DNA from: Eutreptiella sp. 'Long Island Sound 2002'
Lineage: Eukaryota > Protista > Euglenida
NCBI GenBank assembly: GCA_964036045.1
Contig: OZ038378.1
Coordinates: 9,982,001 to 10,046,000 of the forward strand
Direction: 5' to 3'
Length of the DNA: 64,000 bases
Shown here: positions 1-64,000 of the stretch, piece after piece
Numbering within the stretch: position 1 is the first letter of the stretch
Layout of the letters: each line of letters begins with the position of its first letter
Made by a program: the position numbers and the translations under genes
The notes under the pieces: model-generated
The model's database searches: none
What the model was told of the DNA's origin: nothing
The model's input: the letters and a program-made list of their open reading frames with translations, nothing else

Positions 1-679
1 CATTGGTGGGTTGATTCTCTTCCTTTGTGCCGGTCTCGTTCCCGGATCCCTCAGACTCCATCGTAAGCGCAAGATTGAGGAAACCAAGGCACACGTGTTT
101 CCTTCTACAAAATTTGTGAAGAGGCTCATGAGGGTACGGTTCGATCCGTCGGAAAGTGCTCATTCAAGACGAAGGGTACCACGACTCGGTGAGGCGAGAG
201 CCATTCAATGTTGCAAACGATCATGTAAAACAATCAACGCCCTTCAATCATGGTTTATTGGTCTTGTTTGCCCATCTTCATTGGTTTGATTCGGTTTGTC
301 CTTAGTCAATGGGGATTGGTTCTTTGAACGCACAAGCGATTGGTCTTTCCGTGAACCGTCCGCCTTGTGCGGGCTCCCGGTCCCCCGTGAGACGGCCGTC
401 GAGATTCTTTCGATCGCGCCCAAAAATTTTGTGGGGCAGAGAAAGCGATGATAATTGGTGGCGATGTATGATGATATCATATATGATATTCGAGTCAATT
501 GTTCCCTTGAAAGGTTGCGTTTGGAGGTTGCATATTCACAATGGTGCTTGTGATTCAAAATAGCATGGGAACAATGGACATCGACATATGACGGAAGGCA
601 ACGAAGGAACTTAACTGCCCAAAGCACATGAAATAAGATCTTTTCCCTAAAAATGATTCCATTGAATTTTGCCATCGGT

Positions 680-2400
680 CGGCTTGGGAATGTTTTGTCT
701 TTTGCATGCACCCCCGCTGCCAGCGGAGGTATCCTCCAAAATACCTCTACGCGATCTACACATACTCTCTACAAGTGATAGCATACGCGGTTTCCGATGT
801 TTGAATGTTTGTTTGCGGACAATATCGACAATTAGCACAAGGGGAAGAACCAGGCGGCGAAAACAATTTTTCTCGACTATGATTCCGTTTGTCTTATGGT
901 GGGTTCGGATAGTTTCTAGGTCCCTTTGACTAGTGCTTGTGCAGACACTCGCCGAGTGTCGATGGTTTTGGGACCCTCGGGTGCATGTTTGTAAGCCGTC
1001 GATTTGCCGCTTTGTGACGTGGTTGGTTGTATCTCCCATATTGGTGAAATGATGCAGTTGCTTCAAGGTGACTTTGTGGTGTCGGTGGAATAAAAATTCC
1101 CATTCTCGTGTCATGTTGCTACACATTGTGCAGCAACTTCGGTTGTTCAAAGTATGTGCGCATGGGATGCATCTGTGAGTTGTTGTGTAAACGCGCAGTT
1201 GATCGTCATTGCAATTAAGCCGTGTCTCAACGAGTACGAACCAATGCAAGATAGAAGTGCAATACACATCGTAGCATTATACCCACCATCGGTTTCACAA
1301 TTTCTTAATGAAGAAATGCTATCACCGACCGTGGTGGCAGAAAGCGTTTCTCATGTAGTGTGCCAGTGCACGCGCCACAGGGTGGAAAATAGCGAACAAA
1401 AGGACTAGGACATGTCGGACGCTAGCCAAACATAGGGGAAGCATTTTTTGGTGATGCTTGGGGATCAAATGTTCTGGTCACTCACCAGGAAAGCTTATTG
1501 CAAGAAGAAAAGCCACGTCCCTCCGCCCCTCACAATCAACCGCTCATCGGGAAGCAAGAGGAAGATACTTGCCGAGGCAGCATTTCAAAGCAATTGTGCC
1601 GGCGATGCACGCCCGAAGAATGTGGGCACAAAAACATAGAGTAGGTCGACAAGTGCACACACATGCACCACAAAACCTCCCAAAACTTGCTTCCCCGACC
1701 CACGTCATTCATAGCGGATGCTTGTGCTTTTGCGTTGAACGGGGGACAAATACGGGGTGAGGGAGCAAGCTTGCGTGGCCGGGTGTTTTGAGTAGTCCTA
1801 TGCGTGTGTAACCTTTGGCAAATGCGCCTCATGCCAAGCAACCAAAATTGTGCTAGTTTTTTTTATTCCCGCCTCCTGTGTGCCACCACTACATCTATTT
1901 GACCACAAGCAAAAAAGAATGGCCGGTTGCAACTTATTCTCGTGTGTGTGTGATGCGCGCTTGATGAAGTGCGAGATGAACACTCAGAAGATGCAAATTT
2001 TGACGAAAGCCGACCATTCCAAAATGTTGTAAACATCAGAAACCTACTTCGTTCGTGAGGCGCTCGTGTGCGAGGCATTTCGCCAAAACATAAAGACGCT
2101 TCGCTTGCTAGGTGATGCCACCTTATGCCTCCAACATGTTAAGATTCCAAGGTTCGGAAATCGTACGAGGGTACATGTCCCGTGGGCTCGAATGTGGTAA
2201 TACTTGTGGATTGATTTGATGTGCTCAATCCACGACGTTTGCTCGCCGTATCGGGCGGGTTGGAGTGTGTGGGTGGGTTACACTAGCACAACACCAAGCA
2301 CAATTTTATCCGAACCCACTATGGCGGTAGATAGCCCCACATGAGCAAGCGCGCGAACGCACATTGAATACTCTTCACGTGGACGATAGACTAACGTGTT
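680..2400 (-). pseudogene. Highly decayed Penelope-like retroelement remnant (GIY-YIG endonuclease end; RT part barely recognisable)
   Basis: Manual minus-strand translation near 860-700 gives PGSSPCANCRYC...AYAITCR...YFG, resembling the PLE C-x2-C-x2-C plus GIY-YIG layout. It is riddled with stops and frameshifts. Upstream there is a weak IVGSDK-like motif. Boundaries approximate. Confidence 0.4.
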
Positions 2401-3373
2401 CAATTTTCTCCGAGCCGAGTGCAAGGCACCGAGGACCCTTCGTTGAGAGCCCGTAGCTCAACTTGCGATGGCGCACCTTGCTTTGCTCTTATGTTTGTTC
2501 ACGTTGTGTGCACCCAACATCTACTTTCCACGGCAGTCAAAACATGTTTTTTGTTTCTTGATATTTTGTCTCCAAGTCCAAACCCAGACAAAATTCCATC
2601 AGTGGACACATCCGCATCGTATGGCCTTCCTCCACAACTTGTGTGCATGTACTTTTAGTTTGCCGTTCGCTATTGAACTAGTTTCGTGGAAAACTAGTTG
2701 TGCCCTCGAATGATTTGCTCCCTTGCGAAACGCCCTCATGCGAGCGCCTACCCCACTAGAGTTGGGAATGGTTGGTATTGCACGTCAAGGGAGGAGCAAA
2801 TCGAATTTGTGCGGCGACGGCTGCAGTTGGGTTAGGCAGAATTCCACTTCAGGATGGTGGTGCTGAGTTGTAAGTGGAACTCCGCAATTTGGTGCTACTA
2901 TGAGTTGATAAGGTGTCAACAAGATGAGAGGGCAGACCACCGAAGGCGTGTTAGCCTGCAAGCATCCATTTTCTTGATTTTCCATTGAACCCTCCGATGC
3001 TTGTCCGTGCCCACATACCACTTATTGTCTCGCCATGAGACAATGCCCGTATCGCTGCCTAGATCCACCACTCGAATTTGGCTGCCCCACCATGCCCCAC
3101 ACAGTTAAGAAGGTGCATTTACGCTTGACGGCGGAATTTCTTTTACAATGCCTTAAATGAATGACGTGGAAGCTGAACCCCAGGGACAGATCATTCCGTA
3201 AAAAGGGAATGATGGAGCGTTTGATTGTCTCTCGCAAGGGGGTGCTAGAGTGAATTAGGGTTAGGGCTGTTCGGGAAAGGGATGCAGACAAAACCCGCCG
3301 TTCAAATGCATCCTCGGGGTAGGGGGATCATTTGCTTTGGCTGTATTGTGTTGAAAGCTCCAACTGTGGCGGA

Positions 3374-6300
3374 TCATTGAATACAAAGGAGGCCATGCGG
3401 GCTTGACGAATTTCTGGCAGCCCAAAATAACTTCCCTGATTCCACAATAGGGTGGTTGCAACTCCCCGTTCTATTCATGGCTAGGCCAGGGCAGGTTTGG
3501 GTCGTCACGTTCCGGAATTGCACCGGCCATTTAAACACAGCGCAGACCAGTTTTATGACCGCTTGCCTTCCATTCGCTTCTTGCTGCCTCAGCATTATGC
3601 AGAATATTTCGTGTGGAGAAGCTCCGTGCGGGTGTACCCAACCCAACCCCGTCACGCACGAAATGTTCTGACCAACGCCGTTGAGCACCTTGGATGCGCC
3701 TTCAGTTAGTCCAACGTGTTCTGCCCTGTTGTTGGGTCGGCCGGCTGCGGTTGCTCCAAACGAAACCCCCCCCCCCGCTCTAACAGTGCGTTTCGTTTCT
3801 GGCACCAATTCGCATCATCATTCATTCCCACTCCTTTTCGAAGTTATGTGGTTTGAGTGGTTGCAATCCAGTAGCTCTTGGGAGGTGGCGGTGTTGCACA
3901 AGGCCAGTCCACATTACCCCCGCCCGTGGGGTGGGATGGTGGGTTACTCAGCAATGCCCCACACCCTACCGCATCCGTCGTGTGCAGGTGGCTGCGGGAG
4001 GACCGAAATTGTTTGAGTTCTTTCCAGTGCATCAGTGAAAGTGAGCCCAGGGGCACCCTTTTGACGGAGTGTCGTGCACATTGCGGTACAAGGCCGCATA
4101 ACAATTCCTTTCACAGCAGCCCTACATGGTATCCTCTGCCCGCTGTCCCGCGGTGTACTGCGTATACGCTGCGCGTTTCAGTCTCCTTCAACACTGCCCA
4201 AGTCCTGCCTTTACCCTCCTCCTCCTGCTCCTCACCGCGCTCCTCAGGGCCCGAGTGTGAGGGGGCCCCCTGCAGTGCCGCAAATGCCCCCCTGCAGGCG
4301 TGCCCCTCTCCAATGTGCAGTGGGTGCAGCTTGCGAAGGTACCCGAGCTGACCCCACGGTACTCACGGGAACGTGTGCAATGAGTGAGGGGGTCCCTTTC
4401 ACCGGGAGGGTGTGTACCGAGGGGTGGCACGGATAACAGCTGCCCCCCCACGCAAGGCAGGGGGGCCAACCTTCAGTGCTGCCAGCAGGTGCCTATCACA
4501 AGACTCTGTGGGTGTGCATGTGGTCAGGATTCTCTGCAGCTTTATGAGTTGCCGCCATTGTTGTCGAGGGAGCGCAGTCTCAGGGCGTCCGGCACTGCCA
4601 ACAGCTGTCCCCAAACCGCACGTGTGCAATGAGGTGGCCTGCGCATAGCGCTGTCAACAATTTGTCAAAAGCAACAGACTCAGCAACACTGCCATCCACA
4701 CATGTGCCAACACCGGTAGATGACGGAACCATTTGCCTTGCTTTCTGGCTACACTCGCCATCTTGAATGCTGGGCACAAGTGATGTGCATGCATCATGAG
4801 CGTTGGATGACCACCTAAGCAAGCCGCATTCATGTTGCTGATGCTTGGAGACCTCCAGCAGCCTAAAGAATCACCTTCGCCAACCTCACTACCTTGGACA
4901 AGCCTCTACAACCACGACCTGCAGCACGTGTCATATCGTTCTGGAGCTCGCAATCGCCTTTTTTTGGGGGGCGACCTTCGTCAAAGCGAGGGGGTCTGGG
5001 GGCGAGGCTTTGCTCATCATTTGATGACAAGAGGATCTCATTTTGGCCCATGGGGAGCCATAAAGCCCTCTGGGGGGTGTTGGGGATGGTCCCTAAAGGA
5101 CCGGGCACTGCCGTGCACTCCTGTTGGGCGTGTTGGTGGCCGGGGCTGCGCACCACCGCAAGGAAGCAAGGAAGATACTCTGCCGTGGACAGAGTGCGAG
5201 TACTCTGGGCGAAGATATTACTGCAACGCGCTCGCCACAAATGGCGCAGAGCACAGAAGATATTGCTGCGACGCACTACCGGCAAGTCACGCGTTGGTGA
5301 GCTAGCACCCATGGCCTTGTGTGACATTCACGTTGCTGGTTGTGGTGAGCACCTCCCAGCCTGGGGTCTTCGTGATGACCGCATATCGGGCACTGATCAG
5401 GCCGTCAGGGGAGGACGCCATGGGCAGACGCTGCATTCTGGATTCCCACCCAGGCAGGTGGATGCCTGCAGTAGTGCGGATGCCTGCTTGTCATAGCAGA
5501 AGGTTCAAGGGCGAGAGGCCAGTAGGCGCTACCACAGGCTAACAGAGCCACCCACCAAGGCCTTGTGCCAAACACCCCCCCCTTCCGGCGGTGCCTATTG
5601 TCCCCCAAAACTTAAGCTGTTGTTCGTGGTTACACTCCGCTTCATTGTCTGTGCAGGTGGCTGCGGCAGGACAGAAATAACATGAATTCTTTCCCGTGCA
5701 TCAGTAAAGCTGAATTCGAGAGTCGACACTTGGCAGAGGTACAAATGCCCCATTGTAATGCAGATGCGCGTGTTGTTCATCTCCAGCCTCTGTTCCAGGC
5801 TGCCTAAAGCCTGTGCAATGTCATTGATTTTTGAAGTTGGCTGTTGCAGTTTGTCGTAGACTCAGCTTCATGCGCCTGCCTCAGGACACTTGCTCATGAG
5901 CATGCCTCAGAGGTCATGATGTCTGTTCCGCTGATTGGGGAGCACCAGCAGTGGACAATGTGGCGAGTAAATCCATAGCACGGTGCAATGCATACAGTGC
6001 AGGATACCAAACCATTGCGGGGGTGGCAGTTGTTTCGCATTTAAGATTCAATGGCACCCTGGCTCCACCAATCTTGGAGGACAGGTACCCTGCAGAAAGG
6101 GCCTAAGTTTACCTTTTTCGACCAATTTTTTTTTGAGGACCAGATCCTCCCAGTGGCCCAACATGGTATGGAGGAGGCCACGTACAACTCGGAGCCCCTG
6201 GCGGCAGAGGAGATTGTGGACTGGGCAGCATCCCTCTCCCCCGCCCCCCATGTCATTCACATTGATTTGCGCACCCCCACCTGCAACTCTTATTTGTGGG

Positions 6301-9300
6301 GGAATGCCTGGGCCACGGAGTTGTGGAGGGAACTCCGCCGCACCAGTGCCCCGGGCCCCACTGTCAAAATTTGAGATTAGGCAAGGCCATATGTGGGAGC
6401 CTCAGACTCCAAACTTGTGCTGGTGCCGCCATCTTTCCCTGCTGTGGTTCCCGCAACTGTACACAAGGCACCAAAGTTTGGGGACGCTGAAATTTCCCCC
6501 GCCCGAACGCCCCCGCGCAGGGGGGGTCTCATCGGTGGCGTTTCTTCGTTTGACATTGTCGCGAAATGATGCCCCATGCCCAGGGGTCCTCAGAGTTACA
6601 ACTTTTCCACTTGTGCACTGAAATACTCTCGATTGGAACCCAAATCAACCGGCGAACTGCTTGACATTGTTGCATCACTGGTGAAATGCCCCAATTTTTG
6701 GCTTGGGGGGGAGCGCGAGGGATGAGGACCTTGCACATCAAAAATTGGAGGACGGGGGGTTTCCAGAAGGATTTCAAGTGCTGGTTTGGGTTCCAACGGA
6801 TGGATCGCATGAGTTCTGCAATCGGATTTTGGACTTGGGAATGCCACACCTGAATGCCCAAGATAGCTGGAGTAGAGTAGAGCCCGTTGGGATGAGGTCG
6901 CTTGCTTGGTCAATGTATGGCAAGAAGTAACAGAGAAACACACTCCTCCTCCACATAAACCTGGCGCACACAAACAAGCAACAAGCAACATTTCCATGTT
7001 GTGCTTTTTTTTTGTCGTAGCGCATATGTATGGTACCATTACTCCGCATCCCCATGGGCTCCGGACAGCCCGCAACCCGGTTTGGACCCATTGCATGTGA
7101 TGTGGCTCACACTTCAAATCTTAAGCCAGCATTAGTTCACCCACAATCTCCTAGGTTTTTCCAACCGATCTTCTAGACATCCCAAACTAAACCACATTTG
7201 CCCCGTGGCCTTGCACAGGTGGCACAGGACCAAAAGGACCAAGCGCATCCATGTACATTCAATATGGCCCACAAGTAGGGATGCCACCAATCTCATATAT
7301 CCAAAAGGTAACATCCTGGAGTCACCGACCAGCTGAACACTGCACAGAGCGCAACCTCAAAGCGTACAAGGGGGGGATTTCAGGCGTGGATACTTTCGTG
7401 GGAAAACTCGTCCTGAAGGAAGGTGGCGAAAATTTCATCGTTGGCAGGTTGCAGAGGATGCTACTGGATGCGCAGAGTAAGCCCCCCCCCCCCCCAGGAT
7501 GCCCACAGCAGTGCGGATGCCCGCAGAAGTACGGATGCCTGCTTGTCATAGCAGAAGGTTCAAGGGCGAGAGGCCAATTGGCGCCGCCACAGGCTAACAG
7601 AGCCAACCACCAAGGCCTTGTGCCAACCCCCCTCCCCCAGCCCACTTGAAGGGATATGGTTGTAAAATGTAGACTGACACGTTATGCCAACAGTGGCCAA
7701 TCAACAGTGCATTTTTCAGACACAACTTGCATCGTGTCTCGTTCCCACTCCTCTTTGAAGGTATGTGATGCATTCTAGCAGCTCTTGGTAGGCCCTGTTA
7801 TACAGGGGACGTCTACCAAAGGCTCCACCTACACCTTCGCTTAGCTCACCTTAATTACGTTGCACACCCGGGGATACACTTGTAAAATGTAGAATGGCAC
7901 GTCATTCACATCCCTGGCCACCCAGTCCGGTATCAATGCAAATGCTTGGTTACAGAGCTGGGTCTTTCCCAGTGGAGGTTTTACACCCATTTTAGGGTCC
8001 AGGGTGAGCAGCAGCAAGCAGCAGCAGCAGCAGACGGTTAAGAAGTATTTGTGCGGATATCGTGGCTCAAAAACTGGCATTCCAATAGCTCAAAATGGCT
8101 GCAGAGCGTTTGTAGGCCTACATTATCTCGAACAAGTTGTGTGTGATTTCAAGCCGTCTAGCCCGTTCAATGGGCAATTTAGTCTCCAAAAATGGCAATT
8201 TCCAGCCTGTTGTCAAGACAATTGTCCTGAAAGTTCAGAACGATGGCCAGTGTGTTATGCAGGCGTCTCCAACGCGGCTGTTCTTCTTCCATGGCAATTG
8301 GCCCATGAAATGATTGCTAGTGGGTGTTCAATGAGGCGTCTCTCACACCGTGATGCCATGCGGTAGTCCGTTTTGAGGTGAAAATGAGCCGTTTTTCAAC
8401 CAAGTTGAGGAGAACGAACAGGACCCAGCTTGGTCCCAGTCGTAAGTCTTGATTGGGATAGGGAGGGGGTGGTACACGATGTGTGTGAGTTGTAAGTTAG
8501 GGGCATGGCAACAGCTCACTGATTTGTTGTGCTACCTTCCAGGCTTCTCCTAAAGAAGTCCCTTGGGTCAGTGACTGCATTAGCAATTCAAGGATTGCAT
8601 GCCTTGGTCTCAAGCAAGCCGCATCCAACGAAATGAAGGCATTTATGGAAGTTGACAATGGCAGGCTTCTGACGTGCGACCATTTGCATGAGGTATGCCT
8701 GCTGATCAGCCCTCAGATGCCTGTGCACTAGTGGTCACAAAAGTGTTGGTATCATCTGTTTTAATAAGGTCCCAAATTAATATGGATCGTACACTTACCT
8801 CAACCTCAGACCACACAAGGCCACAAGGGGGAGGGGCGGGGTGGGGTTACGGATCCTACACTGTTCCCTGTGAGTCAGGGGTTCGCCATTCGTCACATTT
8901 TTTGTCGCTTACACACCGCGCAGTGAGATTTTAGAATTGGCATTGCATTATGCTTGGATGATCCTGGTGCATCCAGAGTTGTTTTCTTCCACAACGAAAA
9001 GGCGCACTGGACATATTGATGCCAAGGAATGGCCGATTTGAATATGGATAACAGTCAATGCTCCGAGCTCTGCTCTACTTGAGTCATCTTCTGAATTCGC
9101 ATGTGGCTTTCTCAATCAAAAATTTAAGCCCAACCTCAACCATGGCACTTTTTCCACCACCAGATCTCCAGCCTACAAAATTGGCAGCCAGCCAAAATCA
9201 ACCCACCATTTTCAGGCTGGATTTCAGAAATGTCGTGGGTTTGTTGAGAGTTTTTCCAGGATTTGCATTCAAACGTCCCAATGAACGCTACTGTGGCCGA

Positions 9301-9741
9301 TCGAATTGTTCGGGAAAAAACACTGAACACAAGTACACATTCCAGCTGCAAAGTCCATGCAACCCTGTGGAAATATGGAAGTATGGGCATTTTCATGGCA
9401 AAAAGAAACGCACTTTCCCAGCCCAAGCTTTCAAGCTTTTCGTCTAGGATGTGAAGTACTGTTAATTTGACATCCCAAACAGTATTAGAGTAACCCCTCG
9501 AATCGACCATTCAAACCTGGAAATTAGTACCTTCATGAAATAATGTGTTTATCTAGATGAGTAAGCATTTCAGCGCAGATTTCAGGATGTTGGGGATTTT
9601 CCTTGAGATTTTATCGTTTATGAATTGTCTGCGATTGTCATTATTTCATTTGTACTTATAGAGCCACGTAAAGTCCACCTGATCCTCCTCCTCCTCCTCC
9701 TCCTCCTCCTCCTCCTCCGGAAGCTCCTCATCCTCCTCCAT
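3374..9741 (-). CDS. Probable spliced minus-strand gene or pseudogene of unknown product; exon structure unresolved
   Basis: Likely first coding exon at ~9679-9741: acceptor ttctctcag, then ATG and MEEDEELPEEEEEEEEEEEDQ, then GT donor. Other coding-like segments at ~8538-8695 (...DAACLRPRHAILELLMQSLTQGTSLGEAWK|gt), ~5610-5860, ~4450-4860, ~3970-4120 and 3374-3720. No domain recognised. Confidence 0.4.
5465..5590 (+). repeat. ~120-bp dispersed repeat ending in AGGCCTTGTGCCAA plus a C-run (copy 1)
   Basis: Near-identical to 7520-7640 (cggatgcctgcttgtcatagcagaaggttcaagggcgagaggcca...ccaaggccttgtgccaa). Confidence 0.85.
7520..7640 (+). repeat. ~120-bp dispersed repeat (copy 2)
   Basis: Direct match to 5465-5590. 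Confidence 0.85.
7955..8465 (-). mobile_element. Diverged, internally deleted copy of the ~1.15-kb element found in tandem at 51611-55490
   Basis: Reverse-complement similarity to both ends and the (TGCT)n tract. 8424-8464 cccagcttggtcccagtcgtaagtcttgattgggataggg vs accagctcggtcccaatattcagtcttgattagggctaggg; 7977-8020 ggttttacacccattttagggtccagggtgagcagcagcaagc vs ggttttataaccctttttagtgtctagggtggacc...agcagcaagc. Confidence 0.6.
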
Positions 9742-11480
9742 TCAATGTCTAATCGTGGCAGCTGAGAGAAGAGAAATCAGGGACAGCTCTCAGAGTCGCC
9801 AAGGGCGATTCCCTTCTGCCCTGTTTCGGTGTTAGGTGTTGCTGTGCACTACAGTCGTAGGCTGAAGCCCGGGACAAGGGGCCTGGTGCAATGGCATAGT
9901 GCCCACAAAGAGAAGGAAGGGCGATCAAGTGGTCTGTCCAGGGGAGGTGAGGCCTGCAGGTGCAAAGGTGTGCCAGGTGGGCCTTGCATGGCAGAAGGGC
10001 CCTGCCACACAGATTGAGTGGTGAAGATGTGTTGTGTAGAGCCCACTCCAGCTGCAAGAGTTACCCGGAGGGGGCTGGCCAACCGTGCAGGAAAGTTCCA
10101 ACAAACCGGGACGTAATGGCGGCGGGGAGGGCAAGGATAGGTTGGTGGAGGGGACAGAAGGGGGGTTCGCTTTTTGCTCTGGGAAAGCTTTGGACCTGCA
10201 AAGGCCCTGTGGCCCACATTTAAGTGCTGATTTGACTCGGGAAGTGTGGTGGTTTGAGCTGGCGTGTGGGGGGGGGGGAGGGGGGGGGGGGCACGTTTGG
10301 GGGTATGCTACTTCATGGCCTGTGGCCACATGCAGGACGGGCCCTTACTCTTGGGCCAGAGTCCAGATGCGGCTTGTTTTTTGTCGTGTACCTCTTACTG
10401 AGTTTTGGGGTGCGGGGGCACAGCACTGTGACTGAGCACATGCCAGTGTGGCCAAACACCTGCTGGCGTTCCCAGCAACGGGGAGAACCGGACATATCCT
10501 GTCCCTTGGCACGCCTGACGAGGTGGTCCCCTGAAGTGGACGCTGGGGTGCGCGCTGGGTTCAGGAATGTTGCTGTGCTCTGTGTTGCGGTGTTGTTGTC
10601 CACTCATGGGACCGAGAGGGTGTCTCTATCGCCCAATGGCGGAGTTGCGGAGGCCTTGAGGGCTGGGCTGGCTGCCTCGCTTTCCCTTCTCAGCCCCCCC
10701 TGTTCGGGGGATGCCTTGAGCCCATCGTGCTGCGGGACAAAGCAGTACTGTGGTTGCCCACTACCGGTACAAGATTGTTGCTGATTTGATATTAGATGTT
10801 GCCACCACAGTTCTAAAGAGCAATTCAGCCCGCTAGTTTATGTGGGCTTTTGGAAGGCAGTCGATTTGCAGGCTTGCTTGGACAGTAAGTCTTACAATTA
10901 GATGCAGCACAACCGCCCACCACCTGCCTGTACCCCCTCCCACCCCATAGGTTCCACCCACACCTTTGCTGAGCTCACCTTAATGGGGTCTCAACCCACC
11001 CACTCCCCCCGGCCCTCCTTGGAGGTCTAGGCGTTGTTTGCCAAGGGATTTTCCGTTGGTGCTACGCCCATCACTCAGTGGTTCTGACAGCTCCCCACAC
11101 AAAGCGGCATGCTGGAACCTCCGAAGCTTGGTGCCGGCTGCCACTTGTGGTGGGTGTGGCAAACCTCCCCAGGTCTTGCCCATCACATAATGAATGAATC
11201 CATGAATAATCATATTCTTGGTTGCTTCCAAAGTTAGGCCCCCTGGGTTTCCCCCATTTCCCCCATTTGCTGCATCATTCCTGGATCTGGTGGTCGAGTG
11301 GTGAGTATTAGTGGTGGTAGTATTGGAGTACCACTGTGGACAATCCATTCTGACGTTAATGTATGAACCCCAAACGGGCCATAGCTAATGATGTGTTGTT
11401 CTGATGCACCACCATGACACGCTGAGCCCCTATGCCGGTCCTGCGAGTACCACTGTCAGACGGTTGTTGTCTTGTTGCAG

Positions 11481-14400
11481 GAATCCAATCCCGTTTTAAA
11501 CATTCAGCCCTGCATTGAGCTCATAGAGGATGGGGGTTTGATGGATGAGTTCACTACGATTTCGATCACGGCAGACGCCCACCCACGCATCGCAAGTGGC
11601 GAAGAGGCAACTTCAATGCCGGACCTGGGGATGCGCCCCACGAACTTGCTGTTGAGTCACGACTCTAGCCTTTGCATGGACGATGAGACCTATTTCATGC
11701 ACGAGCCGCCCATGTTCTCCATCCGGTCCATTGCGTCCATCGAAGTCCAACAGAGGCATTTGCAACAGATCCATAGAGAACGCACGTCCGTTCCGTTCCA
11801 CCACGAAGAAGACGATGAATATGCAGAAGCCAAAGTGAAGGTCAGATCAGAAGTGGATTGCAATCTCCATCAGGTACCCGTGCCGTAGGGATTGTTGTGG
11901 AGGTGAGGGTGGCAAGCGAGTGGGGAAGGGATGCCCAATGAAGATGCTCTAAGGGACTCCAAGACGATGGGCCCCGGTAGGCATGCGCTTGAAGGAGATG
12001 GGGTCCCCGCCCTCCTTGAAGTGACAGATCGTTCCGTTTCAACCGCTTCTGTATGCCACAAATGTGTGAACCGTTTGCACAGGGGGACAGCTGTCAGCAT
12101 GCCTGCACACTGTGCCAAGGAACCTCAGGTAAGAGTTTCCGGGAGGGAGACGACTCCGTCACAACGCCTGGAAGTCCCGAGTGTGAACGCAAAATAAGGG
12201 AGGAGCAGTTGCAAGCAACTTCGTGTGCCCACTCAGCAGGCGTGCAGGCCCCTGTCCAGGGGATCAGCAAAAATTTTGGAATGCACTATGTTGCTTCTTT
12301 CAAATTTTACATTTTTAGAAAATTTTTGGAGCCTTCTACAACACATTCACACTACCATTTTCGTTATATGTTTACTGTGCCTGCTTCACGGCAGTGGATT
12401 TGACCATGTAGGCAAAGCTTCCTCTATTTTGGTTTTGCAAGCGGAGAGGGTGTGTGGCTGAAACTGTTGCTGAGAAGTGTGCCCCCTTTGCTGTTTAGTT
12501 AGTTGTGTTTCCTTATGGTTGCTCTGAAAAACATGTGCGGTAGGTTAACTAAAAAAATAACATTTTCCTGTCTACGTTTTGCTACCAGGCTATCTTTGGC
12601 AGTGGAGGGTAATGCGCCTAAACCAGGGTTTTCTTCACCTCAGACAGCCTTTTTTTGTCGACAAATTGAGTGGATGATGGCAGTTGTTCACGTTCTTTTT
12701 TTAATTTTTCGGCCCAGTTTTGTGGTGCCGGTGCCGTAAAAGTTTACATTTTACCTTTCCCTCCAGCATGTGCAGTGCAGACTGAGTGGGGGGCATGGCC
12801 GGCCGCTTTCCGCCAGCTAAGTAGGATACTGTGAAAACCGCTTCCAGCGACTTGCTCTTGTGCCCATCATGCCCCTTGGAGCCCTTTGATACAGCTTTGT
12901 GGATGACATGGGGGCCCAACATCCCCTCGCTGACGGCGTTGTGATAGTGAGCTTGACCGTATGTTCACCACAGGGCTGCTCAACCACAGTGACCTGTGCT
13001 CCCTCTCTTACTTGCTACCCCCTTCAACACAACAATGGACAACCAGGTGCGTCCACGGTTGCTCATGGGCAACAGATCACGTCTCCTTACTTCAAGCTCG
13101 GGGCTAGTGCCCCATACCAACCCAAGAATACAACTCCCGGATCCCCCAAAACTCACAAGGGCCGGTGAGAAATTTAGTGAGCTATTTCAATAATATGGCC
13201 CACACCAGCCCCCCAGCCTCGGTACCAATGGATGCCGACACGGGAGCCCCCCCCCCCGGTTTGTAGCTACAGAAAGGGTTAGGTGGCCGACGGGACCAAA
13301 GTCATCTGTTGGAGGCGCTCCAAGAAGCCATGGGACACAACTGGTCTCCCTAGCCCTCTGCCAGAGCGTCACCCCCAGAGGTTGCACATGCCGAATACTG
13401 GACAGCACTGCATAGGCTACAAGAGGTCAGGCCTGGGAGCAGCAGGAGGATCTGGGGGTAGGGCAGTGTAGGCAGGAGATGAAACAATGGCAGGAAAGGA
13501 GACATCAAGCCAACAACTGTCAGGCAGAGCCTGGGACACTCTGTGATGAAACCCCCACTTTGGAAGCGGAACTGGAGGGTGAGTGGGTGTGGGGGTGTGG
13601 CGTTTGAGGAAAAGATGGCAATTTATTGTCATGTAGAATGATTTTGGAATCCGCCGGATGACTGATGGTGGCTGGTCCACGCGGAGTGCTAGGCAGTGAG
13701 GACATGTGTGGCCCTTCGGATGGACCTTGCAGAGGTGATCAGGCAGAGCTCCACTTCCAAATGGAATGTCACTGGAAGCAAGCAGCTGCCTCAGATGATG
13801 CCCTGAATGGCCTGTGCGTCCTGTAGTTTGCAGGCAGGTGCACTGCCTGGCGGCATTGTGGTACAGTGGCTCTGATGATTTGGCTCGTGGCATCTCCCAT
13901 GTACCTCATGCCAAGGATTCCTGCGCTGAATCCTGGGGCTCTGCAGTTTGGACTGGGAAGTGCCAACAGCAGGCTGCATTTTGTGGGCGAGCTAGTGCGG
14001 ATGCTCTGGTATTTGAGGCCTGGTTGGGTGTATTTTTTGATGTAGTCGCGAATGTGGGGCTGCGTGCAGGGCACTGGTGTGGATTCTGTGTATAATGTTT
14101 TCAGCAGATGTAATAGATGTTGGGATGGGTGGTGCTTGCAGTTTTGGGTGTGAAAGGGTGGTGTATATGGACATTGCGGATGAGGAGGTAGATGTCCGTT
14201 ACGTGGTGCACAGGAGGAAACAACATCAACAACATCAACAACAAATTCATCAACGTCGGGCAATTACTCCATGAGCTCCATGTGCTCATCCCCAACGAAG
14301 GCAGATGGAACAGGTGTTCTGGTCGTCGGCGCAGACCAGAACGTGTCCGGGTGTGATTTTGTTGGCGTTGCATTGCGTTGGCTTGCGCTTTCTCATCGAT

Positions 14401-15040
14401 GTCACTGCATGCGGCCTAACCCTAACCCTCACCCCACGCCTGGCATGCCCTTGACAATGCTTAGCAAACAGAAATCGGGAGCCTGCCAGCATTGTAAGTG
14501 CACGGTGCGCACCAAGCACCAACCAGCTGGCTGGCCCACGTCACGATGAAGGGTGTTGGCGATCAATGGTGGTTTCCTGAGGGTCAATGATGGGTGTTGA
14601 GGTCGTCGAGGGTTGCTGACGACGAACCACAGATTGTTCGGGGTGTTCCCAACCAATTCTTGACCAGTGCCGACAAGGGCTCGGCTGCGTGGGGCGGATG
14701 CCCCCCTCGCTCAGGGGCTGTGTATCACATTCTGCAGCCACGCAGGTGTTTGCGCAGTCAGAAAAGAAAATGGGGAATGGGGGCAAAAGGAGGGCTGTCA
14801 AGAGCTCCTGACAGCACCTGTCAACAGGGGAGGAGATTTAGTAGAGGTGTGCAGTCCTAAATCCCAGCATTGATGCCAGTGCCGTTATGCCCGTACAGCT
14901 CCGCCGACTCCTTTGAACTCCAAGCGAGCGCAGTCTCATAAGAACGCCATAATTTGTCGCATGCCCCGGCGACATTCACCAGGCTGGCTTTGCTCGTTCA
15001 CCAAGACCTTCAGGACCCAGTTCACACGCTTGTCCATGCG
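11481..15040 (+). CDS. Candidate upstream low-complexity exons, possibly the N-terminus of the caspase-ankyrin gene (e.g. 11481-11873, ~11930-12128, 14213-~14311, ~14909-15040)
   Basis: Open frames bounded by cag|...|gt (11481 ESNPVLNIQ...VDCNLHQ|gt; 14213 EETTSTTSTTNSSTSG). Weak GC3 bias and no domain; the chain could not be closed. Confidence 0.3.
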
Positions 15041-15515
15041 GTAGAATTTGGGGAAAGGCTTCCTGCAACAATGGCACGTGCAAACCGGGGGATAATCAAA
15101 ACTCAGCTGGTGGGCCGTTCATTACCCAACCTTCTGTAAATGGTACCTTGGCATGTGAATTCGAGTCGCACAGAGCTTGGGCGAAAACCTGAATTGGTGG
15201 CGGCCAGGGATGGGCGCCGCACGTTGAGGGGTTGGGGTTCGTCTTGGCAACAAAAAAAAAGACGGCGTGTTCGGACCATCGTGGGTATGTGGGTTGTCCG
15301 TGTTGCGTACCATCCGGGTTTCACCCAACCTAACGACAAAAAATAGGCACTTTTACTCAGTTGTAGGCCACCTATTGACCTCACTGGCACAATTGGTGAC
15401 CCCCTTTTGCACAAAACACGTGTCCCGAGGCGCTGAAAATGACCTGAGATCCCACTTTCTCACGATTGAATTGTATGACTTGTGTGGCCTCGTTCTCTTA
15501 CTTGTGACGAGCCAG

Positions 15516-18500
15516 ATACGTTTGTGTACAGGTGGGCGCTACGGGCCCATGTCGCACTCTCCACCCCCTACACGGTGATGGCTGGCAAAACAGGAAATCC
15601 CGCCGCAAGAGGCGCATGCTGGCAGGCCAGGCTCGGGCCGGCCGGCACGGCAGGGCAGGCACGGGAGTCACCCAGCCACAACCAACGGAAGGTGCTAACC
15701 AACCTGAGGGCTCAGGTACCAGGTACCAGGGCCCAGGTCTGCTGGATGGGGAGTTCAAAACGGGCCGCAAAGGTGTTTTTTTCATCATCGCAGATGGTGT
15801 AAATGCCACAAGAACCTTGGAAGATTCGATGTTTTAGGCACGTGGGGTGAAAAATCCCCCAGTTCGGTGCAGACTGCAATTTCGCTGCGTTGCTGCAGGT
15901 GGGACTCCAGTCATCCTGGTGCATCCTACCATGCTTCTTGCATCACAACATCACCGACCCCACCCCTCCGGGAGGGCATCACAGATCCCCAGCGCAAAAC
16001 TACTTCCATGAGACAACACAAAGTTTTCCTCAGAAGAACGGGGCATGTGCCTGTCAAAAAGGGCCGGGGCCAGCCCTTTTGGAAAGGCCAGTGGCCGCGA
16101 AACATGTCCTTTTGCCTCCCACCATGTTCGTGGGATCACATCATACCAACGCCACCCCTCTGCAGGAGCACCACAGGGCCCTATGACCTGGTCGTTCGGA
16201 CAGCTCGCCGGTAAGGCCAGCCCTGATAAGACTGGAGCACCCCCATCTGTCCCTAGCCCGCTGGTTCATACTGGTCTCCCGGTGTTCCTCCCCTTCCCGC
16301 ATGCATACACCCGACATCACGCGTCTGCCCACAGGTCCTGGCTGCCGTATGCTGCAATCGATGCCCAAGCTGCTTGCATTGCTTTGCAAGCAAGGGGGTA
16401 CTCCGTCACACTGTTAACGGGCGTGCGAGCGACAGAGGACCGTGTCTGCTCTGCACTCCGTGACCTCGTGGGCAATTATCGCAACTTGGGATTCTGGTAC
16501 GCAGGGCACAGTTGCAACAACGGTCGAAATCTACTTTTCTATGACACCGACGGGTTCACACAGAAGGAGAAGGACGAAACCACCGCAGATGTCATAGTCC
16601 AACAAATCAAAGAAGGTGTGCAAGGAGAGCCTCAGGTTTAGGTGGCAGGATTGCGCTCAACCGACTATCTAAGGGTCAGCCGACGTCGGTTGGGCGACAA
16701 CCGACAGCCGTCGCTGATCAGCCGGTGCTCTGTTGATGTCCGGGCGTCCTGGATGGCGGCACTTTTTTGGGGTGCATGAGTGGTGGTCCAGCATTTCTGC
16801 TGCGGCACTTCCTTCAGGTGCTCCGTATTCTTCAGGCAGTCTGCTGCCGCACTTGCTTCACGCCTGCACACACAGCCGCATCGTGTCTGCACGGTACCTG
16901 ATCCACGCCGGCCAGACGCCAGGGACGATGAGCCCATCGGGAATTCACACTGCAAGCGTCGGTGGACGGAGGCACAGGCCAGCGGCATGGGAGGAACTCT
17001 CAGTAACGTGGGGGCAGACGTGTGGGAGGGGGAGCACGGGCTGCGGGGTGGGTCGGGGGGGATCCTGCGGAGTTGTGAGCATAGGAAGTGACCCCAACGG
17101 TTGCCGCAGGATGTGGCTGTGTCATACACAACACAGCAGTCAATACGTCATCGCAACATAACACATTTCAACAGTTTGCTCCATCAAGGTCCTCTGCAAA
17201 GCAGGCATTAAGGGGAGAGACTGTATTCCCACACCCCTCTCCCCTTCAATGCACCTCGCAGCAACAAGCAACCAAGCACGTCCCCGGGCCGGTTTGCTGA
17301 TCAGCCCCTCTCGACGCTTTGAGCTCTATTCCACTGCAGCCATTTTGTGCATTGATTGACATGTGCTGTATTTCACACGAAGTGGGAGGGGGAGGCCGTC
17401 AGACTGCTTTTTGGAATTTGCGGGAACCTGGCGGCAATTTCTTGAACTTTGCTGCAACGCGTGTACAGGAACATGTGGAGACATGTTCTGCCCCCCGCCA
17501 AAGGGCCACCGGCAACCCGCCAGCCCTTTGCCTTCGCCCCCTCACACGGAGCGACACCCTCATACTCCTACGCACGTCCATCATGTTTGCTTTTCTTGTT
17601 CGGTTGCAGTCCCTTCTGAAGTGCATTCTTCCCACATACACTTCACTTTTGCACCATCCCAGGGGGTCCCGCCATCGTTGCGGTATCCACGCTCACAGCA
17701 TCGGGTTTCGGCCGCAGCATCAGCAGCTTCCAACACCTGAAAGCGGGGGTAGTGTACATGACGTGGCTGGCCCCCCGAGTGCCACGCGTACCATCATGGG
17801 CAAGCCCTTACCCCATGCACAGCCCCTGCACACGCAGAAGCCCACACTCCACACCCCTGCACACCACTTCCCGTGTTTGCATCCATGCATCTGCTGGCTG
17901 TCACACCAGCCACACCTACACACCACATTCACACCAAGAGACCCCCATGCCCACACGTTGACATCCCTGACCAGCGGTGCATCCCCACACATCTGCCAAC
18001 ATCAGGTGGTGCAGCCGACCACTTCTTCTCGGTCCTGGATTGCTGCCATGCAGGGTACATGGCGGAGGTGTTGAAGAGGCGGCTGATGGAGCACTGTCCT
18101 CAACTGTCCTTTGACGTGTTTACATCCACCCCACTGCACGTGTCAAGGTGTGCCCCCAGTGCCAGCGCTGGACATGCCCCCGACTCGCTCAGGTTGAGAG
18201 CAACTGCGCGCATTCCGCAGGTACAGGGTGGTGATCTTCAGGGGAGAGGCTGTGATCAGAGTCGTCGCACCAGCGTGAGGCGTCGGCTCCGTGAAACAGT
18301 ACAGAGGGGGGAGGCGGTTTGGTGGCACAATATCGTTTTCTAAAATAGAAACCGAAATTTCCCCCCAAAAAACGCTGTTCCCTGGCGCTTCATGTTTGTG
18401 GGCATTTCTGTTGCAGTCTCCGTTCGCCGTGCTGTTTTGATCCGCCCTTGTGCTGCTGTTGCCATCGCTGATCGTTTGCTGTGACCAGTGTACCCCCCAT

Positions 18501-21500
18501 CCCCACCCCATTTGGGGGGTTCAGCGAAGGAGGCGAATCATGGAGCCCGTCCCTCCATTCATGTCCTTTCCCTCCTCCCGCTCCCGCACCCCCTGCCACT
18601 ACTGCGCCCAGCCTGTGAATCTGATCCAGACCCTGCGCACAGTGCCCCGGTGCATTTCGGCATAACTTACGCACATCTTCTTGGGCGCACCTTTCCAGAG
18701 GGGCCTCCCCCCCAGCCCCCACCTGCATCGCGTTCGGCTTTGTTCTGGGGGAACAGACGGTTCCCCCATTCGTGGGCGTTGGCGTGTTTCATGCAGAAAA
18801 ATTCTGTCCGAATCGTGAGCACTCGCAGACAGGCGCACGCAGACACGCATGCGTGGAAGACATTGGCTGCGGGGATGTGCGTTGGAGGGGTGGTCAACAG
18901 GCCTTTGCTTAGTGGCTGGTTGATACTATACCGGGGGGGGGGGGGGTCAGAGGCCAAAAAAAAGTTTGTGTACCTAAAATCGACCTCCAAGTTCGGGCCC
19001 CTTTGATAAATTTCATTTTTCTCCTGAGGAAAAATTTTCTGATGTGGGTGGGTGGGTGGGTCAGCCAAAATCCCGGAGGGCCAATTTGACCCCCCCCCCC
19101 CCCCCCAGTATCACTAAGCAAAGGCCTGGTGGTGAAACCATTGCTTGGGGAGCATGCCCAGCCTCATGCGCAGCAGCGGGCGGGTACTGCGAGCCATTTG
19201 TGCAGTTTTGTGGTTTTGTGTGTCTGGGGAAGGCGTGTTCCGGACTCCTCTCCTTTGGTGTACCCCCGGGGGCCGCTACGCCGTGGCCTGGGTGGCGGTG
19301 GGAGCACTGCACGGCACCGGGTGCGCAACACACGCAGTCCCGTTGACCACGTTCTGCCGTGCGTCACAGAGCCTCGCCCCTGAACATCGCCATGGACAGT
19401 TACCAGAGCTTCACGGCGCGCATGGTCTGCTCCCTCATGCAGCACCAGGAGCGGGTCCCCGGCACCAAAGTGTTGGAGCAGACCACCGCCCCCTACGAAC
19501 CCCCGACCCCTTGGCCCACGAGTCCCGAGCCGCTGCTCTCCTTCGCCCCGAGCACTCCCCCCCCACCCCCGACGTCCGCGCAGACCGGGACGGATCCCGC
19601 CGGCACCGACAACAGCCAGCCCCCACCCATTGGAACCTCAAAGTTAGTGCCGACCGCCAGCCGCGCGCCGCGCCGCGCCCATAGCGCACCCCCCCCGATC
19701 CCGAAACCTGCCGCGCGCGCTCTGCCTGGCGGTCCTGCGGCGGATGTGGGCGACGACAGTGCACACCTGACGTACATGCACTGCCACACACTGCCCCCGC
19801 AGCCGCTGCCGTTCACCTGGGCCCCCATCCAGCGCTCCCCGCACCCGCTGCCCTCGGTTTGGGAGGCCCGGCCCATGTTCGCGGCACAGCCCCGCGGCGG
19901 GCCCTTCACGGAACTGCGGAACACGGTGCGCTGCAACGACCGCGACAAGACGATCCAGTGCCTTGAGGAGCTCAAGTCGGACCCCTCGATCTTGGCCCAG
20001 ACGGACTCTGCGGGGCAGAACCCCCTCCACTGGGCCTCTGTATTCAACAACCTGACGTTTTTGCAGATGGCGTATGAGTTGTTGGGGCGTTCAGGTGTGA
20101 GCAGCGGGGGGTCTCTGCAGGCGACAAGCCCTTGGGTCTGTTGTGGAGGGGTCCGCTTTGGCAGTCGGTTTGCGGACGGCGGTCGGCGGCCGACCCAAGT
20201 TTGTTTGTGGCGTGCCTCATGGGCATCCTTGTGTAGCGGAAAGTGCGATTCGAGGTCATCAGATTGCAGGGGCGTGGTCCCGCATGCAACCAAAGCTGCA
20301 GTGCACGGTCCGTGTACCCTCAGCACCCCCTGTACCCGTTGTAACCCACTGTTACCCCTGTCCTCCTGTACCCCCTTTACCCCCCGTACCCCATGTGGGA
20401 TGTAGGGTGTGGTCTATGCGTACAGGGCTGCAGTGCGAGTAGCGAGGCGGTTCACGTGCAATACGCCAACAGAATAGGGAAGTGTGTGACCAGGGAACAT
20501 TTGAAAGATCATCGATCGGAAATCAAAAGTCACGCAGTCTGTCATTCCGCTTCGTAGCCTGGCTGTCATTCCTGGTTTTATTTTCCAGTGGATCCCAGCA
20601 GCTTGTTGGTTGGATCTCCAGCCGTTCTCTCCCGCAGTGCTGGCCGTGTTCCACCCTCATTCAAATGCATGGCATGGCAATGCCATCTGCTGCTTCCGCC
20701 TGGAGTTCGAAGTTTGTTCCATGTGCATCATCTTTTGTCATGCATGCCTCAAAGTTTGTCTTCGAGACGCATTTCGTTACACATGCACCCAAAATTGTCC
20801 GTGGGGGTGGAGGAGTTGTTCGGGGGGTGGGGGTTCGACACCCCATTTTTCGATCGCCAGAGGTTTTTTTTTACGAATTTTATCGATTTTGCTCCAAAAA
20901 GGTTTTCCGGTCCCAGGTCCGTGGGGCTCTGGCTCTTCCTCAGGCCGGCCGTGGCCCGTTTGAAATCACTCTTTGCACTGAAAACAGGGTCAAAAGTAAG
21001 CAAGAGTACAAATCGTTGAAAGCAGGTTTTAGCCTCGACAGTTCAAAAATCCACATTTCCAAGACCAAGTTTTTTGCTACTGTGGCCAGTCACACTGATT
21101 CAAGCCAGTTTTGAAGTGGGCATGCGTGCAAGGGAAGGGAGCCCCCGCATCCCCCGGTGAGATTCCGTTCCAGCCGCTTCTGTCCGCCCCCAACCGCCCA
21201 CCAACCGTTGCGCAACCGCCCAAATTTGCTCTCCAACCATTTCCCCCCCAGCAGCTACCGCTTTGACCCCCTCTAATAACACCCCCCTCCAGCCCCTTGC
21301 CCGTACACCTGCAACGGACCCGCCCCTGCCCGTTGCCTCTGTCCATTGCGCCCCCCGCCTCAGTGGAATGGTTCAACCAGAAGGACAACAACCAGCGCAC
21401 GCCGTTGCACTTGGCGGTGTGGAACAACCACAAGAACTGCGTGCTGTTCCTGCTGTCCATCAACGTCGACAAGAACGCCCAGGACAAGGGCGGCTACACG

Positions 21501-24500
21501 CCGCTGTACTTCGCCGTGTACCGCGGCTACGAGGCCATCGTGCTGATCCTGATGGAACACCACTGCGACTGCACCATCCCGTCGTACATGCAGGAGAGCC
21601 ACCTGACGCCCCTGAACCAGGCCTGTGTGCTGGGGCACACCACCGTCATCCGGCTCCTGCTCGGGCTGGACAAGCGCACGCAGCACTTGCTCGTGTTCTG
21701 CCACCCGATGCAGAAGCACAACAGCCGCAACACGGTGGTCCAGCGCACCAGCCCCCAGCACACCCCCGACGACGCCGCGGGCTTCCCCACCGAGACCCCG
21801 GCGGCGGAGCCGGTGTCCATCGAGAAGCGGCTGGAGGGGTACGTGAACGACCCCGACATGAACAACAACACGCCGCTGATCTCTGCCATCCGCAACCGCC
21901 ATCTGGAGGCCGTCACGCTCCTGCTGCAGATGCGGGCCAACCCGGCGTGCACGGACAAGCACGGGGACACCGCGCTGCACATTGCTGTCAACGGGTCCTG
22001 CCTCCCGCCCCCCCATGCTCCCGCTGAGGCCTGCAGTGGACTGGCTCATGGTGCCGGACCCCCCCCCCCTCTCCTGGCCACGTGTTACAAATCCCCACAG
22101 CAGCAGTGGAGGGCACCCTCCACGGGGGGGGCCGTCTCCTCGGTCCGGGTACGCGACTCCCCCCCCCCCCCCTCCGGGCCCTCCGGGCCCACTTAGTTAC
22201 CAAGGGTCAATGGCTACTAGCCATACATAGGGGGAACGTTAGCGCGCCGGGCGCGCGCCGGGCATCTTTTTGGACCCGTGCCCCACCGGTGACCTTTTAG
22301 GGGGTGCGCTAAGGGGGCGCACTTAGGACAATCTTTGAATCCACGCTTCGTTGTATGGTGCATCATGGTGACCCCCGGCATAGGTTTTGACTTCCGATTT
22401 TGTTCCCTTTGTTGGGGACCCCCGAGAATGCAGGGGTGATGTAGCATTTCCGCCCTCTTTTGGGCCCCAACCGTCCGGTGCTATTGAGGAAACCGGGACA
22501 ATCTTTGAATCCACGCTTTATTGCGTGGTGCATCATGGCCCTCCCCAGGCAGGGGGTGTGGGCGCCTACAACCACCTTTGCATTGGTGAGGAGGTAGAGT
22601 GGAGGCCTCCGTTGTTGTAGAGTAACCCCTTAGGCCACCGCGTCTCTGCCAAACTGAACTAGACCTCTGCTAACCCCCTCCCCTAGCCCCCCTCCCCCCC
22701 CGGCAACTAGCAGCGACTAGCAAGTCCCTTAGAGAAGCCCTCCTCGGCGGCTAGCCCCCCCCCCCAAAAGCCCCCCCCCCCCCCCCCCCTAGGGGCCTTC
22801 GGCCCACTTCTGCTGGGGGGGAGAGTCGCGTCTAAAAGCGAGGAGACGGCCCCCCGGTGGCACCCTCCCTTCACGGTCTCAAAATGACTGAATGCGAAGC
22901 CTGTCAGCGCTGGAGTTGGAGCAGTCTTAAAAAAAAAATGGGGAGCGGATATTCCGCCTTCACCCACACCACTACCCCCCCCCCCCCCCCCTGCAGCTCC
23001 ACCAACGCCGCACCAACACCGACACCAACAATGGCGGAACGCGCTCACCCATGCAACAACAATAGAGGGCAGCCCAGGACAGCAAAGGACAGCCCAGAAA
23101 AGACGCCCGGGGCACTGCGGACCCTGGGTGATGAGCCAACAGACTCTTTACAGGGGAGGGGGGGGAGGCCGCGGACTCCTCCCTCTCCCCAACTGCGGGG
23201 ACGCGTACGAAGGGGAACTAGCCCCGGTCCCGAACCCTTAGACTGAGGGCGGGCGCTATGTGCATGGTCTACCACCGCCGCGTCAGCTAAGGCCATCATG
23301 CCAGCAAACAGCATGCAACTACGCCCAGGACAGACTGGGATATGTGGGCCAGCAGAAGCAAGTGGCCGAAACCACCCACATTAAGCACACTGACACCAAC
23401 AAGGAGCCCCCTTGAGCCAGGATCTCCCTCCTCAAGGGGAAGGAGGGGGCAGGGAGAGACGAACCCACTCCCACCCCCCCTCCCCCGCCCCCTCCCCTAC
23501 CCCCTCCCTACAGCAACACGCACCCCCGCCACCCAATGCCCCCCAGGGCAGAAAGAATGGAGAGGGCAGGGAAGAAACAGGGCAGGGGAAAGGGACGAAC
23601 CAAGGAGGGTAACAGGGCAGGGCAGACCGCGCTCGCCGAAAATGGTGCAGAGCGCAGAAGGGGAACAAGGAAAGGAAAAACGGGAAAAAATCATTGTGGT
23701 TGTTAGAAGCCCCTGTCAGGAAAATTATCCTGCAGATGCACACCCCAGCGCGCTCAAGTCAGTGCTGGAGTCGGCAAACCCAGCATGGACTCGGAGTGTG
23801 CATCTGGATGCACCTGGTCAACGGCACGGGCAACAGCCCATCTCCGGGACAGCCGACCCTGGAGTAGTCAAACAGGACAAGTCATCCAGGGGCTCCGTTG
23901 ACACGACCAAAACACGTTCGGGCCCACAGAGGGTCAGATTGAGCAGTGGCGAGAGGCCAATAGGCGCCGCCAAAGGCAAACAATCAGATACCGAGGCCTT
24001 GTGCCAACCCCCCCCCCCTCCTCCTGCTGACGTCTGACTGACAGCTACTGACTGCGATTGTCTGACTACCTGTAGGCAGACATGATGTTCTGGTTTCTGT
24101 TTCACACACAGTGTGTGTCTTGAGGTTTAACCAGGTTTGGCACAGAGAATAGAGATGCACTGATGCCTTACTGTGGGGTGCATTACCTCGGGTTTGCACT
24201 TGTCTGTTTTTTAATTGCCCCCCCCCCCTCCATTCTAAAGCAAGGTTGCATCCACTGACCTACATTCACCCGCCACCGGCAGGGTTCAGATGCAGTCATT
24301 CCTGGACAGCGAAGTTCAGGCGGGGTCCATACAGGATGGCAGGTTGACGTGCAGTACCACCGGACGTCCGGTGCCATGTCCGTTGTATGCCCTGCTTTGG
24401 TTGGTTGGGGGCAGTTCTGGGAGGAGGGGGGTCTGGTCTTGCCCTTTGGGGGGCGGAGGCCTGTTGGATCTGGTGTGCTGCCTTTTGTTTGTCTGTACTC

Positions 24501-27500
24501 TTCTGTTGTGACAGAGGTAAAGGCCCGTGGGTGGCGGCAACATCGCCCGGCATGAAACCCCCAAAAGTCATGAAATGAGCATTTGTGGCAGTATCACGGT
24601 GACAGCGGGGTTTCCCTAAGGGGCATCGGTAGCCAGCCATATTCTTGTGACATTGCAATGGATCTATCTAAGCGTGTTTCTCTTGTGGCTGACCTGACCT
24701 GACACGAGCGGTTTCCAAGGAGGAGGGTTACCCCTCTGCCCAGACATGCATTAGAAGAAAAAACAAAAATGCCACTCTCACCCAGGAAACCGCGCACTTC
24801 TTACCGCACTTTCAATGGGGGGCACAAAAACATGTTCTCTAAAGCCCGTTATGTGCCAGATTCAAAGAGGGTTACCGAGTCTCCCCGGCCGAGTCTCCTT
24901 GAATCTGGCACTCCACGGGCTTTGGAGGTCATATCAACAGTGGCCCCTCGCTATGCTGGGGTGATTAGTTGGCAACACTAACCCTATTCCCTTCAATAAT
25001 GTGTCCACATTGAACCCCACGGGGCCTGGCACCCCCCAGGACGGCCCCAGGGGGGGCTTCGCCCTCGGAGGGGGGCCAGAGTGCGCATATATGCGCACAT
25101 ATTATATGAATAAGTCGCAGGCAGTCAAGGCCAACCGTCAGCGCTGCTGCATGTATCCCCTGTGCCCCTTCAGTGCGCTGGAAAAGTTTGTTGACAAACT
25201 GTTGGAGGCCATGAAGGACAAAGAGGAGCTCTTGAAGCGAGTCAACAAACGTGGGGAGACGGCTCTAGACGTAGCCCTGGCGAATGAGGAGATCACCATC
25301 GCCAAGAAGCTGCAGCAGTACGGTCTTGCAGAGCACGAGGAGACGCCTGAGTACACATGTCTGATATGTTCCAGTCTATTATATGAGCCGTGCACGCTCA
25401 GCTGTGGGCATACCTTTTGTATGTACTGTGGGACTGCCTCTGTGAAGCCCGAGACAGGGGGTCTCTGCCCCTTCCGGTGCAATATCAGGACCACATCAAC
25501 GCCGCAGAAGAACCTCAGGATCGAGAAGGAGATCAAGGAGAAATATCCAGAGCACTTCCAGCGGCGCGAGGCGGCGTTCTTCAAGCAGCGGGCCAACGCG
25601 TGTCTGCAGGACTTCGCGCGGGTCATCAACCCAGGCAACCCTCTCAAGTTCAATGAGAACAACACGGTCCACATCACCCACGAAGACATTGATTTGCGGG
25701 TGACGCTTCTGCGGCGGGAGCTTTACGTGTACCACGTGCTGCATAAGGTACTCTCCTGTGCACGTCTGCATCTGTTGTTGGGGCAGGATGTGGTGTGGGG
25801 TGGGGTGTGCTTTAGTGATGGCAGGATGAGCTTTGTTTCTGTGGCGAAAGCGTTTGCTTCAACAGCGGCATCAACGGCCCTGCTCAGGTCAGGGTCCGGT
25901 TTTTGAGGATGGGTTGTGCGTTAGCTTCCCGGTGCCATTGCAATGCAGGGACTGCCCCCGGACGACAAAAAGGAGACCAAGCTCAAGATGCTGACCATGA
26001 TCTTGGAAGGCAATCTCCTGGGCTCCTCCTGCTGCAGCGGGGGCATCACCATACTGACCAACAACGAGATTGTGCTGCACATGAGCGTGCAGCTGTACAT
26101 TGCCAAGCCTCCGGCACTCCGCGAGGTCATCACGGTGTTTGCCAAGTGCGCCAAGGGCTGGCATCGCCACCTGCAGGCGGTCCTCGTTGATGAAGACCCC
26201 TCGCAATGCGAGCCCATCATCAGCGAGTCCCCCGCACCATCATTGATGTCCGAGCGCGTGGGGGATTTCGAGAAGGTCCCCCTCATATCCCCCCCCCCCC
26301 TCCTGCCCATCATTCTGCCGCTACATCCTCGCTCTCCCTGCTTGCTGCCGTCCCTTGCCATGCCTTTCTGCCACAACCCTGTGCCATCAGGACCACATAC
26401 GGAGGGTCACATGTGCTAGGAGGGCCCTGTTGTGGGGTGGCTGTAACCTGCAATTGTCGAGGGAGAGGCTGCAACACACAATTGCAGTGTGGTGGTGGTG
26501 GCTGCAGGCCTTGCACCAGCATTGTACCGGCGCTTCCAAGAAAAATGGACCTTGGCAAAAGCGGCCCATGGTTTGCCAGGTCCCAGGAAATTGCGCAAGC
26601 GTCAAAATGGGTGGTGGTGGTGGAGGGGGTTTGCCATCTCCTCATGCCCGCTCCCCACCCGCTCCCCAAAACTGGGGTATTTGGTTTGGTTGTTTGAGGG
26701 GCTGGTGCAAATTTGACAATAATTTGGGGGGGATATTGCTGACTCATGAATGCACAGTTTCATTGCAAAAAGCATAGCTACACCCTTGAAGTGTGCCACG
26801 CAATTGCCTGCCACCTCAAAAACACGACTCCTCCAGAATTTTCCCAAAAGGATTGCTCCGCTTGCCCTGGCTTTGTGAGGTGAGTGCTCATACATTTGTT
26901 GGCTGTTGATATTAAGGGAAGCACGAACTGGTTTTCGGTGGCATTGGGGCCCTGTGGTGCAGAGGGGTGGCGTTGGTGTGATGTGATCCCACGAACATGG
27001 TGGGAGGCAAAAGGACATGTTTCGCGGCTGCTGGCCTTTCCAAAAGGGCTGGCCGTGGCCCTTTTTGACAGGCACGAAATCCATGCTTGCCCCGTTCTTC
27101 TGAGGAAAACTTTGTGTTGTCTCATGGAAGTAGTTTTGCGCTGGGGATCTGTGATGCCCTCCCGGAGGGGTGGGGTCGGTGATGTTGTGATGCAAGAAGC
27201 ATGGTGGGATGCCCCAGGATGACTGGAGTCCCACCTGCAGCAACGCAGCGAAATTGCAGTCTGCACCGAACTGGGGGATTTTTCAGCCCACGTGCCTAAA
27301 ACATGGAATCTTCCAAGGGTATTGTGGTATTTACACCATCTGCGATGATGAAAAAAACACCTTTGCGGCCCGTTTTGAACTATGTTTGTACGGCTGAATT
27401 TGACTCTTTTGGTCAAGGAAGGGGGGGAGGGGGGCTTGTGGGGGCATCTCAGCAGATGGCCAGCAGATGGATGTCAGATGGCTGGGGGCATCTCAGTTTG

Positions 27501-30500
27501 AACATGAGATTTTGTTTTTGGTCTTGTCAATTCTGTACCTGTTTTGTTTTCATCATGACAGTACAAAGTGATCAAACAGCAGTTGTAGAGCTTGGTTCAC
27601 ACTTCTTTTTGCATTGTGTTGATGCAGTGTGCTGGGACACAAAGTAGGACACGTTCGGCCATGTGACTCCAGCTGTATCGTGCATCCCCCACCCCCCGGC
27701 AAAGGGAAGGACAACAGAGTGTCAAACAAATAGATGAATATTGAGGTTTCCAAAATGGATTTTGTTTCATTTCTAGGCTCTCAAAAACAATCAAAAACCA
27801 CCTATAAAGTTTTTTTTGCACTTCTTTTGCATTGTGTCCATGCATTTTGGTTGCGAGACATGGCAAAGAGGGGGGCATTGGCAGTTGAACCCAGGGCCTT
27901 TCATTCAGCCCCAGGTGGTCACAATTCAAATCACCTCGAAGAGAGGTTGTTAGTGCGGGCGTGGGCACCATCGTTTGCATAGCTTACCCCAATGGGTGAC
28001 ACCAGATGTCTGACCCCTTGTAAAATCATCATTTGGGAGAGAAAATGATCCCCCAATGACTTTTTTTGATTTTGACCCCTCTACTCCCTGTACCCGGGGG
28101 CCACTTCTTTTTTGGGGTGCAGGGTTGGAGGGGTTCCAAATTTTTTTTGCGTTGTGGCCATTGTGTGTCAATTTAGACCTTGGTCCTGAATAACTTTTTT
28201 CCTTTTCATGGACCCCCTAACCAATGGTGAACCCTACCCCAAGGGATGGGATTTTGGTTTAATCCCTTGTAAAACCATTATTCTGTCCAATAGACACATC
28301 CCCCAATGAGTTTTTGGTTTGGACCCCCGTTGCCCCCCCCTCCCCCCAAATTGTCGCCCAGGACATTTGGGTTGGTCTTGTGTGATCATTTGGTGACAAT
28401 TGGGATTACGTACAAACACATGGGGAGCCATGTAGCACCACCGCGAATAGGCCCCAAAAGGGGGGGCTATGTGGTGTTTTCCCATGTTTGCGGGCCTGCA
28501 TGGTTTTGATCTAACAACCTCTGCAAGTTGATTTCCAGCCGGCCAATGCCAACCTGAAAACGGCAAAGTCCTCACCATCAGGGGCCCACAGGGGGGTCGA
28601 CTGGGGGCACCCAGAGTTCAGACCCAACTAGGCCCTCTTAGTGGGACATATTGGCCCACGAAGGCCTGGGCATGTTTGCATTGTAGTGGGCAAAACTTGG
28701 TTGGCGCCATTGTGTGTTAATTCAGACCTAAGTCCATCTCATTGCACTTTGTTCTTCTATATGAACCCCTCACCAATGATGGGGGTCTCGGGTGTCATCT
28801 CAAATTTCCTAGACCGCCCCCCCTATGGGGCCCCCAATTGTGAGCACTTCACTGTTTTTAGTCGCCATGTGTTAGCTGAAAAATTGCGATTCTTGGGTGA
28901 CCTTTGACAACCCTTGGGGACCCTTGGGCTTTTGTCGGGTGATAATTTGGTGACAATCGGAGTGTGTGTAAGCCCATGGGGAGCCATGATGCTGAAGGAT
29001 GATGGATGGCTGCAAAATCAGCCACTTGGAGGCCCATTGCTTGAGCCAAATCTTGTGCGAGGTGGACATGCCGAAGGCAACAAGATTTTTTACATTATTG
29101 CTTTTTCTGAAATCCTTAGGTCGCCTCTAGGATGGATTTGGGTGATTGTTTGCTGACAAAATTGGCAGCCCAAGCCCATGTAGCCCAAGCCATGGTCCCC
29201 CTAAAAGCCCCAAAATTGCTGTTTTTGAGGCTGTTACTTACCCTCAACGTCACTTGTCTCTCTTTGGGTGCCTTGCCAAACGCAATAGAATTTTTCTACA
29301 AAGGTTGCATGCAAATTGTCAGTGTCATACAATCGTAGGGTGGCTGTACACGACAGCCGTTGAGGGGGGACAACAAGATGCCATTGAGAGTGGGAAGGTG
29401 GGGCGGCTGTGTCACCCGCTTGTAGAGATTATGTTGTGACAGACAAGGATGGGGAGTGGTAAAGGAGGCTGTAGCTTGCAATTGTTGGAAGCTGAGGTTG
29501 GTTGTACTCGCAAGGTCAGTGGTGTACCCTTCCAAGGGGGTGCGTATTCCCGGGTATGTGGGATGGCATGCTGCCAGTCACGCCTTCAAGCAGGGGGAGG
29601 GAGGTTGGTGTGTGACCCTGCAAGGCCAAAACAAAACAAGAAAACATAGAACATAGATGTTCTGACATCAGTCAGAACATCAGTTAGATGAGGATGAGGA
29701 TGAGGATGACACCGACAATGATGATGAATTTGATGACTGGTGCATCAGTTCATTCGTCCTCTGGACTGATTCCCTTAGCTGAACTGCCCCAAAGTCAGTC
29801 AACTTTCTTATGACACACTCCCTTGTCCTTAGTGGTGACCCTGAGTCGATGGGCACGGCATTTCTTATGGTACAGGGCAAGAGCAGCATCAACAATGTAT
29901 TGCAGCCGTGGCCCAACATCCTTTGATAATGATAGGGCTAGGAATTGGCTACATCTCCGCTAGCACATCAGGCCCGCTGCAATAGGAAAGACAGAAATAG
30001 GATGAGGTCATTTGACAATATGAACTTCTTATTGTGATCCAACCCAAATTTGGCACCAGAAAGTGTTTTTCCAGCTGCTTTCTTAGGGGGGGGGTGGGGG
30101 GGGGCGGGGGAGAAGTTTGAAGGCGGGTGGAATGTAGGAGCCCGAATGAAAATTCGTTCTGAAGCGCATTCGCACCCCCCCTGCCCCCCAACCCTGCTGT
30201 AAGTGCTGGTTCAATTTTGCCCGGGGGTGGGGGGGGGGGGGGGCAACTGGGTCAAAACTAGGTTCTCCTTGACAAAACACAATTCTTGTCCTCCCAGAAT
30301 GGATGTTCGATCAACGAAGATGGGCAGTGAATGGGAAGTGACAATTCTGTGTTTGTGTACACCGGATGAGCTCTTGTACCCTGATGGTTCAGCCTCATTT
30401 CCTCGTCCCATCTCCTCCCTGGGTCAATTGCTCTGCCCGTCATGGTCACAGCGACCGTGGCGGCGGTTTGCTCTGGGGACAACCATTTAAGGGGCCTCAG

Positions 30501-33500
30501 CTTTGTGATGATAACGATTCCCCCGTTTTCACATGCTCCATGGATTTTCCTGGTTTGGGGTCTGTCATTGAATGACGGTGCGTCTTGACAGAAGGCAGGG
30601 GCCCAGAGCTGTTGACCCACAACACAGGCCCTGCACAGTCTCTTGTGCACTGCCCTCCCCTTCCACTTCCTGGTGCCAGCACAAGGCTTCACTGTGCCTG
30701 TCTCTCACCGGGTTGCGGTCTGGCGGTGGCCATTGGCCCCAAGTGCCATGCAGCGGAGCCTGAAATACCCTGATAGACCTGTTTGGCTGTCTCAGTGCCA
30801 GTGGGTACTTCATCATCGGTGTGGTGGTGCGGCATGCATCAACCCACTTCGAGGTGCTTTGCCAAAGGCAACATTTTTTGGGGGCATTTTTGATTCCGAA
30901 CCAAGGAAACGCTTTCGGCTTCGAAGTCACTGCGACCTCCTCAGGCTGGTATGGCGGGTGGGCTGGACAGTCAAACCAAACAATATGCCCAGTACCGGAA
31001 ATTCGTTTCCTCCTCCGCTCCTTGAGACTGAGTTATCGCTTGGCATGCCTCCGTCCCGCTCTCTCAGGCCCACCAAATGGTGGATTACTTCAAGCAGAAC
31101 CTGCACGTCAGTGACCAGCAGAATCTGCACTTCGACAACAACAAGACCTGGCACCTGAAGAGCGCCCGCTTCCAGCTCAACATCACGTACGAGCACCGCT
31201 CCGACTGCCTGTACGTGTTCTCCCCGGTTTGGAACGGGCTGCCCAAGCGCGATGAGGTGAAGTTGGTGTTGTATGAGAAGCTGCTGCGCCTCAACCTCTT
31301 CTTCACCGACCTCCCGGGCGCTGGGGTGGGCATTGACACCCACGGCGACTTTGTCCTGATCCACATTGTCATGCAACTGGGGAACGTGCCCCACACGCTG
31401 CTGCACGACTGCACGAAGCTCTTCATGAGCCAGATCGACCGCTGCATCCAGAGCGTCAACCAGACCATCAGCGACCCCTCACGTCGGTCCCGCAAGCCCT
31501 CCACAAAGGTGGTTTGTGTCCATGTGCTTTACCCCCCCAGTGCCCCTGCGTTCGTGTGCCTACCCACAGCCTGCCCCTGTGTTCCTGAAGCTGATATTTC
31601 TTGCTCGCCTGTTCATGTTTGCACCAGATCTCATGTATTAGTTTGCTGCTGCTGGGCCCACGTTGTGCCCAAGTCAACCCCAGTTTCAGAAGGCAGTGCA
31701 GGCTGTGTAGGATCCATCGTGCCCCCTAAGTTTGCGTGCCACAGGTTCCCCCCTCGACCGGTGTACAGGACAGCAACCCCGCTCCGTTACAATTGCATGT
31801 TACCCCCCCCCCCCGCCCCCCAAACACTGTCAACTGTACCACAGCCACACACGACACCAGCAGGTAGGATTCCGCCACCCCCCCCCCCCCCCGCTCCCAC
31901 CCATACCACCAAACATCCAACCCTACCCACCCGACGAATGCTTATGATCCACCCCATCCCACACCCCGGTCCCTGCGTGCCCCCCCCTGTGAATCTAGCA
32001 ACCCGCACAAACGGGTTAGGCAGTGGGGCAGTGGTGGTGGAGGTATTCGCACTGTAGGATAAGCCTGGGAACCTGACCCCCCAGTGCCCCTGCGTGCATG
32101 TGTCCACCCTCCAGTGCCTGACCCCCGGTACCTCTGTCCATGTGCCTACGCCGAGTGCAGGGGCACCGAGGGGTCAGCACATGAGCACAGGGGCATTTTG
32201 CGGGGCAGGCATCACCAATGATATGAAGGATGTGTGTCGGGGACACAAATCACGCGAACACGGGATTATGCGGTCCGAACCCACCCATTTGACCCCAGAA
32301 CTGCCAACTGCTGCACCGTGTGATCCATAAAAGCCGTCATTTGCTCGTTTTTCGACATCGACCCTGGCGTTGTGGCCGGTGGTGGGGGGGGAAGCCCACC
32401 GTTTCCGACGCCTTCGTATGGGACATGGTGTTGGGGAACCAGGCGTGTAACTGGGGTAGACGTGCCCTGTGTCTTGCCGCGTACCCGTGCCCTCGTGTGT
32501 GTGTGCCGTGTGGGTTCCAGTGCACCCCCAAACACGTGCGCAGGAGGAAATCGAAGGCGTGTGGGGCGTCAAGGACAACCTGCGCGTCGTGAAGGAGCGG
32601 GCGGCGTTGTCGTTGTGCACGGGCATGACCCCCAGCGCTGAGGAGGAGCGGGAGGCCCTGGTGATCTCGCAGTTCTGCCAGCACCTGGGGGACTGGATCG
32701 AGGAGCGGGCCACGCAGCAGCTCAACCACTCGCCCTCGCAGTTCAGCCCCGTGCAGCTCAAGCTGGCGCTGTGCATCGGCATCAGCAAGTACAGCGGCGT
32801 GCAGACCGGGGACGCCAGCCCCCGGGAGCTCCCGGGCTGTGTGGAGGACGCGGTGTTCGCCGCACTGACGTTTCAGAAGTTGGGCTTCCACGTGCTCTCG
32901 GTGCTCAATGAGAGCGCCACGACGGCCACGGTCATGCATCTGCTGAACGCTGTGCGGGCGTGCGCCGAGGGCCGGAAGCTCGCGGCATTTGCGCTACACT
33001 TCTCGGGCTACGGGGCGTACCGTGTCGTCGATGGCCGGTACCAGGCCACACTGCTGACGCACGACTGTGACGAGGTCCCGGCAACCCCCATGTCATGCCG
33101 CATGCTGTGTGGGCACGGCTCTTCCGGGGTGTTTGGGCAGCAGCCCTGTTGTTGTGACGTGGTGTTTGCCTCCGTGGGCCCGGGCCTTCGCAAGAGCTGC
33201 CCGGCTGACTGCAGTGCCCCCTCCCCTGCGCATCCCCCCTACTCCGAGAGCACAATGACCCCCATCTGAAAACTTCGACTTGGCGTATGTAAACACACAG
33301 GATCATGCAGCAATCTCCATAATTCAGAACAATGCATCGAAAAAGAAATGAAGTTTCTGTTGTAGGAAGACCTAGGTTCAAATCCCAGCTCGGCACTGTT
33401 TGGCTCAGTGAAGGTTGGGTGATACATTTTTGGTTTTCATTGCAGAGCACCCTTACTTGGACCCCCCTCTTTTGCCTATCTCCCTTGTGGAAAAGTGGAA

Positions 33501-36500
33501 AAGAATACCCCCATAGCACTGCATGTTGGAGGAATTTTCCCATCCTCTTGCTTGACTACCCGTTCTGCTCCCAGTGATCCCCAGCTTAGTGCAGTTGCGC
33601 TGTGCGTGGACTTGTGACCTCATGGTTGTGGATTCAACAACGGCACAGAGTGGAGTGGCCAGGGTGTACATAGGCCGTGGGCCGTCCACCGTCGCCGTGG
33701 TCGCTGTTTCCGTGGAAAATTGATTGAGCTGCATGATCTAATGCGGGACAGCTTTCATGGAGGGACCTACAATGCAGTCTCCAAGTGTACAGCGAGGGAC
33801 CTTTAGTGCGCCGGGTGTGCGCCGGGCATTTTTTTAGGCCGCAATGATCCTGACCAATACAATACCAATACCAATTGCTATGCAAGATTCATCCACCCTA
33901 GGGACCCCGAGGAGGCAGGGGATACTTAGCCTTAGGCGGCCTTATGTTGTGTGCTCTATAAGGAAGGGTTTGGGGTTGATTTTGGCTTCTCTAGGCGAGG
34001 GTAAAATTGGGGCTAGAGTTGGGATACTTCACACAAAAGTAGCGAGTCGAGCGTGCGCTGGGCAAATGCCTCCTCACAAGTGCTTGTAAGAGCGCTGGTA
34101 CTGCGAGACCATCGGGCTTTGTGGGGTTCCTCCTTGCTAATCCATTTACGCTGTAACAACTACCAAACCTTAGGGCACATCTGTGCCACCACTGACCGAA
34201 AAGGCTTCCAATATAGTTTGATAGATGGTTGCTGGGGCCCCTTTGGCTTGTGAAGCCCCCCGTGCCATGGCAATTTTGCCAAAATAGTGGAGGCTACACA
34301 CATGCAAGGGGCTGCCACACACCCCTACACAATATTCTTGGGATGCTGCGCTGCGTGCACACAGAGGATATGTTGAAAAGAGGACAGGTTGAAAAGCAGA
34401 TATATAGCAGGGCTATGAATATCCCGCTATCAGGACCTTACTGGGGCATCATCTTAGAAATGTGCCAATTTAGGGAAAATGGGGGGAAATGGGGGAAGCA
34501 GTGAATTTTTGGGATGGTGGAGAATAATGGGGAAGGCTCAGTGTGAAAGGCCCAAAAATGCCACTTTTGGCTGGGAAACTGGGGAGGAGGGTCACAAATA
34601 GGCCTCTGAGGGGAGGAAAGATGGGGGGGAATGAAAACTAGGCAGCAAAGGAAGAGACATTCTTTGTGTAATGTGGGAAATTGGGGGTGGGTTGATGAGG
34701 AACCTCCCACAAGCAATGTTCCATGGTTACATGGTTGCATAGTTGTCTTCTTGACCCCTCGCTGTACTATATGCTGCTGCCCAACATCCTAGGTGTCCTA
34801 GTTGTCCGTGCCGCTTCTTGTGACGTTGGCTGTTCCTTCTCATCGCTAAAGTGGGTGAGCGACAAGCAACAATCCAGCTTAAAATGTGATACTTACCAAG
34901 CTGTTGTCCTGCTACACTACTATGGTGTCCTATAGTAGTTGTCCCCCCCCCCCCGTCTAAGCTATGGCCTTGTCTCAGCTACAGTGGGCGTAGGGACTGT
35001 ATCAATGCTGTACCTAATTCAATTCGGTACGAAATGTAGTGCAACCGCATAAGACATGGTTTTGGTGACAAATCTGCCAATTGCATGGAGTCATGGACAC
35101 ATTTGTTGTGTCCATGTTGTGTCCATGTTTGCCCACTTGAACCCACAGAGCTCTGATTTTGGGGATATTTGTGCATTATCTTCCCATTTCTTGGTGGTGG
35201 CCTGTGTGCCGGTAATTGTATGTGCCGCGCACAAGCTACGGCCTTGTCTAAGCTACAATAAGCGTAGGGACCATATTAATTCTGTACTTTTGCGTGGCTT
35301 AGACAGGGGGGGGGTAGCATTTGTGTTGACCACAGGGTGGGCTGAAATGTGGATGCAAAGGAGGGGTTGTATTGCTGCATGTCCTGCTTCTCAAAGGCCG
35401 GCGACAATGAGTCCCTGGTAGGAGACGATACCCCAGCGATGGGTGAGTAGATACTAGGCTCCCCGGCCGCCTACCCAAGCTATGCGAACGCCGGGGAACA
35501 GGTGCCCACCTCAATTTTCCCCCATCCTGCCCTATTGTTCCCCAATTGGTCCTCCATTGTTCCCCCATTCCCCCCACTTTCCCTGTTTCCCCCCTATTAC
35601 CCCCATTTTCTACCATTTTCCCCCCATTCCCCCCCATTCCCCCCCTTGCATTTCCCCCCATTCCCCCCCAATTTTCTTGGTTTCCCATTTTTGGGAACCT
35701 TAGGGGGAACCTAAGTGGCAGCCCGGGTGGGCTATTCATGTGACTGCTCACTTTCCATATGTTGCTTTCGACCCCCTGTTTCCAAGAGCTGCTAGGGCCA
35801 GAAACCTTTCCTTCTTGATCAGTCTGTGTAGGTCCTCCAACAGCATCAATGATCTTTGAGCATTCCCCAAGTGTGAATGGGGGGCACAACCTAACCGAGG
35901 TGAGCCAAGGGACATATACACATGCACGGTTGAAAACACAAGAGACGAGATCCTACTGAATCAGTGCCACAGACATTCCACTCTCACCCACAAACTGACC
36001 CCCCCCCCCCCACTCCAGCCCTCACTTCCCTTCCTCCTCCCCACAAACAAACTCCACTAGAACCACACACAGTCCCTCCCCGAGCTGACCTTGATCAACA
36101 AGCAGATCATACAAGAGAAGTGGCGCAAGCTACTAAGGGGGTTGGCTCCGGCAGGGATGGCACTTCTGTGGGAAAAGCAAGTCTTCGAACCACAAAATTG
36201 TGCCCTGGTTGCCCAAGGCCTCACTAGCCTCCCAGGGAACCTCCTTTCCAGACAAGGGCTCTATTGGAAGGGCGCCAAACTTCGCATGGGAACGGCTCCA
36301 TGGCTGCACAGATGACCCGGCCCCAAAGTGTGGGGCCAGGCCCAGAGAGGTTGTAAGTCCCTCAAATATAGTGCAGGAAGCGAGTAACCAATCGTCACCC
36401 CCCCCCCCCCCGCCCCCACACAGACAAATGTTTTGGTTCCTTAGGGCCCGGAGTTGGTAGGTTGCCCCCCCCCGCCCCCCAAAAAAATGGCATATGGTGC

Positions 36501-39500
36501 AATGGCAGTATGCAGGGTCACCCTCTCCAACCTGCCCAATGCGCCCCCGTATTCCCTGACAAAAGCCCTGCGCTGCCTTCAGGGGATTCCGATCCACATA
36601 CTGAAGGCCCTCAGCAACTTCTTCATGGAGAAGGACGTGCAGACCGTGCACTTCATTCTGGACTGCGACTTTGCTTGCCGCCCCTGCGTTGGCAACCCCA
36701 AGGACCCCCACCTCACGCCCCGCAGCAGCCACAACTTCACGTGGGCCCGGCCCTCGGTGTTGAGTGACCGCAAGTGCTACCCGTCCGCCGGGCCGCACGA
36801 CCCCGTCCAGCCCCAGTGGCTGGAGCACCAGAGCAACGCTGTGAGCCAGGCGGCGGGGTCAAGCTGCGGGTCCGGCGGGGCGGGGTGCACCGAGAACTGC
36901 GACGTCTCGCTCATGCGGGAGTGGGGGACGCTGCGCCCCCACATGTGGGTGATGGCGGCGTGCCACTCAGACGAGCGGGTGCACACGTGCACGGCCAACG
37001 GGTGCGTGCTGGGGCGGTTCACGTACTGCTGCTACAGCACTCTGCTGGGCACCTCCGCCAGCCACCCGGCCCCCATCCCAAGTGAAGAGCGCCGCCCCAG
37101 TACCGACGACGTGGCGACCGGCGGCGGGGCTCGGGGGGCGTTCGGGGCGAAGGAGCCAAGCCCAACGAAGGCGCAGCCGCACATGGACGAGCCCCTCCTG
37201 CCGTCCGGCAAAGTGGTGCTGGAACAGCTGGCGCTGGCTCAGGAGCACGACGGGATGCTGGCGCTGAAGCTGCCGCATCGGGACGACAAGAAGCGTGCAG
37301 TGGACGAGGACCTGCGCCTGCGGATGCAAAACACCACTGCGTTCAAGAAGTCGCTGGCGTCGCTGTTCGATGACATTCGTGTGGCGATGCGGTACAATAG
37401 CTTTGCAGGTGTGTGCCCAGCCTCACCACGGACTGACCCCCCTGCCAACACTCCCGTCCGCAGCAATTGGCCAAGGGTTCTGGGCAAGTGTTAGACATCG
37501 GTGGTATGCAGTAATTCCAGGTATTTGCCGCCGGCCTTTTTTGAAGAAGCACCCACACCCAAGGTAACACCCTGGGTCAATAACTGGTGCGGTCGGCCGG
37601 GGGGGGGAGGGGTGCCATTGCAATTTTGGGTTTGGGATTGGGGAGAGGGAGGGTTCCATCATGAAGGCAGAAACGGCACAAAGCAGGCACTACTGCATGC
37701 ACCGAAGAGCAAATGAGCGGAAGATACAGCAGGAGCAGTTTCTGGATAAAGGCCAGGCTTGGGTTGCCAATGCATTGACAAAAGATCCAGTCGCTGGGCT
37801 CAGACAGTGCCGTCTTTTGTTCTACCCAGATGCACACCCCGGGTGCGGGCCCGTGCAGGGTGGGCTGTTCTCTGACGACTCCACCCTACAGCGATCCATC
37901 CGATGGCTCTTCCGACCAAACGTCTTGCAGCCCTGACTGTTGCAACCGTCACTGCTATTGAGCCGGACCTCCTACATCCATTCCGTGAGGTAGGCTCTAT
38001 GCCTGACTGTGCGCTGCTGGTCAGTAAGCCTGGTCAGTCAGCCTGTTCATTCCCAAAGATGCCAATATCAACCCTCCCCCCCAAATTGGCCTTCGGATCC
38101 CTGTTTTGCACCCAGTTTCACCCATTTTCACCCATTTTTTGCTCATTTCCACCACATCCACTCCTTTTTAGGTTGATTTCTCCCCACAATGGGGACCCCA
38201 AGAAGGCAGGGGCTATGTAGCCATTCTGCCCACACGTGGGGGGGTTAAGCAGCCACTACCGCTGTCAGGTTCCGATGAGCTCCAGCCTGCAGCTGATCCT
38301 CCGTGCTGCGGGCGGCAACAGTTGGGAGGTTCCCAGTTGAAGCTGCAGGATCCAGAGTGCATGGCAGTGCCCACTCCTGTATTCATCTCCTGTTTTCATC
38401 CTGTATTCCTGTGGTCATTTGGGATATCGCCGGGGCAGTGGCAGCCTATGCACATTGCTGTGCTGTCTTGCTGGTGACAAGAGAACTGGCAGCCCTTGCA
38501 GCCCTAACACAAGGCATGCAAGAATTGGTGCTTCAATGTGAGATGCGCTCCAGCCCCCTCCCTCTCCCTCCTCAAGACCAGTTTCGCCACCTGATGAAAT
38601 AGTCCCGCTGGTTATCTCAATCAAGGCCTTGTTTGTTCGAATCTGCCTCAGTACATGACAATCCCCCCCCCCTTCCCGGTCGCATGTCGGTAGGTGAGTG
38701 GGTGGGTGGGGGCAGGGCCTGATTGGCCCCTCCCCATGACCTCTATCTTTCAGCAAAGGCCCGTTCTTGTCCTCCCCATTTGCTAAGCACCATGGCTGCC
38801 GTGCACGTGCCTTGCACTGCAGGGGGCGGCCCCGAGCAGAACCCGGTGCTCATAGCACAGCCCTACACGTGCCGGTTCAAGCCCTTCGACATGGACAAGC
38901 CACTGCTGAACGAGATCGCGGAGGAGACGTACAAGTCTTACCCGCGCCCGTGCCCGCAGCGAGGCCTCGTGGTGGCCGCCGGGGCGCTGCACGGCGTGAC
39001 CATGGGGCAGGTGTTTGGCGTTGCGATGCTGGACAACTGCCACGAGGAGCTGTGCAAGGCCGTGGTCACGGCCGTGCAGGACGCACAGTCCACGCTGACC
39101 CCCGTCGGGGACACGTCAGGGCTGCAGCCCCACACGTCGTACCACATCATCGAGACGTGGGACGTGGACCCGACTGTGGCGCTGCACACCTCCGGCAACG
39201 GGACGGAAGGGCACGACAGTGACCTCCCGCTGACGGCGGTGATGGAGCGCAGCATCGCGGTGTCACTGTGCTCGGATGCGGTACAGCCCAATCCCCGGGC
39301 TCGCTGCCCCACGCTGCTCAACCAGAGCCAGCTCAAGGTGTGCCGTTCAGGAATTTCATGGCGTTGGTTCAGGATTGTCCGGGGCATTCAAACGACCCAA
39401 ACAACGCCATTGCGGCCCCTTACGAGGCCCCTAAATTGTTCCGCAGAACACAGAACACAAGTACATATGGCAGTCGCGATGTCCATGCAACCCTGTGGAG

Positions 39501-42500
39501 GTAGGGGCATTTTCATTTAAAAAATACGCCCTTCAGCGTGGATTTCAAGCTTTTGCACCGCCCACAATACAACAGATATTTCTCAGCAGCCTTCCTGAAC
39601 GTCATGGTTTGCTGCTGCACCCAGCCTCAGGGCTTGTCATTTGGTTGGGCTTTGGGCTTCCTACCGGCCCACACCCTGCAGACACCTGCACACCTACGGA
39701 CACCTGCACACGCCTACATCTACAGAGGTCTACACCTACAGACCAGACGCGAAGAAGAGGGGATAGGCGCTAGGACCCGGTACTGCGCAGGGCCACAGGC
39801 CACGGTATGAGACAGCGCCCGTAATGCGCAACTGTACCTGCTGACCATCTGGTGCTCCTTCTTGATATGGTTGCCCCGGACACATACAGATACCTACACA
39901 CCCATGTACATGCAGATACAATCCCCTAGACACCTACACGCATGGACATCTACACACCCACATCCCTGCAGACACCCTACAGCCACCTACCTGCACACCT
40001 GCAGAACCCTACGTCTACAGACACTGACGCGCCCACATTTCAACGGACACCCGCAGACACCCACGTATGCCTGCACACCCACATATGGAGGTGCGAGAAT
40101 CCAAAATGCGGCCACCTTCTTCCTTTCTGTGGCGTCTGATTGATGGGATGAGATTGATGTTATTAAGAAGCATGTTGGTGGGATGCATTATGGCCTTATG
40201 AATGTGGTGCCTCAGCAGCACTCCCATTGGACTAGCTATTCAGGTGGTTCCTACAACATTTTCATTGCACTGTGGCCGCAGGTAGGGTGGCAGGTGCACA
40301 ACATTGCGAGGCAGGTGTGTGCAGATGCCTGGAGGTGTTTTTACGTACAATCCAAGGGAAAATTGCAAAGGCATGAAAAAAAATTTAGAGTAGCACCCCA
40401 GTCTTCTGTTGAATATGCCTCATAGTTTTCTCATAATTTAATGTCCTGTTGGTGGCATGGAGTTGCCGAGACACCTAAACCTACAGGTGCATACTCACAC
40501 GCCCACATACCTACAGAGAACACGGACAGACGCCGACACCGGAAGACACCCCTGCACCTGCAGACCTATACATCGCCGGACCTACTTTCACCTACCCCTA
40601 CTGAAACCTACATGCCGGCAGACACAGGCACGCACCCCCATGCCGCAAGACACCCCCCCACATACGCCTACAGACAACTAGGAAACACCTACGCACTCAC
40701 GTACCTTCACACATCAACACGCCCGCAGACACCAACACACTACACACACCGCCCACCAACATCCACCGACAGACACATCGACATGGGCATCCACAGACAT
40801 ATGCCTGGAAACATGTGTTATCCAATGCCACAAAGTCGCTGGCCTTGGGCTTTTCCTCCCCAACTCGACTTTTACAGGGCGTGGTCGGTGTGACGGAGCA
40901 CTCAGATATGGAGCGCTCGCATGTGCAACTGATCGTGGCCCCGGCGGCGGCGCCCTTCAGCCCGCTGCAGGACATGCCTAGCGCTGGGGAGGCTGCGGAG
41001 GACAGGGATGAGGGGGCGGAGCTGGTGCGGCAGACGGAGCTGGAGCTGGTGGACGACGCGTGCGGCCCCTGCATTGTGGAGGTGGTGCGCCGCCTGGTGG
41101 CCAGCCGCCAGGCCTGTGGGTACCCGCTGTCGGACCTGCAGCGCGATGCCGCATGTGGCTGGCCCGGGATGCGGCACATCGAGGTCACCCTTTGTGCCCC
41201 TTTCGACCAGGACTTGCCCTGGGGAAGGGACGGGAGGGGCCTGCGATAGAGGGAGCGGGAGGGGGGGGTCAGGTTTTCCATGATTATTTGGTAAGGTAGG
41301 GGGCTCTGATGGGGTATTTGATGGGGCTTTTGATGATTTATGGTGGTACCCAATCAGCGGGTTGGGCTGCATTTAAGGCCTGCAGGCGCGTGCGGGGCAG
41401 GGGAGTGGGATACCGAAGGGCAGTGATGCTGCAACACTGCACACTGAGCACAATCGCAACCCAAACAGACGTAAACAAGCGCAGGATGTACCCGATATTG
41501 TGGCACACGGGGAGTGTTCAGGGCCCTGTACCCATTGAGTGGGACTGTTGCACAGTGGTGGGTGTGGGTCCACAGAAGTTCGAAGGGTGCTCGCTGAGGG
41601 TTTCTGTTTCGGTTGCCGCACCCCATGACGCCAAAGCACCACAGCACAGCACATTGCACTGTTCTTCACAGCACCACACCACACCACACCACACCACGCC
41701 ACACCACGCCATGCCACGCCACGCCACGCCACACCACACCACACCACACCACACCACACCACACCACACCACACCACACCACACCACACCACACCACACC
41801 ACACCACACCACACCACACCACACCACACCGCCGTTTCCGTGGATCGCCATAGCCCCGGCGGCGGTGGCGCGCTTCCAATATCCAGCGGAGTGCATGGCG
41901 CACAAATGCCCGGGGCACCCGCACAAGGGACCCCTCTATTACTCCCTCGATACGGTGGGGACAGTGCCAGCGGAGCTACACCAGGCCCTGCGCACCCACC
42001 TCAGGGAGCACCATGGGGACATGGCCCTCCTGGCGCCCCACGGCCGGGCGACCGACCCCCCGCGAGTGTTGGCCCCTGAGACTCGCCCAGGCGTCTGGTT
42101 CCATGACCTGCCTGCGCTGGCGACCCTCCGAGGCAGTGTCGTGGCGGTGGATGCAGGGGCCACGCAGGCGGGTATGGCCATGGCCGGGGTCGTCCAGAGC
42201 GGGCCTGGGGAGTACCAGGCCCAGGTGGCCTCAGGAGTGGGCACCTCCCAGGAGGGGGAGGCGATGGCCCTCCTCTCGTATGCCCGCCGGCTGGCGACAC
42301 AGCAGGGGGTTTACTGGCTGGTGCCGGACTCGGAGGCAGCAGTGGGGGCCCTCCGCACGTACCAGGAAGGAGGGCACTGCGGAGATGGCATCCACCACCT
42401 CTACGCCACTGTCCTGGGGGGGCAGCGCCTCTCCCCGAGGTCTGCCATCAATGTGGTGACCACACCGTCGCACTGGATCACGGACCTCAACGTCCGTGTG

Positions 42501-45500
42501 GACGCAGCGACGCGAGAGCCGCCGGAGGTAGACCTCACGTGGCTCCTCAGGCGCCCCTACTCATTTATCCCCCCAGTGCCCTTCCGCGACCAGTGCCAGC
42601 TCTCCCCGACGGCGCTGAGTGACTGGTTGCAGGACCGGGCCTCCATACCGGCGCAAGCCATCTACGAGGCCCGCTGGGGGGTAAATTTCATGCCAGGGGG
42701 GGGCCTCCCCCTGGACTGGTTCGACCACGACCAGCAGCGCCACGTCACGGCGCATCGCATGGACAACGTCCCGACCATGACCGTCCTGGCCCACCGTTCC
42801 TCCCACCGGGGCACGGTGCTGGATACAACGTGCCTCCTGTGCGGGACACAGCCCGAGACGGCGCCCCACCTGTGGGCCTGCTCGGCTCAATCGCACGAGT
42901 GGGGGCCAGCCCGCCGGCGCCTCGCAGCGTGGCTTGACCAGAAGGTGGGGCCACGGGCGGCCCCAGTGCGTCACCAGCTGTGGGAACCGACTGTGCTGGA
43001 GCAGTGGGCGGCAGCCCTGCGGACCCCCTCCATGCAGCTGGCCCACCTGGAGTGTACGGGGCCCCACTCGCTGGGCACGGAGTTCCTCCGCCACGTCGTG
43101 GAGGAGTCCTTACGGATCTGGTACGCCCACGCCAAGGCGCGTGCCACACTGCTGAAGGCCCGCCTGGGCCCGGGCAGCACGATGGCGTGGGCGTTGCAGG
43201 AGCTGCGCCTGCACCAGCAAGCAGAAAGGGAAGGGGTGCAGCGGGAGCTCCTGGAATAAGCGCGGTCGCCGGAGGCGAACTCACCAGGTCTCCCCGACTC
43301 CCCCTTCCCCTGCCGAGGCCAACACACTTACGCACGGCGCGCACACAACACACACAGCCCAGCCCGTTTACCTTTACCCGTGGGTAGACATCCCGGCCTT
43401 TTGCCCTTTGGTAACAGCGCCTTCGGCACACCACACCACACCACACCACACCACACTATACCACTGTTTTCTGCAGTGCCTGGACCTGCCCCCTGGACAC
43501 CCTGTGCCCACTGCCCACCGCAGTGCAGCAGTGTACTGAAGGAGAGCAGGGATGCCGATTTGCCTCGAATTCAATTTGAATTCGAGCGAATTCGTACCAA
43601 ATTCGAAATCATGCGAATTCGAGCGAACTTGATTCCAGTAGAGTCAAAATGAGAGTTTGTAAATGATTCCTTCGAATTTGAGCGAATTGATACCAAATTG
43701 GAATTCGTGTGAATTCGTGTGAATTCAAACCTGCATCCTTAAAGGAGACTCACTGCCCATTACAGCGTGCAGTGCAGTGCAGCAGTGTTTAGGAGGAGAC
43801 GCACTGCCCACTGCCCCTTGCAGTGCGGTGGTGCACTGGAGAATGCCGACTGCCCACTGCCCCGTGCAGTGCAGCGGTGTACGGAAGGATGCCGCCCACT
43901 GCCCATTGCCCCGTGCCATGTGGCGGTGTCTAGAATGAGGCCCCTTGCCCACTGTCCCGTGCAGTGCGGCAGTGTACTGTAGGAGACCCACTGCCCACTG
44001 CGCCGTGCAATGCAGCGGTCTCTAGAAGGATATCCACTGCCCATTGCCCTTCACAGCGGTGTACAGAATGATGCCCACTGTGGCCCACTGCCCACAGCGG
44101 TGTGGCGGTGAGCAGGACACACCACTGCCCACTGCCCACAGCAGCGGGACAGGGAACAGAAGGAGCTGCCATTGTGCACTGCCCACAGCAGGGCGGTGGT
44201 GGACAAAAGGAGACGCTGCTGCCCATTGTGCACAGCCATGTGACCGTGTACAGAGGGAGGTGCCACAGCCCGTGGCCCATGGCATCACACCACACCACAC
44301 CACACCACACCACACCACACCACACCACACCACACCACACCACACCACACCACACCACACCACACCACACCACACCACACCACACCACACCACACCACAC
44401 CACACCACACCACACCACACCACACCACACCACACCACACCACACCACACCACACCACACCACACCACACCACACCACACCACACCACACCACACCACAC
44501 CACACCACACCACACCACACCATGCAGCACACTGCACCGTAGGAGCCACAACGGAAACTGAAGATATGGTCGGCGTCGGCTTAGGAGAGGCTGAAAACCT
44601 TGGATACGGTCTGCTCTTCAAACCCATGCGCTGTGCCTCATCACCTCTGTCGCGCCTGGTGCTGCCAGCCCCCACATCCCATTCCTCTCGCATTCTCTCC
44701 GTCCCACTGTCCTCACGCGCACACAGGCCACCATGCGGCAGCTCATGGGGGAGCACGCGCAGATCACCGCCCGCCTGCAGGAGCTGGGGAAGCCCCTTTC
44801 GCCGTACTACACGGACTTCATCACGGGGCTTGTGAAGCTGCGGCCGGTGCTCACGTCAGACCGGCGCAGCTACGACGAGTACTCCATCAAGTGCTGGCTC
44901 ACGTGGTTCAAGAGCTCCCCCGTCACAGGCCGCACCCTGAACCACATCGCCATGCGGGAGGACCGGGACACGCGCGAGATCATTGCGGAGCACCTCGCGG
45001 GCTGCGGTGTGCAGGGCGTGCCGGCCCACCTCTGCGCCCTGCCGCACTCCGCCCGCCGCGCAGATGAGAGCGACGAGAGCATGTCGGACTCCGAGAAGAG
45101 CGACAGCGCCGAGCGGGCCCCGGCCGATCTGATGAAGGACGACGACGCGGTGGACGGCCCTCAGACGCTGTCCCAGCGCCTCGTGCAGCTGGAGGATGAC
45201 TTTGGGCTGTCGCTGAGGGAGCGGCTTCGGCTGCGGCACCTATTCGACTTCCACTGCCAGCATGCCCCGCGGAACCAGCACCCGCCTCCGCCCCCGGACT
45301 TGACGGTGGATGACGTGTTGCTGAGGACAAAGCCCAATAAGCGGTACGCGGTCCCCCATGCTGCACATCGGCCCCCCGCCCCCCGCCCTCAACTGCCCCT
45401 CCCATGCCAACTCTAACCCCCGCATATGACTCCAGCCGCCCCTGCCCTTCACCCTCACCCAACGGTCACGGCAACCAAGAGGCCTGGGACCGGGCCAGGT

Positions 45501-45998
45501 GGGGCACATGCACTACGCCGTCCCGGGCGCTGGGGTGTCCCCCGTGACCGTGCGGTGACCCTCTAGCAGGGGAGACGGATAATGCCTGGTGCCTGGAGAA
45601 GCCCCGGGTGCTCTACTTGTACCTGTGCCTTCGGGTGCAGACTGGATGTTAGTGTGAGGAGGGTGGTTGGGGTTGCGTCTCCTCGAGCAGGGTGCTCCGC
45701 ATGACGACCCCCTGTGCATTTAATTGGAGGGTTGTCAGACAACAACACATCAAAGGGTGTGGGGGCAAGGCATGTCCAAGGGGCTCCATGAGCTCGCGCA
45801 TTGGCCTATGTCCCAAGGCCTGAGCACACACCAATGCCATTCACCAGCCCTCTGCAACCTCAGGGAGTCCTTCTGACTCCTCTGGCCCCTAGACAGGCTG
45901 AGAGCCCTAGCCCTGACCCCCCACTTGCCTGTGTCTGACCCCTAATTCTCCATAGCCCTGTGGCTCTACCCCTCTCGACATGCCAGGGCGGTCCTTAA

Positions 45999-46038
<40 letters not shown>

Positions 46039-49000
46039 ACCCGAACCTTGGCCCTCACGCTAACCTGAACCCCTACCCTAACCTGGGCCCAAAATCTAAC
46101 CCCAACCCTAACCCTAATCCAAGGGTTAGGGTTAGTTCCAGGGTGGTCAGGGCCCAGATTCGGATTAGGGATTGGGTTGGGGCCCTGGATCGGATTAGGG
46201 TTAGGGTTGGGTTTGCTTTAGGGTGAGGGTTTGGGTTAGGGGACCTCTCTCCAGTTCTGGCGTAGCGGAACTTTTCCTTTTTCTGTTAAGGACCGCCCTG
46301 CGACACGCTCGTGGGCCTGCCCCTGACTCTTCACTCCGACCCCCTGGTTCTCCTGGGGATTCCCCTGTCCACAGCCTGGGGCTGTTGGACCGACAGGAGA
46401 TCAGCATTCCGATTTCAATCCTGCAGACAGCCACCACACCCTGACTCGACACGCAGCCATACTCTGTAAACCCACATGCAGCCGCTCTGCGCACCCCTCA
46501 ATGAGGTGTGCGACCGCGCTGCCCGATCCACACTCAGAGAGCCACACTTTGTACGCCTGCAAAAAAATCACCCTTCCTGCACAGTCACATTCTTTGAGCC
46601 TGCAGACCTGCACACCTCAAGCCTGCGTATGACCACATACCCTAAGCTCCAAGTCTGCATGCGATCACATTTCCATCAGCGCGCCGGGTGCTTCCGCAAA
46701 GGACTCTTCCTTCTTTTTCTTGTGGGAAAATCCAGGACCGCGGCCAGCGATTGGGAGCCGAGAAGCTGCATGACCATGTGCGTACGCGGTACACGTGGAA
46801 GACCCTGGTTGGACGTAGATGTTCAAGGCTCACATGGAACCACGCTTATCCCTGCTGTACAAAATGCACGTGATCTGGGCCCACCTGGGCAGTGAGCCTT
46901 CAACTGCTGCATAACGTCTCTCCAACCGCAGTGTCCTCCAATCGGTTGTATCCTCTGCACGCCTTTGGCGTCCACCACTCCATGCACCCCTTATTTCTGC
47001 CCAAGGTACACCATCAACCCATACACGCCCATCGACAAGTTGGTTGTGGCTGGTCGAGACCCACAGGCAGAGCAACAGTGGAAGATGAAGTGGGAGCAGT
47101 TGATGAAGTCAGTGCTGGACTCCGAGTTGTCCTCTTTCCAGAAGACGGCCCTCTGTCAAGACATCAGTACCTTCTGCAATCGCTTGCTCTCGTTTTACCA
47201 GCGACAGGAAACCCTGATGGACCCTGCCGCTCGGGGTCCCATGCGGCAGCTGTTTGCCGAGGTCCTGACGCGCCGCCACCCGCCGGAGCTGAGTGACGAG
47301 TGTGTGCGGCCGGGATTTGACTTTACTCCGTACCTGCAGCGCAAGGTGCATGTGGCCAGCTCGGACTTCTTCCGGCAACGCATCGGGGAGCTGGGGATCC
47401 AGCGCCTGAAGGCTGACAACTTCTGGCGGGTATTCCCAGATGTGTCCCCAAGCACCAGACCCTTCGTCAGTTTGCGTTTTGGGGCATAGGAATGCTGTTT
47501 CTTTTTGAAGTGAAAAATTTCATGCCCTCCTCAAATATGTTTCTTCAGGCTGACTGTATGCTGGTGCTGGGACAGTTTCACGTGCCTTGTTGTTTTCTGC
47601 TACACAATGTCCTTTCCTTCACACCATTTCCTGAGGTAAGTCATGTCCTGCACCCTCACTCTGCTCCCCGCCCCACCCTTGGTAGGTGGCTGCGTTAACC
47701 AAGGTCAGTCTACCAAAGGTTCCATCTACCTTTTCGCTTAGCTCACCTTCATTAGGTCTCATCCCCCCATTTCCATTCCTCTCCACCCTTACCTCCCTTG
47801 CCCAAAGTCCGAATTGCTGCCAAATTTTGTAGCAACACTCATTGTGAGGACTGTCATGTCCGCGCTGTGCGTGCCCCGTGCGGACCATCCCCCTTTATTG
47901 GCTGACAACGGCCTCAGCGGACCACGCCTTTTGGCCACAGGTTTTCCTGGGTGCTGGTCCAGAGAAGCCTCACATGTGCGGGATCAAACGGCAGATGAAT
48001 AGAAGGAATGTTCAAGAGGGCAGATACACATGTTTACACATACGCACATTCTTTCCATCAAGAAACGACACAATTCAGTGGAGCCGTACCAAATTATCAG
48101 GAAAGAAATCAGTGCCACCGTCTTCCCCGTGATGTCGGGCCCATCATTCAGGACGACACAAGAAAGCAACTCATCTCCTCTCGCTTTGTGCTGCGCCATG
48201 TTTTGTCGGATGGGCTCAGCAATGGGATGGTTTGGCCAGACGATGGATCCATCATTACCTGTTGCCCCCCAACCTTGCATAAGTGCCGCCATGTCTGAGC
48301 ACGGCGACACTGCCTGATACTCGTTTTGTGCCCGCAGTTTCTGTGGTCAAGACTGTGATCCCAAAGGGGGGGGGGTCACGCGGTAGAAGTTCTGTTGAAC
48401 AAATTCTGTATGAAAATCACCTTGAAGAGAGGTTGTTGGATCAAGTGCAGGCGCGGGTGTGATATACCCCCCCCCCCTTTTTGCGAGGCCAGATGTCTAA
48501 TCTCTAATAAAATCGTCATTTCAAAATTCAAAATTATGAGGTTATTGAATTATTGAATTATTATTATTATTATGAGGTTATGAACCCTTGGGTCTCTCCC
48601 CCAGTTCAAGCCGGTGCCCGACCCTGTGTTACTGTGTCTGAGTTTTGTTTCTGACCATGGGTTTGTGGTTAAGAATCCAAAACCACAGGGTTATTAACCA
48701 GTTGTAGCCACATGATTTGATTCCCAATCCCTGTCCCTCTCCGTCCCAGAGACCTCACAAACTGCTGGCACAACAGGTACTGGAGGAGCGGTACGTGCGC
48801 TGCTCGCAGGAGCTGGTGGCGTTCATGCAGTTGCCAAAGGCTAATGAGGACTTGGAAGCTGCACTGACTGCAGTGTCGGACAAGTTGATGCAGTGGGAGT
48901 ACCCTGGGAAAGAGCATCTGGGGGGTCCCGGCAGCATTGATGAGGGCCAGGGAGGCCACTCTGATGAGGGCACCAGCAGGTGCAAAGTGCGTGTGCAGGC

Positions 49001-52000
49001 GGACAGTTAGAAGTGTGTTGAGCTGGGGGGTGTGTGTTAAGTGTGTTAAGGAGGTTACCCACCCCTCCCCATCGTGCAAACAACGCTTGGGCCAAACATC
49101 ATGGGCTCACTTTGTGGTTGGGGAGTCATGCGTGTGTTTGCTGTAATTGTGGCAATAGTTTGGGGGCTGGGGATGGGATTTGTTATTTCGCAGTACATTT
49201 AGGCTGTCTGAAGGGGTGTGGTACGCCGCACCAGTCCCCAAAGGGTCCATTTTCGGGCACAGTGTCCTGAGACATGTGTGCGGAGGGCCAGCCATCAACA
49301 ATCCTGCGTCCAAACAACGCCCGAAGTTGTTGCTGGTAGGGTGAAGGTGTGAGACAATTGCGTTGTATTGTCAGGCATTGGCCGAACAAAGGGAGGGTGA
49401 CACCATCAAGGCATGCCAGCAACACAAAATATTTCATGGAATCCATTAGGAGACCACCCTTTTGGGGGTGTAGACTTGCTCACCTGTAATATACTCAGGG
49501 TGCAGGTCCACAGCCTCACCAAGCACATTCTGTGTGGTTGCAGAATGCATGCTTTTGCAAAGGTACGGTATGGTATGCAAGAACACTGATGGCGTCTCGC
49601 GGCCTCTTTGGGGGTGTAGATTTCGAAAAGAGCATTCTTCCTCTTCCGCAGTTGTTTTGCATTCTGGAGAAAGGGGGTGGGGCGCTTTGTAGGGCATGAG
49701 GGGTCATTTGACCCGCACCTTGGATTTCCTGAAATGGGTGGTGGACCAAAGGGGACCTGATCAGGTGAAGGGATTCAGCCAGTCAGGGCTGTGGAGCGGA
49801 GACAGCTGGACAGAGCTGTCCCAAAAGCAGCATTCAAGAGCTCCCAGTCACATGAGCACAAAGATCGAGCATCACGATTGGGTAATGTCCATTCAAAGCG
49901 AGATCAATGCAAATCACTTTGAAGTCCCCCCCCCCCCCCAATCCCTTGCCACTTGCTTAGAGACGTCACATGGTTCAGCTGTCATGTCACCTGACCCCTG
50001 GCCAAAAGGTCTCCACATCGACCACCAGGTGGGTCATACATAACAATGCCAAGCCCTCCAAAGCGCAAGGATTTCCCCACTGAACCTCTGAGCTGGCAGG
50101 GGCTCATCATCGGCCGGTCGTACCGGGTCCATCTCTAACCTTGCCATTTCGTTGTTTCTTGCAGCTGCGGGAGCCGCGTGACGTCGCACAGCGGTCTGGA
50201 CAGCCCCGGCAGGACGTTTATGGAGGGCAGTGCCACGGATGAGCTGTTCAAGCAGCTGGTCCGGATGCTGCTGGTGTCCGCCACGAGGTACACGCCCGCT
50301 GATCTCGAAAGTGCGGCCATTTTCCGCCCGCGGGCCCTGACAGAGCGGTCCTTTGGCATGCTGTGGCAGGACATCCAGGGGCACCCCAACAGCCGGCTGC
50401 ACTACCGCGTGCGGCGCGAGTGGCTGCAGTGCCTCGCGAAGCAGGTCTGGGCGTTCCTGGACACGCCGCTCTTTTGGGTGCGGCCCCAGCAACCGGCCCC
50501 AGGGCAGGCGCTGGCAGAGCCTCTTGGCAGAAACGACACGAAGGGCGATGCTGCCCCCCTGGGGCTGCACAGCGAGGGGCCCTTGGCGCGAGGCTGCGCG
50601 GCCACCAAGGAGCCAGTGGTGGTATGGTTCTGCTTGCACTGCGCAAGGGGAGAGGGTTGTGGGTAACCGCAGTGGGTAGGCGAGTTACGGATGGGCCACT
50701 GGTGTCCCTGGCCTGACCTCCCAACTGCTTCATACCCCCCTCCTCCCCCTTGCACAGACAACGCTTTGTCCAAACAACACTGGGTTGTGTATAAACAGCC
50801 CCTAAAATATTATTGGGTACAATGTCCTGAGGCATGTGTGTCACAAGCAAACAATGTTTTGTCCAAACAACACCAGATGTTATTTCCGCAACTTTTTGTC
50901 TTTTTGCTGTTGTTTGTGCGATGGGGATGAGGGTGTGAAATCACACATGGGCTGAGGGATAACGAATGGTGCCAATGTAAAACAGGAAGGCGGAAGGTGG
51001 TTACCTTTGGGCCAGTGGTGATTGCTGCATGGGGGGGGGGGGGCTCAGGAAGGGAGAAGTTCGCAGGGAAAATTTCGCCGTTAAGAAAAATGGGGAAATT
51101 TTTCGCGGCGTGTGACCAACAACTGCACTGCGAATTCAGATACAGGTGAGTACTGTGAATTCAGACATGTGCAGTGGTGTACTAGGCGGAGGGAAGAGAT
51201 GTGTTTCATAGAGTTCCCAGCACGCCCCACACACCCAAAAGAAAAGGCGGCCCTGCAACATTGAGTTATGGGCGCGCTGGGAGGGCCCTGCATTCTCTTG
51301 CGTGCATCCCACGGGGGGGTGGCCGGGCCCGGTCCTTGTATGCGACCCCCCCCAGCCCCCCCCCCCCTCCCCCCCCCCCCGGGTTTTGAAAGATAGTGGT
51401 GCCGGGTTGGCCACCAACAAGTGTCTCTAGAGAAAACTGTCTGGCGCCGAAGGCGCCAAAATTTTTTTTCATACTATGTGTTTATACTCAAAATACTCAA
51501 AACTTTGTAGAGAAATCATACTTGTGTTAAAACAACAAGAAAAAAATTTGACCCGAAGGAGGGCTACAGGAGGGCTACAGGCCCTAACAGCAACCACAAC
51601 CCTAGCCCTAATCAAGACTGAATATTGGGACCGAGCTGGTGGGGGAGGGAGCATCAGGGGGGTCCTTAAAGGACGAGATTTTTTTTTTTTGCTAAGGACA
51701 GCCCTTAAGGACCACCAACCGCCAACCGCCAACTCCCATCAACTGCCAGCCGCCACCAACCGCCAACCACCAACCGCCACCAACCGCCAGCCACCAACCG
51801 CCGCCAACCGCCAGCGGTGACCAACCGCCAACTGCCAACCACTGCGAACTGCCTCCAACCACCAACCGCCAGCCACCAACCGCCGCCAACCACCACCAAC
51901 CGCCACCAACCGCCAGTTGCCAACCGCCAACCGCCAACCGCCGCCAACCGCCAACTGCCAACTGCCACCAACCATGGTTGAGCACATGGAGTGCCCGCGG

Positions 52001-55000
52001 GCTTTTTTGGGAAACCGGAACACTTTTTTTCCTTTTCCGGTAAGGACACCCTTGGGGAACATCAACTATGACTGGTGAGGGACATCAAGAATGATTCACA
52101 CATTGATGGCTCTTGATAAAGTGAAATCAGCTTGCAAGTGAACCCCATCACCACAAGGCCCACTTTCAAGGCTTTTTGGACTTGTGAGGGGCCAAAATGC
52201 CCCAAAATGGGCTCAAAATGGGCTCATTTCACCCGTTTGTGCACCCCAAATGGTCTAGGATGAGGTTTGGAAAAATGCGTTTTTGACCCATTTTTGACCC
52301 ATTTTTGGCCCCAAAACAGCCCATTTTCAAGGCATTTTGGGATTTTCGGAGGACCAAAATGGGCCACCCCAAGCTCAAAACGGTCCAAAAACACTTGTTT
52401 TAGCATCGCACATGGTCTAGGATCATTTTTTAGAAAAGTCATCTTTTTGCCCCTACTGGACCCTGTTGACCCATTTGGGCACCCACCTGTTTGGGCTTGA
52501 GCTTGCAGCTTGCCGCAACCTAGTGGGCCTAGGTACGGGGGTCTAGGCGTCCATTTGGGCAATTCTGAGGGTTGGAAACCACAAAAAGTGGGGGGTTGCG
52601 GGTGGAGTAGGTGCCCTCGGAATCGCATTTTGAGCCATGTAGCCAAAGATATGGCCTATTCTTGGTTTGTGGATGTTGGCAACCAATCTCGAGCTTCTGG
52701 GGGCCTTTTTGGGCTGTTTCCGGGACATATCATGGAGTCAGAGGGCCGCAAAGAGCTCGTTGACACGGGGAAGTCAAGCCGCACGTGGAGTGCACCCACC
52801 GTTTGCCTTCGTTTGGCCGTTTTGAATGCGTTCCAGAGCTTCTTCGGCCCAAAAATGGCTGTTTTTGGCCCTAAACTGCAGTTTTTGAAACTGAGGTCCG
52901 CCACTTGCGGACCCCGTTCCCGGCCGCCACCGTCGAGTTTCTTGCTCATACTTTGTGTGATTGTACTTCACACCCATAGGTATCATCCACCAAAATTTCA
53001 CCTGAATCTGAAGCACCATGACGGAGTTCTGATTTTGGCCCATTTCGCGCGTGCTGCTTGCTTGCTGCTTGCTTGCTGCTTGCTGCTTGCTTGCTTGCTG
53101 CTAAACCTGCTAGGTCCACCCTAGACACTAAAAAGGGTTATAAAACCAAGACTGGTTCCACCAGCTCGGTGACCCTAACCCTAGGGCTAATCAAGACTGA
53201 ATATTGGGACCGAGCTGGTGGGGGAGGGAACATCAGCTATGACTGGTGAGGGCCATCAAGAATGATTCACACATTGATGGCTCTTGACAAATCCGGAATC
53301 GGCTTGCAAGTGAACCCCATCACCACGAGGCCCACTTTCAAGGCTTTTTGGACTTCTGAGGGGCCAAAATACCCCAAAATGGGCTCAAAATGGGCTCATT
53401 TCACCCGTTTGTGCACCCCAAATGGTCTAGGATGAGGTTTGGAAAAATGCGTTTTTGACCCATTTTTGACCCATTTTTGGTCCCAAAACAGCCCATTTTC
53501 AAGGCATTTTGGGATTTTCGAAGGACCAAAATGGGCCACCACAAGCTCAAAACACTTGTTTTAGCGTCGCACATGGTCGAGGATCATTTTTTAGAAAAGT
53601 CATTTTTTTACCCCTACTGGACCCTGTTGACCCATTTGGGCACCCACCTGTTTGGGCTTGAGCTCGCAGCTTGCCGCAACCTAGTGGGCCTAGGTATGGG
53701 GGTCTAGGCGTCCATTTGGGCAATTCTGAGGGTTGGAAACCACAAAAAGTGGGGGGTTGCGGGTGGAGTAGGTGCCCTCGGAATCGCATTTTGAGCCATG
53801 TAGCCAAAGATATGGCCTATTCTTGGTTTGTGGCCGTCGGCATTTGGAGCTTCTGGGGGCCTTTTTGGGCCGTTTCCACGACATATCATGGAGTTAGAGG
53901 GCCGCAAAGAGCTCGTTGACATGGGGAAGTCAAGCCGCAACTGGAGTGTACCCACCGTTTCCCTTTGTTTGGCCGTTTTGAATGTGTTCCAGGGCTTTTT
54001 AAGCCCAAAAATGGCTGTTTTTGGCCCTAAACTGCAGTTTTTGAAACTGAGGTCCGCCACTTGCGAATCCCGTTCCCGGCCGCCACCGTTGAGTTTCTTG
54101 CTCAAACTTTGTGTGATTGTACTTCACACCCATAGGTATCATCCACCAAAATTTCACCCGAATCCGAAGCACCACGACGGAGTTCTGATTTTGGCCCATT
54201 TCGCGCGTGCTGCTTGCTTGCTGCTTGCTTGCTGCTTGCTGCTTGCTTGCTAAACCTGGTAGGTCCACCCTAGACACTAAAAAGGGTTATAAAACCAAGA
54301 CTGGTTCCACCAGCTCGGTGACCCTAACCCCAATCAAGACTGAATATTGGGACCGAGCTGGTGGGGGAGGGAACATCAGCTATGACTGGTGAGGGCCATC
54401 AAGAATGATTCACACATTGATGGCTCTTGACAAAGTGGAATCAGCTTGCAAGTGAACCCCATCACCACGAGGCCCACTTTCAAGGCTTTTTGGACTTTTG
54501 AGGGGCCAAAATACCCCAAAATGGGCTCAAAATGGGCTCATTTCACCCGTTTGTGCACCCCAAATGGTCTAGGATGAGGTTTGGAAAAATGCGTTTTTGA
54601 CCCATTTTTGACCCATTTTTGGCCCCAAAACAGCCCATTTTCAAGGCATTTTGGGATTTTCGGAGGACCAAAATGGGCCACCACAAGCTCAAAACGGTCC
54701 AAAAACACTTGTTTTAGCGTCGCACATGGTCTAGGATCATTTTTTAGAAAAGTCATCTTTTTGCCCCTACTGGACCCTGTTGACCCATTTGGGCACCCAC
54801 CTGTTTGGGCTTGAGCTTGCAGCTTGCCGCAACCTAGTGGGCCTAGGTATTGGGGTGTAGGCGTCCATTTGGGCAATTCTGAGGGTTGGAAACCACAAAA
54901 AGTGGGGGGTTGCGGGTGGAGTAGGTGCCCTCGGAATCGCATTTTGAGCCATGTAGCCAAAGATATGGCCTATTCTTGGTTTGTGGATGTTGGCAACCAA

Positions 55001-58000
55001 TCTCGAGCTTCTGGGGGCCTTTTTGGGCTGTTTCCGGGACATATCATGGAGTTAGAGGGCCGCAAAGAGCTCGTTGACACGGGGAAGTCAAGCCGCACGT
55101 GGAGTGTAACCACCGTTTGCCTTCGTTTGGCCGTTTTGAATGCGTTCCAGAGCTTCTTCGGCCCAAAAATGGCTGTTTTTGGCCCTAAACTGCAGTTTTT
55201 GAAACTGAGGTGCGCCACTTGCGGATCCCGTTCCCGGCCACCACCGTCGAGTTTCTCGCTCCAACTTTGTGTGATTGTACTTCACACCCATAGGTATCAT
55301 CCACCAAAATTTCACCTGAATCCAAAGCACCACGACGGAGTTCTGATTTTGGCCCATTTCGCGCGTGCTGCTTGCTTGCTGCTTGCTTGCTGCTTGCTGC
55401 TTGCTTGCTTGCTGCTGCTAAACCTGGTAGGTCCACTCTAGACACTAAAAAGGGTTATAAAACCAAGACTGGTTCCACCAGCTCGGTGACCTTAACCCTA
55501 ACCCTAACCCCCCCCCCCCTCACCCCTGGCTGGACACCCCCATGACCCCCGGCTAGGACCCACCCCCCGACCCCCGGCAGGAACCCCCCCCCCCGACCCC
55601 CGGGAGGACCCCCCCCCCAACCCCCGGCTGGACCCCCCCCCTGCCCCCCCCCCCCCCCCCGAGTTTTGAAAGATAGTTGGGGGGTGGGTCGCATCAGGAC
55701 CAGTTGTAGCCCCCCCCCCGTGGTGCATCCGGGTGGCGTTGTGTGGCTCGGTGATCCTTCCAACAGTTCGCAACATGCAGCGGTTGTGTGACTGGAATGC
55801 ATTGGAACTAAGAGGAACCATCGAGAGCCCACCACGAAACAACGGCAAGCTTCAGGATTCCTGAAGGTGGCGAAATTTTTCCCTTCCGAAATCATCCCCC
55901 CCCCCTTGTAACACACACATACATGTTACCAACCCTTAGGTAACCTTTCACCCCCTCCCAACAGCAGGCAACCTGCTTCGGCCCCGCGATAGGGCCGTGG
56001 TTGAACAAACACCCCAAGCAAATAACTACCTGGGCCCCACTACAGGGCCCTAGTCCCTGGAGGAGCACACAGCAAGCGCACAGCCACACAGGCCCCACTG
56101 CACAGCCCTGGTACAAGAACTGTAGACACCAACAGCTGGCAAGAAAGCCCCCGCCCACTCCACCTGACCTGTGGGTCTTTTAGGGGATGACCTCTTCAGA
56201 GGCGCCAAAGGGACATGGTCTATGAGTCGGGAAACAGCCCTCACACCAAGCATGTCCTGATGGTTTGCCCCCTTGCAAGTCACTAAAAGACACAGCACTG
56301 TGTGGGGGCCACCAACAACAGAGCAAACAGGAGCCATTAGGATGGCCCAAGAGATCTCCACAAGGGCACAAGGGACAGGTGGAAATGGGGGAGGTCACCG
56401 GGGTGGGGGGGGGGGCAGCTGCAGGCCTTGACGCCCTCCCCCCCCCCCCAAAGTGGCAAAAATGTTTTGCAGGTCTCAACCTTACTATGCGCCAATATGG
56501 GGGAATTGGCTGGCGCCACAGGTGCTGGGATTTTTTTTTTTGCCCATTGGAAAGGGTCAGTGAAATTGTTTACCCATGCTCAAAATGCTCAGCCTTTATG
56601 GTGAATTCAAATATGCATCAAAAAAATAATAAAAAAAATGATCCCAATGGGGTTCTGAGAAACTAGATCACGGGGTTTGCTACCGGACAGGACCCGACCC
56701 CAAGGGGGCAGGGTGGACCCTCCCCTCTACGGACCCTAAAACGGTTGCATGGAACAATGGGTTTTGTGGGCGCCGCAGGAACCGCAGATTTTGTTTATTC
56801 TTACGGTACGGGTGAATTTTTGTTTTCACCGGGTGTTTTTATACTCAAAATGCTCAGACTTTGCAGGGGATTTCAAGCATGCCAAAGACCTGTGAAACAA
56901 TTTTCTGCCCATTTGCTTCCCACTTCAGGTCTCATCCCCCGCGTTGAGTGTTCGGGATTGAGCGCCGGTGGTTACATAGTGTGCTCTTTCTTGTTCTCTG
57001 TTGCCGACTCTTGGGCTCTTCGAGCGCCAGTGGTCACATAGTGTGTTCTTTTTTTTTTCCTCCCTTGCCAACTCTCGGGCTCTTTGAGCGCCGGTGGTCA
57101 AATAGTGCACTCTTTTTTCTGCCCAATTCCATCAAACCGTCCATGTTTTGAGCGCTCGTGCAATACAAGGTGCTGTACAAATGTCGTTTGTTGCTCTTTC
57201 GGAAGATCCCGTGGAGGAAGGACATCCTCTTTTGCGACACAAATACGTTGAACATTTCAGGGAGGACTCTCTGGCCGCGTCCCCCTTGTATGGGAATGGC
57301 CAGGGTCTCCCCGGCGAGTGAACACGACGAACCCAGTGCTTTGTTGGTAAGTGATGCAGTGTGGAGATGTTGGGATTGAGTAGGCTTTTTCCGGTGGACC
57401 ACATAGTGCGCTTTTTCTTTTTGCCCAATTCCATCAAACCATCCATGTTTTGAGTGCCAGATCGTGCAAGACGAGGCAATATACAAATGTAGGTTGTTGC
57501 TCTTCCTAGAAAGTGTCCCCAGTAGCCACTCTTGGTCTTATGCCCTTCCCTAGAAAGTCATCCCTTGTTTGCAACAGGCGTAACAGGTTGCTAAGGTTCC
57601 CGGTGTGGCTAGGAATACCCAAGCCGATGATAGCCTACCTCTATTGGCGTAAGGGGCGGTGCAAAATGTTATATCACACCTGGGCTGCACCAACCGTTCG
57701 GAGGTGCCCGACAAAAAGGTAGTGGGTGCGGGTCTACGGTTTGTGTCCAGGGGGTTGGGGGGTGGGGGGCCCCGCCCCCCCACAACCCCCAAAACGGTTG
57801 AACACCCCTTGGGGGGAGTCGGGAGCAACCCCCGTGAACTAGATATCGTGAGGGGCTTTCAGGGGGTTCCTTAAGGAATCTTTTTCTTGTTAAGGACCGC
57901 CCTTGACGGCGCTGTTTTAGAGGCCAATACTGGCCATCCCCCCCCCCCCCCCATCGGGGACCCCTGAGGAGGCAAGGGGAGGAGGCGCTTGCATATTGTG

Positions 58001-58853
58001 TGACGTACGACACCTCGGAGTCGTACAACGCTTCGGATTGTACAACGCATCGGGGCCGTATGACATGTTAGGGCCGTATGATGCGTTGGGGCCATACAAT
58101 GGGTCGGGGCCGTGCGACACGTCGGGGCCGTACAACACCTTGAACCACACCTCCCGATTGCGTTGTACGCTCCCGGCATCGGGCTCCGACGCCTTGTACG
58201 ACGCCCCAACGTGTCGTGCAATGCATTTCTGACAATTCTCCTGCTTTTTGCGTTAGGGTGTGCTAGCTTGAGTTTGTAGGAGGAAATTGTCTAAACTGCC
58301 AGTCCCCGGCCATGGGGCAACAAATGGCATTTTTACTCAGCCTATCTGGCAACCCCCCTGCCCCCCCAACCATGAGCTTATTGGCTCTGAGTGTGGGTGG
58401 GTGGGTCGGGGGGTCACCAAGTGGGTGGCTTGGCGGGTGGCGGATTTCCATCCACACCATTCCTGCCTTCTCCAATTATCCGACATAAACTACAAAACAG
58501 AGGCAACACTGTACAGCAAATTTATGCGAGACGCCGAATTATGCTCCTGCCTTTACCCATGGTGCCCCTTGCATCATCTTTGTCCCCAGGCCCGCCTGCT
58601 GGTCACCAAGGACCTCATTCACACGGATCTGTGCTCGCCCTCACGCATCCGCTTCCCTGTTGGCAAGCGCAATAGCAAGCGGCGTAGGCAGCGCTACCTA
58701 CTTGCCACAGTCTTCCAGGAGCATGAAGTGGGCCGGCTCAGAGACCTCCTCACGCGCCTGGCGAGGTACAGTTGGAAGCTCAATATTACCAACAGCAATG
58801 GCTACCACCGGTTTAGCCGCATCAGTGTCCTCGTGCGCCACGAACGTGGGGAG
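15516..58853 (+). CDS. Giant multidomain protein gene: caspase - ankyrin repeats - RING - 2x CesT-like - pseudo-caspase - U-box - unknown C-terminus (17 linked exons, 2450 codons; start and stop not identified)
   Basis: Exons 15516-15574, 16335-16615, 18006-18147, 19370-20094, 21364-21994, 25174-25747, 25949-26275, 31068-31508, 32544-33074, 36583-37408, 38823-39337, 40878-41183, 44727-45343, 47006-47429, 48750-48979, 50165-50621, 58590-58853. All GT-AG with matching phases and lengths consistent with the phases; several junctions complete domain motifs in register (e.g. TALHIAVNG|ALEKFVDKLL). The first exon and the joins after 41183 are less certain. Confidence 0.8.
15752..16184 (+). repeat. 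~430-bp dispersed repeat, inverted relative to 26943-27381
   Basis: agttcaaaacgggccgcaaaggtgttttt...ccacagggccc matches the reverse complement of 26943-27381 with few indels. Confidence 0.9.
16335..19450 (+). CDS. Caspase/metacaspase (peptidase C14) domain 1, His-Cys dyad retained (exons 16335-16615, 18006-18147, start of 19370)
   Basis: LPYAAIDA...LQARGYSVTLL...AT...FWYAGHS (His codon 16507-16509) ...QQIKEG|GAADHFFSVLDCCHAG (Cys codon 18044-18046) ...FDVFTST...YQSFTARM (p10-like). Confidence 0.85.
18898..19128. mobile_element. hAT-type MITE
   Basis: 17-bp perfect TIR CAGGCCTTTGCTTAGTG, extended by GATACT and G/C runs; 8-bp TSD gtggtcaa/gtggtgaa. Confidence 0.9.
19900..25330 (+). CDS. Ankyrin repeat region (~7 repeats over three exons)
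   Basis: GQNPLHWA, QRTPLHLA, GYTPLYFA, HLTPLNQA, NNTPLISA, GDTALHIA and GETALDVA, with canonical spacing. Confidence 0.95.
23735..24015 (+). repeat. SINE-like dispersed repeat ending in AGGCCTTGTGCCAA plus a C-run
   Basis: Shares its terminal 14 nt and C-run with 5465-5590 and 7520-7640. Its translation (...SGERPIGAAKGKQSDTEALCQPPPP) recalls a high-copy euglenid repeat (from memory). Confidence 0.6.
25358..25480 (+). CDS. C3HC4 RING finger
   Basis: CLICSSLLYEPCTLSCGHTFCMYC...LCPFRC. Confidence 0.95.
25575..26190 (+). CDS. Type III secretion chaperone-like (CesT/Tir chaperone fold) domain 1
   Basis: LKFNENNTVHI...ELYVYHVLHK|GLP...LTMILEGNLLG...GGITI...IVLHM...ALREVITVFAKCAKGW matches the recalled CesT pattern (L.fd...; LL.aNl....ga.lgid; C-terminal helix ...f...a..W). 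No HMM run. Confidence 0.7.
26943..27381 (-). repeat. ~440-bp dispersed repeat, inverted partner of 15752-16184
   Basis: ORFs 26602..27243(-) and 15890..16186(+) translate to nearly identical peptides. Confidence 0.9.
27990..29240. repeat. Diverged ~550-bp tandem duplication or nested repeat family
   Basis: ccattgtgtgt(c/t)aatt(t/c)agacct at ~28158 and ~28708; gtgat(c/a)atttggtgacaat at ~28382 and ~28940; related sequence at ~59820-59890. Confidence 0.55.
31068..31470 (+). CDS. Type III secretion chaperone-like (CesT) domain 2
   Basis: NLHFDNNKTWHL...DCLYVFSPVWNGLP...LYEKLLRLNLF...GAGVGIDTHGDFVLIH...LLHDCTKLFMSQ; aligns by eye with domain 1. Confidence 0.75.
32750..37060 (+). CDS. Caspase-fold domain 2, catalytically dead (exons 32544-33074 and 36583-37408)
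   Basis: KLALCIGISKY...LPGCVEDA...FQKLGFHV...NESAT...FSGYG (Tyr at the His position, 33009-33011) ...HFILDCDFA (Asp at the Cys position, 36667-36669) ...WVMAAC...LGRFTYCCYSTL. Confidence 0.85.
41672..41830 (+). repeat. (CACCA)n pentanucleotide array with CACGC/CATGC variants
   Basis: Directly visible. Confidence 0.98.
41831..43426 (+). mobile_element. 5'-truncated non-LTR retrotransposon: RNase H plus C-terminal CCHC zinc knuckle and 3' UTR, flanked by (CACCA)n
   Basis: ORF open to the stop at 43259. RNase H residues VAVDAG / QEGEAMAL / VPDSEAAV / TPSHW..LNVRVDAA; zinc knuckle CLLCGTQPETAPHLWAC. No RT or APE (truncated) and no poly(A). Confidence 0.85.
43427..43460 (+). repeat. (CACCA)n array at the 3' end of the LINE
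   Basis: Directly visible. Confidence 0.95.
43490..44280 (+). repeat. Degenerate ~46-bp minisatellite (cactgcccactgccccgtgcagtgcagcggtgtac...aggag)
   Basis: Unit starts at about 43802, 43848, 43897, 43943, 43989 and 44035. Confidence 0.85.
43547..43741. mobile_element. hAT-type MITE with a GAATTC-rich core
   Basis: Imperfect TIR CAGGGATGCCGATTTG vs reverse complement TAAGGATGCAGGTTTG; 8-bp TSD aaggagag/aaggagac; core of repeated gaattc/cgaatt palindromes. Confidence 0.75.
44286..44522 (+). repeat. Perfect (CACCA)n array, ~47 units
   Basis: Directly visible. Confidence 0.99.
44790..45000 (+). CDS. U-box domain (divergent)
   Basis: PYYTDFITGLVKLRPVLTSDRRSYDEYSIKCWLTWFKSSPVTGRTL...DRDTREIIAEHL fits the PV...TY.R..I..WL....SP.T...L pattern; the N-terminal CPIT motif is degenerate (DFIT). 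Confidence 0.8.
45984..46300. mobile_element. hAT-type MITE carrying (TC)n and an inverted pair of telomere-like tracts
   Basis: Perfect 15-bp TIR CAGGGCGGTCCTTAA / TTAAGGACCGCCCTG; TSD cgacatgc/cgacacgc; core of degenerate (CCCTAA)n then (TTAGGG)n centred at ~46120. Confidence 0.92.
51611..55510 (+). mobile_element. Tandem array of three ~1.15-kb non-coding elements with 13-bp subterminal inverted repeats and CCCTAA-like spacers
   Basis: Units start at 51611, 53190 and 54333 (atcaagactgaatattggg). IR accgagctggtgg at 51630, 53209, 54352; its complement ccaccagctcggt at 53158, 54307, 55475. Each unit is followed by accctaaccc-like sequence and has an internal (TGCT)n tract. Confidence 0.9.
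51655..52054. mobile_element. hAT-type MITE (CAGGGCGGTCCTTAA TIR family) with an (AACCGCC)-like repeat core, inserted in array unit 1
   Basis: Left end CAGGGGGGTCCTTAA, right end GTAAGGACACCCTTG; TSD gggagcat/gggaacat; the empty site gggaacat-cagctatg is present in units 2 and 3. Confidence 0.9.
56955..57490 (+). repeat. Three ~63-bp tandem units plus a duplicated block
   Basis: gagcgcc(g/a)gtggt(t/c)a(c/a)atagtg at ~56960, 57022 and 57086; gcccaattccatcaaacc at ~57121 and ~57423. Confidence 0.8.
58030..58145 (+). repeat. 18-bp minisatellite (gtcggggccgtacgacac-like)
   Basis: Periodic gggccgta; the minus-strand ORF shows a period-6 peptide repeat. Confidence 0.8.
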
Positions 58854-59172
58854 GTGTGCTCCAGGGCGAGGGTTAATAGAGGGCAATTGGATTGAGAGGC
58901 AGTGATGAGACGATCACCCCCGGCCAGGCTTGTCCTGCGGGCTATTGGAAGGCGGACGGCCCGCCGAGGGGGAACCCGAGGCGAACCATGGACCAGGACA
59001 CGTTTGAGAGCCGAGTCCAAATCAAGGCACCATTCGGCACAATGGCAGTGTGGTACGCCCCTGCTCAGTAAGACAACCAAAAAGGAACCTTTTGCTTGAA
59101 CTTGGGCGTTTTACTGAACTGACCATTCCCCCTGAACCCGGGAGCTGCAGGGAGTGTGATGTGCTGTGGCAG

Positions 59173-59402
59173 GCCTCACCAGTCTCAAGACGTGTGCACC
59201 GGTCCTGTGGTCTGGTGGCTCGGCCCCGACCTCGTGCATCATGTCTCGCACTCTGCACCGCCGCCCGCGTGTCTCGGACACCGTGGCACATTGTAGGACC
59301 TGCGGTGGCTGCCACCGCCTCCGGGTGATCGCGCATACTGCACTGACTGCTTTGCGTAGGGCTCCCAGTGCCCCCGGTCAGGGCAACAATTCACATGCGC
59401 GC

Positions 59403-59438
<36 letters not shown>

Positions 59439-62400
59439 ATTTGCTGGCGCCTGCTTCCTACAGAAAGGCGCCTATTGGCGTTGAACATGTCTTTTGTTTG
59501 ACTCCAACTGACGAGGATTCACACTCAGCCACTATTGTTGTGCTGTGTTTCGCAATTGTGTGTGTGTGTGTGTGTGCATGTGTGCGTGTGTGCGTGTGTG
59601 TGCATTTGCATGGGCATCGTGTGTGGAAACTTCACTGCGCCGGTCTCGGACTGAGTCTGTGGTCGATTATGAGGCTCTGAGTCCAGCGCGGGGCAGCCTA
59701 TGGTACAGGCCACCGACGGACTGGGTCTTTTGGGCTACATGCCTGTCAGGTGTTGGACATTCTCCCATCCCATCCCACCCCCCTCCCCGAGCGCCGTTTT
59801 TTTGTGCACCCATGGGGACCCATTTAGTGGCCCCTAGGCCCATGTAGCGCAGGCCATGGGCGCGCCAAAATTGCTGCTGTTTAGGCTGTTTCGTGGCACC
59901 TTGTAATTTTGGAAAGTTTTCACTTTTTCTGCAACCCTACTGTCGCCTCTGGGATGGGTTTGGGTGATCATTTTTTAGTTGGGGGGGTCAAAACGGGGGC
60001 TGAGGGGGGGTCAAATGCTGGAGGAGACAAAGCGCTTTTGAAGGGCAGGCACTGCCGATGTCTTGCCCTTTCCCACGGGGGGGGGGGGGGGGGGGGCTAG
60101 CCCAAGAGGCAGACACTCGTGCGCCATGGGACAGAGGACTGTGGGATTTGAACTCAGCAGAGTGGCAAACCACCTCATACAACTAAAGCATCTACCACTG
60201 AGCAAACCCCAAGTATGACATACAGTGACTAACAGGTGACTGATAGTTTGGACGCTATTTGCCAAACAAAATCCTGACCCGCCGTACGCCTACCCCCTAC
60301 CTGGGGAGGGGAGGTGTTCTAGGGCTGGCACCCACTGCCTGAAAAAAGGCAGGTATGCAACCCCCGTAGGGTACCCGACCCACTACCTTGGGCTGCAGGT
60401 GCATGGGATTGCTTGTGTGGGCTTGGCATTCATGTGTTTCTCGTTGTTGCGCCCGTTCGACTGTGTATTGCATGTCTCTGCTGTGGCGACCCTGGAATTC
60501 GCAGCCTTAGCAATATGCATTACCATCAGACAATCTAGTCGGGGCTGAACCAACCCAAAGGCGTCAGCACCTCATCGTGCGCCTGGACAGGGGTTGTAGG
60601 AGGGGATGGAGATGGGGGGATGGGGGGACCCCTGGGGTATGGGCAGCATTGCTTCATTGATGGGACTTATTGCTGGTCCAACCATGAGAACTCGCTGTAA
60701 CGAGACACCGCTTTCCCCCAATTTGTGGCCAACATGTCTTGTAACCCAAAACATTTTCGTTTGTGCACACGTGCTCCCCTAGTGCCCCTTTGTGCCCCCC
60801 ATGAGGGGCGCTTATGTGTCAGGCCGGACACAGCCCCCCCTCCCCCTCTGGAACCCCCACACCAATTTGTGGCAATACTGCCAATTTGGGTGCCATTGGT
60901 GCAGGGAAATTTTTTTTGGCCTTTGGTGAAAAGGTCGGGAAATTGGTTCCACCCAATGTGTTTATACACAAAATGCTCCAATTTGAATGGTGGGTTCAAA
61001 TCTTTCATCCCCGACCCCACCACCTTGGCTTGGGGTGATGTCGCCATATGGATTTTTCCCGACCATGGGGACCTGGAGAAGGCATGGATTGTGTAGCCAT
61101 ATTGGTTTCCCCCCACTATGGGGACCGTAAGAAGGCAGGGGTTATGTAGGATGGAGGAGCAGAGGCAGGACCACATGCAAACAATGGGATGAAAACCATG
61201 TATCAAATTGCAGTTGTTGATGTTGCGTTGTGTCTTAACCTTTTGCTTCCTAGGGTGCCTTTGCTAGTCAGATTGAAACAGGGATTTCAAAAATGCCCCC
61301 AAAACTCGAAAAAAATTGACGCCCCCCCTCCCCCCCTTGGACAGCCCTGCCCATGCCCGCAGGGGCAGGGTCTGGAACTGAACTGAACCGCCCACCATGG
61401 TGCGCCCCAAAAACCAATTGCCCTTGGGCATAAACCCTCCTGAATTCTTGCTTGTGAAGGTGATAGGGGGTGCCGCCATTGGGAGATCCCCCAGTCCTCA
61501 GAAAACCCTTTGGTGGTGCATGTCACACCCTAGCACCCGTGCATGGCACTTAGGACTCCATCACACAGCACACAAGCACACAGGAAAACACCATATTGCA
61601 CTGCAGCACACAGCACAACGCATATATGATTGCAGCACACAGCACACGGCATGCGGGGTTACAGTACGCATCACATTGAAAGACAAGCCCACCGCCCATC
61701 ATAGCACATAGTTACGATGCAGCACACGGCACACATGATGTTAGCACACAACGAGCAGAAGTACAGAACATCAGCAGACAGCACGCAGCACACAGCACAT
61801 AGAGTCTGCCACACAGAGCACACAAAATTACAGCACACGGCGCAAAGGATAATAGCACACAGCAGGCACACACAGCACATAGGGTTGCAATGCACAGAAC
61901 ATAGGACTGCAGCGCACAGCGCATGGGCGCTTGATGCCATCATTCGAATATTCACGTTTGCAGACCGTTGTGCAGGAGTGCAATCTGGGGCATTCAATGG
62001 TGCATGCTCAGCTGCAGGAACGGGCTTGCCCAGGGGACATCATCCGCATGATCCCACGGGTCACCCCCCTGCCCTGCTCTGCGGATGACACGGCGGAAGG
62101 TGAGACCCCAGGGTCTCTGCGGTGCTATATGTACTTGTACGATTTCCTGCCCTCTCTGGACGTGGTGCTGTTGGATCGGGCCCCGATGGACCTTGTGGAC
62201 CCAGAGAAGACTGTGTTCCAAGGTATTGTATGCTTTTGTGTATCAGTGGACCCCAGTGCAGTGCAACAGAGCCATTGCTGCCACACCTTGCACCACACTG
62301 CCCCACACGCCACCACACACTGCTTCCCACACACTGTCCCACCTGCTGCCCCAACCACCCACGTCACATACTTCCCCTCACTGCCACCGCACGCTGCACC

Positions 62401-62958
62401 ACAAGCTGTGCCACACACTGCCTCACACATTGCCCACACCGCCCGGTACTACCCCACACACCGCGCCACTACGCACAGCCCCACACACTGCCACCACTCG
62501 CTGCTACCACCACATACTGCCCCCCACCCTCCACCACCATCCACTGCCGCACACACTGCAACACATATTGCCACCATACACTGACCCCAAAAGTGCCGCA
62601 CGCACTGCCCCACCCACTTCCATCACACACTGCCCCACCCACTTCCATCACACACTGCCCCACACAACGCCAAATATCGCCACCACACGCTGCCACCACA
62701 CTTTGCCCCACGCATTGCCCCACGCAGGCCCACACACTGCCGCCGTTGACTGCCCCACACACTCCACCACCAGATTCCTCTACTTCGTTTTCAGGCACTG
62801 GGGGCGTCGTGGAGATTGAGAAAGGGTTCCTGAGTTGGAACGACTGCGAGACCGACGAGACAGTAATGCTTGAGCATTTCAAGCTTTTCTTCTGCAGCAC
62901 AGACTGCAGCCCCATCGGCCTCATGCGCCACTACACGGAGGAGACCCCTCGACAGCAG
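59173..62958 (+). CDS. Further probable exons of the same gene (~59173-59324, ~61979-62222, ~62795-62958); link to 58853 unresolved
   Basis: GC3-rich open frames with cag|...|gt borders; 62222 to 62795 is phase-1 compatible (TVFQG|TGGVVEIEK). The phase between 58853 and 59173 could not be reconciled. Confidence 0.5.
59404..59602 (+). repeat. (GT)n microsatellites
   Basis: Directly visible at 59404-59438 and 59557-59602. Confidence 0.95.
60130..60210 (-). other. tRNA-like pseudogene or SINE head with Pol III A and B boxes
   Basis: Minus strand GGGGTTTGCTCAGTGGTAGA (A box) ... GAGTTCAAATCCC (B box) at tRNA-like spacing; the stems do not pair properly. Confidence 0.5.
61550..62770 (+). repeat. 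CA-rich degenerate repeats (cacagcac; cacactgcccc) in introns at ~61550-61920 and ~62280-62770
   Basis: Directly visible low-complexity periodicity. Confidence 0.8.
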
Positions 62959-64000
62959 GGTCAGCGGGTAGATTGGTGCTCATACTCCCTTACATTCCGC
63001 CTGCAGCCTGACCCTGTGGATGCATGATTGCAGCCCCACACAGCCGCAGGCGTAGCTGCGTACCCAAACACAGATAGAAACACAGATATAGACACAGACA
63101 CGGACACGGACACATCTCTTGTGCTTGACTTCTCCTTCCTGCCATCCACTTCTCAGGGCTGCCAACCGCACGGCATCGCTTTGTGGCGTGGGGTGTTACA
63201 GTGCGTAGTGATGTATCTGTGGCATCCTGCCACTCGCCACCACACTGAGTGTAACTGCAATAACCAGTTCCGATTCAGTATGTGTGTGTTGATGCCTCAG
63301 GCAGCGAAATGCATGACCTGCTACTTCTCTTGCCCGGATTTTCTGCATTGTTGCCCATTGTTGTTGTGCCATGCAGTCCCCCCCTCATGCACCACGCCCC
63401 TTGGTACCATGCCCCCATTCCCATGCACCATGCCCCTGAGCATCCTACCGCCCATATCATACTGGTGACCACTCAAGGAAGTGCCCCACTGCGAATGTGT
63501 GTCGCTCAATGGGGCACTTCTGGTGAGACGATTGCGTTGGAAGGTTTCAGGGCACTGTCGCAAGGGAGGGCAGGGGCTCGGGGGGGGGGGGGGACCGCAC
63601 ACTCGGAGGAAAGGGCGGCTCTTTTCGTTTCCTCGCTGTTTTCGTCCTCATCCGGTCCGCCTGCAGGCCAGCCCCATGGGGGGTCCTTGATTCCATCGCA
63701 TGGCACAGTGCAGCACCAAACTGCTGGTGATGTGAGGGAGGGACAGGGAATGATGATAACCAATGATTAATCAGGAGGCCTCTCTCATGCCGGCGGGCCC
63801 CGGTGTCAGGCACAGGGGCCTGCCTTGTTAGGACCATAGGCCCTGTGCCATCATCCCAGGACTGCCGGGGCTGGTCATCAGTCAACAGTCCCCAGTCTTG
63901 GCAGGCTGTGCCTTGCCACTTGGGGAGAATCCCCCCCTGCCCCGCCCCCTTCTCCTCTTGCCCTTGGTCCATGTGGAGATCCTTTCGGCTTTCAGTCGGA

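Follow-up and report, generated by a model that had tools for sequence, protein, structure and literature searches.

A 47-kb euglenid gene joining a conserved ankyrin-RING-CesT-U-box core to a putative N-terminal caspase-like domain

Introduction

Do open reading frames strewn over tens of kilobases of a euglenid genome encode one protein, and if so, of what kind? The question is raised by a locus of Eutreptiella sp. 'Long Island Sound 2002' (contig OZ038378.1), analysed here within a window of 64,000 nucleotides to which all positions refer. An initial annotation, made from the letters and their open reading frames, had chained exons between 15516 and 58853 into one product with caspase-fold, ankyrin, RING, CesT-like and U-box segments, and had proposed that its architecture was undescribed. 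The region holds a single protein-coding gene of the euglenid nuclear genome, on the + strand, extending from before 16335 to 63027. The overall account which we regard as probable is that of one gene with the core of a conserved family, an added N-terminal caspase-like domain, and a product of the scaffold-type E3 ligase class.

Results

The gene spans roughly 47 kb, with about 18-21 exons, and its product has about 2,600 residues. The introns are canonical GT-AG introns of 0.2-8 kb, inside which transposons and tandem repeats have accumulated; their contents include a retroelement ORF, a MITE and 1.15-kb tandem repeats. The assembled chain of 21 exons encodes 2,613 aa and contains a single stop, which is terminal. 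A profile made from five full-length homologues was employed to score GT-AG pairs and to rank junctions. It recognizes 13 collinear blocks from 19959 to 63012 (HMM 21-1859), all of them intact, in order and without stops, and the assembled 2,613-aa protein matches it with 1,112 bits in three collinear stretches. The Pfam domains all lie on collinear ORFs of the + strand, as do all exons given below. Junctions backed by RNA or by the profile share a pattern in which the exon ends in G (nearly always AG) and is followed by GT, while the acceptor is CAG. Pfam, the profile blocks and the RNA joints agree with the earlier proposal of one very long spliced gene and with the domain order given for it. 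The chain of at least 2450 aa claimed at that time is matched by the assembled one, which stands at residue 2,451 at position 58853. That position, taken as the end of the range, is actually a splice donor (GAG/GTGTGC), and two further exons lead to the stop codon at 63025-63027.

Judged by its sequence, the gene is a member of a family of giant euglenozoan proteins that is conserved but uncharacterised. The order of domains in this family is fixed: ankyrin repeats, RING, two CesT/YbjN-like domains in tandem, an inactive caspase domain, a small conserved domain, U-box, a helical region, which is variable, and a C-terminal domain of Ig-like type. The five full-length homologues, P0009 from Entosiphon and P0003-P0005 and P0007 from metagenomes, are single uninterrupted ORFs of 1,678-2,057 aa; the Entosiphon sulcatum homologue EP01012_P028311 has 2,057 aa. 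Partial homologues are present in Euglena gracilis (EG_transcript_3750) and in the diplonemid Flectonema neradi. A collinear paralogue is located on another contig of the same genome, making two copies in total with no third locus, and the E. gracilis transcript P0002 is 57-80% identical to either of the two. Neither the N-terminal caspase exons nor the internal caspase domain's N lobe has a match in the paralogue. The N-terminal caspase-like extension is absent from all homologues found, which start at the ankyrin repeats. Of the supposedly new architecture, the core is thus that of a family conserved in Euglenozoa and metagenomes, and what is particular to this locus is the N-terminal caspase-like domain.

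On their compact contigs, the metagenome members of the family are accompanied by HNH and helicase genes, and a Peptidase_C14 gene is found 4.4 kb upstream of P0007. The neighbours of homologues on contigs L017 and L020 have no similarity to the window, and the Peptidase_C14 gene near P0007 is therefore not tied to the N-terminal domain of the gene described here. A search with residues 390-1847 of P0003 returned only P0003, low-complexity words having filled the candidates; a search with the full-length family alignment was swamped by ankyrin proteins.

At the 5' end, the exon at 15516..15574, with which the initial annotation began, is a candidate; it is phase-compatible with the exon at 16335 and has a donor (ACG/GT) atypical for this gene. 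An RNA contig carries at least 43 nt of exon sequence upstream of 16335, located outside 15600-16334. The exon at 16335..16615, covered by an RNA contig at 16334-16593, includes the region of the catalytic His (WYAGHS), and the exon at 18006..18147 that of the catalytic Cys (LDCCHAG). In the exon at 19370..20094 the caspase-like domain comes to its end and is followed by a Pro-rich linker (about 165 aa) and by the first ankyrin repeat. Both His and Cys are retained in the usual order and spacing, and the two motifs align with AGHG and DNCYSG of a Pfam-annotated C14 protein (BLASTP E 0.007). By Atlas features, the exon at 16335..16615 has a score of 0.94, with Peptidase_C14 in 93 of 100 matches. 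Queried singly, the exons of this domain gave no Pfam match and no PDB match, and when a database was searched for relatives of the N-terminal caspase exon, the sole match was this ORF in a different assembly. The first strand of the fold is absent from the 16335 exon, while the last conserved segment seems, on motif inspection only, to fall within the 19370 exon. These motifs point to a divergent caspase-like domain and a putative protease.

Evidence from metatranscriptome contigs was examined for the 5' part of the gene, up to 21599. Contigs with no mismatches define three canonical introns, 16616-18005, 18148-19369 and 20095-21363. The joint 16615/18006 is present in contigs from two runs, as is 18147/19370, one of the junctions named in the initial annotation, so that both junctions of the exon at 18006..18147 are covered without mismatch; 20094/21364 is likewise found in error-free contigs. 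Because such contigs carry the three joints, the N-terminal caspase-like exons are joined in frame to the ankyrin exon, and the caspase-to-ankyrin splice proposed earlier is supported. No contig among the matches listed covers 19520-19892, and we infer a single caspase-ankyrin molecule from the two overlapping joints together with the open frame.

The same interval gives room to a second reading, i.e., that there are two products. The ankyrin/RING/U-box mRNA would start by spliced-leader trans-splicing a short way ahead of the in-frame ATG at 19872, the caspase exons would form an upstream unit, and the 18147/19370 splice would be a minor or read-through isoform. Trans-splicing is in use in euglenids, and a spliced-leader start would fit this. 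Moreover, the homologue starts (residues 3-17) map to 19908-19947, and the intervening 165 aa are of low complexity. Several observations weigh against it: the 18147/19370 joint is canonical, in frame and present in two runs; the inspection mentioned above tentatively puts the caspase fold's last conserved segment in the 19370 exon; and the contig starting at 19893 carries no unmatched leader letters. There is also no stop in frame from 19370 to 20094, so that an upstream-only product would be without a stop codon. We consider two products unlikely, and a single caspase-to-U-box chain is followed below.

The ankyrin repeats are encoded mainly by the exon at 21364..21994 (HMM 67-235; RNA contigs 21386-21599), for which Pfam reports Ank_2 with 100 bits against a cut-off of 27.3 (1e-28). 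The exon at 25174..25747 (HMM 211-427) contains the last ankyrin repeat, a C3HC4 RING (Pfam 7e-5) and the first half of CesT-like domain 1. All metal ligands of the RING are present and conserved with the homologues, the last pair being C-x3-C. Its scores of 22.6-23.2 bits are below the Pfam cut-offs of 27-30, whereas the RING of the homologue P0003 reaches 30.9 bits against 27. The profile ranks 25747/25949 as the best junction to the exon at 25949..26275, which completes CesT-like domain 1 with its second half (Pfam 0.002 for CesT, over profile positions 52-118). The next junction, 26275/31068, had been predicted in the initial annotation and is the best-scoring GT-AG pair against the five-homologue profile. 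It leads to the exon at 31068..31508, a complete CesT-like domain 2 with 35.2 bits against a cut-off of 22 (1.5e-8) and 86 library matches.

In P0002, Pfam detects CesT with 64 bits in two stretches. A model of the tandem pair, built on P0002 with the window exons in the alignment, has a pLDDT of 86 and a pTM of 0.84. The CesT fold named in the initial annotation is recovered by Pfam and by Foldseek, which gave a probability of 1.0 to ExsC, SicP and CesT; the model superimposes on T3SS chaperones with TM 0.73-0.83 (by target, up to 0.83) and rmsd 2.1-3.3 A, and on tandem YbjN proteins with TM 0.66-0.69 over about 250-275 residues. Matches were obtained from the fold comparison alone, a profile of the CesT pair having found nothing among PDB sequences. 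CesT-superfamily domains are annotated as fusions with PDZ or ubiquitin in Trypanosoma, Leishmania and Diplonema, and CesT-like pairs also occur in NB-ARC/TPR proteins, one of them with an OTU protease. The step from a CesT fold to binding of T3SS effectors, which had been taken previously, is not upheld, since the superfamily is present in trypanosomatids and Diplonema and the tandem form matches bacterial YbjN. A fold so widespread outside type III secretion does not by itself imply effector binding.

The internal caspase domain is divided between the exon at 32544..33074, which encodes the N lobe with HFSGYG replacing the His motif, and the exon at 36583..37408 (HMM 811-849; coding score 117), which encodes the C lobe with LDCDF replacing the Cys motif, followed by a linker. 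Pfam assigns the N lobe to Peptidase_C14 with 33.7 bits against a gathering cut-off of 21.4, over profile positions 2-83. At the His position this protein has Y, and the five homologues have R, Q, N, A and A. The Cys position is Asp here and, across the six members, D, N or E, or deleted. With the catalytic pair lost in six of six members, the description of this second domain as a pseudocaspase holds; since Tyr and Asp take the place of the catalytic residues, the domain is excluded as a protease of the Peptidase_C14 type. Internal duplication as an origin of the two caspase-fold domains found no support: hhalign places the N-terminal domain and the internal one in register but weakly, with a probability of 4.7%.

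The exon at 38823..39337 (HMM 976-1092, E 1.6e-8; weak paralogue match) encodes the small conserved domain, which has the motif G-x-L-H-G-x-x-x-G and is predicted to be of beta character. It is followed by the exon at 40878..41183 (HMM 1151-1201), which precedes the U-box. Here the best-scoring GT-AG pair against the five-homologue profile is 41183/44727, again as first annotated, and the use of donor 41183 bypasses the in-frame stop at 41249. The exon at 44727..45350 encodes the U-box and then a helical stretch; its 3' border is uncertain because the frame is open to 45413. The U-box has 16.8 bits (0.008), under the Pfam cut-off of 21.4, and that of the homologue P0005 has 29.3 bits. The core D-x-x-T-G ... 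P-V ... D-G ... W ... S-P-x-T-G is retained, with a Gly-to-Arg change here.

Exons between 45.4 and 50.6 kb were placed by coding statistics only, and no homology was found for these middle exons. Three are predicted, with no recognised domain, from codon usage and splice sites: 47067..47429 (score 40; frame-compatible sites), 48777..48979 (score 15) and 50165..50621 (score 50). The assembled chain also includes three doubtful small exons with poor splice sites, 45575-45634, 46736-46807 and 48605-48613.

The exon at 58590..58853 (HMM 1665-1710) encodes a helical lead-in to the C-terminal domain together with the first strands of that domain, and 58853/61964 is the best junction by the profile. 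Beyond the range first annotated, the exon at 61964..62222 (profile E 1.2e-15) encodes the middle of this Ig-like domain, and the last exon, 62795..63027 (profile E 5e-21), its end and the TGA stop. By tblastn, the final ~160 residues of the five homologues map to 61964-62222 and 62797-63024, and the C-terminus of the predicted protein is level with theirs. According to the Atlas, the Ig-like domain is similar to one that caspase homologues of fungi and bacteria carry, and its model has a TM of 0.63 to a domain of fungal Peptidase_C14 proteins. Among solved structures, it matched generic Ig-like sandwiches only, with Z at most 6.5.

Discussion

Most likely, the product would work as an E3 ubiquitin ligase, large and of the scaffold type. 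Charged E2 enzymes would be recruited by the RING and the U-box, while three parts would hold substrates or partners: the ankyrin repeats, the CesT-like pair in tandem and the beta-sandwich at the C-terminus. The CesT-like pair may be a covalently linked version of the chaperone dimer that grips extended peptides. The inactive caspase domain might serve as a binding or regulatory module and, in this copy, may be a partner of the protease-like domain at the N-terminus. At this locus, three or more extra 5' exons add that His-Cys caspase-like domain, connected by the Pro-rich linker to what is normally the N-terminus of the family.

A bolder proposal, to which we assign a low probability, is that an active caspase-like protease, its inactive partner, the CesT pair and two ligase domains constitute, in one chain, a switch for cell death or against invaders. 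If so, once the CesT pair had captured a protein that is foreign or unfolded, the protease would be released and ubiquitination directed, and the core family would be an ancient euglenozoan immune module, present also in organisms with compact genomes that may be viruses. Of low probability as well is an immune or cell-death sensor, in line with the sensing and defence role suggested by the initial annotation, in which the CesT module captures injected bacterial or viral proteins and thereby activates the protease and both ligase domains. Domains of these types do recur in conflict systems, and the NB-ARC/TPR proteins with CesT-like pairs, the caspase homologues bearing a similar C-terminal domain and the compact contigs with HNH and helicase genes are all in its favour. 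However, there is no sign of induction, diversification or copy-number expansion, with only two copies in the genome; the order of the core is conserved across distant euglenozoans, which a housekeeping role would fit as well; and CesT/YbjN domains are common without any secretion system.

That the locus is instead a decaying, transposon-swollen copy, its open chain partly an artefact of frame-keeping splice choice, is very improbable: the intron insertions, the three small exons with poor splice sites and the middle exons lacking homology would suit it, but the thirteen stop-free blocks remain in order, junctions picked by homology score still land on canonical sites, and spliced RNA exists, with 7-13% of the words of 24965-33266 found in RNA runs.

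Conservation of the core in euglenids and diplonemids indicates a machine that is probably old and functionally constrained and not an accident of annotation. Every domain type is known; the papers searched contained no description of the whole architecture, in which RING and U-box are combined in one chain with a tandem pair resembling secretion chaperones and a conserved inactive caspase domain. The gene would supply a tangible example of CesT/YbjN-type domains at work within the ubiquitin system of a eukaryote. As a natural experiment, paralogues with and without the added caspase-like domain in one genome make the role of caspase-fold proteins in euglenozoans directly testable. In this 2.3-Gb genome, such genes can be found only by chaining exons over tens of kilobases.

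Comparison with known systems

The class I T3SS chaperones (CesT, SicP, ExsC, SycE; PF05932) and the YbjN superfamily have the alpha-beta-beta-beta-alpha-beta-beta-alpha fold in common with the domains described here. Those chaperones are small free homodimers whose genes neighbour a secretion system and its effector, whereas here two copies are internal to one giant eukaryotic chain, with no secretion system. The closest matches to the whole module are bacterial tandem YbjN proteins and trypsin-YbjN fusions.

With the metacaspases and orthocaspases (Peptidase_C14), the N-terminal domain shares the order and spacing of the His and Cys motifs but has diverged too far for Pfam to recognise it in single exons; the internal domain scores above the Pfam cut-off but is without the catalytic His and Cys. 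Caspase-8 and its inactive paralogue cFLIP bring together active and inactive caspase-fold proteins. By analogy only, an active-looking and an inactive domain also occur together here, although in one chain and about 1,100 residues apart, and the resemblance is one of fold.

Ankyrin repeats followed by a C3HC4 RING are found in plant XB3/XBAT and animal Mind bomb, where, as in the gene described here, the repeats directly precede the RING. These proteins have between a quarter and a third of the present protein's size and, to our knowledge, have no CesT-like, caspase-fold or U-box domains.

The euglenozoan ankyrin-RING-CesT-U-box proteins have their domains in the same order as the gene, starting with the first ankyrin repeat and continuing to the last residue, and they share with it the RING ligands, the U-box core and an internal caspase domain that has lost its catalytic residues. 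Relative to these family members, the Eutreptiella gene is split by about 20 introns, where the metagenome homologues are uninterrupted ORFs, and about 310 aa are added at its N-terminus, made up of a caspase-like domain and a linker.

A long spliced gene of a conserved family

The forward strand from upstream of 16335 to 63027 carries a long spliced gene that is a member of a conserved family. An exhaustive HMMER search with the exon encoding the second CesT-like domain (CesT-2; 31068–31508) retrieved 86 proteins. The closest named relatives of the encoded proteins are from Euglena gracilis (P0002, 795 aa, partial), Entosiphon sulcatum (P0009, 2,057 aa), and the diplonemid Flectonema neradi (P0010, 996 aa, partial), while homologues from metagenomes include P0003 (1,847 aa), P0004 (1,846 aa), P0005 (1,982 aa) and P0007 (1,678 aa). 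Taken together, P0002 to P0005 contain Pfam matches to ankyrin, RING, two CesT stretches and U-box, with the RING of P0003 and the U-box of P0005 above cut-off. Since the homologues are single open reading frames, the core order exists elsewhere as one polypeptide.

On the window, the tblastn hits of the homologues are collinear between 19908 and 63012, and a profile built from five full-length homologues aligns in 13 strictly ordered blocks (HMM positions 21–1859). All frame-keeping GT...AG pairs between seven neighbouring block pairs were enumerated, and the joined peptides were scored against the profile. The best junctions were 21994|25174, 25747|25949, 26275|31068, 33074|36583, 41183|44727, 58853|61964, and 62222|62795, all seven sharing an exon-final G (AG in six), GT, a pyrimidine-rich tract and CAG. 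Two junctions proposed in the initial annotation, 26275/31068 and 41183/44727, were thereby recovered exactly and independently. To fill the remaining gaps, splice-site rules were combined with a codon-usage model, for which the confident exons served as the training set. The exons at 31068–31508, 32544–33074, 36583–37408, 38823–39337, and 40878–41183 (plus strand) coincide in part with profile blocks, and their splice sites are typical; those predicted at 47067–47429, 48777–48979, and 50165–50621 (plus strand) have good coding scores and no detectable homology. The program also picked three tiny exons; their splice sites are poor, and they are to be disregarded. The assembled chain has 2,613 aa and a single stop at 63025–63027. 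Its last three exons cover the C-terminal domain of the homologues seamlessly, neither leaving gaps nor overlapping, and stop at its final residue; position 58853, annotated initially as the gene end, is therefore in fact a donor, and two more exons follow.

Domain composition

Pfam was run on stop-free plus-strand segments of the window. Matches were obtained for ankyrin at 21267–22193 (1e-28), a C3HC4 RING at 24965–25903 (7e-5, below cut-off), CesT at 31032–32054 (35.2 bits against a cut-off of 22), Peptidase_C14 at 32544–33074 (33.7 bits against 21.4), and U-box at 44727–45350 (16.8 bits, below cut-off). A further CesT match at 25925–26416 (0.002) covers the second half of the profile only, and its missing first half lies at the end of the RING-bearing segment. 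From these matches, including the split CesT halves, the domains initially read from the sequence are therefore real, some being strong and others recognizable only with the help of the homologues. Every RING ligand is present, the last pair, C-P-F-R-C, being conserved throughout the family, and the U-box core is conserved in the alignment with the homologues. In the internal caspase domain Tyr replaces the His and Asp replaces the Cys, and all five homologues also have non-catalytic residues; judged by these residues, the domain is a conserved pseudo-enzyme.

The N-terminal caspase-like domain

The gene has a 5' addition of a caspase-like domain that is specific to this locus. It is encoded by exons 16335–16615 and 18006–18147 and apparently the start of exon 19370–20094, and the spliced peptide contains WYAGHS followed 44 residues later by LDCCHAG. 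Judged solely by its motifs, the segment running on into the 19370 exon resembles the conserved region that comes later in caspase folds. The 16335 exon lacks the first strand of the fold. Alignment with a Pfam-annotated Peptidase_C14 protein of a metagenome contig (L017) covers 140 residues and places His and Cys in register (E value 0.007), and comparison of the first exon with Peptidase_C14 clusters by language-model features gave a score of 0.94 (93 of 100 matches). Exon-by-exon searches of Pfam, PDB, and a word-indexed database with these exons returned nothing. The domain is at best a very divergent member of Peptidase_C14.

Between 7 and 13% of the words of 24965–33266, of which about 23% is exonic in our model, are present in four estuary metatranscriptomes. 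Contigs from these were compared with 15600–21599. Mismatch-free RNA contigs span joints 16615|18006 and 18147|19370, each in two runs (one contig has 114 and 152 letters either side of the latter), and 20094|21364 in one run, although contigs cannot prove one molecule. All three joints are GT..AG, and by base arithmetic and the assembled frame 18147|19370, already suggested in the initial annotation, preserves the reading frames of both its exons. Thus, the caspase-like exons are joined by cis-splicing to the exon in which the usual N-terminus of the family also lies. No listed RNA contig covers 19520–19892. One RNA contig has 43 extra letters upstream of 16334 that are absent from 15600–16334; they fit a previously suggested candidate exon, 15516–15574, without proving it. 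Further upstream, 4.6 kb before the first confirmed exon, a lone segment at 11499–11747 (plus strand) has a coding-like codon score of 19; it could represent a separate gene or one more 5' exon.

Paralogue and homologue contigs

A paralogue lies on the minus strand of another contig of the same genome (C5) at about 15.41 Mb (about 15,400,000–15,434,000). It is collinear with the gene from the first ankyrin repeat up to and including CesT-2, and weakly matches the 38.8-kb, 41.1-kb, and 58.7-kb exons; no match was found to the N-terminal caspase exons or to the N lobe of the internal caspase domain. Its ankyrin-to-CesT part has longer introns, with a repeated peptide-coding motif between ankyrin exons. 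P0002, a transcript product of E. gracilis, is only 57–80% identical to either locus, and no third locus was found in the assembly searched (2.28 Gb; 2,317 contigs); the source is accordingly a euglenid distinct from the sequenced E. gracilis strain.

In the metagenomes the homologues are unbroken ORFs, and the contigs carrying them differ widely in composition: one has 77% GC, one has 68–71% GC, and one is AT-rich, with a bifunctional DHFR-TS gene alongside. Gene calls on these contigs are dense, occupy both strands and include HNH and helicase genes; the contigs may come from protists or from large viruses. On L017 (77% GC) a 487-aa Peptidase_C14 gene (103–1566) lies on the same strand as P0007 (6001–11037), which is three genes downstream; no similarity to the window was found for the intervening genes.

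Repeats at the locus

The window has 47–65% GC, with numerous microsatellites and dispersed repeats. Intron 41184–44726 wholly contains a 553-aa open frame (41598–43256), retroelement-like by inspection and flanked by arrays of the same pentanucleotide, (CACCA)n, at 41672–41830 and 44286–44522. Two copies of a dispersed repeat, each about 420 bp long and 94.6% identical, are present: one at 15752–16164, shortly before the 16335 exon, and the other, inverted, at 26958–27381, within intron 26276–31067. Within the 8-kb intron 50622–58589 an element of some 1.15 kb is repeated in tandem (52055–55500), and several further copies of it are found in the C5 paralogous locus (50–95% translated identity). 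Inside intron 18148–19369, 18898–19130 has 90–95% identity to many RNA contigs in all four metatranscriptomes, some being 1.8–3.4 kb long and at far greater depth than those from the gene itself. This stretch is probably an expressed repeat with dispersed copies, or else an element conserved in other transcripts.

Possible function and comparison with known proteins

The product would serve as an E3 ligase scaffold carrying a number of binding modules. We conjecture that its N-terminal domain might have protease activity and might pair with the inactive caspase domain. A defence role is possible; the genome has only two copies, and the domain order, kept across distant lineages, fits a housekeeping role equally well. 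Full-text searches found no description of this architecture under the terms used, in the literature searched.

The C-terminal domain model (pLDDT 73) is an Ig-like sandwich. It best matches a domain found in fungal Peptidase_C14 proteins (TM 0.63), followed by a cluster containing DUF4384 (TM 0.54); matches to solved structures were generic only. The tandem CesT model, built on P0002 with the window exons in the alignment, has a pLDDT of 86 and a pTM of 0.84. Each half adopts the secretion-chaperone fold, with ExsC, SicP, CesT, and VecA matched at probability 1.0 (TM 0.73–0.83 by target), and the whole pair resembles bacterial tandem YbjN proteins, trypsin-YbjN fusions and one phage protein (TM 0.66–0.69). 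From the model, we infer that the pair may mimic a chaperone dimer.

A second architecture with a tandem CesT pair beside a ubiquitin-system domain is represented by the STAND-type NB-ARC/TPR proteins P0006 and P0020, each with two CesT-like domains and the latter also with a C-terminal OTU protease.

Among the proteins retrieved with CesT-2, the partner domains are RING, ankyrin with RING, TPR, and NB-ARC/TPR with or without OTU, as well as ubiquitin in Diplonema papillatum and PDZ in Trypanosoma melophagium. The last is named 'Tir chaperone protein (CesT) family', and Leishmania genes are likewise annotated as CesT family (PMC7105377, PMC6247020). In Euglenozoa the CesT-like domain is thus a module of general use that recurs beside ubiquitin-system domains, and its presence carries no specific information about bacterial type III effectors, with which it had initially been linked.

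Follow-up and report, generated by a model that had tools for sequence, protein, structure and literature searches.

Organization of the locus

The window (the whole 64,000-nucleotide stretch of DNA that was analysed) appears to hold a single, very large gene with many introns that belongs to a euglenid-like protist, spans about 14.3-63.0 kb and would encode a chain estimated at roughly 2000 or more residues. The gene probably belongs to an undescribed family built of ankyrin repeats, a RING finger, two tandem CesT-like domains, a dead metacaspase-like domain (domain 2), a U-box and a conserved tail, and it carries a further, live-looking C14 domain (domain 1) at its 5' end. A sequence-only reading of the locus had pointed out four C14 motifs, all of which were found on the + strand, where it had placed them, in exons of one intron-rich gene. 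The same reading had set the gene at 16335-37408; the motif sites held, but the extent did not, as homology carries the gene from ~14271 to ~63027. Its central observation, a live and a dead C14 domain encoded by one spliced gene with ankyrin, RING and two CesT-like domains between them, was borne out. The following features were assigned:

14271-14350, +, candidate exon opening the domain 1 coding sequence (ATG followed by a beta-1-like strand, VLVVG)
16335-16615, +, domain 1 exon A (RNA contig, hhalign, HMM; 3' end inferred, alternative 16635)
18006-18147, +, domain 1 exon B (RNA contig; hhalign on the DCCHSG column)
19370-20090, +, exon C: domain 1 tail, Pro-rich linker, ancestral ATG at 19875, first ankyrin repeat
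21363-21995, +, ankyrin repeat exon (Pfam Ank_2, E 1e-28; tblastn of all homologues; 3' end approximate)
25175-25747, +, exon with the final ankyrin repeat, the RING finger (C3HC4) and the N-terminal half of CesT-like domain 1 (5' end approximate)
25949-26275, +, second half of CesT-like domain 1 (Pfam CesT, E 0.002)
31068-31508, +, CesT-like domain 2, predicted type III secretion chaperone fold (Pfam CesT; fold model of a homologue)
32530-33074, +, first half of domain 2 (Pfam, hhalign; donor GAG/GT at 33074; 5' end approximate)
36583-37408, +, second half of domain 2 (acceptor 36582/36583 in phase with 33074)
44802-44969, +, U-box-like exon (aligns to P0004 1256-1311)
61901-63027, +, conserved C-terminal exons and probable stop (tblastn; open frame ends at 63024)

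The ankyrin-RING-CesT-U-box scaffold and its homologues

Six homologues with ankyrin repeats, a RING finger and two CesT-like domains were identified (P0002-P0007): transcripts of Euglena gracilis and Entosiphon, plus four genes without introns, three of which lie on giant-virus-like contigs. By tblastn they are collinear with the window over 19.9-63.0 kb. Five continue through the dead C14 domain and the U-box, and the Euglena gracilis transcript stops after the second CesT-like domain. Because there are five such full-length homologues, the stretch from the ankyrin repeats through domain 2 most probably forms a single chain. All six begin at the ankyrin repeats, with a Met start just ahead of the repeats in P0002 and P0006. 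A full-text literature search returned no description of the architecture of ankyrin repeats, RING, two CesT domains, dead metacaspase and U-box. The family seems to be common to euglenids and giant-virus-like genomes, and such sharing, if true, would have a bearing on how genes pass between protists and their viruses. On one of the virus-like contigs, a separate C14 protease gene is located three genes upstream of the family member; the surroundings of the family member on the two remaining contigs contain no C14 gene.

The RING finger of the window scored 18-23 bits with the Pfam RING families, under their cut-offs; two homologues, P0004 and P0006, exceed the cut-off of zf-C3HC4_2, and the family alignment (A1) shows no variation at the eight Cys/His positions of the RING. 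The exon encoding it (25175-25747), used as a query, retrieved the family in the representative search. The following exon (25949-26275) is 66% identical to the Euglena gracilis homologue, with the junction K/GLPPD placed as in P0002. For the second CesT-like domain, Pfam CesT (PF05932) gave 35.2 bits on 31032-32054 against a cut-off of 22, and the fold model of homologue P0004 matched SicP, SchA, SycH, ExsC, VecA and CesT, with target TM-scores up to 0.82. The profile match and the model point to tandem CesT-like domains with a predicted type III secretion chaperone fold. The U-box of the window reached 16.6 bits, under the Pfam cut-off of 21.4; a U-box occupies the same relative position in P0003 and P0006, and that of P0003 passes Pfam. 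The last 100-170 residues of P0003-P0007 map by tblastn to 61901-63027.

Domain 1 is spliced to the ankyrin frame

Transcript evidence was obtained from assembled contigs of a single estuary metatranscriptome, low in depth and with no differences from the window. One contig is identical to 16334-16593 and runs on into an upstream exon, with 43 further letters upstream of 16334 in RNA contig 1. Another is identical to 18032-18145 and then jumps to 19368; the shared AG resolves the jump to a GT..AG intron at 18148-19369. Exon C is covered at 19368-19519 and 19893-20090. The RNA cover omits the candidate first exon, the junction of exons A and B, and 19520-19892, and a full-length transcript was not seen. 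Exon C lies in one open frame over 19347-20402 with an in-frame GC3 of 0.81-0.92, and it includes a Pro-rich linker of about 150 residues. From its acceptor to the ancestral ATG there are 168 codons with zero stops, for which the chance was estimated at about 0.007 at this base composition; homologue residues 3-10 align at 19908-19914. The proposal that both C14 domains belong to the same polypeptide thus gained an RNA-backed splice, leading from domain 1 into the frame of the first ankyrin exon.

The junction between exons A and B was placed at the donor AAG/GTGTGC at 16615, the best canonical one, which is in frame with the acceptor at 18006. The residues GVQGEPQV, previously taken as the end of the first exon, are probably intronic, given this donor. 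The candidate first exon at 14271-14350 was the only upstream open reading frame with a beta-1-like motif, a strong donor (GG/GTGTGA) and the right phase for the acceptor 16334/16335. Its VLVVG strand is separated from the I-D-A motif of exon A by the same gap-free spacing as in metacaspase L003; hhalign on the 26 residues of this candidate exon gave no signal.

Domain 1 resembles a compact metacaspase

The motif YAGHS is encoded at 16498-16512 (+; His codon 16507-16509) and LDCCHAG at 18035-18055 (+; codon of the Cys at the catalytic position 18044-18046). Both exons were compared by hhalign with a profile (A2) built from this genome's own metacaspases. Exon A matched with a probability of 92.4% (E 5e-7) and its His on the YSGHG column, and exon B with 73.7% (E 3e-5) and its Cys on the DCCHSG column; the two matches are collinear. 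The His-Cys dyad claimed for domain 1 is therefore present on the catalytic columns of the metacaspase profile, with Ser after the His. Exon A was also recovered by a custom HMM (E 0.0098), and 84 of its 100 nearest ESM-Atlas clusters were PF00656. Searched alone at E 0.1, the individual domain 1 exons had no Pfam match. Alignments with the genome's metacaspases did not reveal the SGCxDxQTSAD motif after the Cys, and hhalign of 19371-19670 gave no signal for a p10-like part. By eye, the latter region offers only a short beta-5/helix-like stretch. Ser takes the oxyanion-hole position, where Gly is usual, and in the S1 pocket two acidic positions are kept and two of the four positions are changed. 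The sequence is consistent with a compact metacaspase-like C14 domain with His and Cys and a putative protease activity.

Exon A is a single-copy sequence in this genome. The nearest relatives of domain 1 are the genome's own type I metacaspases L003 and L004 (35-37% identical). The GC3 of exon A is 0.57, versus 0.74-0.97 in the conserved exons. Domain 1 is absent from all six homologues, of which the euglenid ones may be orthologues of a paralogue on contig 5; among the relatives found, with the word-based search for domain 1 relatives covering proteins of 115-366 aa, only this gene has it. These data point to a single-copy, lineage-specific, metacaspase-derived add-on with atypical codon usage, which is probably young, host-derived and newer than domain 2. 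Exons from a host type I metacaspase would have been added upstream of the old 5' end and spliced to it in frame, in this gene alone.

As a separate observation, the C14 gene close to the family member on one virus-like contig hints at a recurrent C14 link, which a description of domain 1 as an accidental add-on underplays.

Domain 2 is an anciently inactivated C14 domain

The motif FSGYG is encoded at 33000-33014 (+) and has Tyr (33009-33011) in place of the catalytic His; LDCDFA, at 36658-36675 (+), has Asp (36667-36669) where the Cys would be. The earlier statement that both catalytic residues are replaced, Tyr for His and Asp for Cys, was upheld in a domain that passes Pfam Peptidase_C14. 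Its first exon scored 32.9 bits with PF00656 (cut-off 21.4), and hhalign gave 96.3% (E 1.7e-9) with the Tyr on the His column. The second exon alone was not recognised by the metacaspase profile. The Cys-to-Asp assignment is thus a predicted one, based on the family alignment, in which LDCDFA lies on the beta-4 strand and corresponds to FDCNFS in P0003, and on a homologue fold model. The model of P0003:712-935, whose C-terminal half is of low confidence, matched metacaspases 9 and 4, MALT1 and GSU0716 (Foldseek E 1.7e-5).

In the window and the five full-length homologues, the residues are Y, N, R, Q, A, A in the His column and D, N, D, gap, E, gap in the Cys column. Restoration of His and Cys in orthologues, which would have reduced the loss to local decay, was observed in none of the five homologues, and the loss is ancient. 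Since domain 2 is present in all five, none of which has His or Cys at these positions or a domain 1, it is, by the alignment, an ancestral part of the family and older than domain 1. Its retention in relatives without domain 1 also means that its function is independent of domain 1. Domain 2 keeps four positions which we take to be those lining the S1 pocket in TbMCA2 (C, D, S, D).

Proposed function and alternative explanations

We propose that domain 1 is an accessory head on a ligase scaffold rather than a partner in a caspase/pseudo-caspase switch that co-evolved. To this explanation as a whole, including the single gene and its place in the new family, we assign a probability of roughly 0.55. 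The scaffold would be a ubiquitin ligase that captures substrates and has two E3 domains, in which domain 2 and the tandem CesT pseudo-dimer may serve as peptide-binding or scaffold modules. Domain 1 would act as an accessory protease, or as a protease-derived binding head, held to the scaffold by the ~150-residue Pro-rich tether, and its targets could be clients of the ligase or the linker itself. If so, the gene offers a natural experiment on how pseudo-proteases are retained in signalling machinery, with an anciently dead C14 domain in a two-E3 scaffold and a live-looking one recently fused in one lineage.

The sequence-only reading was right about a live and a dead C14 domain in one gene around an ankyrin/RING/CesT module, but the built-in activator, inhibitor or decoy pair that it proposed is unsupported, the dead domain being ancestral. 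We consider it unlikely that domains 1 and 2 pair within or between chains in the manner of caspase-8 and cFLIP, with domain 2 activating, inhibiting or decoying under the control of the ankyrin/RING/CesT module. In its favour, the two domains share one reading frame, domain 2 keeps what we take to be the S1-pocket positions of TbMCA2, and a separate C14 protease is encoded three genes away from the family member on one virus-like contig. However, domain 2 is older than domain 1 and persists in five full-length relatives that lack the latter, and the other two virus-like contigs have no C14 gene near the family member. Moreover, domain 1 is metacaspase-derived, and C14 enzymes of the metacaspase type work as monomers, with no need of dimerisation, which makes the cFLIP analogy weak. 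A proxy complex prediction for the virus-like C14 protease and its neighbour's dead C14 domain gave no answer either way. A precedent within the Euglenozoa for a live and a dead metacaspase acting together is provided by T. brucei metacaspase 4, a pseudopeptidase that is reported to interact with an active metacaspase (PMC3220528). An extension that we regard as quite unlikely is a 'cut and tag' machine shared by euglenids and giant viruses, in which the live head and the dead metacaspase form an intramolecular pair. The chaperone-like pseudo-dimer would hold an unfolded client, the dead domain would read a basic cleavage site and the live domain would cut, whereupon RING and U-box would ubiquitinate the cleaved product. 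The separate virus-like C14 gene would then represent the unfused partnership, and the fusion in the window would be a Rosetta-stone link.

That domain 1 is an inactive, exapted or decaying remnant, with the main product possibly starting from ATG 19875 or from an internal site of trans-splicing, seems doubtful. Such a remnant would fit the intron-like GC3 of exon A (0.57 versus 0.74-0.97 elsewhere in the gene), the Ser in place of Gly after the His, the two changed S1-pocket positions out of four, the absent SGCxDxQTSAD motif, the failure of Pfam to detect the domain 1 exons, the low RNA depth and the ancestral Met kept at the homologous position. It accords poorly with a frame open over at least 3 exons and the 168-codon linker, with both His and Cys kept on the catalytic columns and with domain 1 exons precisely spliced into mature RNA. 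The splice also bears on whether a small metacaspase-like gene might lie upstream of a distinct ankyrin-RING gene, the RNA joint reflecting read-through or chimeric assembly. We hold this to be highly improbable: the joint falls exactly at GT..AG borders with the frame preserved, the contigs match the window at 100% identity on either side of it, and the domain 1 frame meets no stop before the ankyrin repeats. These features outweigh the start of every homologue at the ankyrin repeats, the assembly of the contigs from a metatranscriptome and the ability of Euglenozoa to co-transcribe neighbouring genes.

Comparison with known systems

T. brucei MCA4 resembles the window gene in that a metacaspase homologue is retained dead within the Euglenozoa; it is reported to be functionally tied to an active metacaspase, the two being separate small proteins, whereas the window gene appears to place its domains in one chain with RING, U-box, ankyrin and CesT-like modules, and in domain 2, known here from sequence, both His and Cys are gone (PMC3220528). 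Bacterial pseudo-orthocaspases, which include His to Tyr and Cys to Ser variants, share with domain 2 a p20-type C14 fold, Tyr at the catalytic His and conservation as non-enzymes (PMC6426788). They are prokaryotic and stand alone or have other partner domains (PMC6426788), whereas domain 2 has Asp at the Cys position and its family varies at the His position (Y, N, R, Q, A). The cFLIP/caspase-8 pair likewise sets a dead C14 paralogue beside a live one, but these are true caspases, activated by dimerisation and carried on separate chains; the window domains are metacaspase-like and the dead one is far older. In MALT1, which ranks with the best structural hits for the dead domain of the family, the C14 domain is part of a large signalling protein of many domains with a link to ubiquitin ligation, as may be the case for the window protein. 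MALT1 is an active enzyme that also bears death and Ig domains and brings in its E3 as a separate protein, whereas RING and U-box probably share one chain here. The predicted fold of the tandem domains matches the class I type III secretion chaperones CesT, SicP, SycH and SchA, which are small bacterial homodimers, whereas the window family has two tandem copies in a eukaryotic, apparently giant-virus-borne, ligase-like protein. Type III chaperone folds would thus occur outside bacteria, as a eukaryotic use of a bacterial fold.

Architecture of the window gene

The DNA of the window was non-prokaryotic (its contig exceeds 166 Mb in an assembly of 2.28 Gb), and its coding pieces were separated by introns of 0.2-5 kb each. 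The four C14 peptidase motifs named in the sequence-only reading, YAGHS and LDCCHAG in the live-looking domain 1 and FSGYG and LDCDFA in the dead domain 2, were all recovered on the plus strand at the places indicated there. Searches with the window sequence were run one exon at a time.

Features of the window gene (all plus strand)
14271-14350: best candidate first exon (ATG; beta-1-like strand VLVVG; donor GG/GTGTGA)
16335-16615: domain 1, exon A (YAGHS)
18006-18147: domain 1, exon B (LDCCHAG); 16615/18006 is the best canonical junction from exon A
19370-20090: exon C, containing the ancestral start (ATG 19875) just ahead of the ankyrin repeats
32530-33074 and 36583-37408: domain 2, first and second exons (FSGYG; LDCDFA)
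44.8-45.0 kb: weak U-box
19.9, 21.4, 25.2, 26.0, 31.1, 32.8, 38.8, 44.8 and 61.9-63.0 kb: collinear pieces matched by homologues

Because homologues mapped collinearly as far as 61.9-63.0 kb, the gene is predicted to be about 49 kb long and to end near 63027, well past the end originally proposed. The exon A boundary of the sequence-only reading would also shift, as the 16615/18006 junction would make its last eight exon A residues intronic. The spacing from the candidate first exon to the next conserved motif equalled that of metacaspase L003 from the same genome, without gaps; neither this exon nor the start of exon C gave a signal in hhalign.

Relatives of the conserved core

When the RING-CesT exon was searched against 1.84 billion representatives, six relatives were recovered: an E. 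gracilis transcript (P0002, 795 aa), an Entosiphon protein (P0006, 2057 aa) and four intronless genes from assemblies (P0003, P0004, P0005 and P0007, 1678-1982 aa). Of the named relatives, those of Euglena gracilis and Entosiphon sulcatum, both from transcriptomes, were the best. On this ground, and because at least one intron seems non-canonical, the organism is taken to be a euglenid. It differs from the E. gracilis strain of that transcriptome, whose protein shares only 47-80% identity with the two gene copies found here. All six proteins combine ankyrin repeats with a RING and two CesT domains, and a U-box scored near or above the cut-off in P0003 and P0006. Every relative started at the ankyrin repeats, and domain 1 was found in none of them. 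Homologue residues 3-10 aligned at 19908-19914, just past the in-frame ATG 19875, where both transcriptome proteins begin with Met. The structural model of P0004 residues 310-1000 matched the class I secretion chaperones SicP, SchA, SycH, CesT, ExsC and VecA, as well as MALT1. A word-based search with P0004 residues 310-690 returned the query itself only, and scanning IMG/VR and JGI metagenome contigs for the family yielded no relatives. An apparent record of CesT with a U-box in trypanosomes (the ESB1 paper) proved spurious, being a text match to the author name Cestari.

A second ANK-RING-CesT copy was located on another chromosome of the same genome (G000:C5:15408543-15434339, minus strand; L011, L024). 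It shared 57-80% identity with the E. gracilis transcript, versus 47% for the window copy, and neither a protein search nor the stretches examined revealed dead-C14 exons there. A sister species is represented by a genomic contig (L026, Logan SRR32963565, 3481 bases, 46% GC) that ended short of domain 1; over the RING-CesT exon region it matched the window at approximately 80% identity, or 76-92% in protein. Here the single RING-CesT exon of the window corresponds to four or more small exons, which shows that close relatives differ in their number of introns.

Domain 2 as an old non-enzymatic domain

The first exon of domain 2 matched Pfam Peptidase_C14 at 32.9 bits (cut-off 21.4) and aligned to A2, a profile in which eight of the nine C14 domains come from the metacaspase loci of this genome, with a probability of 96.3% (E 1.7e-9), its Tyr falling on the His column. 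The second exon was too diverged to be recognised by A2; the family alignment and the P0003 fold model placed LDCDFA on the catalytic-Cys strand. An alternative placement on a later CC pair, weakly favoured by hhalign, was rejected, since alignment and model both put that pair in a helix. The model of P0003 residues 712-935 (mean pLDDT 69.6; 80-94 across the first 130 residues) had Arabidopsis metacaspases 9 and 4, MALT1 and GSU0716 as its top PDB matches.

A dead C14 domain was present in all five full-length relatives, with N, R, Q, A and A in the His column and N, D, a gap, E and a gap in the Cys column. Had the dead state been local decay, as the sequence-only reading allowed, restored His and Cys might be expected in orthologues; none of the five carried them. 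This retention of a C14 domain lacking His and Cys indicates that the dead domain is old and, to judge from the alignments, conserved as a non-enzyme. Another C14 domain without the dyad occurs elsewhere in the genome (L007, G000:C20:41396748-41397386, minus strand), with FYYAGYS and LEAARG replacing the motifs.

Domain 1 as a probable recent addition

Pfam gave no match to the separate domain 1 exons, nor did a PDB sequence search with exon A. Against A2, exon A aligned with a probability of 92.4% (E 5e-7), placing its His on the YSGHG column, and exon B fell on the DCCHSG column at a probability of 73.7% (E 3e-5), the two alignments being collinear. Run over every open frame of the window, a small custom HMM detected exon A at E 0.0098, and 84 of the 100 ESM-Atlas clusters nearest to exon A carried PF00656. 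Exon A was closest to two type I metacaspases of the same genome, L003 and L004 (35-37% identity, tblastn E approximately 1e-4), in which VLDCCHSG corresponds to VLDCCHAG of exon B. Exon A was single-copy, with no match at the contig 5 paralogue or in the rest of the genome, and a word-based homologue search with its open frame, over proteins of 115-366 aa, returned the query itself only. Its GC3 was 0.57, a level like that of the introns, as compared with 0.74-0.97 in the conserved exons.

Domain 1 has Ser in place of the Gly after His, and the SGCxDxQTSAD motif was not found in it. Of the four positions that we take to form the S1 pocket in the TbMCA2 structure, it retains only the two acidic ones. 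We read domain 1 as a probable recent capture of metacaspase exons onto an old 5' end, with putative protease activity.

Transcript evidence for a continuous chain

The only RNA run holding this stretch was an estuary metatranscriptome from one study, represented by low-depth assembled contigs. These contigs were identical to the window and covered only exons:

16334-16593: contig whose next 43 letters belong to an unseen exon upstream
18032-18145 joined to 19368-19519: contig spanning a splice joint
19893-20090: contig running on into the next exon

Since this exon-only cover includes both catalytic motifs of domain 1, the motifs are present in processed RNA. The joint marks a GT..AG intron (18148-19369), across which the reading frame continues into the open stretch containing the first ankyrin exon (19347-20402). 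The 168 codons from the acceptor to the ancestral start contain no stops (estimated chance approximately 0.007 at this base composition), and GC3 in this frame was 0.81-0.92. RNA cover is absent from 19520-19892, so an intron may lie there. From the ankyrin repeats onward, the gene probably encodes a single chain, because the homologues hold the same domains in one protein.

Possible function and the paired-caspase alternative

In its make-up, the conserved core resembles a ligase that captures its substrates. The ankyrin repeats would recruit partners, the tandem chaperone pseudo-dimer together with the dead protease domain would grip extended peptides, and the RING and U-box would perform the chemistry; the added domain 1 may serve as a tethered protease or a binding head. 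The sequence-only reading had instead proposed a cFLIP-like pair, in which the live domain 1 is matched with the dead domain 2 within one polypeptide. We consider such pairing unlikely, given that the two domains differ in age, that every relative found lacks domain 1 and that metacaspases are habitually monomeric.

Genomic setting of the intronless homologues

The contigs of three intronless homologues, P0003, P0004 and P0007 (L014/L025, i.e. k119_111391 of 178 kb, L016 and L018), are putative giant-virus genomes. They were gene-dense, with intergenic gaps mostly of approximately 25-130 bases and mostly unannotatable ORFan neighbours; recognisable neighbours encoded an HNH nuclease, a SNF2-like helicase, a protein kinase, DHFR-TS, a NIF phosphatase, and SET and Macro domains. 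The P0003 contig had 21% GC, and the octamer AAAATTGA, which we take to be the mimivirus early promoter, preceded four or five of its genes, P0003 included, by 50-100 bases. No giant-virus hallmark gene was seen on these three contigs, and a word-based search with the neighbouring helicase returned the query itself only. Trees of the RING-CesT1 and CesT2 regions resolved neither the donor nor the direction of transfer. The P0007 contig was GC-rich and, three genes upstream of P0007, carried a separate gene for a C14 protease of 487 aa (PF00656, E 1.3e-9). Such a neighbour was absent from the P0003 and P0004 contigs.

Introns and repeats

The borders of the intron at 20091-21362, between the first and second ankyrin exons, seemed non-canonical (TC..CA). 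The RNA contig match ended at 20090, and three homologues aligned gap-free over R/VEWF; a GT..AG alternative four bases on would insert one residue. Strong pairing is predicted between the outermost 40 bases at either end of the intron (duplex -34.6 kcal/mol, a value without shuffle control), which would fit a euglenid non-conventional intron. Intron 3 contained a short dispersed repeat (18898-19128), also found in the metatranscriptome, with a summed contig depth of approximately 48,000 in a genomic run versus approximately 30 in its flanks, and with many variant joints. The intron separating the 41-kb exon from the U-box exon held, at 41598-43256 and 44100-44540, a 553-codon open frame without a Pfam match and, flanking it, long runs of (CACCA)n whose translation gives HHTTP repeats. 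A downstream intron carried tandem copies of an element of approximately 1.15 kb (52501-55438), marked by three similar open frames of approximately 150-210 codons, at 52501-53121, 53804-54250 and 54815-55438.

Follow-up and report, generated by a model that had tools for sequence, protein, structure and literature searches.

Introduction

CesT-like proteins of trypanosomatids, with UBL-CEST-PDZ and UBL-CEST architectures, were described by Durante et al. (2015; PMC4472858), where the family was given as restricted to trypanosomatids and a chlamydial origin was proposed for it. One of these proteins, TCLP1 (UBL-CEST-PDZ), is found at the flagellar pocket and its over-expression reduces endocytosis (PMC4472858). 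TriTrypDB uses the label 'Tir chaperone protein (CesT) family' for such proteins, for example LINF_040012200 (PMC7105377).

Here, we describe a nuclear gene from a euglenid, about 43 kb in length (approximately 19,875–63,027, + strand, of the window, the 64,000-nucleotide stretch of Eutreptiella sp. DNA that was analysed), which encodes a giant multi-domain protein. The domain order is ankyrin repeats, a C3HC4 RING, a first CesT-like domain (CesT1), a linker, a second CesT-like domain (CesT2), a caspase-like domain, a U-box-like domain and a C-terminal β-sandwich. The single-copy CesT domain was already known from the trypanosome relatives, but a tandem pair inside an ankyrin–RING–U-box protein is an undescribed layout. 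It looks less like a decoy aimed at bacterial effectors than like the part of a ubiquitin ligase that binds clients. The best explanation overall, to which we assign a probability of about 0.55, is that it serves as the client- or partner-binding module of a multi-domain E3 ubiquitin ligase.

Gene structure and transcription

The features of the gene are collected in Table 1. The transcript was checked against RNA over 25.5–31.5 kb and the remainder of the gene model is homology-based. The junction 26275→31068 (GT..AG, 4,792 nt skipped) is present in contigs from all four estuary metatranscriptome runs (X1–X4) and the junction 25747→25949 in a contig from run X3; the exonic contigs show zero mismatches to the window. 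Because these contigs splice exon 25949–26275 straight onto exon 31068–31508, CesT1 and CesT2 are carried by one mRNA. Contigs from X1–X3 cease to match the window at 31509 and continue elsewhere. The long intron holds dispersed repeats, visible as high-depth contigs that are 90–95% alike at 27.9–28.7 kb.

At the probable first coding exon, where ankyrin matches are weak, the alignment takes in the N-termini of two homologues, P0002 (aa 10) and P0005 (aa 3); the ankyrin scores in Table 1 were measured in the ORF at 21297–22196, in which tblastn matches with P0002–P0010 are collinear. The reading frames are open throughout the gene, homologues match it collinearly over their full length (tblastn) and a paralogue is present on another contig (C5), all of which count against contamination by bacteria, two genes taken for one or a dead pseudogene, as do the GT-AG introns (one of them within CesT1) and the mismatch-free splice junctions in RNA from four runs. 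All that speaks for such an artefact is that the domain family has bacterial affinities; the artefact reading is refuted by the spliced metatranscriptome contigs and retains practically no probability.

Table 1. Features of the gene, in window coordinates
Feature	Position	Strand	Basis and remarks
Probable first coding exon	19875..20096	+	ATG at 19875; ankyrin region begins; GT donor at 20097
Ankyrin-repeat exon, approximate boundaries	21362..21994	+	Pfam Ank_2 100.4 bits, Ank 83.4 bits
Exon with RING (~25352-25480) and N-terminal half of CesT1 (from ~25571)	25174..25747	+	Acceptor 25172-25173 inferred; donor after 25747 RNA-supported
GT-AG intron, 201 nt, inside CesT1	25748..25948	+	Sequence reading and X3 spliced contig
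Exon with C-terminal half of CesT1 (to ~26200) and conserved inter-domain linker	25949..26275	+
GT-AG intron, 4,792 nt, separating CesT1 from CesT2	26276..31067	+	X1-X4 contigs
Exon with entire CesT2 (domain ~31077-31490)	31068..31508	+	GT donor at 31509
Caspase-like (Peptidase_C14) domain, first part	32757..33074	+	Upstream boundary approximate; donor GAG/GT after 33074
Pseudo-caspase (predicted) continuation, LDCDF	36583..36700	+	tblastn with P0005 collinear; alignment and acceptor; only 5' acceptor side defined
U-box-like domain exon	44802..44999	+	Pfam U-box 16.6 bits and collinear homologues
Conserved C-terminal domain, first exon	61946..62224	+	tblastn with P0003, P0004, P0007, P0009, E 1e-5 to 1e-9
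Last coding exon, C-terminal β-sandwich	62752..63027	+	Stop codon 63025-63027; tblastn E 1e-8 to 1e-10

The tandem CesT-like domains

CesT1 (D1; 25571–26200, split by an intron) and CesT2 (D2; 31077–31490) are both full-length and on the + strand. CesT2 scores 35.2 bits against the Pfam CesT profile (PF05932; cut-off 22) and 38 bits in a six-frame profile search of the genome, and the C-terminal half of CesT1 by itself gives 18.1 bits over positions 52–118 of the Pfam profile. Against an independent 138-position HMM, built on 72 CesT-like domains from outside the ankyrin–RING–CesT–CesT–U-box family, spliced CesT1 scores 79.6 bits (positions 2–136) and CesT2 106.9 bits. The two domains share 33% identity over 87 residues (pairwise E = 3e-9), in agreement with a sequence-only reading of this DNA that had proposed two mutually alignable CesT domains with common motifs in a spliced eukaryotic gene. 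Given the profile scores, the alignment of D1 with D2 and the RNA junctions, the pair is eukaryotic, spliced and transcribed, and no chance match.

Fold predictions were made on the homologue P0002 from Euglena gracilis, the closest full tandem among the available homologues, whose domains are 57–62% identical to those of the window. The AF2 model of its tandem region (pLDDT 82, pTM 0.81) shows an α-β3-α-β2-α arrangement in each half. Structure alignment with VIA-align matched D1 to ExsC (Z = 12.8), STM2138 (12.1), CesT (11.9) and SicP (11.8) and D2 to VecA (14.0) and SycT (12.4); matches to chaperones had Z scores of 10–14 per half, with r.m.s.d. values of about 2–2.5 Å over 113–131 residues, close to the full domain length, and Foldseek gave TM scores by target of 0.7–0.85. 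By profile and fold, CesT1 and CesT2 both belong, over their full length, to the superfamily of type III secretion chaperones.

The sequence-only reading had also D1 and D2 forming a single-chain pseudo-dimer. The two-domain pTM of 0.81 speaks for such packing. A complex prediction for P0002 D1 against D2 scored 0.54 (best of three controls 0.00), classed as 'weak support', in a range (≤0.60) where the mark was reached by only five of the 78 solved complexes and by all four passing mismatches (of 180); over all scores, 51 of 78 solved complexes and two of 108 mismatched pairs attained it. Contact agreement between runs was at least 92% and partner pLDDT at least 68. The models thus hint that the two domains may form a pseudo-dimer.

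The D1–D2 linker carries a motif conserved family-wide in the alignment (S-E-x-P-A-P ... R-x-G-D ... K-A), yet it is modelled with low confidence in P0002 (pLDDT 52–61). This combination would suit a pair that has no outside client and instead holds a segment of its own chain, for example the linker, keeping the ligase closed until activation, although placement of the linker in the groove is conjecture. Alternatively, the pair could be a rigid pseudo-dimeric scaffold, for which the ARPC2 subunit of Arp2/3, among the whole-length Foldseek matches and also matched by VIA-align (Z = 5.5), offers a eukaryotic precedent. However, the ARPC2 matches are weak (TM ∼0.24, r.m.s.d. 18 Å), and all relatives that have been studied use the fold to bind other polypeptides. 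We consider a purely structural or autoregulatory role improbable.

Neighbouring domains

The sequence-only reading correctly placed caspase and E3 domains beside the CesT pair: RING, caspase-like and U-box-like domains lie in the same gene. RING profiles give 17–23 bits, under their cut-offs, with all eight Cys/His ligands present, and the RING of the homologues exceeds the Pfam cut-off. The U-box-like domain scores 16.6 bits against a Pfam cut-off of 21.4 (profile positions 3–69 of 73); the collinear U-box reaches 29.3 bits in P0005 and 21.1 bits in P0009. The C-terminal domain corresponds to a part of P0003 that is modelled by AF2 as a β-sandwich of about ten strands.

The caspase-like domain matches Peptidase_C14 with 33 bits (Pfam cut-off 21.4). 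The catalytic SGHG is replaced by SGYG, with the tyrosine aligned under the catalytic histidine of GSU0716 (PDB code 3BIJ), and LDCDF occupies the position of the caspase cysteine motif (36583..36700). The catalytic histidine is missing from all members of the family alignment and, judged by its sequence, the domain is a catalytically dead pseudo-caspase. A Pfam domain search found no STAND/NB-ARC module in the gene or in its full-length homologues.

Homologues and evolutionary relationships

The same layout is found in proteins of 1,678–2,057 residues from Euglena gracilis, Entosiphon sulcatum, the diplonemid Flectonema neradi and metagenome contigs, and is thus conserved across euglenids and diplonemids. 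These homologues are collinear with 19.9–63.0 kb of the window and their Pfam content comprises ANK, RING, two CesT and U-box. One lies on a probable Nucleocytoviricota (giant virus) contig of 22% GC, where a neighbouring DHFR-TS matches giant-virus clusters at 0.96. In the tree, D1 and D2 form orthologous clades (SH-aLRT 100 and 96) spanning euglenids and diplonemids, so by sequence phylogeny the D1/D2 duplication is older than the split between these two groups.

Across Discoba, trypanosomatids among them, there is a related family in which a single CesT domain is fused to ubiquitin-like, PDZ or UBA domains. Its members include UBL+CesT in Diplonema (KAJ9463981.1), CesT+PDZ in Trypanosoma melophagium (KAH9601581.1), other CesT+PDZ or CesT+UBA proteins and a protein of the jakobid Andalucia godoyi. 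The TCLP-like family therefore extends beyond trypanosomatids to diplonemids, euglenids and Andalucia, and this genome has its own TCLP-like copy (G000:C10:17156748-17157002, on contig C10). The spread of this ubiquitin-linked family points to an endogenous ubiquitin-linked role. A trafficking adaptor, whose CesT pair would bind the tails of membrane cargo for ubiquitin-dependent sorting at the reservoir or flagellar pocket, would fit the domain and lineage shared with TCLP1, a flagellar-pocket protein whose over-expression reduces endocytosis (PMC4472858). However, D1 and D2 fall outside the separate TCLP-like clade (SH-aLRT 99) and the remaining architecture is unlike that of TCLP1, lacking UBL and PDZ, which leaves this role quite unlikely.

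The nearest standalone bacterial cluster shares 36–40% identity with D2 and represents a conserved gene with 466 loci, the best 80 of which are nearly all from Chlamydiota genomes. Chlamydiota are obligate symbionts of protists. Bacterial horizontal transfer, suggested from sequence alone by the earlier reading, is plausible for these domains, with Chlamydiota as the nearest standalone relatives and the same origin proposed for the trypanosomatid CesT-like proteins (PMC4472858).

Functional implications

These relationships also bear on the possibility that the tandem pair imitates the chaperones of chlamydiae or other intracellular bacteria and captures injected type III effectors by the binding region that is left bare of its own chaperone, whereupon RING and U-box would ubiquitinate them or signal immunity. 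The chaperone-like genes of Chlamydiota are the nearest standalone relatives, and ankyrin, RING, caspase-like and U-box domains are common in immune and death signalling. The homologue on the probable giant-virus contig would fit a host–parasite conflict, and two CesT domains also occur in bacterial NB-ARC-TPR and TPR-OTU proteins; these virus-borne and NB-ARC-TPR cases together are a counter-hint towards a conflict role. However, the caspase histidine is lost family-wide, a STAND NTPase is absent from the gene and its full-length homologues, the domains are neutral to basic (pI 7.3–8.4), having lost the acidity of their chlamydial relatives (pI 4.5–5.1, one 6.3), D1 and D2 are kept as orthologous clades without the diversification typical of sensors, and a sister-type single-CesT family persists in trypanosomatids with a link to endocytosis (PMC4472858). 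An effector trap is therefore unlikely. The more specific proposal of a decoy that triggers the neighbouring caspase, as integrated decoys do in plant NLRs, is unsupported, because no family member keeps the catalytic histidine of the caspase-like domain, the NLR module is absent from the gene and its full-length homologues, and neither CesT domain is acidic; the duplication, moreover, predates the euglenid–diplonemid split.

A client-binding module of an E3 ligase, inferred from the modelled fold and the neighbouring domains, would work as follows. D1 would pack against D2 as an intramolecular pseudo-dimer in place of the bacterial class I homodimer and this pseudo-dimer would hold an extended polypeptide segment of the substrate, in the way that a bacterial chaperone dimer grips the chaperone-binding region of its effector. 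The RING and U-box would recruit E2 enzymes, leading to ubiquitination of the held substrate, and the ankyrin repeats and pseudo-caspase may provide additional interaction surfaces. The CesT domain may have been acquired from bacteria early in the evolution of Discoba or Euglenozoa and later put to use in proteins linked to ubiquitin; among these, the UBL-CesT-PDZ protein TCLP1 of trypanosomatids is the one that has been studied. Endogenous or trafficking clients seem more likely to us than foreign ones.

Comparison with known systems

The CesT pair shares its fold and Pfam CesT match with class I type III chaperones (CesT, SicP, SycE, SycT, ExsC, VecA) and with the CesT-family gene of Chlamydiota, and its two copies of that fold probably pack against each other, as in the class I homodimers. 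Unlike these acidic, standalone proteins of about 15 kDa, the domains described here are neutral to basic, are covalently linked as a heterologous pair (33% identical) within a eukaryotic protein some 1,800 residues long, and have no adjoining secretion system or effector gene. Tandem CesT domains within a large protein are also a feature of the bacterial STAND NTPases P0006 (NB-ARC-TPR-CesT-CesT) and P0020 (DUF7779-TPR-CesT-CesT-OTU), both of which are top-ranking bacterial matches to D2. There, however, the partners are NTPase and TPR domains in a bacterial operon context, and the duplication in P0006 is independent, its D1 and D2 being each other's nearest relatives.

The plant NLR integrated decoys have in common with this protein only the idea of a foreign-interacting domain built into a larger signalling protein; here NB-ARC and LRR are absent, the CesT domains would mimic a pathogen chaperone rather than a host target, and the caspase, proposed as the output domain, is predicted to be catalytically dead. 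ARPC2 (p34) consists of two tandem copies of a fold filed by SCOP as secretion chaperone-like and, as a eukaryotic two-copy tandem found among the structure matches, resembles the CesT pair, but it has no sequence relation to it, its match is weak (Z = 5.5, TM ∼0.24) and the relative orientation of its domains is different. TCLP1 and the other trypanosomatid CesT-like proteins differ in having one CesT domain rather than two and UBL and PDZ partners in place of ankyrin, RING, pseudo-caspase and U-box. Like the present protein, they place a CesT domain in a multi-domain euglenozoan protein together with domains of the ubiquitin system, and the chlamydial origin proposed for them is compatible with Chlamydiota as the nearest standalone relatives here.

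Domain identity

The sequence-only reading of this DNA had proposed a tandem pair of mutually alignable type III secretion chaperone (CesT-like) domains, D1 and D2, and profile searches bear this out. The motifs by which the two were recognized lie in three ORF pieces (table). The 31-kb piece, which encodes D2, scores 35.2 bits against Pfam CesT (PF05932; cut-off 22), and the 25.9-kb piece, holding the C-terminal half of D1 alone, scores 18.1 bits over profile positions 52-118. After splicing, D1 and D2 score 79.6 and 106.9 bits, both across the full domain length, against an independent HMM made from 72 CesT-like domains, none of which came from the ankyrin-RING-CesT-CesT protein family to which the gene belongs; the two domains align with each other with 33% identity over 87 residues (pairwise E of 3e-9). 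By profile, the domains are members of the Pfam CesT/type III chaperone superfamily. NCBIfam offered no name for D2 or for its chlamydial homologue, and a sequence search of the PDB with D2 returned Tll0839 (2PLG), at an E value of 0.21, as the sole match.

Gene structure and expression

When the D2 exon was compared exhaustively by phmmer with 1.84 billion representative proteins, 86 matches had E <= 1e-3, the best being proteins of 1,678-2,057 residues and a 795-residue Euglena gracilis transcript (P0002). The Pfam content of these best homologues comprises ankyrin repeats, a RING and two CesT stretches (64.1 bits in P0002), with a U-box around residue 1,250-1,300 in two of them; the named sources are E. 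gracilis, the heterotrophic euglenid Entosiphon sulcatum and the diplonemid Flectonema neradi. Homologue matches on the window are collinear from 19.9 kb to 63.0 kb, delimiting a gene that encodes a protein of about 1,800 residues.

Features of the ankyrin-RING-CesT-CesT gene, its surroundings and its relatives in the same genome (window positions unless a contig is named)
Feature	Position	Strand	Basis
Upstream caspase-like coding region	16045-18343	+	
ORF with shared peptide-like stretch	16045-16200	+	
Probable start codon (ATG)	19875	+	
Ankyrin	19.9-20.1, 21.4-22.0 kb	+	collinear tblastn
ORF pieces with CesT motifs	25001-25906, 25943-26419, 31077-32057	+	
RING and D1	25.1-26.3 kb	+	collinear tblastn
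Intron inside D1 (GT-AG, phase 0)	25748-25948		sequence reading
D1-D2 linker	26201-26275, 31068-31076		
ORF with shared peptide-like stretch	26602-27416	-	
D2	31.1-31.5 kb	+	collinear tblastn
Peptidase_C14 ORF	32469-33269	+	Pfam
Caspase-like	32.8-33.1, 36.6 kb	+	collinear tblastn
Middle parts	38.8-41.2 kb	+	collinear tblastn
Retroelement-like ORF	41613-43259	+	
(CACCA)n pentanucleotide repeats	~41.7, 44.0-44.5 kb		
U-box-like	44.8-45.0 kb	+	collinear tblastn
C-terminal domain	58.6-63.0 kb	+	collinear tblastn
C-terminal region modelled in a homologue	61946-63027		
Stop codon	63025-63027		
Paralogue of the whole gene	C5:15408543-15434373	-	
Single-CesT gene (L002)	C10:17155248-17158502 (match 17156748-17157002)	-	

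At the edges of the D2 exon, an AG acceptor precedes 31068 and a GT donor follows 31508. Words of the region 25000-33300 are present at 7-13% in four estuary metatranscriptome runs (X1-X4), and RNA contigs on 25560-31559 cover the predicted exons with zero mismatches. The joint 26275->31068 (GT..AG, 4,792 nt skipped) was found in all four runs and the joint 25747->25949 in X3, while contigs from X1-X3 depart from the window sequence at 31509; as assembled contigs, these records show junctions, not transcript levels or ends. Since the RNA contigs join their exons, D1 and D2 are adjacent in one spliced transcript, as had been proposed for a CesT pair split by spliceosomal introns, and the occurrence of exons and joints in estuary samples means that the gene is expressed in nature. 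Its surroundings consist of eukaryotic exons and repeats. A peptide-like stretch (...SPFGKAS.RETCPFASHHVRGITS.QRHPSA...), shared by one ORF in the 4.8-kb intron and another upstream at 16 kb, looks like a dispersed repeat, and positions 27.9-28.7 kb of the same intron draw many RNA contigs that are 90-95% alike. A retroelement-like ORF, flanked by pentanucleotide repeats, lies within a later intron.

The 2.28 Gb genome also holds a paralogue of the whole gene on contig C5, with more exons (loci L004, L007, L008, L096 and L098). P0002 is 47-67% identical to the window gene and 57-80% to the C5 copy, which is therefore the nearer of the two to the E. gracilis sequence. Region 390-695 of the metagenome homologue P0003, used as the query in a shared-word protein homologue search, returned the query alone.

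Directly upstream of the gene lies a second caspase-like coding region in which the YAGHS and LDCCHAG motifs look intact. By tblastn it gave a weak match (E of 8e-4) to an active-looking Peptidase_C14 protein encoded 4.4 kb upstream of P0007, another metagenome homologue, and its ORF fragments had no Pfam match. The homologues of the window gene begin with the ankyrin region, and a search of the 17 kb preceding the C5 paralogue gave no counterpart. The region may represent a gene in its own right or a 5' extension particular to this lineage; its inclusion in the window gene is possible but finds no support here.

Accessory domains

The caspase-like domain that follows D2 matches Peptidase_C14 with 33 bits (cut-off 21.4; profile positions 2-83). 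Where the caspase-like protein GSU0716 (3BIJ) has SGHG, the aligned window sequence reads SGYG, and across the family alignment the position of the catalytic histidine is taken by Y, N, A or R, or is left without an aligned residue. Conservation is likewise lacking at the position of the cysteine motif, which reads LDCDF in the window and EAEF, DPGL and so on in other members. Judged from the alignment, this is a Peptidase C14 domain without the His-Cys dyad, that is, a pseudo-enzyme.

All eight C3HC4 ligands of the RING are legible in the window, where the Pfam scores of 17-23 bits fall under the cut-offs; the RINGs of homologues P0003 and P0009 reach 30.9 and 31.0 bits (zf-C3HC4_2; cut-off 27). 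The U-box match in the window is weak, reaching 16.6 bits (cut-off 21.4) along positions 3-69 of the 73-position profile, and that of P0005, a further metagenome homologue, scores 29.3 bits at the collinear place. Neither UBL nor PDZ was matched in the window ORFs or the full-length homologues. The C-terminal domain, which is conserved in the family, was modelled in a homologue and is predicted to begin with helices and to continue as a beta-sandwich with some ten strands (pLDDT 75, pTM 0.73). A Foldseek search of the PDB with this model gave no significant match; the best weak hits were lipid-binding beta-sandwiches of the RhoGDI/UNC119 type (E of about 0.01, TM 0.3-0.45).

Structure of the tandem pair

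The tandem region was modelled with AF2 from the homologue P0002 (residues 452-760, 12-row alignment) rather than from the window protein, the domains of the two being 57-62% identical. Both halves of the model (pLDDT 82, pTM 0.81) have the order alpha-beta3-alpha-beta2-alpha, which is the fold of class I chaperones. With this model, Foldseek retrieved ExsC, SchA, VecA, SycH, SicP, SycT, CesT and SycE at TM scores, by target, of 0.7-0.85. VIA-align gave Z scores of 10-14 across both halves (ExsC 12.8, STM2138 12.1, CesT 11.9 and SicP 11.8 for the first; VecA 14.0 and SycT 12.4 for the second), with r.m.s.d. values of about 2-2.5 A over 113-131 residues, compared with about 9 for YbjN-type proteins and only 5.5 for ARPC2. 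On the homologue model, then, the type III chaperone fold claimed from sequence is recovered.

The high pTM of the two-domain chain suggests a defined packing of D1 against D2. When the two domains of P0002 were predicted as separate chains, the complex scored 0.54, against 0.00 for the best of three controls, with at least 92% of contacts shared between runs and partner pLDDT of at least 68. This result was graded as weak support: in calibration, 51 of 78 solved complexes and two of 108 mismatched pairs reached the mark, and at <= 0.60 only five of the 78 solved complexes did so, together with all four passing mismatches (of 180). The sequence-only reading had further proposed that the pair forms a single-chain pseudo-dimer; its tandem folds stand, and their pairing is weakly suggested by these predictions on P0002. 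Euglenid, diplonemid and metagenome members share a conserved motif, S-E-x-P-A-P ... R-x-G-D ... K-A, in the linker between the domains, for which the confidence of the model is low. This motif may serve as a site of regulation or be bound in cis.

Phylogeny and origin

A maximum-likelihood tree was calculated for 90 CesT-like domains from an alignment with few columns, and many of its forks are unresolved. Within the ankyrin-RING family, the D1 domains group in one clade (SH-aLRT 100), with euglenid and metagenome copies, and the D2 domains in another (SH-aLRT 96), with euglenid, metagenome and diplonemid copies. Since each clade holds both euglenid and metagenome copies, the D1/D2 duplication is older than the spread of the family, and the tandem arrangement has been conserved.

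A further clade of 35 members (SH-aLRT 99), which excludes D1 and D2, comprises single-CesT proteins of Discoba. Among its members are proteins of Diplonema papillatum (KAJ9463981.1, UBL and CesT), Namystynia, Artemidia, the euglenid Notosolenus, the jakobid Andalucia godoyi and Trypanosoma melophagium (KAH9601581.1, CesT and PDZ, annotated as 'Tir chaperone protein (CesT) family'), and further members have PDZ or UBA. The genome studied here contains a gene of this second kind on contig C10, a euglenid TCLP-like member that is 48-60% identical to the Notosolenus, Diplonema, Namystynia, Trypanosoma and Andalucia proteins. [quoted passage not shown] TCLP1 itself (UBL-CEST-PDZ) is located at the flagellar pocket of Trypanosoma cruzi, where its over-expression leads to less endocytosis; acquisition of the CEST domain from Chlamydiaceae was proposed and the family was stated to be restricted to trypanosomatids (PMC4472858). 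Leishmania copies appear as annotation mentions only (PMC7105377, PMC6247020).

The standalone bacterial cluster nearest to D2 (36-40% identical) is a highly conserved gene with 466 loci in species-representative genomes; among the best 80 of these, nearly all are labelled Chlamydiota or similar MAGs (Parachlamydiales, Rhabdochlamydiaceae, Simkaniaceae). As the nearest standalone relatives are mostly Chlamydiota, a bacterial, possibly chlamydial, origin of the domain is plausible. The acquisition would be old, because introns lie in and between the domains, their composition is host-like and they are spread across Discoba.

Tandem CesT modules also occur in prokaryotic NLR-like proteins, as seen in two bacterial sequences: P0006 (L011; NB-ARC-TPR-CesT-CesT), which lies in a bacterial operon, in a 37% GC context adjoined by other NB-ARC/TPR genes and a Fic gene, and P0020 (DUF7779-TPR-CesT-CesT-OTU). 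The two CesT domains of P0006 are sisters in the tree, so that its duplication was independent.

Three full-length homologues are encoded by uninterrupted ORFs on metagenome contigs. P0005 (L012/L013; 1,982 residues) lies on a 22% GC, gene-dense contig next to an NIF phosphatase gene and a DHFR-TS gene, most of the clusters nearest to the latter being Nucleocytoviricota; the contig probably derives from a giant virus. Viral contigs searched with P0007 and P0005, and metagenome and viral contigs searched with an alignment, yielded no related loci, so that the presence of the family in giant viruses comes down to this one contig. P0007 (L009, 76% GC) and P0003 (L014, 68% GC) lie on apparently gene-dense contigs, with kinase, caspase, HNH, SNF2-helicase, SET and Macro genes among their neighbours. 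These two contigs may be bacterial, viral or from an intron-poor eukaryote, and their protein-atlas placement was uninformative.

Functional implications

Within Euglenozoa, the CesT domain has repeatedly been fused to modules of the ubiquitin system (UBL, UBA, RING and U-box), and the known activity of the chaperone fold is the holding of extended polypeptide segments on a dimer surface. These two observations lead us to favour, as the best-supported reading, that D1 and D2 together reproduce the chaperone dimer within a single chain and would be the part of a giant, putative E3 ligase that binds clients or partners. The analysis shows what the domains are, that they stand in tandem in one mRNA, and that the pair is conserved and old; the pseudo-dimer, client binding and ligase activity are inferred.

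The sequence-only reading went further, proposing that the pair captures injected effectors and triggers the neighbouring caspase and E3 domains, in the manner of the integrated decoys of plant NLRs. This is not supported: the caspase domain lacks the catalytic histidine and is dead, which deprives the decoy model of its output, and a STAND NTPase is absent from every full-length member. A milder form is possible, in which the ligase would catch injected effectors by mimicking their chaperone. The chlamydial affinity of the domain, the occurrence of this tandem module in bacterial NLR-like proteins and the P0005 contig with its DHFR-TS neighbour favour it somewhat, and the possible giant-virus copy and the NLR-like proteins keep a role in immunity or conflict in play. 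In its full form, namely a protist E3 whose covalent pseudo-dimer of chlamydia-derived domains binds the chaperone-binding regions of effectors and ubiquitinates them, with giant viruses having captured a copy, we consider this scenario improbable; if true, the protein would be an innate immune receptor of a new kind, derived by copying the chaperone of the pathogen itself.

Both the presence of a CesT-like domain in eukaryotes and its proposed chlamydial origin have been published before, the domains then known being single ones in trypanosomatid UBL-CEST(-PDZ) proteins (PMC4472858). Literature searches on CesT with Euglena, CesT with STAND/NB-ARC and 'secretion chaperone-like' gave nothing relevant, and no paper was found on the tandem CesT pair, on its conserved placement within an ankyrin-RING-pseudo-caspase-U-box protein or on the Discoba-wide spread of both CesT families. 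The domain is spread much more widely in Discoba, in euglenids, diplonemids and a jakobid. It also has a second architecture, likewise conserved and expressed: two CesT domains, probably forming a single-chain chaperone dimer, are set in a giant protein that carries two domains of the ubiquitin-ligase type and a caspase domain that is dead. This is a clear example of how a fold associated with bacterial virulence has been put to use in the ubiquitin biology of eukaryotes. Euglena gracilis is genetically manipulable and possesses a homologue, and thus offers a tractable system for learning what chaperone-type grooves bind in a eukaryote.

Comparison with known systems

A plant NLR with an integrated decoy contains a STAND NTPase (NB-ARC or NACHT), whereas no NB-ARC, NACHT or AAA domain was found in homologues P0002-P0010 or in the window ORFs tested. 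TCLP proteins combine one CEST with a UBL and, in some, a PDZ; the window protein has two CesT domains and neither UBL nor PDZ. Class I type III chaperones are small standalone acidic proteins of about 130-150 residues (pI of about 4-5), in which a dimer of two folds makes the surface that binds the chaperone-binding region of effectors, and the standalone chlamydial relatives are acidic like them (pI 4.5-5.1, with one at 6.3). In contrast, the CesT domains of the window are fused in a protein of about 1,800 residues and have pI values of 8.4 (D1) and 7.3 (D2), within a range of 5.9-8.9 for the ankyrin-RING-CesT-CesT family. Finally, the genes for class I chaperones sit with the type III secretion system, beside the cognate effector, whereas the pair described here is encoded by a eukaryotic nuclear gene with spliceosomal introns.
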